DNA of 64,000 bases from Octopus sinensis (taxonomy: Eukaryota). This document shows, piece after piece, positions 1-64,000 of this stretch (position 1 is the first letter of the stretch; each line of letters starts with the position of its first letter). The notes beneath the pieces were generated by a model. That model had not been told where the DNA came from and did not search any database. It saw nothing but the letters and a program-made list of their open reading frames with translations. Where the stretch lies: positions 30,132,001 to 30,196,000 of the forward strand of contig NC_043006.1 of NCBI RefSeq assembly GCF_006345805.1, written 5' to 3'. The translations under genes were made by a program, and so were the position numbers.

Positions 1-400
1 TTTCTTTGCAGAATCATTAAATGCAAGTGCACCATCAACTATGTGGACACATTTCTCTCTTATGACATTACGATTTTCTCGTACGCACTAACTTACCACC
101 TGAAACATTTCAAGTCTCTGGTCCTCACCTCACAGAACATAGGCAAACTTCTTTTCTGTTTTTCCTCTGGCTTGATACACCTGCCTCTTAGCTTCCTTTC
201 TGGCTATCTGATACAGTTTGCTGCTAACCCCACATTTCGAATCCTGTTTCTTTGCTCTAAGGGCCTTGTCTACAGTATCATTCCACCACCATGTCACACC
301 AGGTCTGGCTGGGGCTTTGCACTAGACACAGATTTGATCTGTGGCATTAAGCAAGCTGTCCTGCAGGAATTCCAAGTTGCCCACTAATGTTATTAAGTAA
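1..400 (-). mobile_element. RTE-clade LINE fragment (endonuclease-RT linker)
   Basis: Minus translation TWWWNDTVDKALRAKK...YQIARKEAKRQVYQAR, with stops and frameshifts. Confidence 0.6.
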
Positions 401-1889
401 TCCAGTCTCTGTTTGGTACATGCAGTAATGTGGATGAGACTGGTGGTGGGAGGAGCTATGAAAGTCTTCTGGTAGAGGAGAGGCTTTTCATACTGGTGGT
501 GGTGCGGCAGTGGAGTCATGTAGAGATTTCCAATATAGGTGGTGGGTACATCATGGATAAGTAAAAAGGCCAACTTCACTGAAGGAAATAACAGCCAAAA
601 CAGAAAGACATGCGAAGGGTAAAGAGAGAGAAACTTGAAAAGCTTAACTGCCAGAGAAATCATAGCGAAATATGGAAAGACATGGGTTATGAAACAGGGA
701 GAGAATATTGTAAAAATGAAAGCAAGCAGGTGTTGAGAATTATGAATTTTGAAAATTAGGTTAAATCAGATTACAGTCAGGTTAGTATTATGAAATGACA
801 AGAGTTGTCTGTTAAAAACACGAAAATAGTTTTTCTTTGTATTTTAGTTGGTAATGAATAAATGGCTGTTAACATTGGACTTGAATTTTGTTTAAGGATC
901 AGGCAGAGTTATTTCTTTTAGCATGGCTAAACTATCAATTCAGAATCTTTGCATTGTTCTGGATAGAGTATAGTAAATACATCTGAAATATGGTATTATT
1001 TAAGTGTAATTTCAAAACGAAATCAGGCCTTAAACAGGATAAATTAGCCGCTTCCCCCGGGAACCTAAATGTAAACTGTGATACTTGTATCAACTTGGCA
1101 TGGGGAATCATTCCTGGATCATAACCCAGCAAGTTCACTATGTTTATCAGCAGAGTTGATATTGGTTGCAGTGTATGTACCAGTATTTATATATCTTATC
1201 ATAGTAAGCCAAGTATGACAATAGAACAATGCAGCAGTGAATAGAAAGGTGTACAATACCTGCTGTTGTAATATTTTTTAACTTGGAGTAACATGAAATA
1301 GGGTCATTCAATATATAATATGTGTGTGTGTATGCACATACTTATATATATATAGAGATAGACAGAATGTAGGTGTGTATGTGTAATACATATATGATGC
1401 AAAATTATACAGAAGACAGAGGCAGGTGAGGGAACAACAAACAAGGTGGGTGAGTTTTGATACTCATATATATAGTTTTATGCTAAAAAGCAGTGCGTAG
1501 TACCTGAAGGTTGAACTTGAGTCAAGTCTGACAAACTACTCCAAATTGTTGTTAGAGTATCTGCAGGAGTGGAGTCAAGCCCAGCTGGTTTGTATTGACA
1601 TTGAGTCATATTAGTTGTAGTAATGAAGTCAAACTAAACAAACTGATATTTTGAAACCATTTAATATTAGTGTAGCAGTGATTTGAAACCCTCACCAATA
1701 GATAATCATTCAGACACCACCATAGTTTCATGTGATTGGATTGATAATTGACCCTTGAGTGTGAGGCTGTGGCATGACATGATTTTCTTAAAAGTTCTAG
1801 AATTTGATTTCAAGTCTCCTATAAAAACCATTTGGTGCACAGTTTGGACTGAAGATTACCAAGGACATCTGTTGCCATGGAGATTTGAA

Positions 1890-2097
1890 CAGTACATCTT
1901 TCTTTTAAAGCTTGGTACTTATTTTATTAATGACTTTTGGTGAACTGCTAAGTTATAATAAAGATATAAACAAGCCAACAGCTTGTTAAGAGGTGGCAGG
2001 AACACAAACACACACAATGGGCTTCTTTCAGTTTCACTCACAAGGATTTGATTGGCTTGAGGCTATAGTAGAAGATACTTGCCCAAGGTGCCATGCT
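1890..2097 (-). mobile_element. tRNA-derived SINE family A, decayed, in the 3' UTR region
   Basis: gggcttctttcagtttc...gctatagtagaagatacttgcccaaggtgcca matches the 23388-23792 copy. Confidence 0.75.
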
Positions 2098-2196
2098 TCA
2101 TATAAGCTGATGTGTCATAGCATCAACATTTCCCCCAGAATGCTAAATTATTGCTTAAAAGAATCTTCTAGCAGTTTCTTTTGTTGTTTTAGAAAT

Positions 2197-2304
2197 TTAG
2201 GCGTTAGTAGATATTTGCTCCGATCTGGGAAGACGTTCTTTCAAGTCATCACGATGAGTGTCGAGGTATTCTCGGAAGAAGGCCACTGTACTGTTCCAGC
2301 CTTG
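2197..2304 (-). CDS. Patatin gene last coding exon (QGWNSTVAFFREYL...STNA*)
   Basis: cttgcag| acceptor, TAA at 2199-2197. Confidence 0.88.
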   Translation of the reverse strand, partial: QGWNSTVAFFREYLDTHRDDLKERLPRSEQISTNA

Positions 2305-5300
2305 CTGCAAGACACAGGATAAACCAATATTAGATCCTTTAAAGAATTAAAGACATAAAAGAATTGATACAAATGAACATAGATGCAGACATGCCAGAAT
2401 TCATAAAATGGAAAATATATACCTCATTAAATACACTGCTTATACATCTGTGAGGATTTGGATGTAGGACAAATAGGCTGATCAGCTTTTAAAAAAATAA
2501 CTTGCAGTTGACAGATCAGTGGTTCTTAAGCTAGACCGGAACACCCCACTTTAAGACATTGAGAATTTGCAAAGGGTGGAAAATGCTTAGGAGATGCTCT
2601 AAGTGGGGATGAATGTTTAGAAGGATAAGTAATATAATATTCAAATCAGGTACAATGCTTATATTTTAAGCACATTCTCAGGTTTAGAATATGTGTTGGA
2701 CATTATATTATCAATGAGCAGAAACATGAACTGACAATGTACTTTGGTCAAAGATAACTCCATTGAATAAGTCCTGGCTTTCTTTAGTAATTTCTATAAA
2801 AGGCGGAACACTGGTCTGCACAAATATCTAAAAAAAAAAAAAAGGGGTCACATGCTGGATAACACAGCAGCCACACACACAGACATAAGTTTCTGGTTGA
2901 TAAACCCTTTTGTAACTGTATTTATTGAGATGCTCTGTGTTTCTTCCAATTACTTTAAATATAACAAAGAATTTAGCAAAATAACTTAGTTATCATTCAG
3001 CTAGTGTTAGGAACATAAATTGTGACTAAGTTTTGGTGGAAGATTTTAATTCAAAATTTATGAAAACGACATTTGTACTCAGAGCCAGTTTCAGCTGGGT
3101 TGGTAATGAAAGGGTTAAAATAAGCCTTTTTTTTCTTCTCTTATTGCAAAACATGAAGAGAGAGCTTTTTTAAAACCTCAAGTGATGAAGTGGTGTGGAG
3201 GGATTTAGCTAGAAACAGTGGTAGACCTAGTGTTTTCCATTTGTTCCTTTTATTACTACTGTGATAGATTTGGCTTGTTTAAGTTTGGAAACTGCATTCC
3301 AGTCTTTTCCAAATTCTCTTGATACACTTTCTTATACAATTTAGTCAAAGAGACAACAGAGAATACAGAAGTTCTGTTACCTTAATCAGGAAGTTTTTGT
3401 CATCTTGTTCCAAAGAGAAATCTGTGGTGTCTATATAACCTGTGTTTATACCAACTGTACGATATCTATCGTCTTCCTAGAAAAGTACCAGAAAATATAA
3501 CAATGAGCTGTAGTAGTAGTAGTACAGATATTAATGATTACACAAATTTTTGACATCCTCAAAGCTGCTTCTAGGAAAACAGCCACTTATGTTTTCATTG
3601 CTGGTGATTTCAATTACCCTGAGATTGATTGAGGAAGCTTTTGTTGGCCACGAAGTGCAAATGATTTCCTTGAATTTAGTGCTGGATTCAAGCAGGACCC
3701 AAGTAGTCACCTCCCCCACAAGATGTAACAACACTTTGGACCTGCTCTTTACCTCTATTCCTGAAATGGTTAACAGTGTCACTACTGGGGAACGTTTGCA
3801 CTACTCTGATCATGCTATGATCATTGCCTTTCTGTCTCTTATGGGCAGGAACAAGAACCACTACTACCTCCAAACTGCTCACTTTGACTGGGAAAATGCA
3901 GATTGGAATTCTTACTGAACTCAGTTACAATGCCCAAACTGGCTTGAATTTTGCAATTCTGCCCTTCAGAACATCCTAAACTCAATCTGGGCTACATTTG
4001 AAACATCAGTACCATGCAAATGCTTTAAAACTCCCAAAAGTACAATTTGGGAGACTACAGCAGTTCGACTTGTCAGGAAAGATTCTTGTGATGATGAACA
4101 GGAATATAGACTACAGAGAAGAATAGAAGGCACATCTTCCAACCATCTCAAGCAAATGACAATAAAAGGCAGTGCTTGAATTTTAACAATTTATAGCAAT
4201 CATCCATGATAGCAAAGTGTTCTGGAAATGTGTACGTTTGAAGTAGAGACCTCACTCTCCAGTTGGCCTTCTTTGCAATCTCCACACAGGTCAGATTACT
4301 GATCACAAAGAATGTGCAGAACTTATTGCTGAATGCTCCATGTGAATCCATATTTAAAATGGATTGTACAGTCTTTAATAACAATGTTGTTGTTAATGGC
4401 AGAGTCTTTAAAAACATCTCTCCATGAAATATTAATTGAAGACAAAACAGTTAAAATTCAGTGTCTAGCTGTATATTTTTCATTTTTCCAGTAACTTTCC
4501 ATTCCTACTAGAAATCTAAAAAACAAACAACTTAGAAGAGCTCAGAGAAATGAGCAAATATTGGTTTTATGGAATCAGTTAACAGACATTATTATCAGGA
4601 ATATGATGCAAGCAATAGAAAAGATAGTCTGAAACTAGTAATTCTAACCAGCAAAACACAAAAGAAAATCTTGCATTCATCATGTTCCTGATATTTATCT
4701 TGTGGAAAATGGTGAGCTAGCAGAGTTGTTAGCATTCCAGGCAATATGCTTAGTGGAATTTCGTCTGTTGTTATCTTCTGAGTTCAAATTCCACTGGGGT
4801 TGACTTTGCCTTCCATCCTTTCAGGGTTGATAAAATGAGTACCAGTTGGGCATTGGAGTTGATAGAATCAGTCACTTATAAAAATGGGACGTAGGATAAC
4901 GAAGGTAATAGTGATAACAAGAGACAAAACAATGACTCTTTCTTCAACATCCATTACAACACTATCTTAATTATAGATTATCACCACTTAACTCGTCAAT
5001 GACAAGATGAAAACTAGCTCTGATGGGAGTGGGGTGAAGGCAGTGGCTGTGTAGGGTTATGATGAATATAGTGATTATAAATTCTGAATGATATAAAACA
5101 TCAATACCACTATGGTGGTGCTGAAGGTAGTCATATAAAGGATTATAGGAACAATAGTAATAAAATAATTTAACATATATAAACTAATATCAATACCACT
5201 ATGAACGCTCGTTTAGTATTCGTCAACATGGTCTCCATTAATGCTGAAAGGTATGATTGTAAACTATTGACTTGTCTGCTACAGTATCCAAGAAAGCGAG

Positions 5301-8300
5301 ACTGGACATTAATTCCTTTTGTTTCAAGAATGTGAATCAATTCTTCATATTCAATCTACAATAAGAAAAGGATTTCTCAGATTCTCACAGATTTTAAAAT
5401 TTGTTAGCAATTAAGATCTTTAATTTATGCAAGAGAAATATATTCCTACACACACAAACACAAATAATTAGAGAAGAAATTTCAAGTGTGAAAGCAAAAC
5501 CTGGAATCAAAGGGCTTTAAAGTTAACCTAGTAAAATATGGCATAAGCATTTTTGGTGGAATTGTTCTAGGAGTCAAGTGATGTTTGTGATATGGCCAAG
5601 TTTCAAAGGAGTATAGTAGAGAGAATAAAAAAGGATTTATAAACAGGTATTTTTGTTTCGTTATTGATACGTCTTTGAGACGAGATCCGAGACTAAACTA
5701 CCAAAAGACTTTGCCATGTTTTGAATCATTGAAGATATTTCTGAATTCAGTGTTCTATCTTTATTCTCTGTGCTCTCAAGGGATATGAAATATTCAGCAA
5801 TGTTAAGAAGATAACCTTTCACATATATGTTTTAGGTTGCTGCACAACTTGACCAGGCAGAGGTTGACACATAAAGTTTTCTTTAAATTTCTAGACAAAC
5901 CATAGATGCCACCTGCTGAATCAAATGCAGAAATCCATGCTCTATATATGACTGGCAATGTGTCAGTCATTAGCATACATTAGCAGTCTCTTATAAGTGA
6001 GAGGGATGCTTTGCTCTTAAATTTCGTCCTTACTAAATTAAAGACACTTACATATATCCCTATATGTATGGGGACACATATATCCCCTTGTTTTGGTCTT
6101 ATAGAGTGTGATAGAACTTTGAATCAAAATACATCACAAAGACAGTAGGTGCATCAAGGTCTCCCTGTTTCACACTACTCTCCACTGCAAAAGGCTCAGA
6201 GAATATGACCCCAAAATTTACTCTGGCTTTCATGTCTTTATGAAGAGCTTTCACTATACTTACAAACTTTTGAAGGAATCCAAATTTTGATTAAGCCAAC
6301 CAGTATAAAATGCTTAAGATCAATAAAATAATGGCAGAGAGTGAAGTTCTGTTCGATACACTTTTCCTACAATTGTGTCTGATTGTGAACATTATCTCAT
6401 TAGTGGCTATTTCTGCACAAAAAAAACACACTGTGACTCAGATACGATTCTTGGCACAATGAACTAAGCACATGCAGCTAAATAACCTGCGTGTGTGTGT
6501 GTTTGTATGCATGTGCGTGCGATAAAACCAACTCCAAAGAGATTGGTGTTGGTCTGCATCAACAAGACTTGTATTATTTATTAAAATAAGCAAAAAGAGT
6601 TGAGGAAGCCTTGCTGAGGAGAGTGGAAAATCCAATGTTTCAGACAGAGTCTTCTGGGAAAATTTGAAAGAAGAGAAATCAATGAGAAATAACAAGAGTT
6701 TTACATTCTCTAAGTTAAGAAAAAAAAAATAGTTGCAGCTGATAAGGAATGCAGGATCACTTGAGCCTTGTACATGAAGGGCAAGTGGTAGGAGAGAGAA
6801 ACAGTGTGAGAGAGGTAGAAAGAGGAATGGAATGAGGAGGGGAAACGAGTTGAGGGATAAAAAAGGGTTCAATGAAGTAAGGGAGGGTATAGGGGTAGAA
6901 GGAAAAATGAAAGCCAGAGCTTCTTTTGACCACTATATAAAAAGTATTAAGAAAAAATGTTATTTAGATATACTTATATTTTAGTTGTTTACACTATTTT
7001 ACACTTGTTTATACTCTTATACATTCAAAGTTCACAAATTTCTTTATTTAAATTATGAATCATATTCCTTTTGATAATATCAACATGATTACAAAACTTC
7101 TTTATAGACGATATTTTCTGTTTGGTTGACACTAATTATCAAATTACTGGAGTCCACTGCTCTACTCATAGCCATGTATAACTGGCTGTGTTTAAACTTC
7201 GGAGTAAGTAAAAATACACTGACATGATCTAATGTCTAGCCATGCACCTTGTTTGCTGTGAATATATGAGCGGAATGTTTAGGGTTGCAAAAAATCAAAC
7301 TGAGACTTACCTCTCACTGTTCTATGTAAATAATGCCTGGATGTTCTGGAACCATGGGTTATTTTGATTGACAAAACTGAGATGTAAACAACAGCTGCTA
7401 CGATTAGCTGTTTCAAATCCTGCTCAAGGCTGACACACTTCAATAACCACCAAATAATCACACACACTATATACTGATACACACTTTTTCCATTTTATTT
7501 TAGCTATTAACCGTCCTTGGGACTCACTTCATATCTACGATGGGGTCACGAACTATGCGATGAAAATCCAGAGTTATTCATGTTCGGTGAATTTTTAATA
7601 AAAATTCGAAGGTGCTTTATCAATTGAAAAATCGATATCCACGAAATAATCATAATTTCTGATTTTTTAATGCTAAAAACATTCCTGATGACCGTCTTTG
7701 TAATCCTGAAAAATATTGTAACCTCTGGCCATGAAGAGGGAACAGACAAAGAGACAGGCATAATGCCCATCTACTATGGGAAATAAAAGGATAGTATCAC
7801 AAATCTAAATCCTCCAAATTCATGAGCTATATGGGGTGGGGGTGGAGGAATCCAGAATTAATCCTCGTTGATGGAATTTTAACAAAAAAAATGAAAGGTG
7901 ATTTATTAATACAAAACTCAATATCCACTAAATAATCACACTTTTTTCACATTTTTTTTTGCTACAAACCTTCCTGATTACCTCCTTTGTAATCTCGATA
8001 AACATCATGACCATTGGTCCAGCCGTTTGACCGTGAAGAAGGAAGAGACATACAGGTAGATGAACATAATGCCCATTATAGTAAGATAAATAGAGAACTA
8101 ACTAAACCACAGACAAAATTTAAATTATTTTTATCAGGCTCATGATTATCAATGAAACATGGTGCCATTCAGATTCTTTAAAGTTCTTTATTCCAAGGGG
8201 CCTGTCCACATCTCTATGAACTTACACACACACACACGTACACGTACACTTGAGTTTACATATGTTCCAATGATAATCTCATATTTACTGTTGTTGTAAT

Positions 8301-11300
8301 GAATTTAGTTTTACCTTATCATCAGAATTTTTGTCCAAAGTCATAAAGATATTCTTAACATCCCGTTCATTAACAATTACTTTGTCAAACAGGAGGAGAT
8401 GGTCTTCTTCATTTAGTTCGGGATCCTGTAGGAAGAAGAACTATTAATACAATTATCAATAATAGCAAATTAAAAATAATAATGATGATGACTTCTTACA
8501 ACAACAGAAGGCAACCCATTCAGTGTACTCTAATTTCATGGGGATTGTTACTGACCCAAAACGTGAAAAGAACATCGAAGGATAAAGCTAAGAACTTTAA
8601 GGTATCTGGTCTGGAATCCTAGCAAATCTGGAGAAGATAAAATTAAGAATTGACAATACAGGAAATAGATTCCATCAAGTGTCAGCGGGGTGAAAACTAG
8701 AAGTAGTCAATAGCTTCTGTTACCTAGGTGACCAAGTCAGTAGCAGGGGTGGATGCTCTGAGAGAGTGACTGCTAGAATAAGATTAGGCTGGGCAAAGTT
8801 CAGAGAGCTCCTACCTCTACTGGTAAGAAAAGACCTCTCCATCAAAATGAAAGGCAGGCTGTGTGAAAACAGCCATGCTACAAGGCAGTGAAACATAGGC
8901 TGTGACTGCTGAGGGCATGTGTAGGCTTGTAAGAAATGAAGCTAGCATGCTCTGCTGGATGTGCAATGTCTGTGCATATACAACAGAATGTAATCACCCT
9001 GAGAGAAAAGTTGGACATAAGAAGCATTAGAGGTAGTGTGCAAGAGAGAAGACCGCACTAGTATGGCCATCTAATGCATATTAATGAGGACACTCACATC
9101 AAGAAGTGCCAAGCTCTAATTGTGGAGGGAACCTGTGGAAGAGGTAGACCCAGGAAGACATGGGACAAGGTAGTGAAGCATGATATTTGAATGTTGGGCC
9201 TCACAGAGGCAATGACAAGCAACCAAGATCTTTGGTGATATCATAGTCATGGCTGATGCCAGTGTCACATAAGTGGCCTGTTAAAAGCAAACTTCAAATG
9301 TTAGGCAATATGCTGTGTTTGTGAAGGCCTGTTAAACCGAGTGAAATCATAGTTGTGGCCAGTTTGACTGGTATCCATGCCAGTGGCACATAAAAAGCAC
9401 TGAGCGTTGGGCCTCATGGAGGCAGTGATAAGTGACCAAGACCTTTGGGAATATACCATGCTGTGTAGACCTGTCAAGCTAAGTGAGACTGTAGTCATGG
9501 CTGACACTGGTGTCAGGTAAATGGCACCCATGTGCCGGTGGCGTGTAAAAAAAACACCCACTAGACTCTCTAAGTGGTTGGCATTAAGAAGGGCATCCAG
9601 CTATTGAAACCTTGCCAAATCAAATTGGAACTTGGTGCAGCTCCCTGGCTTACCAGTTTTCAGTCAAACTGTCCAACCCATGTCAGCATGGACAACAGAT
9701 GTTAAATGATAATGATGATGACTTCTTGAAAAGCTAATTTTAGAAGCAAGTTGAATAATTTAAAACTCTTAAATAATTTCATAATTTCTTTTCATCATTA
9801 TAAAAATAATAAGTATGCATTCTTTATTAATGAAAAGGGTTTGCAAAAAGATCCAGGAGGGGACAGGGTGACATCATGTGGGATTATATTAAAAAAATTA
9901 AAATACTTCCCCACTTTTATCCACCTTTCAAAAAATTTGCTGGTGGGGTAGCACTTCCCTCTCCACCCTCATTTTTCTTTCCAAGTGAAACTTGAAAAAG
10001 TTGAAGGTTTTGCCAAAGAGAAAGGTATGTTTTCAGCCCTTTCAGGCTTGTCCATCACACAACCTCTTTCCTCAATGCCATCAGACAAATGAAAACTGTC
10101 TGCTCCAGCCAAAAGAAGGTGGCAAGACAAGCTTCACAATGGCATCAGTGTATAACCATCCTACATGTGATGGTAGCTGTTCAACGTAACCCCACAAGTC
10201 AGCAATGCTGGTTCATTAAATTGGCAAGAGTTTATCTTGATCTGGTGGTGCCACTAGGGGGCACTGCCAAGTGAAAGAACTCTGGAAATTACCCATAGTT
10301 GTCCTAACCCAAAAGTCTTCCAGAACATACTAACCAGTATGTTTATGTAACATGGTATAATTATAAACGGCAAATTTTAGCCATTTCTCCACAGACTGGA
10401 AAAAATGAAGAATAACCTTAATCGATATTCAAATCTTATTGGGGTCTCATCAGAGGCATCTACATCATTCTGACAGTCTCCAGAGAAATGAGCAACCAAA
10501 CTGTTTATATACTCAACAAATGCAGCAGTTACTCTGTGAAGGAGTCCCTAATTTGCATACCAAAAGTGTTTAACTCTATAAATACCAGCAGCCTGTCGAT
10601 ATTCAGAGTACCTCTGAAAATGATGTCACTCTTTCCTTCCACTAATCCTCTATAGAATGAAACATCCAACTGTCCCATTGCATGACTAATAAAGAGTAGT
10701 GAGTGCCAGATAATATTCTAGATGTCAGGTGCCCTGTCTTGATCTTTGTCTTAGACAGCATTTCTGTCAAGGAGATGAGCTGTGAAAAGATATAGCTCAT
10801 ACATGGTGCCCTCCACCATTTCACCATCTTGGGATCTCTGCAAGTAGCACAGCCTAAGTGTATGTTTGCACATCAGCAGGCCTGCCTAGTCTACCATTCA
10901 ACAGATGAAATACCTGACAAGTGGAATGTATCCATTCTACAAGAAGCAGAATAATAGATGTCCCAATCTGATGAGCCAGTAACTGGAATAAGGCACAATG
11001 GAAATAAGGTAGACATTTGCAATCCCCTACCTACCCTTTCAGGGACAGTTTATTCTCAACCCAAATTTTGGTAAGACTGTCTACTCTAGTTGTAACCTAA
11101 CACAAGTTCCAGTTCACTTGGAGGTCAGAACGAATACAGATCCAAGTAGTTTAATGGGTTCATAAATCTAGCATCTAAGGATGTCATTCAATGAGCATAA
11201 ACCTGCCTCTGGATACCAGGCAGAAAGTGTCCACTCACTTAGCCCCCACCACCTTCTTGTATTTGTTTAGAATAGCGCTGACCACCACACTTCAGTGACA

Positions 11301-14300
11301 TCCAATGCCGTAATAGTAATGTTGTCAACAAATACTGACACAGCCCCTCCCCAATTCTTGTTTGAAAAGGATTTGCCTCAACTATTCCAACTTCTGCAAC
11401 AATGGCTTCAGAACCAGCACATACACAACAGGTGAAAGAAGAAACCTTGTCACATCAAGCACACAAATGAATGGCTTCTGAGAGGTGGTCATTTACTTTC
11501 ACAGTGTAGCAGGTGTCACCATGCATTGCTATGATCCATGTCTCTGTAATGGGTCTGAATCCAGCTGCTTTCAGGACAGTGACCAAATAGTGATGGTCAA
11601 CTATAATGAGATTATTCACTGGATCAAAAACTGATCAGAGCTCCACCAAAGCCAGTATTATTCTCAACCAATTCTATGAAGTTTTGCGGAAAGTAGAGTT
11701 TGTCATGGACTTGTTCAAATTGTGCACGTTTGCACTTCTACAACCAGACCACTGACAATAAACACCAACCTTTTCATTAATACCTTGACTAAAACCTTAA
11801 ACTTTATATTCAGCAGAGTTATGGGCCAAATATTTTCTACAAATTCCCTTTTTTAGTGTTCTTTCTCACAGCATTACAACACCCTGGTTCACAGCGCTAG
11901 AGATCCTCCCACTCTGTTGCCAGCTGCTAAACATGTCTGACATGAATTTCATTATAACTAAAAGAGTAGATTTTCCAAAAACTGAGTGATTTGTGCCTTG
12001 TGTAACTGTTCATTGTTTCTTTCAGCTGCTGTTATTAGCTTTTCACAGTACTTCTTGTCGCCTGTTGAAGCCTTTGAAGCAGGCACTGAAGTTCACTGCT
12101 ATATCTGGCCATCACTTGCTTGAACAGTTGAGCAAAGTAGTGTTGGAAAGCCATACACATCTATGCAGAACCAAGTATCAAGTACTTGTCCTGATCAGTC
12201 AAAGACTAGATTGTAGTGTTGTTATTGTATTGTCCTTCCTCCATTCAGGCCCATCAGACAGCTTTTCTTGCCTTGTGTTTTAATTCACAGGTCTTAAACT
12301 CTGGCAATGCAGCCTTTGTGTTTTACATTGAAGAACAGGTAAAGGGCCATTCTCACCACTAGCACATCACATATGCTGCCTTCATTAATTACCTCTTCTA
12401 GATGGTTAATTAGATCTCCCTCTAATTTATTTTTCTACAAAGTGAGCTCTTTACTAAATGCTATGAATTCTCTATAGGGCACCCTGCAACTGGTTGTTGA
12501 CACTTGTTCCCATCAACCTCTACTGAACTAATTCACTAATTTGTTCTTTATATTTGTAGAGAACCTTATTTGAATCAGTGACATTAGGTTTCAATGAGAG
12601 TCATCAATAGTTATCTCCCCTGTTGTATTGCTAGCAACGAAATGGTGCTTGTTACCTAGATATAAAATAATAATAATAATAATAATAATAATGAAATTAT
12701 TGTATACAGTGCTCAGGTGCACCACAACTTGTCAAAAGTGCATATAAAGCATATGCAGTAATGTACAAATGTCTGGGAAGTGAAAAGTTGAATTTTCTTC
12801 AATCCACTTCACCAGTCATAGAATACAGCAAGATGAAAACATTGCCTTATTCAAATTCCATTCTGTTCTGTTGAATGTTAAATTCTTCATGTACATGATG
12901 TCTTCACAATCTCACATGAGTTGTTGTTGTTGTTCCTCACTGGACTGATTCTAACAGCTATCGAAGAATGACCAAACATTATATGAAATTAGTGAGCTAA
13001 AAACTCACTAAATATTCATTGCATGTCAGTAACATTTAGCTCACCTCCCAATAACCAGGTCTCTGTCTATGGGTACTTTCAAAGTGACTGAGTAGATCAC
13101 AAATTTGAGGTCTGAATTGTGAACCAGAAAGAGAATCAAATAATAAAACTAAACTCACCCAGACCCAGTTAACCTTATCAAATACTTGCCTATGTAAACA
13201 TTTTCCAAATATCCATTCTTTCATGGATAAATTCTTTCATGCAAAAATTCTCTAAGTCATAGCTGAGCACAGCTACTGCAGAATATGATGATGATGATAA
13301 ACTTAACTGAGATGAAATAACTGAAGGCCATTGTAAAGAAATTACAAAAACAATTGAGGGAAAGCTGCATTAAGTAAAGTGTCAGCTTATTATTGAAATT
13401 TTGATTGCTTGTTTTTTATTGCTTTTGGCTGAATATTGCAAATGTTTGTGCCAGTTGTAAATACATTAATGTGGCACAAGTCAAATCACAACCAAACAGG
13501 TTCAATTCTTCCCTCAAGAAATGACAAACGGTACAAATGAAAACTGTCTCATTTAACCCAGAATTAAAAATGTGATGGTAAACTTTGAAAATAATGTATA
13601 AAATGTATGGAAAATTTCACATCATCATCATAAACTAATAAGCCAAAATATTACCAAACGTCTCAAATCTAAAAATAAAAGCATAAGGCATAAATTGATA
13701 AGGAGCATACATTTCTATGCTATATGCATATTTTACAGTTACACTAACCACAAAATGAAACTACCAAAATATGTGATTAATCCTAATTTGAAACTTTGGA
13801 CATATTTGAAACTCCTTGCTGATGAGCTCCAGCTGTCTCTTACATCTTTTGGATTGGTAGCTTTGTATCAGATTACATTATTACTGTATGTTGAGCTTTT
13901 CCTGCCCTCATTCTACTAGCTCCAACATCTCCCAAGCTTAAGATTTGTTCTCCACTCTCTTCCTTCATCAACATCCTTGCTGCTCCTATACAATATCCAC
14001 TCTCACACAAAGGACACTTTATCCCTCCTTAACATTTTCCAATTATGCATTATCCACTTGCAACCTAGACACCACATATCACACACACACACACACACTG
14101 ACTTCCTGAGCAGAGGCTTCACAAGCATCTTCCAGCAAAGATAGACTAAACTTGTCTATCCTACTTATATCAAGAAAACATCATACTATGCCTCCTTAAT
14201 CACAAATGACTCTCAGCTAGAGGCCTATCAGTGTCAATGAGAATCTGTCCTGGTGGAGCGTATCCATAAGTACAACCCAATTATTGGCTCCTTTCTTCAG

Positions 14301-17300
14301 AGCCAGAAGACATTTCATCCCATTTCCTTTTGTGATTGATCTGGTCAATGTAACATATAACAAACTCATCAATGCTTTTAGAATGGTTGGATGACATATT
14401 CTATGTGTTGCATAGAAATGTCAGGTGTCTCTGATATAGTGGGTTAGGGGAGTACTAAAACAACCTGAGATGGCTAAAAATACTGGAATAGAATGTGAAA
14501 TTTTAGAACACAAGAAACAAAACATTCAAAAGACATGTATTTCAAGAGAATATTGTTTTAGAACAATGTTTGCGTTCAGTTTACAACTCACAAGTAAAAC
14601 AGCAATGAACATGTCCATATTAATGGTTGTTTGGCGTTCTGGGTTGTGTTTAGCAATGACCTGAAAAATAATTTGAGAGTTTTTATTCTAATTAATTTAT
14701 TGCATTAATTTAATTTATATTAAAACACTTGGCTTAATGGAAATACAATGAAGAAGAAGAAATACAGTGCCTCTGAGTTTTATGTTTGCCTAGATTATAA
14801 TATGCACAACCAGGATCATTGCTGTTTACAACTGTTTAAAGAGATACTAAATATAAATTAAACTGAATAATTAGAAATATTAAAACACACATATAATGTT
14901 TTGTATAAACACACACATCTGTATGTATGTCACGAGCCCTCGTGGACACGGGCTGCTCAACAACCCTAATGACTCCAGAAGTGGTAGAAGAATGGAGTGG
15001 AGTGAGTAGTGTAAGGGCTGTTGACAGTATGGAAGTTGAATGCAGAGGAAGTACCGATGTGGAGATGGTGGTACAAGGAACAAGATTGAGGTTGCGGTCT
15101 ATTGTAATTGATTGTGTAGTGGACTGGATCGATGTCATGATGGAGATGGACACCATTGTCCGCTTGGGAGGTGTTACAGTCAATGAAGCCAGTATAGTGT
15201 TCGGTGATGAGGGGGCGCTGTGAGTTCGCGACAGGAGAGTAGAGTGATTTTTGAGCTGTGTTCGATGGCCAGCAGTGGACAGTGGAATGGCACTGGAAGG
15301 GAGATCCTCTGACATTGAAAAACACAGTAGGCTGCTATCAGCATACCCTGAAAGGGGATGCCAGAAGCGATTTCGAGGGAGAGGTGGACTGGTGGATCAA
15401 GGAAGGTATTCTGATTCTTGGAAGGAGGAAGTGAAGATTGAAGTGCTACTGCTGATGGCAGTGGTGCAGACGGCGAAACAAAGTCAGGCCAGTATTCCGG
15501 GAGCTGAACAACCATGTATTGTGCCATACGGGCGGTGAAGCTATGGACATTTGTAGTGAAACTTTGAGAGAGTAGAGGCAGATGACAAGGGCCTCCACAA
15601 TCGTCAACTTGACGTCAGTTTACCTGCAGCTGCATGTGGCTGAGAGACTGGAAATATCAGCTGGTAAGGTATAAGGGACAGATATACTGCCTGACCAGGT
15701 TGGGATTCAGGCTGAATTCAGCACTGAAAATTATGGCGACAATTCTCAAGACCATCCTGGGAAAGGCTGACAAAATGAAAAGAGCCACCAATTTCTATAT
15801 CGATGGCATCCTGGTGGATGAGAGCATACTGTTGGCAAAGGAGGTCATAAGCCACCTGAAGAGTTTTGGACTAACTGCCAAACCACCAGAGGCAATGGAA
15901 AGAAGAGATGCCCTGGGACTCAAGCTATGGAGAGACAAGGCTGGCATGTTGGTGTTTCAGAGAGGAAATGAGATCCCAGAACTGGGCTCAAAGATGAGTA
16001 GACTGGAATTGTTTTCTGTATGTGGAAAACTGTTGGGACACTACCCAATTGCAGGATGGCATGCAGCTTCATCAAGAGGCGAGCTCAAGGAGTGAGGTGG
16101 AGTGATAACGTGGGCAAGAAGACAACTGCCATGATGCAAGAAGTCTTGGAGAGGGCGACTGCAGAGGACCCAGTAAGAGGGAACTGGTATGTGCCCAAAT
16201 TGAAGAAGGGGATCGTGTGGTGTGATGTCAGCAGCATAGCGACAGGAGTTTTCCTGGAAATTGGAGGTGTTGTGGTGGAGTATGCAGCCTGGCTTAGGAA
16301 GAAGGACGACTGCAACCACATCAACGTGGCAGAGCTGGATGCTGTGCTGAAAGGGCTGAACCTGGCTTTGAGGTGGGGGCTGCATGCCATCAAGATCCAG
16401 CCACTGTACTTAGGTGGGTGGGATCAGTGATCACAGGCGAGTGGAGGGTGTAGAGATGCTGATAAAACACTATATGGGAATTCTGAGTGAGCTAGCCGCC
16501 AAGTTTAACCTGAGGCTGAGTGTGGTTTTGTGCCCTCAGAGAAGAATAGAGCGGACGTCCTGACCAGAGTAAAGAAAGCCTGGTTGCAGGTGCCAGAGGA
16601 TCTGGAACAAGGAGTGGCTACGGTGTATCGACTGAGTGACTCGGAGCTGAGGAGATTGCATATCATGCATCACATGGGGGTGGACAGCACCCTGTTCGTA
16701 GCCAGGAAAGTTGACTCTGACATGACTAAGTAGAGCGTGCAAAGAGTAGTTGGGAGCTAAGACAGGTACCAGTCCATTGACCCCACTCCAGGTGTGCATA
16801 AGGCACGAAGCATTCCAGTGGAACACAACTGGAAACGACTGGCAGTGGACATGATGCACTACCGGCAGGGGACATGCCTCTCAATGGTCAACTGCGGACC
16901 GGGGCAGTTGGCCATATGGAGAGAGATGAAGATGGGGTCCAGGGAAGAAATTACAAAAATACTGAATGAGGTATTCCTAAAACAAGGCCCTGTGGATGAG
17001 CTGCTTGTGGACAATAGCACTGCGTTTTGCTTGGAGGTGCTGGGAGAAATGCTCGAAAAGTGGTATGTCAGCTGTTTCTTCAGGATGGCATACCGGGCAA
17101 TGTGGTTGTTGCGAGGCATCATCATACCATCAAGACCATAGCAGAGAGGGGGCCACATCTCACTGGTCAAGGCTGTTTTTTGGTATAATATGTCACCCAG
17201 CATGGGACAGGCTGAGGAGTCAGTGCCATACATGGCAATATTCAAGTATGAGTGGAGGCATCCATGTACTGCATCGTCACATCCCACAGAAGAGAAGGAG

Positions 17301-20300
17301 CATGCTTTTGTGCAGGTCGGAGAAGAATTCCGGGTTAAGCCCCAAAATGTGCGGTGCACATCACAGTGGGAAATGGGGTCAATAACCTCTGTGAATTCGA
17401 GGAACAACTTATCTGTAGATGGCATGCCACAAAATGTTTTGGATGTGCGCAGGATCATTACTACAATGGAGGATGGGACCAACAGTAATGGACAAGAGGA
17501 CGAAACTGGCAGGAACATGCCAGGAACTGAGGCCAGTCCTGAAGTCACACGGCAGTCACAGAGGGAACAGTGTCTTCCTCGCTGGCTGGTTGATTATGAG
17601 TCAAGTTAAGGCATGTGGTTGGGGTTGAGAAGAGGGTGTGGACAGGTTGGTCGACTGATCTTCAGATCAGAGTGGGGGGGGGGGCGTGTGGTGTTATGAG
17701 ACAGATTGTGTTGTAGGGAAGGATTGGAAGTGAGGGAGTAGGCATGCCCTGTCGGAACTGGGGCCTGTGGATCCCACAGGAAGTGCCGCTGTGGACATGT
17801 GGCATTCAGTGAAGCATGAGGGTCAGTTGGCAGTGAACAGCACATCAGAGTGGACGTGTGAGACGGTACAGCAATGGATAGCGCATGTGGACATGAAGTG
17901 AACCTTGGAGATCGAGACAGTACATCGATGTTGAAAGTGACCCTTTTTCCAGACTGACAGGTAAAACTACCGTAATTCTCTCTTCGCTTCCATCTTTTTT
18001 TCTTTTACATCACATATTTCTCAGACAATGTGTATCATTAATGCAACTTTTTGAGTAGAATCAGCTCCAGTATTGTCACTGGATGACAATAATGGCTTCT
18101 TCAACTACAGTAAACCTGAGGCGCTTCTGCACAGTTCCCATCAACCCAATTACATAGAACAGCATTAGTGCTGGTGCCACATAAAAAATCCCCCCTGTAC
18201 ACTCTGTAGAGTGGTTGGCAGCAGAAAGGGCAGCCAGCCATAGAGACCATGTCAAGATAGAGCCTGGTGTGGCTCCTAGCCTTACCAGTTTCTGTCAAAC
18301 TGTCCAACCCATGCCAGCATAGAAAACAGACATCAAATGATGATGAGGATGACCTTATTACTAACGTATATCAACCTGTAGTGATGCTACTGTGTAGGGT
18401 TCAGCGCGCATGCGCAGAATGGGACTACTTCCGGGTAGCCACCGGAAGTCTTCCCCATGCGCATGTGCGGGAAACGTTCCCTTACCCGCCAAACTCAAAT
18501 CTTTCTCTCTGGCAAGTCAGCTCATCGCGATCGGACGTACATTCAACAGGCTCTGACAACCTCACCGACATAGCCGCCAACGACCATCAACAAACTTCAA
18601 CAAACTAACAAGAAGCTGTACATCAGAGGCTGTCCTTCTCCTATCAGACACACGTACGACATCGCAATAAATAAACGAACTGCTGTCTTTTACCTACAAC
18701 CTGACTTCGTCTGTATTGTCTTATAAAATTGTATGTAACCAGATCGGATATCGACACCCTTTCAGTGAATCGATAACAGATCCTTCGTTACAAACCCATG
18801 ACAACATCTCTTAGTAATTATCGATGTGATTTCTATATTAAAACTACTATTTACCAATTTTTTTCCTGTTTCTTTTATGTCTGCACAAACCAATCAGAAT
18901 TATAAATTCTAGTAAATATCACACTGATATTCACAATTAGAAAACTTCAAAATAGTTTTGTTTTCTACAAATTTATTCCAAACCATGTTTGTGATAACTC
19001 AGGGTAAACTCAATCTTCATGAGAAGATGATTTGTGGATTATTTTCAAAACCTGACTAAAACTAATTCCATTGTAGCAATCCTTAATAAACCTCTATCGG
19101 TGGTGAATGACGTCATGGTCATGTTGGCTGAATATATGCAATTATTAGATTTTCCATTGGTTAAAATTACTGCCCATATTTGAATTATAACTTTTGCCAA
19201 AATCTTTCACAAAATATAGTTCTTAGAATTCAGATATCAGCAGTTATAAAAACCCTGATTTTTGAGAAATAAATCAGTGTTCATTGGTCATCTACAGGAT
19301 TCCACAACACTCCTTTCATGAGATTTGGTTATTACAATGCCAAGTCTGTTGTTTAACTCAACAATGCTATTTTGAATTGTTGTTTTACACTTTGTTTAGT
19401 TTAGTTATGAAAGAATCAGATAATCCAATTTTTATGTCGAAAACTCTCTACAACAGTTTTCTTTTTAAATATCTTTTGACTTCACTTATAAAAATGTATT
19501 GTAAATATTATTATATGAACATAAATAAATTTAGTATATGATTTCTTTATTTTCATTTCTTCAGCCTGCTGATAAAACTTATTTCTGTACTTACTGAAAC
19601 TGTCATTATAATGGTGAAAACAAGTGAGCTTGTTAATATTCAACATACACGCATGTTCAGCATCCTGGTATATAACTCACCACAGCGTTTACATAGTCTA
19701 AGCTAGAATTTATGTATGGTGATTAAATACTTATAATTAAGTTATAGGTGACTGATTTATCACCACAGATACCTGCTAAAGAGGTTATTATATTTTTTAG
19801 TCTTAAGTAGCATGTCATCATTTAACTTATCGAACACGTTATAAACAGATTAAATTATCTAATTGTTATAGGTAGTCTCCCACTGTTATAAATTGACACT
19901 CGTCCTTTTTCTCTATATGCCGTTATACCATTCTCTCACATTGTTAACATCTTTTGGGAAATCGATCAACCCTGCACAATCTTAATTTACTGTTTTTCTA
20001 TAAATCTGATGCCCTAGGTTCTCGCATGTTGCAGAGTCTATCAGTATATTCTACAGTTATATAAATATTCCAAAGTATTTTAACATTTCCATACTTATTA
20101 CACGTGTTTGAAAATACTAACCTGCGTCAATTTATCAAAAGCGCTACAAATATTTTCATGCTTTGTGCATTCTTCCATTTTCATGCTAGAGTTTTGATTT
20201 CTGCTCCTGTAAAATGAATGCTCAGTTCTTAAACTGTATTTGATCAATGGCATTTTAACAATAATTCAGAATAAGTGGTAAATATATACTGCTCAACATA

Positions 20301-23300
20301 TTAAACATAATGAGATTTCTAAATTTATAAAACAAATTGTTACAATTCTATAATACTTCATTTTAATGAGATTACCTCAAGTTTAATCAAATTCTGAAGG
20401 AATTTTTTGAAATACAGTCTTAGGAAATCCTGCTGTTCTTGTACAAAGAATCCTTGTCCGGTACTGGATTGATTCTAAAATCTAATGAGTTTGTGCTAGT
20501 CTTAAGGTCAAACATCCCTGAAAGTTTCATCTGAATCCATCCAGTGGTTCTTGAAATATCTTGTCCATGGACAAACAAACAAATACGACTGAAAACAATA
20601 CCTCCACATTCGCTAAGGCGAAGGTAATAATAAAAGAGAATTGTCTATATGTTTGCTAAAACTCTGAGCTGTTCATATATTTCTATATCTTTGCCATGCT
20701 CTGTCCAACTTATCGCTGCTCCTCTCAAAAATCAAACCAATTCACCACCAGGCCTGTCAACTACCAGTCCAATCAAATAACCCATATTAGTAGACACAAC
20801 ACATCTGCACTCCTGTATAGTCCTGTAACAACATCAGCAGCTAAACCAACAGCCATAAATCTGCCATTATTGTCTTAAGAAATCAGGGGAGCCAAATGAA
20901 GACCCCCCCTAGGCCTTATAGTAATAGTCATGAAACTATAGCAGTGAACAAGTAAATAATAAAATAGGAATTATAGTAGTAACAGTGGAATTATAATAGT
21001 GAACAAGTAAATAATAACCTAGAATGATTAACATGTGGCGTTGTGTAACCATTGAGTTGTTGGCAACTAAACTGGCAAACCCACTAAACTTGCTTGGTGA
21101 GGAGAGTGGATTTTCGACACTCTGCAGGATTAAAAACAAAACCTGGGAAAGGGCAGTGGAACTCATAAGAGTCAATGGCCATTCCAAAAACGAATAGACA
21201 GAACTCATGGGCCTTGGTTGGCAGTCAGTCTAGGAGAAGGAACACTGATTTAAAAACCGAGGTAGATAGGACTCCTTAATCACAGTGGTGACAACCTGCC
21301 AGTGTCAACAGCTTCATGCCTGGGATGAAGACAAATGAACCGGGAATCAGAACTTAACTCTGAAGCATTATTTGGATGAAGATAAGGGACCAACTGATGT
21401 TCACCTATCTCCTAGTGAGAATCATGATCATGGTCCCCAACACACAGAAATGCGAAGGGAACAGGCCCAACTTATGGGTAGTAAGAGCTCTGCAGTTTTG
21501 GTTGACAATCTTATTAGAAATGGTGTCTTGATAAAAATACCGGTTGGTGGTTAACCTTAAAATACAAACTTCACTATTGGTTGGCGAAGGAGTGCTTATA
21601 AACAGAAATATGCATGACACTAGTATTTGCCACGACTACAATTTCATTTGATTTGATGGGTCTTCTTAAGCACAACATAATGCCAAAGGTCTCAGTCATT
21701 GCCTCCGTGAGACCCAATGCCTGAAAGGAACTCACCTCCATGAGCTTGAAAGAAAACAGTTGTATAAAGAAATGCCAACTGCTTAACTTGAATCGAACCT
21801 GTGAGAAAAGAGGATCCAAGAAGGTGTGGGATGAAGTGGTGAAATCTGATCCCAGGATGTTGAGCCTCATGAAGAAGATGATATGTGGTGCTGAAGAATA
21901 CTTGCCCATTTATGCCAGCACAGTGAAAATTAGGTTCTAGAAATGTGTATGCACACCTCAGGATCGCTCAGTCAATATATCCTTATCAAGCTTTCAATTG
22001 CTGCTTTGCCATCTTTTCATCTACCTATCACTCATCCCTCCATCACTTTTGTGTAATTCTGCAACTCATTAAAGGAGGGCAAAATTACATATCATGTAAT
22101 TATCTTTTATGTTCTGCTAGTCATCACTCTCTCTTCTCTGAATACTTCCTGTTGACATCTATCCCGCATTTTAAACTTTGTTCCTCCTTTCCTATATTTG
22201 CTATTGACCACACCCCTTCTGTGCTGCCAATAATCTCTACATCTCTCTCTCTCTCTCTCTCTCTCTCCTGTACTACTTCCCCTTGACAGCTGTCTTTCAT
22301 TCTTAACATTGCACCCTCAATCATATTTACCACTGACCATCTTTGTTCACCGTTCATTACATTCTCTCCAATATATGTATAATCATACATGCAATGTGTA
22401 TTACAATTGTGCCTATATATGTACAATAAGAACTTGCTTGGATAGTTTGGTTTCTGGGTATTTATTGAGTTTATAACATCTGTATTCTTTGAGTCGGTTC
22501 TCCAAATAGGTCCGCATAATCTCTGGTTCATCATCTGAAAACTAATTAGGTTAAAACATTGTTTGTAAGTAAAGAACTTTGATTAGTTTATACAAGTACA
22601 TAATTTATATTAACTGGAATGTGTTCCCTAACTTGTTCACACACACACACAATTATTATCATAAATGGTTCCTTTGTCCTTTTCTTCATGATAGCATAAA
22701 CCAGAAACATTTGCAGTATGGCAGCTTTCCAAGCAGTTCAGTCCTGCAAAATTTATAGTGTGGCACCCATGCTACACCAGTGTAGCACCATGACCATTAC
22801 TTGCCAATTCATACATTGAATAAGGTGTATATGCTATCTAGGGACCATTTAGTTCTGAATATATCCAACTTCAGCAAGCACAGCCCAGTGCTAGCAACAT
22901 GACACCAATATGCAAATTCTTCTTCAACTAATTAATTTTTCAAAACAGAATTACCTTCATATATTGTAAGCTGAGTTGTTCACTAGTTAGAAGCTAAATA
23001 AATATATCATTCATACTAAAGTGAAAAATAAAATTTCTTTAGAAGAGTGGAAGTAACAAGCATTTTATTCATTGAAATACAACAATAAAAAAAAAACAGT
23101 AACATAATAATAATAACAACAACATACCAAGAGAAATCCAAGAGTCTTTTTATTAAAGGTACCAAATCTGATTGATTTGTCAAAGAATTCGTGCAATTGC
23201 TCAAGAGGACGAAGTCGACTAATGAAATTATCTTCTGGTGCCATTGAAAGCCACCAACCTGGAAAAGAAAATTAACTTTTAAACAAAGAATTTATATTAC

Positions 23301-25036
23301 AGTAATCCCTCGACAATCGCAGGTGATACATTCCAAAAACACCCCACGATAAGCAAAAATCCACGAAGTAGAAACCAATAATGTATACTCTTCTACTTGT
23401 TTCAGTCATTTGACTGCGACCATGCTGGAGCACCACCTCTAATCGAGCAACTCGACCCCGGGACTTATTCTTTTGTAAGCCCAGTACTTATTCTATCGGT
23501 CTCTTTTGCCGAACCGCTAAGTGACGGGGACATAAACACACCAGCATCGGTTGTCAAGCAATGCTAGGGGGACAAACATAGACACACAAACACACACACA
23601 CGCACATATATATATATGTACATATATATGACGGGCTTCTTTCAGTTTCCGTCTACCAAATCCACTCACAAGGCTTTGGTCGGCCCGAGGCTATAGTAGA
23701 AGACACTTGCCCAAGGTGCCACGCAGTGGGACTGAACCCGGAACCATGTGGTTGGTAAACAAGCTACTTACCACACAGCCACTCCTGCACCTATTTATTA
23801 TTATTATTTTTATAATTTGTTTATATTCATTTCATTACAAATGCAAAACAACACCATGGAGGAATTGATATAAGCTTAAATAATAAACCATGGTACGGGA
23901 GGGGATAACTGTATATGGAGTAAATACAGCAGTACAATTCTCAGTGAACATTAAATCCTGTAGCTCTGTTTTCCAGAGTTTAGTGAAAAAGTGATGAAGG
24001 CTGGCAACAGAAACAACAAAAATATTGCTTCAAATAAGTACATGTCCAACTGTACCAGCACAGAAACATGAGCATAAAATGAATGACTGGGAAGCACTCT
24101 GTCGGTTACGATGATGAGGGTTCTGGTTGATCCGATCAACGGAACAGCCTGCTCGTGAAATTAACGTGTAAGTGGCTGAGCACTCTACAGACACGTGTAC
24201 CCTTAACGCAGTTCTCAGAGATACTCAGTGTGACACAGAGAGTGACAAGGCTGGCCCTTTGAAATACAGTTACAACAGAAACAGGAAGTAAGAATGAGAG
24301 AAAGTTGTGGTGAAAGAGTACAGCAGGGATCACCACCATCCCCTGCCGGAGTGTCATGGAGCTTTAGGTGTTTTCGCTCAATAAACACTCACAACGCCCG
24401 GTCTGGGAATCAAAACCACGATCCCATGACCGCGAATCCACTGCCCTAACCACTGGGCCATTGCGCCTCCACAATGAGCTTATAAAACCAGACTTCAGAT
24501 TGATGTGTCGGCTGCGCCATCTGGTAAAATACTACAACTAATATAATTTAGATAGCAATTAACACACCCCACAGAGAACTTATCTTCAGATGAAAGTTTG
24601 GCGAGGACAAAGGATGAAGAATAAAGGACAACAACAGATGCAGTATCTCCAACTCGAACAGCACCATAAATGGGACATAAAAACCATTGAAGCTTCGTGA
24701 TTCTGAGAGGAAGGAAGATGGTGCAGGTAGCTCATTCAGGGAGCAGAGGCTAGTGTAGAACTAGAGGAGGAGAGAGAAAAGGAAACAGTACACGGTACCA
24801 TAGGACTGTTTATGAAGCAAGTCTAACCTGGGGCCCACACCACAGTAATACACACGCAATCAACACTACCTCTACACCCAGTCATACATACATTAATTAG
24901 TATGCATAAACATTGCATACACATACACACACACCCAACAACCTACCCATTCGCTTTTCACACGCAACAACAGCCTATACATAGCATATGCATACTATAT
25001 ATATCCATGTACATATATATACACATATATATACAC

Positions 25037-25067
<31 letters not shown>

Positions 25068-28000
25068 CACACATATACATATCCATGTGTGTGTGTATAT
25101 ATATATATATAAAAGAGAGAGAGAAAGCGTATGTTTTTGTGTGTGTGTATATATATATATGAGAGAGAAAGAGTATATGTTTGTGTGAGTATGTGTATAT
25201 AAATCAACAAACACACACCAAAACAGAAACGCATACATATTGTAGATACACACACACACACACACGCAAACACTAATGAATGACTATACACTGAGGTAAA
25301 CAAATACACACATATACATGCGTGCATGCATGTGTATACCTGCATAGGTGTGTGTGTGTGTGTGGTATATAAACAGCGATTTTCTAGCACACATAAGACA
25401 TTCAGAAAGCATGGGGTTAGGATTACACAAATACATAAATCACATGTTACTGCAACTAGATAAAAGTAAGACACACACTGGGAGGTATTACACAGAGAGA
25501 TGAAAGTGTACACAGAAAATACAATATATAAATATACAATATGGATGAAGAAGGTGAGAAAATACATGTGGGGATAAAAAGTGCAATTACAGTGTGAGAA
25601 TTGGTCTGCAAAATTCAATGCAAGAGAGTAACCTATCAATACAATATTAATAAGGTGAATGCAAGGCACATGTATATAGAGGCCAGTGAGTGAGATAAAG
25701 GGAGAGCAGAGGACCAATGGGCATGTATATAGAGGCCAGTGAGTGAAATAAAAGGAGAGCAGGGGACCAATGGGCATGTATATAGAGGCCAGTGAGTGAG
25801 ATAAAGGGAGAGCAGAGGACCAATGGGCATGTATATTGAGGCCAGTGAGTGAGATAAAAGGAGAGCAGGGGATCAAAGGTCATGTATATAAAGGCCAGTG
25901 AGTGAGATAAAAGGAGAGCAGGGGATCAAAGGTCATGTATATAAAGGCCAGTAAGTAAAATAAAGCAAAAGCAGAGGACCGAAGGCAAAGAGATGAAATT
26001 GCAAAATAACAGTAATGAAAGGTGCAAAAAAGTGTAAGAGAAATGAGCAAAAGTAATAAATCCAGGGCTGTAGACCAAAATATGACAAACTCCAAAGTTC
26101 TTAACGGCATGAAGCTCATTAGCCAACAGGTAATGTAATGGTTCATAAGATAAATTTTCTTTGATGTGAGCCTGAAGAAATCAATTTTAATTTTGAATTT
26201 AAAACATGTAGCAGTTGTTGTAGAAGGTTTAACTTCTCAGATAAACAAAGACAATATTTGAAGCCAATGATATCAACAGATGCAGTGTCAATTATTGACC
26301 AGTTAACATTGTAGTTTAAGATAACTTTATATTTCAAACTCCAGATATGCTTGGAGTGTGTAATTTTTCCTATTTTATCTTCATGTCCTAATGAATAGAT
26401 ATGTTGGTTATATCTGAATTTAAGTGTATTCCCTGTGAGGCCTTTATAGCATTTTATATGCTTGCTGTTACTAATGTAGAGTTCAGCAGAATTAACAACA
26501 CTCTTTCAAAGGCATTTATAGTATAGATGGCACATGATGCTGCGAAGCAACCATTGAGTTAAAGAATCATGTGCTAATTGAGTATGTTAAATATTTCCTA
26601 TTAATTATCTACATAGCTGTAACTGACTTTAATGTAATTCTTATTAAAAATCTTGTAGAACTTGTTATTATTATTAGGGAGTTGCTCCTTAATTAAGTTT
26701 AGAAAGGACCAGGCAATATTAGAACTAACATCTAAACTGAAAGATGGATTGAAACATATAACCTTCCATCTTCTGGGATTTTTAACATTAGAAGTACTTT
26801 GTCTAGTTATGTATTAAATCTTATCAGCGAAGCCACTTCTACTTAAAGCTTCATTATAACACTTTTCAGTGGTAAGAAGCTTGCTTCCTAACCACATGGT
26901 TCAGGATTCAGTCCCACTGTGTGGCACCTTGGGCAAGTGTCTTTTATAGCTTCAGGCCGACCAAAGCCTTGTGAGTGAATTCTGAGAACGTGTAAATATA
27001 TACATGTGTGTGTCTTTGTCCTCCCACCATACCCAACACTGCTTGACAACCAGTGTGTGTTTACATCCCTGTAACTTAGCAGTTTGGCAAAAGAAATTGA
27101 TAGAATGAGTACTAGGCTTTAAAAAAATAAATACTGTGGAGGGGGGTCAATACATTCAACTCAAAACCCTTCAAGGCAGTGCCCCAGCATGGCCACAATC
27201 AAATGACTGAAACAAGTAAAAAATAAATTTATTTCCCAACATAAAGTGGCAGTCCTGATCAGGACCAATGTTACTGTTATTTAGCCCCAGGAAAACATCA
27301 TCTCCAGCTGGCTATCAATGCACTAACTGCATCCTTATATTTTCAGACAAGGGAACTAGTGTCCCCACTCAGCTCAAAGCAGTAACATTGGTCCTAACCA
27401 GGACTACCACTTTACATTGGCAAATAAACTTTACTCTATAATACTGTTGCTGCATGTTTCTCTGTTTATTCTAAAAATTCTCTTACTGATATTTCTAAGC
27501 TATTTTCTCAGACTTTTGTGATGAATTCATGTGAACTGGTGAAAAATTTCTTATTGACTCACCACCTCCGGTACAGTAGCCTGTACTTGCTATATTTGGG
27601 TGGAGAAGTTTCTATTATCATTATTTCAAATTGCTTGATCAGTGAATTATTTTCACACCAAAACTACATACTCCAAAAGTCATTTTGTGAGCTTGTTGTG
27701 TTAGATTAAGCTTTACTGAGGAGACACATTAAAACTGAAATATACCCTGGATTGTCATTATACTTACCCTCTACATACCACCATTTAATTTTTAATGAAC
27801 CTCAATTTGAAGTTCCAGCTTTTTTATTAAGTGTTATTAACAAGAATTGTGAATATGTGTATAATACATATCATCATCATCAAGTGTTTTAAATTCGGGC
27901 TTTGTCCCTTTTAACGGGAGTGGCCAGATCTACCTCATTGCCATAGCAACCATCCTCACACCATCTCACCTGGTTTTGGGCATCCTCCTTCTTCAAACCA

Positions 28001-31000
28001 ACCCTCCCAATCTCCTCTTCCACCTGTTCCTCAGTCTACCTCGCTTTCACACTCCATTTACCTCAAACGCAATCACCCTCCACAGAACATGCTCTTCATC
28101 CCTCCTCAAGACATGCTCATACCACCTCACTCCATTTGCCCTTACCAACCATTTCATCGATTCCTCCAACCTCAGCATTCCCATCAAATCCTTAGTCTTC
28201 CTCTTATCAAACAGCTTCAACCCACATATGTGTATAATACAATATCTATGTATAATATTAATTGAGTAAAAATTCTTTTGGTTCACTACATAAACTAGTT
28301 TACGCACTTAACTATATACTTATCAATATAGCTGCTTTCAGTTACATGGATCTTCTGCATACAATAGTAACTGTTCTCAATACCATGGTGGCTCTGTGTA
28401 CAGGTCAGCTGAAGAAGTAGAAGTTTAATGAAGTCCAAATGAACGCATTTCGAAACTGTGCTTTTAACTGAATCCGTAGGGAGAGTTACAAGGATTAGTT
28501 TGTCCAGACAAACGGTCAGGACACAAATTGCAAGAAAAGAATAGCAATGTGATGTATGACAGGAGAACTTGTGAGTGATTTTGACCAACATATTGAAATA
28601 TGAAACTTACCATCAAAACAATGGATTGGATAATTGCACAGAAGTCCTCCATCAACATAATGTTTCATTGTTCCATTATTGGCAGAATACTTTGATGGAC
28701 GAAAGATTACAGGGATGGACATTGACATACGCACAGCAAGGCGTACAGGCATATTTGGAGTTGTCTTTGGGTGGCAATATTCAACAGCCATGTGGTTAAC
28801 ATTAGTCACAACCACGCATAATTCTCGCTTATGATGTTTGTAGATCTTGGAGAAGAGAAGAAATGAAATCAACATTTGAGTTTGGCATGAAACTTGATTA
28901 AAAAGAAAAAAAACATTGAATATGTATTTACTATTTGAAATTATTTTATTAGAATTTTACTAATTTTTTCCTTCCAAACCAACAACAGTATATAATTCCA
29001 GTATATTTTAGTAATCTTAAAGGAATGTCAAGTAAAATTGATTTTGGACATGAAATAAAAGTGATTCAAACCTGATATCTTCTTGTCCTATAAATCAAAA
29101 ATTGGTTTCAAATTCTGGCACAAGACCAGCAATTCGATTACATTACTCAACTGGCATTTATTTTATTGACCCAAAAGGATGAAAGCTGAAGTTGACATCA
29201 GCAGAATTTGAAATTAAAACATAAAAACGGACGAAATGCTGCCAAGCATTTTACTTGGAATGCTAATGATTCTACCAGCTTATCACCTTTATAAAAATCA
29301 TTAAAATACAAAACATTTAATATAAAAATTCAAAATCAACAAAAGATGTTTATATATTGGTTATATGTTTTATATTCTTAATTGTCATCAGGAAAGCTTC
29401 AAATATCTTTATCAATCAGTTCAGTCCACTGAAAGAAGAGATTATTAAGTAACATTAATGAGTGAAGAGTATGAAGGCAGTTTATCCAGGATGTATTCCA
29501 GATACATTTCTTTTTTACTATTTCGATGTATTTCACATCTCCCTCTCTATTTAGAAATATTGGATAATGTCACTGACATATGTTGACAAAATGATGTTCT
29601 ACTTTAATTTATCTAACTGTAAAAGAAACTAACTTACTAATTTGCATTAATGAGCTAATTAAGACTCATTTATAGTCTCATTTCTATTTGCCTCTGTGTT
29701 GTCACTTAGTTCAGGAAACTTTAGAACAGAAACTATAGGGTTTAAATAGTAAATCATAGAATGATGAGAACTTACAATAAAGATGGAATGGTCACAGATA
29801 GAATATTGGTTGGTAAATCAAGTTCAACTCAAAACAGTATGTTGTCTTAGTTCCTGTGAAAGTAGATTGTTCTTAGACATTTAACTATCTTCACAGAAAA
29901 TCCAAACATGGACATGTAATGTGAGTAGTGTAAAATAGATTAAAGTTTAATGGTGAATTTATTAGGAACAGAAGTTGACTAAGAAAACTTGAAAAGAAAT
30001 ATTGATATCTCACAGATGAAATAACAGTGACTAGATCTCACAGATGATATGGTACAAGATCATGATACATGGAAAGTAATTGCATTGATGACAATAAAAG
30101 TTATGACAACTACAACACTGGTAGCTAGTGATGACACTGATGACAACGATTGGCTAATGATATCTATTTCTGTACTAATAATCAACCAGAAAGTTAGAAA
30201 ACACTCACCTCCCAGAAAGTAACATCTGCATTGCCAGTTTTTTTTTCAAGTACTTTTTTAAACCATTCTTCAATTCTTTTGCCATGATTCCAGCCAAAGT
30301 TCTTGATTAGGTTTGGTAAAAGGCTTAAATATCCCCATTCATGATCTACAAGAAAAAAATTAAAGCAACAATGTGACAGTTGATTATAGTTTTGGTAACA
30401 AGATATATACATCTTCAACTGCTCCAAGCGACAAATGTGAAAATAAACTTCTCTAGAAATTTAATCATCAAACATATTTGTTGTAGATTCTTTGTTTGGC
30501 GTATGCTCATTTTCATAAAAAGTGGTAAAGTGTAGTAAATAATTTACATTATCCTAATATATAACTGGTACCTTTTTTATTGAACAAAGTAGCATTAAAA
30601 TTATAATTTAGTCTCAGTAGGAATTGAACTTAGAAATATAAGAGTTAGAATCAAATGTCTTCTAATACAGCATCCTAGCCTCTGAACCATAACTATTACA
30701 TTATATGCATACAGGGAACATAGTTGCTTTCATTTAAATGTAGCAGTCATATCTTCCTCAACAAGTCTCTAACTATATTTTTAAAACGGCACCTATATCT
30801 AAAGACTTAATATAGAAGTAGAAGAGCTACAGCTCATATTTTCAGGTAACTGCTAAGCATTTGATTGGTTACCTGTGTCATGTGACATTACAGAAAACCC
30901 AACCTCATTCCTCTGTGCAGAGGCAGCAGTAGATTATGAAAGAATTGGATCAGAAAGCAAAATAAACATAACTACTCTAATGACTATATATAATTGTGAA

Positions 31001-34000
31001 AATCAGTCTTGTTCATAGTCACAAACATACTGAGATGAGGTTGACTAAAGGAGATTGCTTGTTATAATGATTTCCATCGGCTTTGAGATGCTACAAGTGA
31101 CTATGACATATTGGGAGTTGGTAGGTTGAAGAGTTTGCCCTTTTTAGGAATGAGATATAATTATGTGTTTCAATAAATTAAAATAAATCTCATTAAAAAG
31201 ACATATTTGGTGAGGACAGAAGCTGGCTTTGGAGGTCAACTGTTTGTAAGAAACTGCTAACCAGTTGCCTCATCAAATTTGAGTAATTGAAGGTACTTTC
31301 ATACTTGAGGACTGTGCAAGATAGAGGCAGAAGAGGGGAAGCAGCGTGTGATTTAGCTTTGTCAGCAAGATTCTACAGATTCAATTTGGTTGATGAGTGG
31401 CTGGTAGAGAGTTTGCATGCAAAGCACTGAATGAAGACATCCTTTACATCCCAGATAATATCTTAGTTCTCAGTTATTGATAATGACTGACCTTTCCCTT
31501 GTGTTTTATGCAATAAGCTTTACCACTGAATCATAGCTTCAAGTGAATTGGAAACTTGAAGTTGTGGGCTTGTTGTGTAACTGATATGAAGAGTTGTACC
31601 AAAAAAGATGCTGTGAAATCCTAATACTCCATAAAACTACATACAAATACGACCATCACTAGCTTGTGATATCAAGACTTTCATAAAACCAAGGTTTGAT
31701 ACAAACACAAATAGCATTACTTTGATAAAGTATCTTCACCTTCCATAAAAGTATTATATTGATATCCCTAATATGTGAAAGCCACACCCTCTCCAAGTAA
31801 TTACAGTACAATATTAATATCTATATTATCATGTGATAGCTGCATCTTCCATCAAATGATCATAATTATTTAACATCCCTTTTTCTATGATGGCAGGGGT
31901 TGGACAGGTTCTATGTTTGTTTTGGCCCTTTCTAGTGCCAACCACTTAACAAACCACTTACATGGCACTAACACCAATGGGGTCACCAAGTAACCACAAG
32001 ATAAGACCCCTCAACAGTAGTATATCAATATCCCTATTATGAATATGATGGCCGCACATTCTGCTAAAATGTTATAGTAGTACTTACCAAGCATCAACTT
32101 GCCAATGTCTTGACCTAAGTAGTCCAAGAGCTCATCACTTGAAACGCCAACACTGATTAATGCAGCAACCATTGCCCCAGCACTTGCACCAGCTAGGCGT
32201 TTTATATTATTTAATACACCAAGTTCTTCAAGTACCTAGAAAACAAAAGAAAACAACAGTTCAGTTTAAAGAAAAAGAGAATAACAATAACAACAACATC
32301 ATTGTCATTGTTAGCAACATCCTCCTGACCTGTGGAGAGCTACACAGAGCATGCCAGAATATCATATTTCTACTCATCTCAGTTCTGAAAATAGTTTCAT
32401 AGGTAAGGTGGCGGTTGACAATTTCTATTACTGCATCAAAGTTCTCTGGAACTACTTGCTGATTGATACCTACTAATGCATTAGCAGGTTGTGTTTCTGC
32501 TTCCTGTAGATGGTCTGTGATCAACAAGCTCAAATCCATTTCGTTACTATTTCTGTCAGACTTCTTAGCCTTCCTTCTCTTATGACAAACATGCTGGTCT
32601 GTCCAGTGGGTGTTTCCATTTGGATGCATCATAGGTGAGTTTCTGATTGCCCTGTTCAGTCCTTGATTTCAGTTACTTTTGGATTTTCTCTATCCTATGA
32701 GCATATGGTTGCCAACATGCATCTGGCATGGTTTCGTTTATCAAACAATTTTTTAGCTCTCTTTTCTGGTTGAATCATCCGGGATGATCTGATTGTGCAT
32801 TGTTCCTGCTGATATTGGTCTCGTGTTAGGCACTGGCTTCACACTTGTCTTATAGTGTGCACTTGCATTGTAATTCATCATTCCTTTAAGACTCTCTTGT
32901 TGTGGATCTTACAAGGAGTCTTATAGGAATGCACAGCAGACTCTGTTTGCAACGTATTGGCCACTTGCTGGTCAGTTGTTTCAAGCGTATCCCCCTGCCC
33001 AGTCTAATGAGTATTTCATAATCAGATCTTTCTCGTAGGACTTTCTTCTGAAGGTGGGAGATTGAGGTTTGCATGGCAATGACACCTCTGGCTGCACTGT
33101 TTGGTATATAGTTATTCAATGGGCAACTCATTGCTTGCTTTAAAACCTGCAGACACCAGTCTCCAAAAACATCTTGCTTCCTTGAGGCATGTCATTTAAG
33201 AGTTTGTATTTGGAGTATTCCAGATTCATAACAACTTTCAAACCATCTTTGATGTTTTTTTTATTGCTTGGTTGATACAATCTTCTGTTTTGACTTTGCC
33301 TGTATAATCAAAGAGAGTCATATCTGTATCAGATTTTTCTTTTTAGCATCAGTGAAATCTTCTGGAATGAATGCCAATTCTGCTTGCTTCATATACTTCT
33401 CAAATCTTTCAAGTATCTCAGTGGTGTCAGTACCTTGACAGAATGGTCCTTGGCTCCTTATAGAGCTGTTGTGTCTATCAATTAACAGTTCAGAAACTCA
33501 TTGGTAGATGAAATGTCTTATTTTCATAAGTCAGGACTGGATTGAATTCAAAGGGTTATAACCCTGCTATTAAAGTAATATCATATGTACATGGGCGGAC
33601 CAGGGGGTCCCTGAGAAGCATGTCCCCCCCCCCCCTCAGGAAAAGAAGTGTGCCCTTCTAAATAATGTTATTACACTCTTTCCTCCTGGAATTGTATTCT
33701 ATCCTGACTTCATGCCCTCCCTTTGAAAAATTCCTGGGACTGTGCCTGCTGTAGATTAAACAGAGACCAGGACACAATGCATCGTCAGGGATTATGTACC
33801 AAGGGAACATTACAGGAAGAAAGACTCTCTCTCTCTCTCTCTGCATTTCAGGAGTCCACAACTTGTAAGAGTGTTCAATTCCTGTTCTATGCAGGTAACA
33901 AAATCGTACAAGGAAGATAACTCCCTATGGCGATTCACAGAACATGCCAGAATATCACATTTATCATTCTCAATGCACAGTTTATTTGGAACTTGGTATT

Positions 34001-36401
34001 TTTTTTCTTTTCTCTCATCTTGCTTATTTCCATTTCAAGGTCCTTGTATTTTGATTTAATTTTTTATGCATCATTTGATCAAAGTATCTAACAATTTATA
34101 GATTTTCATTCCTGTCTTTGCTTATGGCATTCTGATGGTTTGCTTTGATCTCCTTGTCAATCATATTCTGTATCATCATAAACATAGCTACGACTTTTTC
34201 AGGTGAGTAAGAGCACTGGAATGTCTGTATTAGGCATATTGTTGGCAGAGAAATAATTAAAGGAAGTGGGGTTATCAGTATATGATAGAATAATTAATCT
34301 CAGACAAGTGACATGTAACAGAAATATTGATCTTTGAACATGTAGCACAAGCATTCACCATGAAGTTTATCAATCCAAGAAGTTGCTCCACCCACCACCT
34401 TCATTCTAACATTGGTCCCCACCCCCTGGTGGACTGTGGGATCCAAGATTTAGTGACATTATTTGCTTAGGATTGTTGGCGATTTTTCACCAATAGTAAC
34501 TAGCCAGCTCTTTCTCGTCTGCGGTCTTTGGTACTTCTTGTCTTTTCTGCTGCACTCAAAGTGTTTGCAGCTAAGAGAGTAGAGATTCCTCCGCTATCAT
34601 CATCATCAAAACATCTGTTTTCCATGCTGGCATGAGTTGAACAGTTTGACAGGAACTGGCAAGACTGGAGAGTGCACCAGGCTCCAGTCATCTGTTTTGG
34701 TATGGTTTCTACAGTTGGATGCCTTTCCTAACACCAACAACTTTACAGAGTGTACTGGGTGCTTATTAGTGGTGCCAGCACAGGGAAAATACATGTGTGT
34801 GTGAAAATATTCTAGCCTCCACGACAATCTCAAACTACAATATTACAGAGTGTAAGGTTATGCTTTAGGACATCTGTGAATTTCAATTGTGGTCTTCCAT
34901 AGTAACATTTTCTTGTATTTCAGAATAAAAAATGGTCTCTGGTAGTCATTCATTATCTATCCTTTGAGCACAACCAATCCTGTAAAACAGATGTGTGATA
35001 ATCATTGCCTCAACCGTTGTCTTTTCTGTTTGTTCTTGGAATATTAAGCGTTGCTTTTCTTTTGCTTTTGGTTAATTGCAAGAAGTAGATGAAATTTGGT
35101 GTGGTTCTGATAAGGAATCCACATTTTACAAGCATAAAGAAGTGCTCTGGCAACTACTGCTTGGTAGAAATTATCAGCAAACATCTAGCTTTCGAAGTGG
35201 GTTCAATTCTCAGACCCCTGATGGTCTTCCACACCATAACAGAAGAATTGAAGAAGATAATTATTTGTGGCAGCTCCTGTATGTTGAATCTTTTTATCAC
35301 TCTCCCTCTCTCACTCTTTTCCCCTCTTCCTCCCTCCTTCTCTCATTATCTAGCTCTACTGGTTCCTATCTCTTTTTCTCACTTACTTCCTCCTCCATTA
35401 ATCATTGATGATACACATCATTCTCTCATTTTCATTACTCCTTTATCATCCTGTCTCCTTTCCCCTTTATGGTTTCCTCACCAAAATTCAGCAGATGGGT
35501 TTCTATATCAGTCTTTCGATATTCCCTCTTCTATCACCCTTTTACCCAAGTTCTTTCAGTTTCATCACTTTCTGGGTCAGTTTGATTTTTAGTCTTGCTG
35601 AAGTTAAGACAACCTCTCCAGTGCTGGTGCTATGGTATTAGGCGGCGAACTGGCAGAAACTTTAGCACACTGGGCGAAATGCGTAGCCGTATTTCGTCTG
35701 CCGTTACGTTCTGAGTTCAAATTCCGCCGAGGTCGACTTTGCCTTTCATCCTTTCGGGGTCGATAAATTAAGTACCAGTTACGCACTGGGGTCGATGTAA
35801 TCGACTTAATCCGTTTGTCTGTCCTTGTTTGTCCCTTCTGTGTTTAACCCCTCGTGGGTAGTAAAGAAATAGGTATTAGGAAAGGCAAATGGTTATTAAA
35901 AAGTATGTCAAAATTGAACCTCTAAGTAATTATGTGGTCTCTAGCCCATCTATGGAAGCATTAACTTCAAATAAGAAATTAGTGGGTACTGATGACTTAT
36001 CCAAACTATGACAGTACAGAAGGCACACACAAAATGATTATGATGATGACAACAACAATAACAATGACATTGATAATAATGATGATGATGCTGTATCCTA
36101 TGTAAGCTTTCAATCTGCTTTAAATAAATGTAACTCATAGAAAAACATAAAATCTCACGTGTAAACAACCACAATAAGCAATGCCTTTATTTCCACCACC
36201 TTCAAACACCAAATTCTCAAAGGGGTATTCATAGTCTTTCAAATCTATAAGTTGTGCTTTACTAGTATCAGGGAATTCCATGGCAGAAGCACTCATTTTT
36301 CTTGAAATGCATTTTTCCTCCTCACACATAACTAATTCATGCAATTCAGAATTGGATTTGGACTGATTTAATTTTCCACAACATTTTGTAACATTTCCCA
36401 T
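2197..36401 (-). CDS. Spliced gene: patatin-like phospholipase (ExoU/VipD/YqhO-like) with internal EF-hand module, 12 coding exons, 541 aa
   Basis: Exons 36401-36159, 32235-32088, 30345-30209, 28845-28611, 23258-23128, 22541-22438, 20206-20122, 14660-14592, 8425-8315, 5355-5197, 3476-3381, 2304-2197 total 1626 nt with compatible phases and no internal stop. Motifs LVFEGGGNKG, GASAG, YVDGG; EF-loop DKNSDDKIEYEE. Confidence 0.9.
2905..3114. mobile_element. piggyBac-type MITE
   Basis: CCCTTT...AAAGGG termini flanked by TAAA/TTAA; second copy at 63140-63326. Confidence 0.7.
3381..3476 (-). CDS. Patatin gene exon 11 (EDDRYRTVGINTGYIDTTDFSLEQDDKNFLIK)
   Basis: ttttctag| acceptor, AAG|gtaaca donor, 96 nt; RTVxIxTxxIxTTDF matches the C-terminal pattern of bacterial-type patatins. 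Confidence 0.9.
3520..4420 (+). mobile_element. Decayed CR1/L2/Jockey-group LINE (APE endonuclease)
   Basis: FIAGDFNYPEI, PTRCNNTLDLLFT, SDH, DWENADW motifs with frameshifts. 4150-4420 may be a minus-strand LINE 3' piece. Confidence 0.7.
4711..4870 (+). mobile_element. SINE family B (Nin-domain-like), decayed
   Basis: ctgagttcaaattcc...gactttgccttccatcctttcagggttgataaa matches 35640-35877. Confidence 0.75.
5197..5355 (-). CDS. Patatin gene exon 10 (IEYEELIHILE...NSLQSYLSALMETML...FIV)
   Basis: attgtag| acceptor, GTG|gtattg donor, 159 nt; completes the EF loop. Confidence 0.88.
7480..8088 (-). mobile_element. Helitron/Helentron-like non-autonomous element with internally repeated modules
   Basis: Related modules ending cataatgcccat (~7760, ~8065); terminus ttatagtaagat. 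Confidence 0.4.
8315..8425 (-). CDS. Patatin gene exon 9 (DPELNEED...IFMTLDKNSDDK)
   Basis: cctacag| acceptor, AAG|gtaaaa donor, 111 nt; first half of the EF-hand loop. Confidence 0.88.
8680..9720 (+). mobile_element. 5'-truncated RTE LINE with 3' UTR and (GAT)n tail
   Basis: Colinear with 41690-42957 (KLEVV.SF.YLGDQV; GRGRPRKTW); ends atgataatgatgatg. Confidence 0.85.
10460..13230 (-). mobile_element. Heavily decayed L1/Tx1-type LINE
   Basis: Minus-strand remnants RPGYW (post-endonuclease), GALIS...VDH, KVNDHLSE..QG...SP..YVL, SVFVDNITI (YADD region), KYKKVVGAK. Confidence 0.6.
14592..14660 (-). CDS. Patatin gene exon 8 (VIAKHNPERQTTINMDMFIAVLL; degenerate EF-hand)
   Basis: tttttcag| acceptor, CTT|gtgagt donor, 69 nt, phase 0-0. 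Confidence 0.75.
14930..17609 (+). mobile_element. Decayed Ty3/Gypsy LTR retrotransposon pol (protease-RT-RNaseH-integrase)
   Basis: ALVDTGCS (protease), YCLTRLGF...YIDG (RT, YIDD mutated), WCDVSS...HINVAELDA...NRADVLTR (RNase H), HHMG...WKRLAVD...DNSTAF (integrase); many frameshifts. Confidence 0.9.
17687..18014 (+). mobile_element. 3' LTR of the Gypsy element
   Basis: Follows G-rich PPT (agagtgggggggggggcg); begins TGTGGTGT and ends ACATCACA (imperfect terminal inverted repeat). Confidence 0.65.
18377..18792 (+). mobile_element. Solo LTR (Gypsy-type), CpG-rich
   Basis: TGTAGTGA...TCGTTACA termini, 4-bp TSD AACC (18373-18376 / 18793-18796), AATAAA at ~18666. Confidence 0.75.
20122..20206 (-). 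CDS. Patatin gene exon 7 (KSRNQNSSMKMEECTKHENICSAFDKLTQ)
   Basis: ttttacag| acceptor, CAG|gttagt donor, 85 nt, phase 2 to 0. Confidence 0.8.
20371..20627 (-). mobile_element. Putative non-autonomous Helentron (HINE/DINE-1-like)
   Basis: Terminus TTATTACCTTCGCCTTAGCGAA...GAGGT with a short hairpin; internal aagtttcatctgaatccatccagtggttcttga motif and acaa repeats. Confidence 0.45.
21660..21905. mobile_element. Two oppositely oriented RTE 3' fragments
   Basis: 21660-21730 minus (LGLTEAMT) next to 21740-21905 plus (KKCQ...KVWDEVVK). Confidence 0.6.
22438..22541 (-). CDS. Patatin gene exon 6 (FSDDEPEIMRTYLENRL...ETKLS), GC donor
   Basis: aattag| acceptor; open frame; AA|gcaagt donor gives the phase 2 needed by exon 7. 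Confidence 0.75.
23128..23258 (-). CDS. Patatin gene exon 5 (GWWLSMAPEDNFISRL...KTLGFLL)
   Basis: ttttccag| acceptor, TTG|gtatgt donor, 131 nt, phase 1 to 0. Confidence 0.9.
23300..23911. mobile_element. Tc1/mariner (Tigger/pogo-like) MITE interrupted by a SINE
   Basis: TA|CAGTAATCCCTC ... GGGGATAACTG|TA termini. Confidence 0.6.
23388..23792 (-). mobile_element. tRNA-derived SINE family A, near full length
   Basis: Minus-strand head gcaggagtggctgtgtggtaag (box A)...gggttcagtccc (box B), internal (TA/TG)n, tail gactgaaacaagta. Confidence 0.9.
24088..24470 (-). mobile_element. tRNA-derived SINE family C
   Basis: Minus head ggaggcgcaatggcccagtggttagg...ggttttgattccc (A and B boxes); CpG-retaining. 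Confidence 0.8.
24540..24720 (+). mobile_element. piggyBac-like transposase fragment
   Basis: LSSDESLARTK followed, after a frameshift, by MQYL...HHKWDIK, resembling the SIDESM...QYxPxK...KWGIK motif. Confidence 0.5.
24880..25365. repeat. Compound (CA)/(TA)/(TG) microsatellite field
   Basis: Direct inspection. Confidence 0.9.
25669..25985. repeat. 53-bp minisatellite, 6 units
   Basis: Unit catgtatatagaggccagtgagtgagataaagggagagcagaggaccaatggg starting at 25669, 25722, 25775, 25828, 25881, 25934. Confidence 0.95.
26868..27222 (+). mobile_element. tRNA-derived SINE family A
   Basis: gtggtaagaagcttgcttcc...ggattcagtccc...gactgaaacaagtaaaa. Confidence 0.85.
27228..27428. mobile_element. Foldback/MITE with ~50-bp terminal inverted repeats
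   Basis: tttatttcccaacataaagtggcagtcctgatcaggaccaatgttactg vs cagtaacattggtcctaaccaggactaccactttacattggcaaataaa. Confidence 0.75.
27870..28225 (-). mobile_element. RTE LINE 3' fragment (second family)
   Basis: GVRWYEHVLRRDEEHVL motif; (CAT)n tail on plus. Confidence 0.7.
28611..28845 (-). CDS. Patatin gene exon 4 (IYKHHKRELCVVVTN...AVRMSMSIP...YVDGGLLCNYPIHCFD)
   Basis: ctccaag| acceptor, G|gtaagt donor, 235 nt; catalytic DGG motif. Confidence 0.94.
29100..29290 (-). mobile_element. SINE family B, decayed
   Basis: ttattgacccaaaaggatgaaagc...gaatttgaa, reverse match to 35640 copy. Confidence 0.65.
30209..30345 (-). CDS. Patatin gene exon 3 (DHEWGYLSLL...FGWNHGKRIEEWF...DVTFWE)
   Basis: ttgtag| acceptor, GAG|gtgagt donor, 137 nt, phase 1 to 0. 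Confidence 0.92.
32088..32235 (-). CDS. Patatin gene exon 2 (VLEELGVLNNIKRLAGASAGAMVAAL...KLML)
   Basis: tctag| acceptor, G|gtaagt donor, 148 nt; GxSxG nucleophile elbow. Confidence 0.93.
32290..33520 (-). mobile_element. Highly decayed non-LTR retroelement remnant (clade uncertain)
   Basis: Coding-like composition with broken frames and a simple-repeat tail near 32280; no clean motif. Confidence 0.3.
35640..35877 (+). mobile_element. SINE family B (Nin-domain-like), young full-length copy
   Basis: ggcggcgaactggcagaa (A box), gagttcaaattcc (B box), gcctttcatcctttcggggtcgataaa..agtaccag core; ggtatta repeated at both ends; CpGs intact. Confidence 0.9.
36159..36401 (-). CDS. Patatin gene coding exon 1 (MGNVTKCC...LVFEGGGNKGIAYCGCLH)
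   Basis: Acceptor ttcag|TAAAATG (exon begins 36405, ATG at 36401); donor CAC|gtgaga, phase 0; Gly-rich oxyanion motif. Confidence 0.92.
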
Positions 36402-37037
36402 TTTACTGAAATAGAAAATAAGATAGCATTGATTATCCAGTTCAATACACATCTCCTTTTATCTTATACATAATCAACATCAAATGAAATCAAATCACAA
36501 TCAAATGGAAATTGTAGTTGTGGTCCCTGTGCTGGTGGCACATAAAAAGCGCCATCTGAACATGGTCGATGCCAGCCCCCTCGCCCTGACTGACTTCTGT
36601 GCTGGTGGCATGTAAAAAGCACCATCCGATCGTGGATGATGCCTTTCATGTCACTTCAGCCAATTGACAAGTGCCGCATGAAGAACTGTTCTGCTTTTAG
36701 ACAAATGCATTGTCAGCACAAAGATCACACCCTGTTTACATGTAGGAACACCTTAATTCATATTGATAGATGTGTTAATGTTTTGTAATGATGTATTCTA
36801 TGTAACATTCAACAACACAAGCAGACAGAAATCACCATTTACCTATCGATAATATTGCAGTCTGCACTGTATTCATACAGTTCACACGCTGCTTACATGT
36901 AGGAACATTTTCTTAATTCATATCGATAGATGTGTTGATGTTTTCATAAGTAGATTGATAATCTACATGTTTTGTAAATGTATTGATAATCTACATGTTA
37001 TTTTATTCTTAAATCTATATGCAAATTTATTTGTATG

Positions 37038-37537
37038 TCTACTATAAAACTAAATGTCAGTCTTTTTCTACATTCATTGTAAATCTATTTCAACACTAGC
37101 ACCCCTGAGGGTTATATTCTCTGGGAATGCACAAAAGCCCTTTTCAGAGTTATTTACTTTGAATTGTTATTATCTCATATCTAATTAGCCTGTTATTATG
37201 TAACATGCTTCATGATTTTGGTATACATACCTTATTGGTATTTCCTCCTATGTTCTATATACTCTGGGAATGCATTAAACCCTTTCCGGAGCTACTTTAT
37301 TTGAATTCTTACTATCGGATAACTAATTTCATGTTATTACTTAATTGACTTCATGATTTGGGATTTCCTAAAAATGAGATCCTATGTAAAACAGTTTGGT
37401 ATTCTCTGTAAATGCACAAAAACCATTTTAAGGGCTATATACTTTGTATTGTTGTTGTTAAAATAGTGAAACAATTATGAGAACAGAACCGAGGGTTAAG
37501 CCCCGCTTTTCTAGGAATTACCGGGTATATCAGCTAG
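37038..37537 (+). mobile_element. Non-autonomous Helitron-like element with three internal ~140-bp modules
   Basis: 5' TCTACTATAAAA, 3' ccgggtatatcagCTAG|T; modules ctctgggaatgca at ~37118, ~37262, ~37404. Confidence 0.55.
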
Positions 37538-37987
37538 TATACATATATATATATATAAGAAAATATAAGTTAGAGGTTATGCAACCATCTAAGGGATAGA
37601 TGTATCCATAGGCACTCCTGGTGTATTGCCTCATTATGTATAGTTCTAGCTCTAAGGTATACAGTAGTAGGTAATTTAAGGTAAAACCATGGTTTAATAT
37701 ATATAGCAAAAGAAAAGAAATGGAACAATAATTAACCATGAGAAGTTGATTATTGGTATTAAAAAGTCATTATTTAATTGTAGTTCGGAACCATTTACAG
37801 CTGTTTCTTTTTATCAAATCGGAGTAAATTTACATTTACCTTGTTACATTTAACAAACATCTTCAATAATCCTAAACATATACTAATGACTTTACCATTA
37901 TATGATACAGATTAAACCAGTGGAATACCTTGGATTATATAATACCTAATGAAGATTTGACTTTCTTGAATTAACTGTGTGTGTGTG

Positions 37988-38021
<34 letters not shown>

Positions 38022-38439
38022 CTAGCAGCATAGCCCGGCGTTGCCCGGGTATGTAAGAGCCCCTAGTAGGCAACGACTAATCCCAATCTAGTCCTTTCCC
38101 TCTAGGGAACGAAGGCGCATGTGTAGGTTGCAATGTCTTCTCTTCACTCGAATACTTCTGTGTATACGATGTTCCTAGCTGTCCCTTTGGGCGATAAAAT
38201 GGTCGAGTTGTGTCCCCTAGAGAGAAAATGTGATAAGCTTAGATTCTCGAGCCAATGATGAATTTATCGATTTTTTTCAGAACTGGGGGAACTTTTCAAA
38301 ATTTTCACTGCGTTAGTTTTGAATTATGACATTGGGTTATGTGTGTGTCAAGTTTCATCAGAATCGGTTGAAAGCCGTGGTCAGGGTGAGGGTACAACCT
38401 GACAGACACACAGACAGACAAACTGCCGTTTATATATAG

Positions 38440-38440
<1 letters not shown>
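38022..38440 (-). mobile_element. Non-autonomous Helitron (short copy)
   Basis: Minus strand A|TCTATATA...CCCGGGCAACGCCGGG hairpin...CTAG|T; no TSD. Confidence 0.85.
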
Positions 38441-38480
<40 letters not shown>

Positions 38481-38483
38481 CCC

Positions 38484-38520
<37 letters not shown>

Positions 38521-38527
38521 TTTTTCC

Positions 38528-38562
<35 letters not shown>

Positions 38563-38788
38563 CGCATGCATGTATATATGTGCATGTGTATATATGTATA
38601 TTGCCATTAGGAAGGGGATCCAGCCATAGGAACCAAGCCAAAACAGATGACTGGAGCCTGGTGCAGCTCTCTGGTTTATCAGCTCCAGTCAAACTGTCTA
38701 ACCCATGCCCAGCATGGAAAACGAATGTTAAATGATGATGATGATGATTATTATATATATATATATATAATATATATATATATATATA

Positions 38789-38964
38789 AGGCGCAGGAGT
38801 GGCTGTGTGGTAAGTAGCTTGCTAACCAACCACATGGTTCCGGGTTCAGTCCCACTGCGTGGCATCTTGGGCAAGTGTCTTCTGCTATAGCCCCGGGCCG
38901 ACCAATGCCTTGTGAGTGGATTTGGTAGACGGAAACTGAAAGAAGCCTGTCGTATATATGTATG

Positions 38965-39022
<58 letters not shown>

Positions 39023-39228
39023 TATAGATATGTATGTGTGTGTTTGTGTTTGTCCCCCTAGCATTGCTTGACAACTGATGCTGGTGTGTTTACGTCACTT
39101 AGCGGTTCGGCAAAAGAGACCGATAGAATAAGTACTGGGCTTACAAAGAATAAGTCCCGGGGTCGATTTGCTCGACTAAAGGCGGTGCTCCAGCATGGCC
39201 GCAGTCAAATGACTGAAACAAGTAAAAG
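38789..39228 (+). mobile_element. tRNA-derived SINE family A, full length, with expanded internal (TA)n
   Basis: ggcgcaggagtggctgtgtgg...gggttcagtccc...gactgaaacaagtaaaagag, within TA repeats. Confidence 0.9.
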
Positions 39229-41102
39229 AGATATATATATATATACTTAATTTTATTGCATTCCACATTCTGAAACATCTGTAATTTGCATTTTAAAAAT
39301 TAAAATCTTAAACCACCTTCATCTATCAAAAGAAATTATTGACTGTTTTTCTATCTGCAATATCTGACAGGCTGACAGCAGTGTCAGGAGGTACCAAATA
39401 ATTGCTACAATTTGTAATAATTCAGTGAAAAGGAATATATTTTACAAAAGAAAGATAAAAAAGAGAAAGAAAAAAAAACATAAGTGCAACACCAAATGCC
39501 CCAATTGGTTGCATACCACCAGGTTCAACTCTACCTACTGAAGCATGCCAACTCACTTGTAGCATTAACATGGGTGGATGGCGAGGCTAAGGCATTGAGA
39601 ACAGCTAAGCACCCTCACAGGCATCACCTGACAGCTTGGTAAGGTAGAATAGGAACAGTAAGGTAGAATAGGAATAGGCCAATGATGACAAGAACTTCAC
39701 TGTTAGTGACCCAGTCCCTCCAAATGTTTCAAACGCCACAGGTTGGAAGAGATAGTTCACTGACAAGCCTGAATACATCAGGGTCTCATTCAATTCAGCT
39801 ACAGAAGCAGTGATCCTCCCATTTGTTGCAGCATCTGGAATGTGGGAGGGAGCAAAAGAGTCACAGACTGTGGAATTCCAGATGAGGCACCTACCTCTTA
39901 CCCAGGGACAGAGGTTAAGACCATCTGGTCTCTTCCCATCACTTCTGGATAATCCTGCTGGCTCCAGAACCGAGGGGATATTAACCTAGGCCAGGGCCTG
40001 ATTGATGAGATGAGTGAAACGACCAGCATTTAAGTGGCATGGCAGACCTGAAGATCTGTGGAGTTAAGGGGCCTAAGACAGCAACATCTCAGTCCCTTAC
40101 AGATGTCAGCTCCCACTCTGAGTACAATGAAGATACAGAGCTCATCTAGACTGAGCAGACCTCCAATGTTGGCCAAAGGCATGGTATCAATCCAGTCCCC
40201 CAAGAATTTTGCATGAGCAGAAAGAAGGCGACAGCTTGAAAATTGATCAGGTTGGTCAAGAAGAGACTTGAAAGTGGCACCTGAGTGCAGATTGACCTGT
40301 ACTCTCTGCTTCCATCTATCCTCAACAGTAACAGAAACTGACAAACCCAGCTCTCTCCATTGTAACAGAGCTTCATCCATCTCTATTAGAACTCATCCAT
40401 GTTGAAGAGGAGAGGATGTTATCATCCAAAGGGAAGCAAATGTGGATGGAGGAAAGAAAACAGGGAAGAGATAAAGATGAACACTTTCATAGACCTAAAC
40501 TCAAAAACTGTTTGGGCAAAGCAGCCTGATTAAAGGACTCTGGAGAGTCTGACATTGATAAGTTTCTTGAAGATTAGGTCATCAAAGTATTGGAGAGATG
40601 AGAATTTATAAGAGGGACCAACTCTGAGAAAATACAATAACTTGGGAATCGACACGTAATTCCTAAGTATAAAAATAAACCTTGGTGGGGCTCAATTACC
40701 TCAAGATTTTTTAAAAAGTTGTTCAAGGTTAGCCATCTTGAATTGAAAGATAGATTTGAAAGCTTGGTTGGTAATTGAGGCTCCAAGAGAGCACCATGCT
40801 GATGAAGGAGGAACTGCGATAATGGGGAAGGAGTCTGTAAACATGTTTACAATCTGATGTGAAGATGGCGAGTTAGGCCAGTGTAGGTAGTCACCTGGAG
40901 GATGTTTCCCCTTTAATCAATTGAGGGAATCTGGTATACTGAGGTGAGTGAAGACAGAGAGGAGGTGAATAGCTCCTTTAATGTCAGATTCACTGAATTT
41001 GGAATTAATGGTGGTTGATCATTGTTTAGGGTTGTGCCGATCACTGACCTGAGATGAACAGTAGTTGGGGTGGGCTTGAACAGGTCAAGCTGCCGTTTAA
41101 GG

Positions 41103-43233
41103 CAGGGGTCAGGGAACTTTTTTAAGCAATTCCCCCAAAATATATTTATTTGTATCAACATTACCCCCTTGAATTGAAAGGAAGAAAATCATAGATTCTT
41201 TGAATTCAAAAGGTTCTTTAAATCTATTTATATGGAGAATACAATTATAAATATAAAAAGTATAAAACAAATGTGATAAAATACATTAATATCCTCATTA
41301 TGTAACAAAAGGATTTTTCTACAAACTTTTCCACCTTAGGTTTTGGAGAAATGATGTTATCTTTTTGTTGGAATTACATCAAAATTGGGGCATTTTGATG
41401 CCAGAGCAATTGGAATGCAGTTTTTGGAGTCCAATTGATTTCTCTGGTTTAATTAAATAAGTAGGAAGGTAGACAAACCACAAACGCCTCCAGGAAGATG
41501 GCCCTGCTTGATCTGTAGGAAAGGCATAGGTAGAAACTCTATAAGATGTGCCCAGCGTAAGCTATGGACACATAAGAGGGGCAGCAATGTCAAAGGAAGG
41601 CTAACTGGGAAGATAGTTTTTGTATGTGGCAGATGCTCAGGAGCAATAAACACTGAAAATCTGCAGAAAACAACTTCCGTCACTTTCCAGGGGGAAAAAC
41701 TAGAAGTAGTTGATAGCTTCCGTTACCTAGGTGACCAAGTCAGTAGCAGGGGTGGGTGTGCTGAAAGTGTAACTGCTAGAGTATGAATAGCCTGGGCAAA
41801 GTTCAGGGAGCTCTTACCTCTGCTGGTGACTAAAGGCCTCTCGCTCAGAGTAAAAGGCAGATTGTATGATGCATGTGTATGAACAGCCATGCTACATGGC
41901 AGTGAAACATAGGCCGTGACTGCTGAGGACATGCATAAGCTCACGAGGAATGAAGCCAGTATGCTCTGATAAATGTGTAATATCAGTGTACATAGTCGAC
42001 AGAGTGTAAGTACCTTGAGAGTAAAGTTGGACCTAAGAAGCATCAGCTGTGGTGAGTAAGAGAGACGATTGCACTGGTATGGTCATGTGGCGAGAATGGA
42101 TGAAGATAGGTGTGTGAAAAAGTGCCAATCCCTAGCGGTTGAGGGAACCCGTGGAAGAGGTAGACCCAGGAAAACCTGGGACGAGGTGGTGAAGCACGAC
42201 CTTCGAACTTTAGGCCTCACCGAGGCAATGACTAGTGACCGAGACCTTTGGAAATATGCTGTGCATGAGAAGACCCAGCAGGATAAGTGAGTCCATCCCA
42301 TGTCCCTTGCCAGGGATGTAGCCAGCCCACTTATGCATTCCTTTCCTTCCTTGGACACGCAAATACCTGTTGAGGCAAGTGAAGTCAAAATCGAACCTCA
42401 TCCGACGACTGGCACCCATGCCAACCTCCCTTCAGTGGACACTAAACTCTGCTTGTGAAGACCTGTTGGGGCAAGTGAAATCGGAATCGCAATTGAACCA
42501 ATCCTATGACTGGCACCCGGCAGTTGCCAGTGCCGCTGGACTGACTACTGTGCGGGTGGCAAGTAAAGAAACACCGTTTCGACCCTGTGCTTGAGGAGAT
42601 CTATTGAGTCAAGTACACCAACATCAAAAATCAATGGAAACTGTAGTTGTGACCCCTGTACCGGTGGAACGTAAAAAGCACCATCCAAATGTGGCCGATG
42701 CCAGCGCCTCCTTGACTGGCTTCCGTGCCGGTGGCACGTAAAAAGCACCAATCCGATCGTGGCTGTTGCCAGCCTCGACTGGCACGTAAAAAGTACCCAC
42801 TACACTCACGGAGTGGTTGATGTTAGGAAGGGCATCCAGCTGTAGAAACACTGCCAGATCAGACTGGAGCCTGGTGCAGCCTTCTGGCTTCCTAGATCTC
42901 CGGTCGAACCGTCCAACCCATGCTAGCATGGAGAACGGACGTTTAACGATGATGATGAATTAAAGTGGAAAATCCTTGTTCACAAAAGTAGGTTGTTGCA
43001 AAAGGAAGCAACTTTTGACTGTCTCCTCATGTGCAATTTTGAAAGCCTTTGCAGCAGCTGACATCCAAAAAAGTCTTCTAAACATGTTTATTACACTGGA
43101 CAGAAGCAGTGTTGCCAGAAGAAAAATTTCTGTTGTAAAAAGGAACACAGTTTTTATATAACTTTACTTATGACTGATGAGTTCTCGCTTTTACCCCCAC
43201 TTAGGTTAATTTACTCTGGTTTGCCAATCCTTG
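41103..43233. mobile_element. hAT (Charlie-like) non-autonomous DNA transposon inserted into the CRE element
   Basis: 8-bp TSD GTTTAAGG at 41095-41102 and 43234-43241; termini CAGGGGTCAGGGAAC and GTTTGCCAATCCTTG. Confidence 0.75.
41458..42957 (+). mobile_element. 5'-truncated RTE LINE inserted into the hAT element
   Basis: C-rich finger then KLEVVDSFRYLGD, LHGSET, WYGHVARM, RGRGRPRKTW; 3' UTR and (GAT)n tail; candidate TSD AATTAAA (41451-41457 / 42958-42964). Confidence 0.9.
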
Positions 43234-43718
43234 GTTTAAGGGAAGATGCAAGAGATCCAGTACTCACGTTTGTCATGTGGAGAGAGACGAGAGGGAATGA
43301 GCAGTTTCTGTCAATCCGAGGTGTTGTTGGATAAGCAAACATTCTTTAAGAACACAGGCAAAACAAGTCCAAGCTCCTTTAGGGATCTGATTGATGAGCT
43401 TCAACTTGGACAAGCCCTGGTAGGCAGGGGCATATTCCTCAATAGGGATCTGAATTTCAGTGCAAGGTTCTGCCCTACAAAGTATGTTGGAGCTGAAATG
43501 GCATTGGTTGCATGTCCAGTGTGAAAAAAATTCGGCTTGAACCTTAGTTATGCCAACGCAGCTCCTGTGGTATCTACACAAGTGACACTTGATGGTCTTC
43601 AAATAGCTACATGTACAGGTGCAGAGAACACAGCTTGAGGGGTGAACGGGTAGCATCAGAAGTAGAATTCAGAGGGGATGGCAGTGGGAGAAGATTGGCG
43701 CTGGATTTGGGTGGGGTG

Positions 43719-43980
43719 CAGGAGGTGATGGTAGCAGGCTGGTTGTTACAGGAAGGGTGGAGTGAGTAAGGGGAGGTAGGGGGATGAATAAAGAGAATTA
43801 ATAGTGGCGGTGGGGTTCGGCTGGGGAAGGACAGGAGGCGATGGCAACAGGCTGGCTGTTACGGGAAGGGTGGGGTGAATGAGGGGAAGTAGGGGATGAA
43901 TGAAGAACATTAATACTGGAGGTAGGGTTCGGGAGGAGAGGGGCAGGAGGCTGTTACGGGAGTTGTGAGGTGAATAAAGA
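43719..43980. repeat. G-rich ~113-bp tandem repeat (about 2.3 units) in the 5' part of the CRE element
   Basis: caggagg...ctgttac.ggaagggtgg units at 43719, 43832, 43944. Confidence 0.7.
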
Positions 43981-45079
43981 GGTGAGCAGGACTAATTCAG
44001 ACTGAATCTGATGATAGAAGGGGTAGGGGAAGGGGAGAGATAGGGGATACGAGTTAACTCACCTAGAATGTGGCAGAGGAGGTGGGACGGGAGGACGGAG
44101 GCTGGTAGAACGTAACAAAATCATTTAACTATGCTGATCTGTTGGTCACTCGCCGCATGGCCTAAAACATTTTTATTTTATTTTACCCCCCCCCCCTGCT
44201 CCCAAACAGGCCGCCAATGTTAAAATCCAACCAGGCCACCGTGTAGTAGAAGTGCAATAGAAAAGTGGAAGAGAGTAAAAATGAAACTGAAGAATTTTGA
44301 GATGTACGAAAATTAAACAATAAATAAACAAAAAATTACAAAATACAAAAATAATGTATAAACACCGACATTCATAAGTGTCGCATCAATGACTTTTTCC
44401 CTTTTTAAACGGTTTCTTTCACTACCCACCCCCTACGTATGTCACTTCGACTCTTGGCGTGCTCTGTCGTCCTCAAAGAGAGACCTGAACCATATTCGGG
44501 GTGATACAGATTCTCAAATCCTAGTGATGTGTTCTGTTATTGCACAGCCGTAAAGAGACACTTGCGCTAGTCTAGAGGAGCAACCATGGTGGTTGATATT
44601 GTAGTTGTGGTGGCTGCAGTTAGAGAATGATGGCAATGATGATGGGTCAATTGTGGGGAAGGAATGAAGAATATGAAGGACTGCTGATTGTTGAATTTAA
44701 AGGGTCATTAATTGGGTGAGGATTGAGGAGTGACCGCAGCAGTTTCTGTTCTTGTTGAAGGGTAGTTGGAGAAAATACATGTCGAAGCATCTCAAAATTA
44801 AACGAGTTACGACGAATATGTTTAGATTTATTCTGCATCTGCTTCTTCGATCGGTTGTCGAACAGTTTGAATATTCCTTTGGCAAAATAATTCAGTTACA
44901 AAGCGTCTGTCTTTAGTTTGGGAAAGACAGAACCATGCGTTTATGAGAATGTTGATCTCCTTCTCGGATCACTTTTGTAGGAGGTAGAATATGTTTGAAC
45001 GTATGAAATGCGAGATCAATGTGTGTGTAATATATATATATATATATATAAAGCAGGAAAAAAATTACTATGTACTCAC

Positions 45080-45340
45080 GGGTCTGTGACGATGGTAACA
45101 TGAAGGTTCTCGATAAGATACTACCTATCATAGAGTTTGGAACCAATTCTGAAGTTCTTGCAGGCACTGCCAATTTGAATTTGTTTTACGGCATATAATA
45201 TTATGTAAATCTTCATAGAGACGACATTATCTCCTTGTGATTACAAAATCATGAGTTTCAAAGGCTTTTCTGTTGAAAAGCCAGGTTGAGTTCCGTTCCA
45301 TTCTTTGTTTCTTTGAGTATCCACTGTCGGGAGCTATGAA
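45080..45340 (-). other. Candidate non-coding first exon of the patatin gene
   Basis: Good donor gtgagta just downstream of promoter-like motifs. Coding exon 1 has an acceptor 4 nt before its ATG, so an upstream exon is required. The 5' boundary is a guess. Confidence 0.35.
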
Positions 45341-46779
45341 AACCATGTGCACCTTACCCCGCCGGCGCGAGAGCTAATAAATGATTAACACTAAAGTATT
45401 AGTTACATAACTTAGATATGTTTCGACCAAAGATTGGTCCAGGCCATGTCTAACTTAATAGCACCAGCTGCGTCAATAACAAAATTGAAACTTCGAAAGT
45501 AGGATATATAAAACAATAATTTTAGTAATTTAAAATGTGGAAAAGAATATTTTTAATTCAAGTATAAAGGGAACCAAGGTATCATTTTCCGCCTCTCTTT
45601 CTATTGTATAACAACAGTCTATCATAAAAGCGTCTTGTCAAACAGTTTGGGTTTGAGTTTGTCTTGAAATGAAAAAATGGTTTGTTCTAAACTGCAGTTT
45701 CAACACCTTCCTCAGGAGGACCACGACACCCCCACCCCCAACACATTTTATGGAATGATGATACCGAAGTAACACACGCGTGGTCCCCACCGAACGTTGG
45801 AGCTTGACGACAGCCTCTTCGCCCCCCACCCCTCAAAAAAAAAACACCGAGCTTTCAGAAATTTTTTTTTATCTCAGCGGATTACTAGGTTTTCGCTGAC
45901 GGAGATTCTGAATATGCAAAAAAAAAAATCACGTTTTCAAAATTTTAACACCCCGCCACCACCAATTTTTGAATTTTTAACTTTATTCGAACTTTTTTTT
46001 TGCGTTTGTGTGTGCGTGCAACAATTTCTACAACTTATCCGAATGAACAGAGGAAGAAGTACGCAACATATATTTTACATATCTGTCGTATACGTCGGGT
46101 TTTTTACCTTTTGAAGTAATTTTTAAAAAATCTGTGCTTGAGATGTAACAAATGCATTCATTGGAGTAATATAACGAAATACTACAAGTTGAGTCACTGG
46201 CTCAGCACCTATGTCTTTATAATCGTAATTTTAAATCGAAATGTCTTTGTAATCGTAATTTGTGCTGTATCTCTATAAAATTTCATCAATATATATCTAT
46301 TTTCCTGAAAGGGGAAAATCGGATCTTGTGAATTTTCCGAAAGTCCTCTCCCCCGCCCCATGTTCGTTTGCACAAATTTTATTTTTCATATTCGTTTTCG
46401 ACACAATTTTAACACCTAGCAGGCTGGGGTTTTTTTTTCGTTAACGGGAGTCAATTCTTATATTAACCAAATTTCATTACAAGATACACGTTTCCTTGAA
46501 AGTTATGACGGAAAAATTTTCCGAAACTCCTCTCCCCATCCCTCAGAAAATTCCTCTATATACTCTGAATCCACAGCATCCAAGAGGTATTTGTTGAACA
46601 TTTCGTTGAAAAGTATCCATTTTCCTGGAAGTTGCAAGGCAACAAAGTCGGGTGGGGGTACACATCTGTAGTTATACCACAACCGGTATATCAGCTAAGC
46701 AAATGGTCTTTTCTAAATGCATGAAAAAGCTATAACACATTCAGAACATTATTTCAGAAAATTCAGCACCAAGTGCCTC

Positions 46780-47075
46780 AGTTGGTGGCATACCACAAGG
46801 TTCAGTGGAACCTACTGAAGCAAGCCGACACCCCGGCAACATTACTACGGGTGGATGGCGAGGGTAGGACGCCAAGAACAGCTAAGCACGCTCACGAGTC
46901 TCCCCTGATACCTCGATAAGGTGAGCCGCCAACGATGACAAGAACTTCGTTGTTAGTGGCCCAGCCCCTCCAAACGCCTCAAACGTCAAATATTGCAAAT
47001 GATTCACTGACAAGGCCCGATACTTTAAGGATTTTGTTCCGTTCGGCTACGGAAGCAGTGACCCTCCCATTGGAC
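46780..47075 (-). mobile_element. Second CRE 3'-end fragment (CpG-intact)
   Basis: Aligns by eye with 39505-39825. Confidence 0.8.
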
Positions 47076-48514
47076 GAGGAAGTGAAGTAATGTTATAGCA
47101 ATGTTTTATCTTCTTTTATTCAACCAGTAACTTGTTTAGAGTTTACTTAATCGAACGATTCATATTTTCTGTTTTGATAAAGGAATTGATCTAACATTAC
47201 CGTGAAATAATAATTTCATCGTTATGTGACTTTTATTTTTCACATACTTGAACTGTGACTGACAAAGTCGTAAATGGACAACGGAATTATTATTTTACAT
47301 TTATTTCAGGAACCACATTTATTCATATTTTTTTTAAAAGTTTATATTGATTCTTCTACGATGTAATCGTTTCAGTTTTATCACACGATTTCAGATCAAG
47401 AACAATTCTAAATAAGTTACGGTCAGGCCACAAAACTTTAAAACACGGTTTATTTATCTAACAGCAGTAACTACAACTTGTGTATGTAAAGTAGTTTATG
47501 CATAAATCGAGCTATAAAACAATGTTCGGGTATTACTAATGGAAAACGGGAAATATGATAGTTTATAGTTGCAAGTTGGCGAACGGAAATAAAAATCACA
47601 GGTAAAAAGTTAGTTTGGGGCAAGTAAATATATACTTCATTTAATTACTATAAATAATACAATAATATTTTAAATTATTTAATTAACTACTTGACAATGA
47701 TAATTTATACAATATTTTTACGTACAGGTGTAAATAAATAACGTTTTATTTAATATCTCAAATATAACTATGAAGAAAGAGAAGAAACATTATATTAATT
47801 TATTGAACTGTTCCTGTCATTTATTTTCCTGGATTAAGTTATTTACTTACATTTTTTCGAAGTCAACGTTACCTTGTGGTTTATACCCAAGTTAGAAATT
47901 ATAAATTTTGTTTATTTAGTGTATTTTTAAATAATTTGCTTACTCACCGTTTCTAGTCTCTGAACTGCAAACTAAAGTTTGAAACATCCAATAAATTATA
48001 AGTAGTTGGAAAGGAAAATACCTTGTGTGCTGCGGCTATAAATACAACCTGTTTTCCATTCATTCGCACCTATTTCTTCATTTGTAACAGGTTTCTTTAT
48101 TAATATTGCTGAAATGTGTTAACAAAAATATTTAAATAATTTTCACAGATTTGAAATCTGTCAGTTTTACGATATTAGTAAACAAATATCATTCACCATC
48201 TTTTCATGGGTTGGGTAGTTTGACAGAAACTGGCCAAGCAGAAACTGTACTTAACTTCTGTGTCTGTTCCCGCATGGTTTTTATGTTTGGATGCTCTTCC
48301 TAACACCAACCACACAGCACAGTGGACTGGATGCATTTTGTGTGGCACCAACACTGGCAGGGTCAGCAAGTAACTAGCAAGACAAAGATCCTTTGGGAGG
48401 TGAGGGGACGGGATGGGGGAGGAGGTGATCTTGTGTCAGATAATGAAAGGTTAGAGTGAGACAGAGGGACAGAAACAGGTGTCTTGCTGTAGAGGCGGTA
48501 CATGGTTACCTGGC

Positions 48515-48545
<31 letters not shown>

Positions 48546-49627
48546 AGAAACAGGTGTGCTAATGTAAAGGAGACATGGTTTCTCAGCCTGAATGAAGAGC
48601 AAGAGAAGGCGAGAGATGATGGTGAAGTGTTGAGGCGTACTCACAAGGGACAGGGATCAGAATATAAATGGGATGGTAGAGTAAAGGAAGAGAGAAAGGG
48701 ACAGATGGTGGTAAGTGCCAGGGCATACCCTTGACGTATGGAGGTCATAATATAAGTGGCAGGACATTGCCAAAGAAGCGTGATTAGCGAGTGGGGGTGG
48801 AGAATGCATGATTGGTGAAGACCTGGGTATATAGAGGGGGTAGAGGACTACTGGATAGCAATAATATGGTGAGCAGGGCCCGTGGGGACAGGACTGAGAG
48901 ATAAGTATAGTGCAAGAAAGAGGAAATGTGAGGAAGAGAAGAGATGTAGTTTGGTTTGTTGGGGTAGGTTGTGTGAATACCAAAAGATTGCCTAAAACTT
49001 ATTTGTTAGAGAATCAGAAGATTTGTACGTGTTTGTGCTTTTATTTTTTTTAATCAGTTGAATGTTACAAGAGTTTTGTGAGAAGCGCTTAACAAACGCA
49101 TGAAACCCTTGGCCATTAAGTCACTTTTAAAATATGTTGGCAATGAAAAAAAATAGAAAAAACTACTTACACCCTTGTATTAAGTTCTGTTGACTGATCT
49201 TTTATGCATTTTATATTTATTTTTTCCCGAGATATATATATATTTATTTATATATATATATATATATCAAGATTAATCAGCCAAAATTGCGAGGATGATC
49301 CAGTTCTTAACTGAGGATAGAAAGCTTTGAATGACCCATCCTTGTTTTTTTGTATCATCTATCTCTGGATGTTTTGTTGCCCCTTTTTGTATCACCTAGT
49401 TGTCCAGATGTTTTGCGTTCTTGTCCCATTTTGTATTTTACACACACACACACACACACAAGAGAATGCAAGCAGCACTGAAATTTTATGACAGCTGTTT
49501 CAAAGAATTTTATTGATGTATTATATTAAATCTTAAAAATTTTCCCTAAAGATAGATGGTTATATGTTATAATGTAATCAATGAATATATCAATAAAATG
49601 CTGCCGAAACGGCTGTTGTAAATTTTA

Positions 49628-49866
49628 AATACCTATTTCTTTACTACCCACAAGGGGCTAAACATAGAGGGGACAAACAAGGACGGACATAGGTATTAAA
49701 TCGATTATATCGACCCCAGTGCGTAACTGGTACTTATTTAATCGACCCCGAAAGGATGAAAGGTAAAGTGGACTTCGGCGGAATTTGAACTCAGAACGTA
49801 ACGACAGACGAAATACGGCTACGCATTTCACCCGGCGTGCTAACGTTTCTGCCAGCTCGCCGCCTT
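49628..49866 (-). mobile_element. SINE family B, young full-length copy
   Basis: Reverse complement of 35640-35877; ttaaatacc repeated at both ends. Confidence 0.9.
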
Positions 49867-50129
49867 AAATACCATTTATGTTTTCTTATATCTACTCCAC
49901 ATCTAGAACCACCAGCCCATAGTTGGATTTGGTACCTATATACCTATAATATCCAGCCAGTATCTGATACTCACCATTGTTGTTTACCTTACTTTTTGAA
50001 CTCTATGTTATCGTTCCTAGCCATTTCTGGTTTCCTACGTGTTAGTGGGCCTAGGTTCTATTGAATCCCTATAATTAATTCATAAAATATTTTTTTAGCT
50101 ATATATCTCTGTTTCTATTGAGTACTGTA

Positions 50130-51250
50130 CCCCAATCCTTTCCACTCCTATCTTCTACAAACCCACTGATTCCCACCCCTACCATGACTTTTTATCCTAC
50201 CCATGCTAAGCACTCCATCCCTAACTCCCAGTTCCTTCATCTCTAGCACCTCTACAGCAGTAATCCATACTCTGAGACGCAGGTCTGTCTCTTCATTTAT
50301 CAAGGGTACCCTCCCTTCCTTATCAACTCTCTCCCACACCTGTGTTATTGATTTACTCCTCATACACTTCACATCTAAAGTCCCAAGCACCACATCCCCT
50401 ACTCACTTACCTACCACTCTGCTCCTACAATGCACCATCTTTTGCCTCTTCTACTGTCTTCAGTCTAACTCTGTCACCTCCACTTTCTTCCTTTGTCCAC
50501 CCATCCCTTCCTCCAAACACCTGCAACCTCTAGTATCTTCCTCCTCCTCCAATAACCCATCTCCTTCCCTGTTTTGCTCCTCTCTTTTCCTTTCTAATGC
50601 CACCTCCTTTACTGCATCCAACCACCACACTTTCCACGTTAGACACTCCTTCCACTGCATTTTTACTAACCTTATATATGCATTCCATTGTTTCCTCTGT
50701 AATCTTTTCTACATCAGACAAACTGGCCACTGCCGGGTGATAGGTTCATGGTGCACCTCAGAGATAGATGACATGGTAAGGAGTCTTTTGTTCTTAATAT
50801 TACCACTTTGCCAACAGTTTCAACCAACACCTCCCAATCTTTGATATAGCCACTGCCCCTTGCTTCTTCATCACTTACCTCCAGAGGGAACAAGAGCTCA
50901 TTTTCTCTCTTCAAACCTTTCAGCTTCAACTCTCCTTCGCAATTCTTCTTGCCTCCCTTCTCACCCACCACTCTTACTTCACCTGCTCTTTCTTCCACAC
51001 AATTCTATACCAATATACTCCCATACTTGCACACCCAGCCTATAAAACCACACACACTTCACTCTATGTCCAACCCTATACACAGATACCCTTCCCATAC
51101 AGCTGCATTCCTACCTGGCCTCAATTTTTCCAACCACCCATTCTCATTCTTTATTTTGCTGATGAAGGACTAGTGTCTGAAGCATCAAAACTCTTTTGCT
51201 TCTTTTTAATTGTTAAATTTTCCTCTCCTGAGTTGTCTTCATTTTGTGTT
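50130..51250 (+). mobile_element. Penelope-like element remnant (GIY-YIG endonuclease) with hammerhead-like relic
   Basis: FHCIFTNLIYAFHCFLCNLFYIRQTG and EQELIFSLQT match PLE GIY-YIG patterns; ctgatgaaggac...gtctgaagcatc at 51159-51186. Confidence 0.7.
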
Positions 51251-51251
51251 C

Positions 51252-51293
51252 ATTGCAACATATATATATATATATATATATATATGTTGCAAT
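51252..51293. repeat. Perfect 42-bp palindrome ATTGCAAC(AT)13GTTGCAAT
   Basis: Direct inspection. Confidence 0.9.
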
Positions 51294-53136
51294 ATATATA
51301 TATATATAGAGAGAGAGATAGATATAGATATATTGTAACATAGGAGTTCAAAATTGTTGTAGAAAACTTGTAAGATAGCCCCTTATTAGAAATTCTTCTG
51401 ACAGAAAATCAAATAATGGAAAATTTGCATTTAGATGAAGCATTTGTATAGAATTAGTAATGAGGAGTAATAAAGATAGTTAAAGGGGAGAAAAACATAT
51501 CTAGTAATACAGAAAAGAGTTACAGAGTTAGAACATGCAATATATAAGTGTTCATGCATACATTATTATGGATATATGGATACACATTTATACATATAAA
51601 CACACACACATACATATATATTGATATACACACACATATGCATACACGCACATACATACATATATATACACACACACATTTGCCTTTATGCACAAAATGT
51701 ATATTCCTATATACACACATTTACATACGCTTATACTTATGTATTCACACTGACATGCATACATATACATGCAAATATATTTTTATATGCACACATACTC
51801 ATGCATACATATACATGCGTAGACATATATATGCACATACACATATTCACTTATATTTGAACAAGCACATAGCTATATCTATTTACATGTCTACATACAA
51901 CATACAAATAAACATAGATCCAAGGTTATTACCAGTTGAAATTTGCTTGGGACAGATTTGAACCTGAAAGTAAGCCATTCCCTGTATTGTGTTGTGATGG
52001 GGAATTGTTTTCTTAAGGGTTTAAGTATGCCCCAAGCAGATGTCTGCTGGTAATAACTTTGCATCTATAAACATCACTACTTAGCACTGCCACCCTGTAA
52101 TTCATACAGACACACACACACACTTCATCACTTAGACTGATACAGAGCCTTTAAATATAGATAAAATTACTATGGCACCTTTTAGTTCATGTATTTGTTG
52201 GTAATTTTCATTTTGAATCCGTGGAATAGTAAATCTCTATTGTAGTAGATGGCTTCATTCTCAAATATTTCTTTGCTTGAGAAAAGATCCTCCTCCTCTT
52301 CATACTACTGCTGATGTTTAGATATTGTTCTTAAACATTATACAAGTCAGATGGTCTGTTATTATGTTAATGTATGTTAATATTTTCTAATTAGCTTCCT
52401 GAAAAGTTTACGTAAACTAGTTAAGTGCAATTTAACTTCAAACAAGTCCACAGTAGTATTGTTAGTGGCTATAGTTTTTAGTATTGTAAGTGGTTATGGT
52501 ACTTTAAGGCCAACAATGCTTAAGGCATTAATAATGTCCTTTCTTTCTCAAATATGTGGCCATGAATGCCTTTTGTTGCATTATTCTTGCAGGGACCCTA
52601 ATATTTGCCCTCTTGACTCGTCATGAAATGTGGAAGCAATTATTTATGAAGCAGAGATCACATCTGTAGGAACCAACCTACTAGAAACACATAGATATTA
52701 CAAAGACATGGGAGAAGAAAACTCTAAACATAATTTTATAATCCTGTATCCCTTTTGAAAATAAAAATAAAAAGAACACTACAAAATTGGTTGACTACAT
52801 CTTGAGATTAAAAGAAGCAGCTTTCAACTATATTATTTCACGGAAGAGCCTGGTAAAATCCGGGCCTTTCCAAACCAAATAGGAAGCAAAAAGGTGTGTA
52901 CTGTGTGCAACAGATAATCTTGGAAACAAGACCTTTTTTATGCATTAGATCAGATATATCCAGGAAATGCAGACATTTTGAAGAGTACCTGTTATTTTTC
53001 AAATTATTTATAAAGGATGATTATTATATGGATGCTGAGTAACCAGCAACTGGACTAGCAGTCTATAACCTTTTTGTTACAAGCACTCTATAGTAGAATA
53101 GCTAAGATATTGTACAGTTTTCCTAACTATGATAGA

Positions 53137-54278
53137 CTAGCAGCATAGCCCGGCGTTGCCCGGGTATGTAAGAAACTTTGTCGATAAGCAATGCCCTTTA
53201 CCTTTTTACCCTTTTTTGTACTCATTGAACCGTTATTTTGTAAAATGAAGCCTAAAAGGCATTAAAGCATTCAAGGCACCGTTCCCTTGCATGCATGAAG
53301 AAAATCTATGACAGTCAAAGTGCATTTTCTGGTTTTGTTTAGCACACCCAACCCAGTTCTGTGGGATCAGTGTCACAATGGGAACACATGTGTTGGGAGT
53401 TTGACAGGCAGAGGTGATAAGGTTGCACATGCCAGCCCTTTTGACACCCCCCCTGAACCCAAGTTAGGTTCGGACCACAGCTAAGCCCTACCTAATTCTA
53501 ACTTAAGTCTAGCGAAAGTGGGCTCGGGAGTCTCTAGTTGGTAACGACTAATCCCGATCTAGTCCTTTCTGAAAGTGATATGGTTTTGTCGATTTCTCCC
53601 AATACTTGTTAACTGCATTGACAAAAGGTCGTTAGTTTGACATTTAATGCAAATTTGATGTCCAACATCGGTGTAGGGAAAATCTATGTGAACTTTCAAA
53701 ATTTATCGCAGAAAAATCGGTTTGCTATGTGTGCTACATATGATGTAATTAACCGATTTTTTCCAGTAATAACGTATCCTATTGGAATCAAAAGGGCCAT
53801 ATAGCTCCTTGGAGCAGACATGATGCTCGCTGGGAATTTCAAAAAAAATTCCTGCCAATTTATTAAAGATATTGTTGAAAATATGTCATCTTGAATTTGA
53901 ATGCAATTTCCCAAAATGGCATGATTTTATCGATTTTTTCTGATGGTAAGGTATTGCATGGAAAACTAACGTCAGAATTAAGTTCCTTAGGGTAACATTA
54001 AGCTTTACCATGAGTTTGGTGAAAATCGATTGCAAGTTGCGAAAACTACAACAGAAAATGTGTTGCATATGATAAGCTTAGATTCTCGACCCCATGTCGA
54101 ATTTATAGATTCTTTTCAGAACTGGAGAAACTTCAAAATTTTCGCTGCGTTAGTTTTGAATTATGACATGTGTGTGTCAAGTTTCATCAAAATCGGTTGA
54201 AAGCCGTGGTCAGGGTGAGGGTACAACCTGACAGACACACAGACAGACAAACTGCCTTTTATATATATAGAGAAGAGA
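53137..54278 (-). mobile_element. Non-autonomous Helitron (long copy, same termini as 38022-38440)
   Basis: Identical ctagcagcatagcccggcgttgcccgggtatgtaaga end and near-identical opposite ~200 bp; A|T target. Confidence 0.85.
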
Positions 54279-57200
54279 TACCATTGTAAATAGACATAAC
54301 ATAGTTAAAGTGAGATGTGTGTTTTTAATTTTCAGTGAATTCAGTTTCTCAACTGGAGAAGCTTCCCTGTAACAAATGAACATCTTATTTTCTCAACTTG
54401 CTTCCATTGAGTTAGAAAGGGAGACATTTGTTAATGTCTTCATTACAACACTCCTGATGAATATATTGTGTGGTCATAGATGGAATGGTCTTTGGTCTTA
54501 GGGCTGCTCTTTCAGGTCTGACCTAGGGTTAACAATAGAACCATCACCTTTTTTACTTATTTCATGCTGGAATGGTTTCAAGTACAGCTTCATCATCATC
54601 TTCACCACCACCACCACACCACCACCACCAAGAACATCAACAACACTTTGTTCTGCATTTCTTCATTATCCAACCATTTTGTTATCATCATCATCATCAT
54701 CATTTAACATCCACCTTGTATGCTGGCATGAGTTGCATGGTTTGACAGGAACCTGTACCAGACTTCTGCATCTGTTTTGGCAGGGTTTTTACAGCTGGAT
54801 GCCCTTCCTAACACCAGCCATCCAGCAGAGTGGACTGAATGTTTTTTATATGACACAAGAAAAAAAAAAACAAACTCAGTTCACTCTATTTCAAGTTCAA
54901 CTCCATTCTTTACCCACACCCACCCTGGGTCCTACTCTTCTGATCATTACATACTCACCTAAATATCTACAAAATATTGAAGCTAAAATAACAGAACTTC
55001 TCCTCAATATTGTCCTCTTGGATTTCTTGGTTTCATTTTGGCAACCTGGAAATTTTTCAAGAGGCAAATTGCAGCCCACAATACATTCTTTTAATGGTTT
55101 TAGCCATTGGACTGCATCCATGCTGAAGCACCACCTTAAAATTTGTCTACCATCTTGGTCAGATAATATTTTATGGATTTTCTAACAATTCCTTTTATGA
55201 TCATTCCCAACCAATTCTTCCAGTTTTTTGTCATTTTATTTTCTCTGTTATATATATATATATATAGCTGCTAGTTTCACTAAGTTTAAAATGTAAACAT
55301 TTATTGTATTACCAATATGCACTTCCTAACTTTACTTTAGAACATGTCTTCATGATATTTGAACTCAAATAACATGACACAATACATCAGCTTCTCTTGC
55401 CCATTATTATATCTAATTTAATCTCTTCCCTAAATCTGATGTTTTGGGGTGTGTCTCTTCTTCCGAGAAAGAGGAAAATAATCTTTTAGTTGTTAAGATT
55501 TCTTTCAAAAAAAACCATTCACTCAGATCTCTCTGCCCCCATCTTTCAAACTTATCTAAAATCACACACTTTATTGTATTATTCTAGCTGATGGAAGCCA
55601 TGACCAGTTTGCTTGGAATCATTATGTTCTTTCCCTTTGCTAGATGACAAGATGGTGAGTTGGCAATGCCATTGAACCATTGGATATAATAATACCTCAT
55701 GATACTTCTAATCATCTGCAATCTGAGTTCAAATCTTGCTGGTGTTGACTTTGCCTTTCATGTTTTCAAGGGTCAACAAAATAAGAGGCAATCCCAGAGG
55801 AGTGAATATGTAGAACTGTTGGAACATTGGGTGGGATGTCTTGTATTGATTCTGATTCTTTCTGATGTCAGCATTTGCAGTGAGACTGGCACTGAACTGC
55901 ATCATCCTGGCTTCTCTCTTGAACATCATTGGTGATGTGGAGAGACTTGTATGCAGGCGCAACTGCTGGTCTTCTACAGGAAACCTTCTACTTTGGAGAG
56001 GAACTTTCCCTGTGTTGATTATCCACACCAGGAATGACCAAAGGATGGAGCGAGAGAGGGAGGTTGATCAAATTATGTCTCTAATCGCAAGAATATTATT
56101 CTTGTGTCTCATCAAAGAAATCAGTTTTAGTGAATAAACTTTCAAAAACAGAGAATAAAATGTAATCTTTATTATCATGAAATACAATCATGGCACCATG
56201 CAAAATGTAAAAATTTAAGAAATGATAAAATTTAGAAAAAAAACATCTCAGAAATTATCAAAAAATAGCTGCCAAAAAATGAATAAGTGTGTGTGTGTGT
56301 GTGTGTGTATGTGCGTGCGCAAAACGAAGGATAGGAAATTGAATTCAATTCTTATTTTGGTTCAAGATTTTTTTGGAAAATTTTCTTTGAAAGGAGTGTT
56401 TTCTTTTCCTTGTATTCTTTTGAGCTTTTAAAAAAAATAATTTATTTTAATCAATTTGTAATTTTTAAGAAAACAAAAAGAAAGAAAAGCCTATGTTTAA
56501 ACATGCATTTAATTATGCTTTTGCATAAAAACAGATACCTGTATGGATCGTATAGCTGTATATCTAATATAGTAGCCATATTTTATTAACAAAATCTGAA
56601 GAAGTAAAGTTATGGAAAGAAAAGTTGAAGAAATAGATTTATAATTTATATCACAGAAGTGAGTGAATGACAAATACTAACAACAAAGTTATTCCTCTAT
56701 CCACTCCAAATTCTCTAATGAAACTTCTTACAGTCCCAACAGAAGTATTATGAGTGTATCAGGTCTGAATTTAGATTAGTTTAAAAAGCACCCATTGCCA
56801 CTCTCTAAAGTGGTTGGCATTAGGAAGGGCGTCTAGCTGTAGAAACTATGCCAAATCAGACAATTGGAGCCTGGTGCAGCTCTCCAGCTGGCCAGTTACT
56901 GTCAAACTGTCCAACCCATACCAGCATGGAAAACGCATTAAATAGTGATGATGATGTCAGCTTCGAGTGAATATTTTAGTGACAATCAGCAGATATCACA
57001 GATAAATGAAATCCAGTACGGAGAATTCATATTTATTGATATTTTCTCCCTCCGTAAACAAATGAATACATTACAGAATATATAGATTTACAGGCTATGG
57101 AAGGTAGGGAGGTAAGAGCTAGTAGCAAGGATTAATGTCAACTCACAGAAAACTCTCAGTCATCTTGTAGTTCTAACATTTACAAAATTTTATAGAACGA

Positions 57201-58574
57201 GTAAACTGGCATGAGTTCCTAGTCTCCCCAAATTGCTTCAACTCATCATTGCATGCTAACAAAACACTCATTCATTTTCAGTGTTCCCACTGCTTACAGG
57301 GGTCTATTTTATCTCCCCTAGGGTACAGCATTAGATTTAAGCAAACTCAACAATTGAAAGTTAAAACTTGAAGCCATAGATGCTGCACAGAGTTGGTGAT
57401 GGCTTTCCTTAAACTGTTGTCTTTAACATGGCAATCATCCAACATTTCTTATCAGTTTGACCAGTTTTATTCCGAATGGAAATAGGGCCTCAGAATGAGT
57501 TAATAATCTTTAAAGAGAATTATTTAAATGAAGCATTTGAATGACTTACTGACACTTGTACAGATGTGCTTGTAAAGTATTCAGATAGGGTTACAATGAA
57601 CCATGCAACTAATTTCACAATGACAAAATGAATTAAACATTTGATATAATTTAATTATCTCCCACAAGAAATAATAGCAGCTTCACCTAAATGATTGTCT
57701 CATTTTTCTTAGGAATTATCGTTTCCTATTAAGATTCTGGCAGTGAGTTCTTGCTATAGATTTGTAAATGGTTTCATTTTTAGGTTAGGTTGTAAGTATA
57801 CAAAATCTGTGAATAAACAGAGATAGAGAAAACTGGTGAAATTTGATTAATTCAAATAGATTTAATAGGGATTCTTATATTGAGATGTTATGATACAAAA
57901 TGGAATTATTTGTTCAGAGAATTGTAAATTTCTAACTAATGTCCAGAAATATAACCAAAATAGAGAAAAAGGTGTTATATTGTTCCAGGTACATTAATCT
58001 AACTGCCTGCCCCATTCGGTGTTATATAAATATAATACATTGCTCTTCATAAATATGTGTATACCGATACATGAGCAGAAGTGGTGAATAAAAGCTGATA
58101 TCTAGGACTGCTGAACCTTGAACGATCATAAAGGAATGTGTTGGAGAGGATCTGTTCAATTGATGTAAATAAGAAAAGTGGAAGCAAAAAGGATTTTATA
58201 TATACCCCTGCTTACTGCTATTAGGGTGGAGATGGCTATCCACATGAGTCACAGTGACTGTTCCAGGGCATCCCCTTTGCCATCTTCTGGGGCAACGATT
58301 TTTCCATTCTGTCTGCTGGAACCATGAGGCAGTTCAACTTACAAGAAATCAAGAGTATGTAAGAATTTCATAGCTTAATTCACTTGAAATGCTTATAACA
58401 AGTTAAAAGGCTAAAAATTAACAACTTATGAATGGAAGAGACATAGCCAGCATTCAAAATATTCAAAACAAATGACAAGTAATCGTTCCGGGATCAAAGT
58501 GTTGTTTATTTCTCTTGGGCATAGTTCAAAGCTAATGCATGACATATTGACAAAATGAATGATTCGACGTATTC

Positions 58575-59025
58575 TTTTCTTTTTTTACTTGTTTCAGTCA
58601 TTAGACTATGGCCATGCTGGGGCACTACATTGTAGAATTTTAATTAAATGAATTGGCACCATTGCTTATATATTTAAAAGCTTGATATTCTATCATTCTC
58701 TTTTTCCAACTGCTAAGTTACGAGTGTAAACACACCAATACTGGTTGTCAAGCAGTGATGGGGACAAGTATGTATACAACAGGCTTCTTTCAGTTTCTGT
58801 CTTGCAAATTCACTCATAAGCATTTGGTCATCCCAAGGCTATAGTAGAAGATTTGGTGAGATCAATAGAAATTTTTTGTTTGATCGTAGCAAATGGCTTC
58901 ATACTTTGTATCCTAGCAATGTCTCAATGCTGTATCCTTGTCAAATTTACAAGGTGCCAGGCAGTAGGACTGAACCTGGAACCATGTGGTTGGGAAGTAA
59001 ACTTCTTACCACACAGCCATGCCTC
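58575..59025 (-). mobile_element. SINE family A carrying a 101-bp insertion copied from 59676-59776
   Basis: Consensus gctatagtagaag-acacttgcc-caaggtgcc is interrupted at 58851-58951. Confidence 0.85.
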
Positions 59026-61085
59026 ACCTGAGAATTTGTATGCGTGTGTGTATACACACATTGATAGCAGACTGTATACATGCAGTGGGTTGTATATTGC
59101 TGGCATTAGTTTTGTATTGCTACAGTTTGGATGGATTGTTGTATATGAGAATTCTGTGTATGTGATAGTCTGTGAATAAATTTGGATACATGGGTTTATA
59201 AGTATGGCTCTATTAAAATATTTTATTTTAGTCTAAATGTGTGTATGTATGCAAGATAACACCAATGTTTTTCTATGTAACAGGGCTGCAGGTGGGATTA
59301 CCTGCTGACATTCTCTTTGTATATTTCTACAACATCTAAACATTTAATGTAAACAGTTTCTTACTGAGACAGAAGGCTAATTGTTGACATTGATTGATAT
59401 AATTAATTATATTGGAATTTATATTAATTGATATTAAATATAATTAATTACTTTGAAATTAATATGTTACTGTCACTTATTTTCTTGACACATGGAAGAA
59501 CAAGAGAAAAATGAAAAGAGATGGAGAATTTAATGATGAACCATTTTGTCTGGGACTGGTGTTTTTATCAATCTTTCACTTTTTAAATATGATGTCTGTA
59601 TTGTGGTTATATAACAAGACTTAACTTGGACTCGAGTTGATAGCTTTTCTATTTTTAGTTGGTTCTCTTTTGTAAATTTGGTGGGATCAATAGAAATTTT
59701 TAGTTTGATCGTAGCAAATGGCTTCATACTTTGTATCCTAGCAATGTCTCAATGCTGTACCTTTGTCAAATTTACAGATTTGTTAACCGACCAGTCACTT
59801 ATGTAAGCAGCTAAAGCTACCGCTGTTGTTGTGTAGCCCCAGGTCAGTTGTAGACAGAGCATACTTATGGCCAAAGACATTCTGACCATCTGTCCTCTTT
59901 TTGAGGATTGCATATATAGGACTGTAACATCTGGTGTGTCCCTCTGTTTTTAAGACAATGGGGCATGGCTTGAAAGACATTTAGTTATAATTTCTAGGTC
60001 AAGCAACCACATGGAGGCATTGTCTTTGGTTTAAGTAGGAACCGAACCCTATTTATTAAGTCATTACAACAGTTGAGTCTGAATGGTTTTTCACTTTGAT
60101 CTAATGACATTTAGTCTGATCTACATTAAAGATTATTTGGGCTGCTACTGCCATAGCAGACAAATTTTCTCCTCATACAACTCTCCATCATTTTAAGAGT
60201 CAGAATACAAGATGTATATAATTCAAAATTCTGAGAAAAAATCCAGAGGAAATGACAAGATGTCAAAGACAAAAACATTTCAACAGTTGAAAAAATAAAA
60301 ACAAAAAAATTTAATTCAAGGAAAATGTCATGGTTGGAATGTCTTAATCAAGTAGCATTTAAACCAGCCCAAACATTCTACATGTTTTACTTTCAAATCA
60401 ACCACATCAAGTCTCTCACACTTGCCCTACAATGTCATTCTAAAAATAGACACATCATCAAAATTTCGAAGCACTGAGATAGTACTTAATCCAAAACAAT
60501 ATGAATGAATATGCATTACATACAACAGAATAGCCTGAATACTAAAGGCTTAATCACAGATCAACTTAACCAGGACCAACCTGGGGTTAAAAAAATAGAA
60601 CAACTAAAAATCTATCATAGATAAAAAAAAAAAAATTATAGCAATTAGCAGTATTTTGTATATTTTAGTGACATTATGTGGTGGTGATGGTGGTGGGTGA
60701 GACATAGTATTTTGCAAGTGGTTTCATCACTTCCACTCTATATTGGCAGCTCTGAACTGAAAATCTGTTGCAACAATTGTTTAGAGAAATAGGAAATACT
60801 AGCTTTAAAAGAGGCTAACCCTAAGGCCTTGGTTGTAAATTGTTCGTCTCCGGGGCTAATCCCCACCCAGTTTCAGTGATCAGATCCGGAATATATAATG
60901 ATGTAATGCTAAAATAAATGTCATGATTAACACATACACACAACTAGTCACCATCAGTACTGAAACTAGGTGCCATGAACATAATTAAGAGGTGAACTTG
61001 AACATATATATTTATAACTATATAAATATACCATAATGATATTATTTATAATATAAAATAAATGTCATGTTTAAAGAACAGTGTA

Positions 61086-61496
61086 CAGGTTATCGTTGAC
61101 TTACAAGCATGATTGGTTCCAACTGACTGGTCGTAAGTTGACCTACATAGTTTTGTTTTATACTTTCACATTCTTATGGTACATTCTCAGGTAAAAGTCA
61201 CACACAGCATTCTGTATTATACTATTATACTGGTGTTGGTCAAAAGTTTCAGAGTCTCATAAACAAATACAAGGTTGCCTCAATGTCTCCACAACAGGAT
61301 AGTCATCCAACACAGTGGTAATTGATAACCAAACTTAGGGGAAGCTGACATCATCCATACACAGGTTAATTTCTAAGAAATTAAACCCATTGGATTTCAA
61401 CTGGACTATTTATTATTGCTACTGGAAGCTGGTGCACAAATCATTGTAAAGTTGATCGGTTGTAAGTTGCATAGGCTGTAAGTCAACAGCAACCTG
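61086..61496. mobile_element. Tigger/pogo-like MITE
   Basis: TA|CAGGTTATCGTTGACTTACA ... TGTAAGTCAACAGCAACCTG|TA. Confidence 0.8.
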
Positions 61497-62779
61497 TACA
61501 AAGTTCATAAAAAGAAGCAGAAAATCTTAAATCAATCAAAATAGTGTGGAAACCTTTTTATAGCTATATAAACCAGCAGTTATCCAAACTCCTTCATTTT
61601 ATGCAATCATGATTTGTTTAGACTTCCAATACAGTGCAAAGGAAAAGAAAAAATTAAATTATGTATTTTATTAATGTTATATAAATGTTATTAGATTAGA
61701 TTTGAGAATATTATTGACTTTCTTTTTTAATTGTTCATAATTTAAAGCCTTTGTTTTAATGAGTCATGATTTTATGATCCACCAAAATTGAATTTGTTAA
61801 ATAAGTTTCAATGCATTATTGGTTTATAGTACACAATTAATTTCTGATTTTGTGGTAGATCAACAAAGAAAAAGTTGCAAAGATGAGTTTGGCTCTTTAC
61901 CTGTTGCAATATTCTTTTTGCTTTTGAAAATTACAATCAACAAACAAATAGCAAAATACAAATGAATTTTCATGGCAAAAAGATAGAAAAGAAACATCAC
62001 TGAGAGAATCAAATGAATATAGAAAATATTAACGTTATCAGATGAAAGAGTTTTGTGGGAGAACAGGGGAAAAATTTGATAACAAAAATATAATTTTAAA
62101 ATTCCAAGATATATAAAGATGGGCATGAGTTTTCTTTTTTGGTTTATTTATACACACACACAGACACGCTTATATATGTGCGGACACACACACATATAAT
62201 TAGAAGTTAAGTATTCAAAATTTGATATATTTTATAGCTATAAGATGTTTGATTAATCAAACATTTAGAAATATATCTTAAAAAAACTTCAGTCAATAAG
62301 TTACCCCAATTTTTTAACAATCTAGTATCCTTTTTCAAAGACAAAAATTGTGCAAAAGATTTTTAAGAAAAATTTGATAAAAATTTCATCATTATTAATA
62401 TTAAAAAAATGTAGCAATTTATATTGTTTTTGAGTAGCTTTGGTTAAATGTCGTTAATGAAACCTGTAGCTTTGAGATAACCAAGCTAAGAATTGTTCAT
62501 TTAGATATTTTATTTGGGCTTATTGTGAATTGAGTGTAAATTTTTCACTATTAATATGGAAGCTTGAAGTAAATTCTCACTTAAAGATGGTTGTCTGTTT
62601 GTTCAGTGAGATTTTGGTGCTTCATTGCACTAGAAAACAGACAACACAAAGTCCACTGTGTCTTTAATATTTATTTCATAACATAAAACCTGAGATTTGA
62701 AAGGAACAAGGAATGTAACAATAACCAAAATACAACTTTTTAATGATGACATTGCTTTAATCTTTTGGAAACAGAAATA

Positions 62780-62985
62780 TTGGTTTCAAAATTTGGCAGA
62801 AGGCCAGAATATCTGGGAGAGAAGTCAAGTCGATTACACTGACCCTAGTGTTTAACTAGTACTTATTCTATCAACCCTGAAAAGGATGAAAGGCAAAGTC
62901 AACCATAGCAAAATTTGAACTTAGAATATAAAGACAAACAAACTGCTGTTAAGCATTTTGCTTGGGCTGCTAACAATTCTGCCTG
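62780..62985 (-). mobile_element. SINE family B, decayed
   Basis: aggatgaaaggcaaagtcaac...aatttgaact core. Confidence 0.7.
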
Positions 62986-63139
62986 ATTTATATTCAAAAA
63001 CAGATTTAGAGAAGAAGGGAAAACTGGTAACAGTTCTTTGGTTTGCAATAATGGAAATGTGTCATTGGAAGTCATTCCAACTAAGAATCAAAATCAAATT
63101 GTAAACTTGATTTGCTAGGAACTACCAGCTGGAATTGAA

Positions 63140-63326
63140 CCCTTTTGTTACTGCATTTATTTTGAGATGCTGTGTGTTTCTTTCAATTTAATAAAATGAC
63201 TTAGTTATCATTAAGCTGTGTTAGGAGCATAAATTGTGACTAAGGTTTAGTGGAAGATTTTAATTCAAAACTTATGAAAACAAGACATTTTTACTCAGAG
63301 CCAGAGCCGGTTTGGTAATGAAAGGG
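63140..63326. mobile_element. piggyBac-type MITE, second copy
   Basis: Colinear with 2905-3114; ends AAAGGG|TTAA. Confidence 0.7.
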
Positions 63327-64000
63327 TTAAGCTAAGATCAACCATGACTGAAGAGACATAGGATCAAAAACAATCCATGAATGACTTTACCATCTAATTA
63401 AGATGACTGGATATGATTTTGAGGGAAATTTGGATGCTACTTTTAGCAAGTTTGGAGGTGAGGCACCATATAATAGCCATCTTATTGGCAAAGAAAGTGA
63501 TGGCAATATTTGTTAGAGGGATGAGAGAATCTTTTAGAGCCTCAGTATTTTTATTTTTGTATTATTTAATGAGACAGAATTATAGCAAGAATTCTCTGGA
63601 AATAAATACTTTAAAATAGAAACATTTAAAAAAAATAAATTGAAAAACAGAAGATGCAGCTTGGGTGATGTTCATGTTTAATGTTTAAATTTGACTTCTT
63701 CCCTGTTAATGGTTTCAGGTGGGGGGGGGGGGGGGTGTAATACGGACACTGAAAGTTCTTTAATTTCTATGCTGAAGATCATCATTCCATATATTCCAGT
63801 TCTATGATCGGTTAAATTGCTTTGCTGACTGCAAATAGGAAATTATTAAATGATTGTTTTAGAAGAATTAATTCAAAGCCGAGTTTGTTTTAATTATGAA
63901 ATGAAATATTAAAATTCAATGTTCCTAAATGTGTTAAAGCTTTCTCTCTTTGAACTAGTCTTCATAATCTATCTCTACAATGCAGCTTTGTGAATTCCTT

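Follow-up and report, generated by a model that had tools for sequence, protein, structure and literature searches.

A gene on the minus strand of the stretch of Octopus sinensis DNA analyzed here (64,000 nucleotides of contig NC_043006.1, hereafter referred to as the window) codes for what its motifs indicate to be a catalytically intact patatin-type enzyme, that is, a lipid acyl hydrolase, with a predicted pair of EF hands inside the patatin fold. Patatin enzymes are inactive until opened by a partner, and, to our knowledge, those of animals are classed as Ca2+-independent. Our preferred reading, put forward tentatively but as a serious possibility, is that the product is likely a membrane-anchored phospholipase, whose predicted EF pair, placed in the regulatory segment, likely lets Ca2+ open the lid. 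The combination of patatin and EF-hand domains can already be seen in the automatic annotation of databases; a full-text literature search, covering the main text of non-subscription papers, returned no paper on such a family, and EF hands go unmentioned in a 2026 review on patatin activation (PMC12871566).

The exon set was defined by a tblastn search of the Octopus protein LOC115216174 (P0001), which is the top database match to exon 4 (99%), against the window. The resulting features, together with the exon of a neighboring paralogue, are the following:

36159..36401, minus strand: exon 1, with Met1 (MGNVTKCC, likely acylation anchor) and the oxyanion motif GGGNKG at 36200-36183
32088..32235, minus strand: exon 2, with GASAG and the nucleophile Ser99 at 32184-32182
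30209..30345, minus strand: exon 3, based on tblastn and a 137-nt contig gap
28611..28845, minus strand: exon 4, with AVRMSMSIP and DGG; catalytic Asp241 at 28653-28651
23128..23258, minus strand: exon 5, with the family-specific GWWLSM stretch and strand 5 (TLGFLL)
22438..22541, minus strand: exon 6, where the insert begins; GC donor
20122..20206, minus strand: exon 7, long helix running into EF1
14592..14660, minus strand: exon 8, degenerate EF1 loop at 14645-14610, without Asp3, Asp5 and Glu12
8315..8425, minus strand: exon 9, entering helix of EF2 and EF2 loop residues 1-7 (from 8335)
5197..5355, minus strand: exon 10, end of the EF2 loop (Glu12 at 5343-5341), end of the insert and long regulatory helix
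3381..3476, minus strand: exon 11, strand 6 (TVGIN) and predicted lid loop at 3443-3411, from alignment to VipD
2197..2304, minus strand: exon 12, C-terminal patatin helix and stop; contigs continue to ~2065
63804..63830, minus strand: last coding exon of the tandem paralogue LOC115216501 (P0002), the remaining exons lying just past the window

Joined by their coordinates, the 12 coding exons give a protein of 541 aa with zero internal stops, which differs from LOC115216174 at 3 of 506 residues, the database protein beginning at Met36. Ten of the 11 introns are GT-AG; the other one, intron 6 (window 22437-20207, minus strand), is GC-AG, and its joint is confirmed by the loose end of a contig at 20206 that reads the end of exon 6. 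The joints were also followed in contigs of runs presumed to be RNA, though not recorded as such, in which the joints themselves are spliced: the five joints of exons 7-12 can be seen directly in contigs from four runs of two studies (four joints in all four runs, one in three); a 1431-nt contig covers exons 1, 2, and 4 with a gap of 137 nt, the size of exon 3; and a 1760-nt contig carries exactly 1002 nt ahead of exon 7, the summed length of exons 1-6. The sequence-only reading, which had spliced 12 exons into 541 aa with GGGNKG, GASAG, and DGG intact, is thus borne out by the joined exons and the spliced contigs, and its own caveat, that transcripts might not join these exons, is answered by the splice joints that the contigs carry. 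On the 5' side of exon 1 an AG acceptor precedes position 36405, so a further exon exists upstream, and a contig bears 107 extra nt at this side; Met1 (MGNVTKCC) is thus taken as the probable start codon. High-copy intron repeats, under very deep contig cover, are found at window 23184-24875, 26568-27695, and 34464-36155. Intron 9 (window 8314-5356) interrupts the EF2 loop, and coral, hemichordate, and gastropod gene models break at the same point, which suggests that this intron position has been common since before the cnidarian-bilaterian split.

The features of the patatin/PNPLA superfamily are present in the product, namely a Gly-rich oxyanion loop (GGGNKG, aa 68), a GxSxG nucleophile (GASAG, Ser99), and a DGG aspartate (Asp241), with TLGFLL at 293; PF01734 matches it with an E value of 1.1e-30 (107.7 bits, cut-off 27.7). 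The dyad is conserved throughout the family (Ser in 143/147 and Asp in 146/147 eukaryote-type sequences). The structural model described below contains the sheet-completing strands 258-264 and 446-450 and the C-terminal helix 463-491 (P0001 numbering); strand 5, strand 6, and the C-terminal helix are used here as defined in section 4 of PMC12871566. Among solved structures, the closest by sequence are VipD (E 1e-16) and ExoU (2e-9), also PlpD, and iPLA2beta does not appear among the 24 sequence matches at E up to 1. In the fold comparison, VipD comes out on top (3e-11), with CapE and CapV next (~1e-9), and iPLA2beta (1.9e-5) and cPLA2 (1.1e-3) further down. Both rankings favor the proposed likeness to ExoU/VipD/YqhO-type patatins rather than to vertebrate PNPLA, the comparison with PNPLA1-9 being one with iPLA2beta, the sole solved member, which falls far below VipD by sequence and by fold. 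Databases label relatives of the octopus protein as YqhO-like, and cd07207 is presumably the CDD label for the ExoU/VipD/YqhO-like group. Narrower assignments were rejected: VpdC (curated model score 74.9, against a 1000-bit cut-off), CBASS lipase (score 21, against a 200-bit cut-off), and the VipD/ExoU/VpdC class of secreted effectors, as matches are limited to the catalytic core and host-cofactor-binding C-terminal domains are absent.

Between strand 5 and the next helix, the octopus protein holds an insert of 152 aa that starts in exon 6 and ends in exon 10, in close agreement with the earlier estimate of about 150 aa, from exon 6 to mid exon 10, in place of a short bacterial linker. The insert measures 135-166 aa in 49 of 50 family rows (the remaining one, with 118 aa, is a truncated model), against 10-25 aa at the same site in 10/10 EF-less outgroup patatins of bacteria; inserts of animals and bacteria can be aligned over their whole length (HHalign probability 99.9). 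An AlphaFold2 model based on a 92-sequence alignment (pLDDT 91, pTM 0.88) predicts for the insert a long helix and two helix-loop-helix units with paired short strands (EF-pair helices 295-331/341-348 and 369-379/389-398, strands 338-340 and 386-388; P0001 numbering), with the patatin frame intact. The idea of an EF pair inserted within the patatin fold is therefore reinforced by both insert length and predicted structure, the latter speaking against an insert devoid of EF fold. Parvalbumin, S100A4, and centrin match part of the fold, with probabilities of 0.93-1.00 but E values of 0.08-0.12, and the best EF matches of the family profile in the PDB are calmodulins.

The location of this insert is what would link it to enzyme control. 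According to PMC12871566, the regulatory segment of patatins begins at strand 5, ends at the C-terminal helix, and is where allosteric control is placed, and the lid of VipD is the loop Thr376-Pro386, opened on Rab5 binding. VipD strand 6 and lid align by HMMER to the octopus TVGIN-TGYIDTTDF, in a weak, sub-threshold third stretch of the alignment; taken with the definition of the regulatory segment, this puts the EF pair in the lid-bearing segment, and the insert is predicted to be located just upstream of the loop aligning to the VipD lid. Under our preferred reading, N-terminal acylation would hold the enzyme at the membrane, Ca2+ on EF2 would shift the long helix 453-472 and the lid 486-496, and the resulting lid opening would replace the external activators (Rab5, ubiquitin) of VipD and ExoU. 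The calmodulin matches also lend themselves to the opposite sign of control, in which Ca2+ would inhibit and the EF pair would act as a built-in half-calmodulin brake, by analogy with iPLA2beta; inhibition of this patatin-domain enzyme by calmodulin with Ca2+ is a documented form of Ca2+ control (Ki ~23 nM, PMC5823874). Such a brake appears improbable, as VipD and ExoU, the nearest solved structures, rest closed and are opened by ligands, an analogy that favors activation.

The EF1 loop is NPERQTTINMDM at aa 367-378 and the EF2 loop is DKNSDDKIEYEE at aa 415-426, the latter divided by intron 9. EF2 presents D1, N3, D5, I8, and E12, with Asp at position 6 and flanking helices in the model, and EF1 presents Glu3, Gln5, and Met12 in place of ligands; the original description of a near-canonical loop (Asp for Gly at position 6) with a degenerate partner holds when these residues are set against 147 relatives. 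Across those eukaryote-type sequences, EF2 has Asp1 in 137, Gly6 in 134, and Glu12 in 134, and EF1 has Asp3 in 102, Asp/Asn5 in 109, and Glu12 in 130. In bacterial sequences Glu12 is kept in both loops (33/33) and Asp6 is found in EF2 of 10/33. As EF ligands are kept across animals and bacteria at ~35% identity, selection for ion binding is indicated, and Ca2+ binding by the family is very likely. Within it, the octopus copy belongs to the most degenerate members for predicted Ca2+ binding and is hence a weak example, although judging from its loop residues it likely has one, possibly weaker, Ca2+ site. In the domain search suggested by the sequence-only reading, the patatin domain of the octopus protein was recovered and EF-hand_1 stayed under its cut-off (23.1 bits against 25.4, E 4.8e-5).

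These features leave room for a different reading, in which the family would be Ca2+-regulated but the cephalopod EF module would be a vestigial scaffold, the enzyme being Ca2+-independent or partner-controlled. All four full-length cephalopod proteins have lost Asp3, Asp5, and Glu12 of EF1 and have EF2 Gly6 replaced by Asp or Asn, and all four score under the Pfam EF cut-off, which six of seven scanned non-cephalopod relatives pass; the octopus EF1 loop is just 33% identical to that of the squid-type protein. Moreover, many divergent members in other clusters retain the insert though their EF loops have decayed, indicating that the insert fold can persist without EF ligands. We nevertheless consider a vestigial module rather unlikely: EF2 of the four cephalopod proteins, with an insert identity among them of just 50-79%, keeps Asp1, Asn3, Asp/Asn5, Ile8, Glu9, and Glu12, so that positions 1, 3, 5, 9, and 12 remain oxygen ligands, and Asp/Asn is the most frequent substitute at EF2 position 6 within the family. 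In terms of lid opening by Ca2+, EF2 would be the sole Ca2+ binder of cephalopods, probably weaker than in other family members.

Missed in the sequence-only reading was the N-terminus, which in the window starts MGNVTKCC, with Gly2 and two cysteines, Lys6 being off the strict myristoylation pattern. The MG start is likely a lipid anchor and seems typical of the family, being present in about half of the animal proteins: 51/104 non-bacterial proteins of at least 480 aa start with MG and 43/104 fit a myristoylation pattern (the entries, isoforms included, not being independent). Several other non-bacterial members carry an MG-type start internally. The coexistence of MG starts and EF hands in those 51/104 proteins could also mean that Ca2+ acts on location or assembly instead of on the lid, through a myristoyl-switch-like membrane move or through oligomerization, and the fold matches do include patatins whose structures were solved as filaments or dimers (CapV, CapE, iPLA2beta). 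We regard this as a poor candidate, given that the EF pair is retained in bacterial members, where the MG start is lacking (1/45 listed ORFs begin with it, starts being picked mechanically), and EF function therefore predates the anchor or does not need it; besides, recoverin-type switches have four EF hands, against two here.

Homologues had been foreseen as uncharacterized proteins, and these were indeed found from sponge to amphioxus, in a protist and in bacteria; the designation "invertebrate enzyme family" proved too narrow, the same layout including the EF pair being present in bacteria and in at least one protist. Named members belong to molluscs, cnidarians, the placozoan Trichoplax, an annelid, a bryozoan, a hemichordate, and echinoderms, and further ones to the sponge Oscarella, amphioxus, nemerteans, and the kinetoplastid Papus. 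Four clusters of the ESM Atlas have the patatin and EF domain set, one of them 73% bacterial. When 185,579 species genomes were scanned, 42 loci were obtained, 39 of them of the patatin/EF-hand family, intronless and in myxobacterial and actinobacterial bins; besides the seed genomes, full-length matches were present in 3/300 drawn genomes of the myxobacterial phylum and 0/400 of the actinobacterial phylum. Searching 1.84 billion representatives with a profile contributed 77 new full-length clusters among the 128 new rows of the best 150, and among these best 150 rows are decayed-loop, Ser-less, and sterol-sensing-fused forms.

The tree was calculated on core columns only, leaving out the EF insert, for members of the EF family and EF-less patatins. 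Bacterial EF forms constitute one clade (support 100/99), and the EF family is split from EF-less patatins with 100/100 and 100/99, support that drops to 69/87 once divergent rows are included through a profile alignment; eukaryote monophyly of the EF family is neither recovered nor rejected (p-AU 0.28). Because octopus and bacterial proteins are ~34-39% identical over ~470 columns and the bacterial spread is patchy, one cross-domain transfer of the gene is likely, and we lean, by inference, toward the direction from eukaryote to bacteria in view of protist presence and bacterial rarity.

Directly upstream of the octopus gene, the tandem paralogue P0002 (G000:C10:30.196-30.251 Mb) shares its exon layout, with one extra terminal exon. 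Four distant octopus paralogues map to G000:C11:22.89-22.93 Mb (L079-L082) and C1:118.016 Mb (L051-L052); the catalytic Ser is absent from the three C11 copies, which read GVGTG, GVGTG, and GMGSG at that motif and GCG in the oxyanion loop, one starting MGNQSS. The C11 copies are likely pseudo-enzymes, and comparable Ser-less clusters occur elsewhere in the family. Three long proteins (P0263, P0334, P0326) fuse an NPC1/Patched sterol-sensing region to a family patatin, two of the three with Pfam EF-hand matches; this putative fusion, seen in protein records, could be a sterol-coupled membrane lipase of marine protists. Downstream of the myxobacterial-clade copies, a permuted papain-like C92/NlpC-P60 gene was found in 4/4 scanned (L001, L002, L003, L006), one with a weak LRAT match, hinting at a lipid-remodelling pair.

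For the family as a whole, a broader reading is conceivable, held with more reserve than that for the octopus enzyme: these phospholipases, lipid-anchored and activated by Ca2+ itself via an EF pair in the lid-bearing regulatory segment, would form an ancient family and represent a separate route from Ca2+ to lipid signal, older than the animal radiation and shared with protists. Myxobacteria and actinobacteria would have acquired the family by cross-domain transfer, and its diversification would have produced forms with a dead sensor, forms with dead catalysis, and fusions to a sterol-sensing region. No evidence for a role in venom, immunity, cell death, or secretion was found in the present sequence analysis. 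If these patatins do have their own Ca2+ sensor in the regulatory segment, they would offer a self-contained test of the VipD-derived allosteric model, and a candidate Ca2+-coupled generator of lipid signals in sponges, cnidarians, molluscs, echinoderms, and amphioxus. The intronless homologues of environmental bacteria (490-530 aa, with two well-formed loops) would make for easy biochemistry, the main value of the octopus copy being that of a natural sensor-reduced comparison, and the cross-domain spread of the family adds an evolutionary question.

In relation to known systems, the octopus protein has the same order of oxyanion loop, GxSxG, DGG, strand 5, strand 6, predicted lid, and C-terminal helix as VipD (PDB 4AKF, 4KYI) and ExoU, but not their Rab5- or ubiquitin-binding C-terminal domains; its regulatory segment comprises ~200 aa with the EF pair, against ~72 aa in VipD (Table 1 of PMC12871566), and, unlike Legionella VipD and Pseudomonas ExoU, it is encoded by an endogenous, intron-containing animal gene. 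CapV and CapE of CBASS, with fold matches of ~1e-9, are ligand-gated patatins, gated by cyclic dinucleotides according to the titles of the structure entries; no cyclase was found among the scanned neighbors of patatin/EF-hand loci. iPLA2beta/PNPLA9 likewise combines a patatin fold with Ca2+ input via an EF-hand protein, but calmodulin is there separate and inhibitory, and the ankyrin repeats of iPLA2beta are absent from the octopus protein. Finally, cPLA2 (group IV) has a related Ser-Asp fold and is Ca2+-dependent, using an N-terminal C2 domain for Ca2+-dependent docking (PMC11621833), whereas the octopus protein has an internal EF pair.
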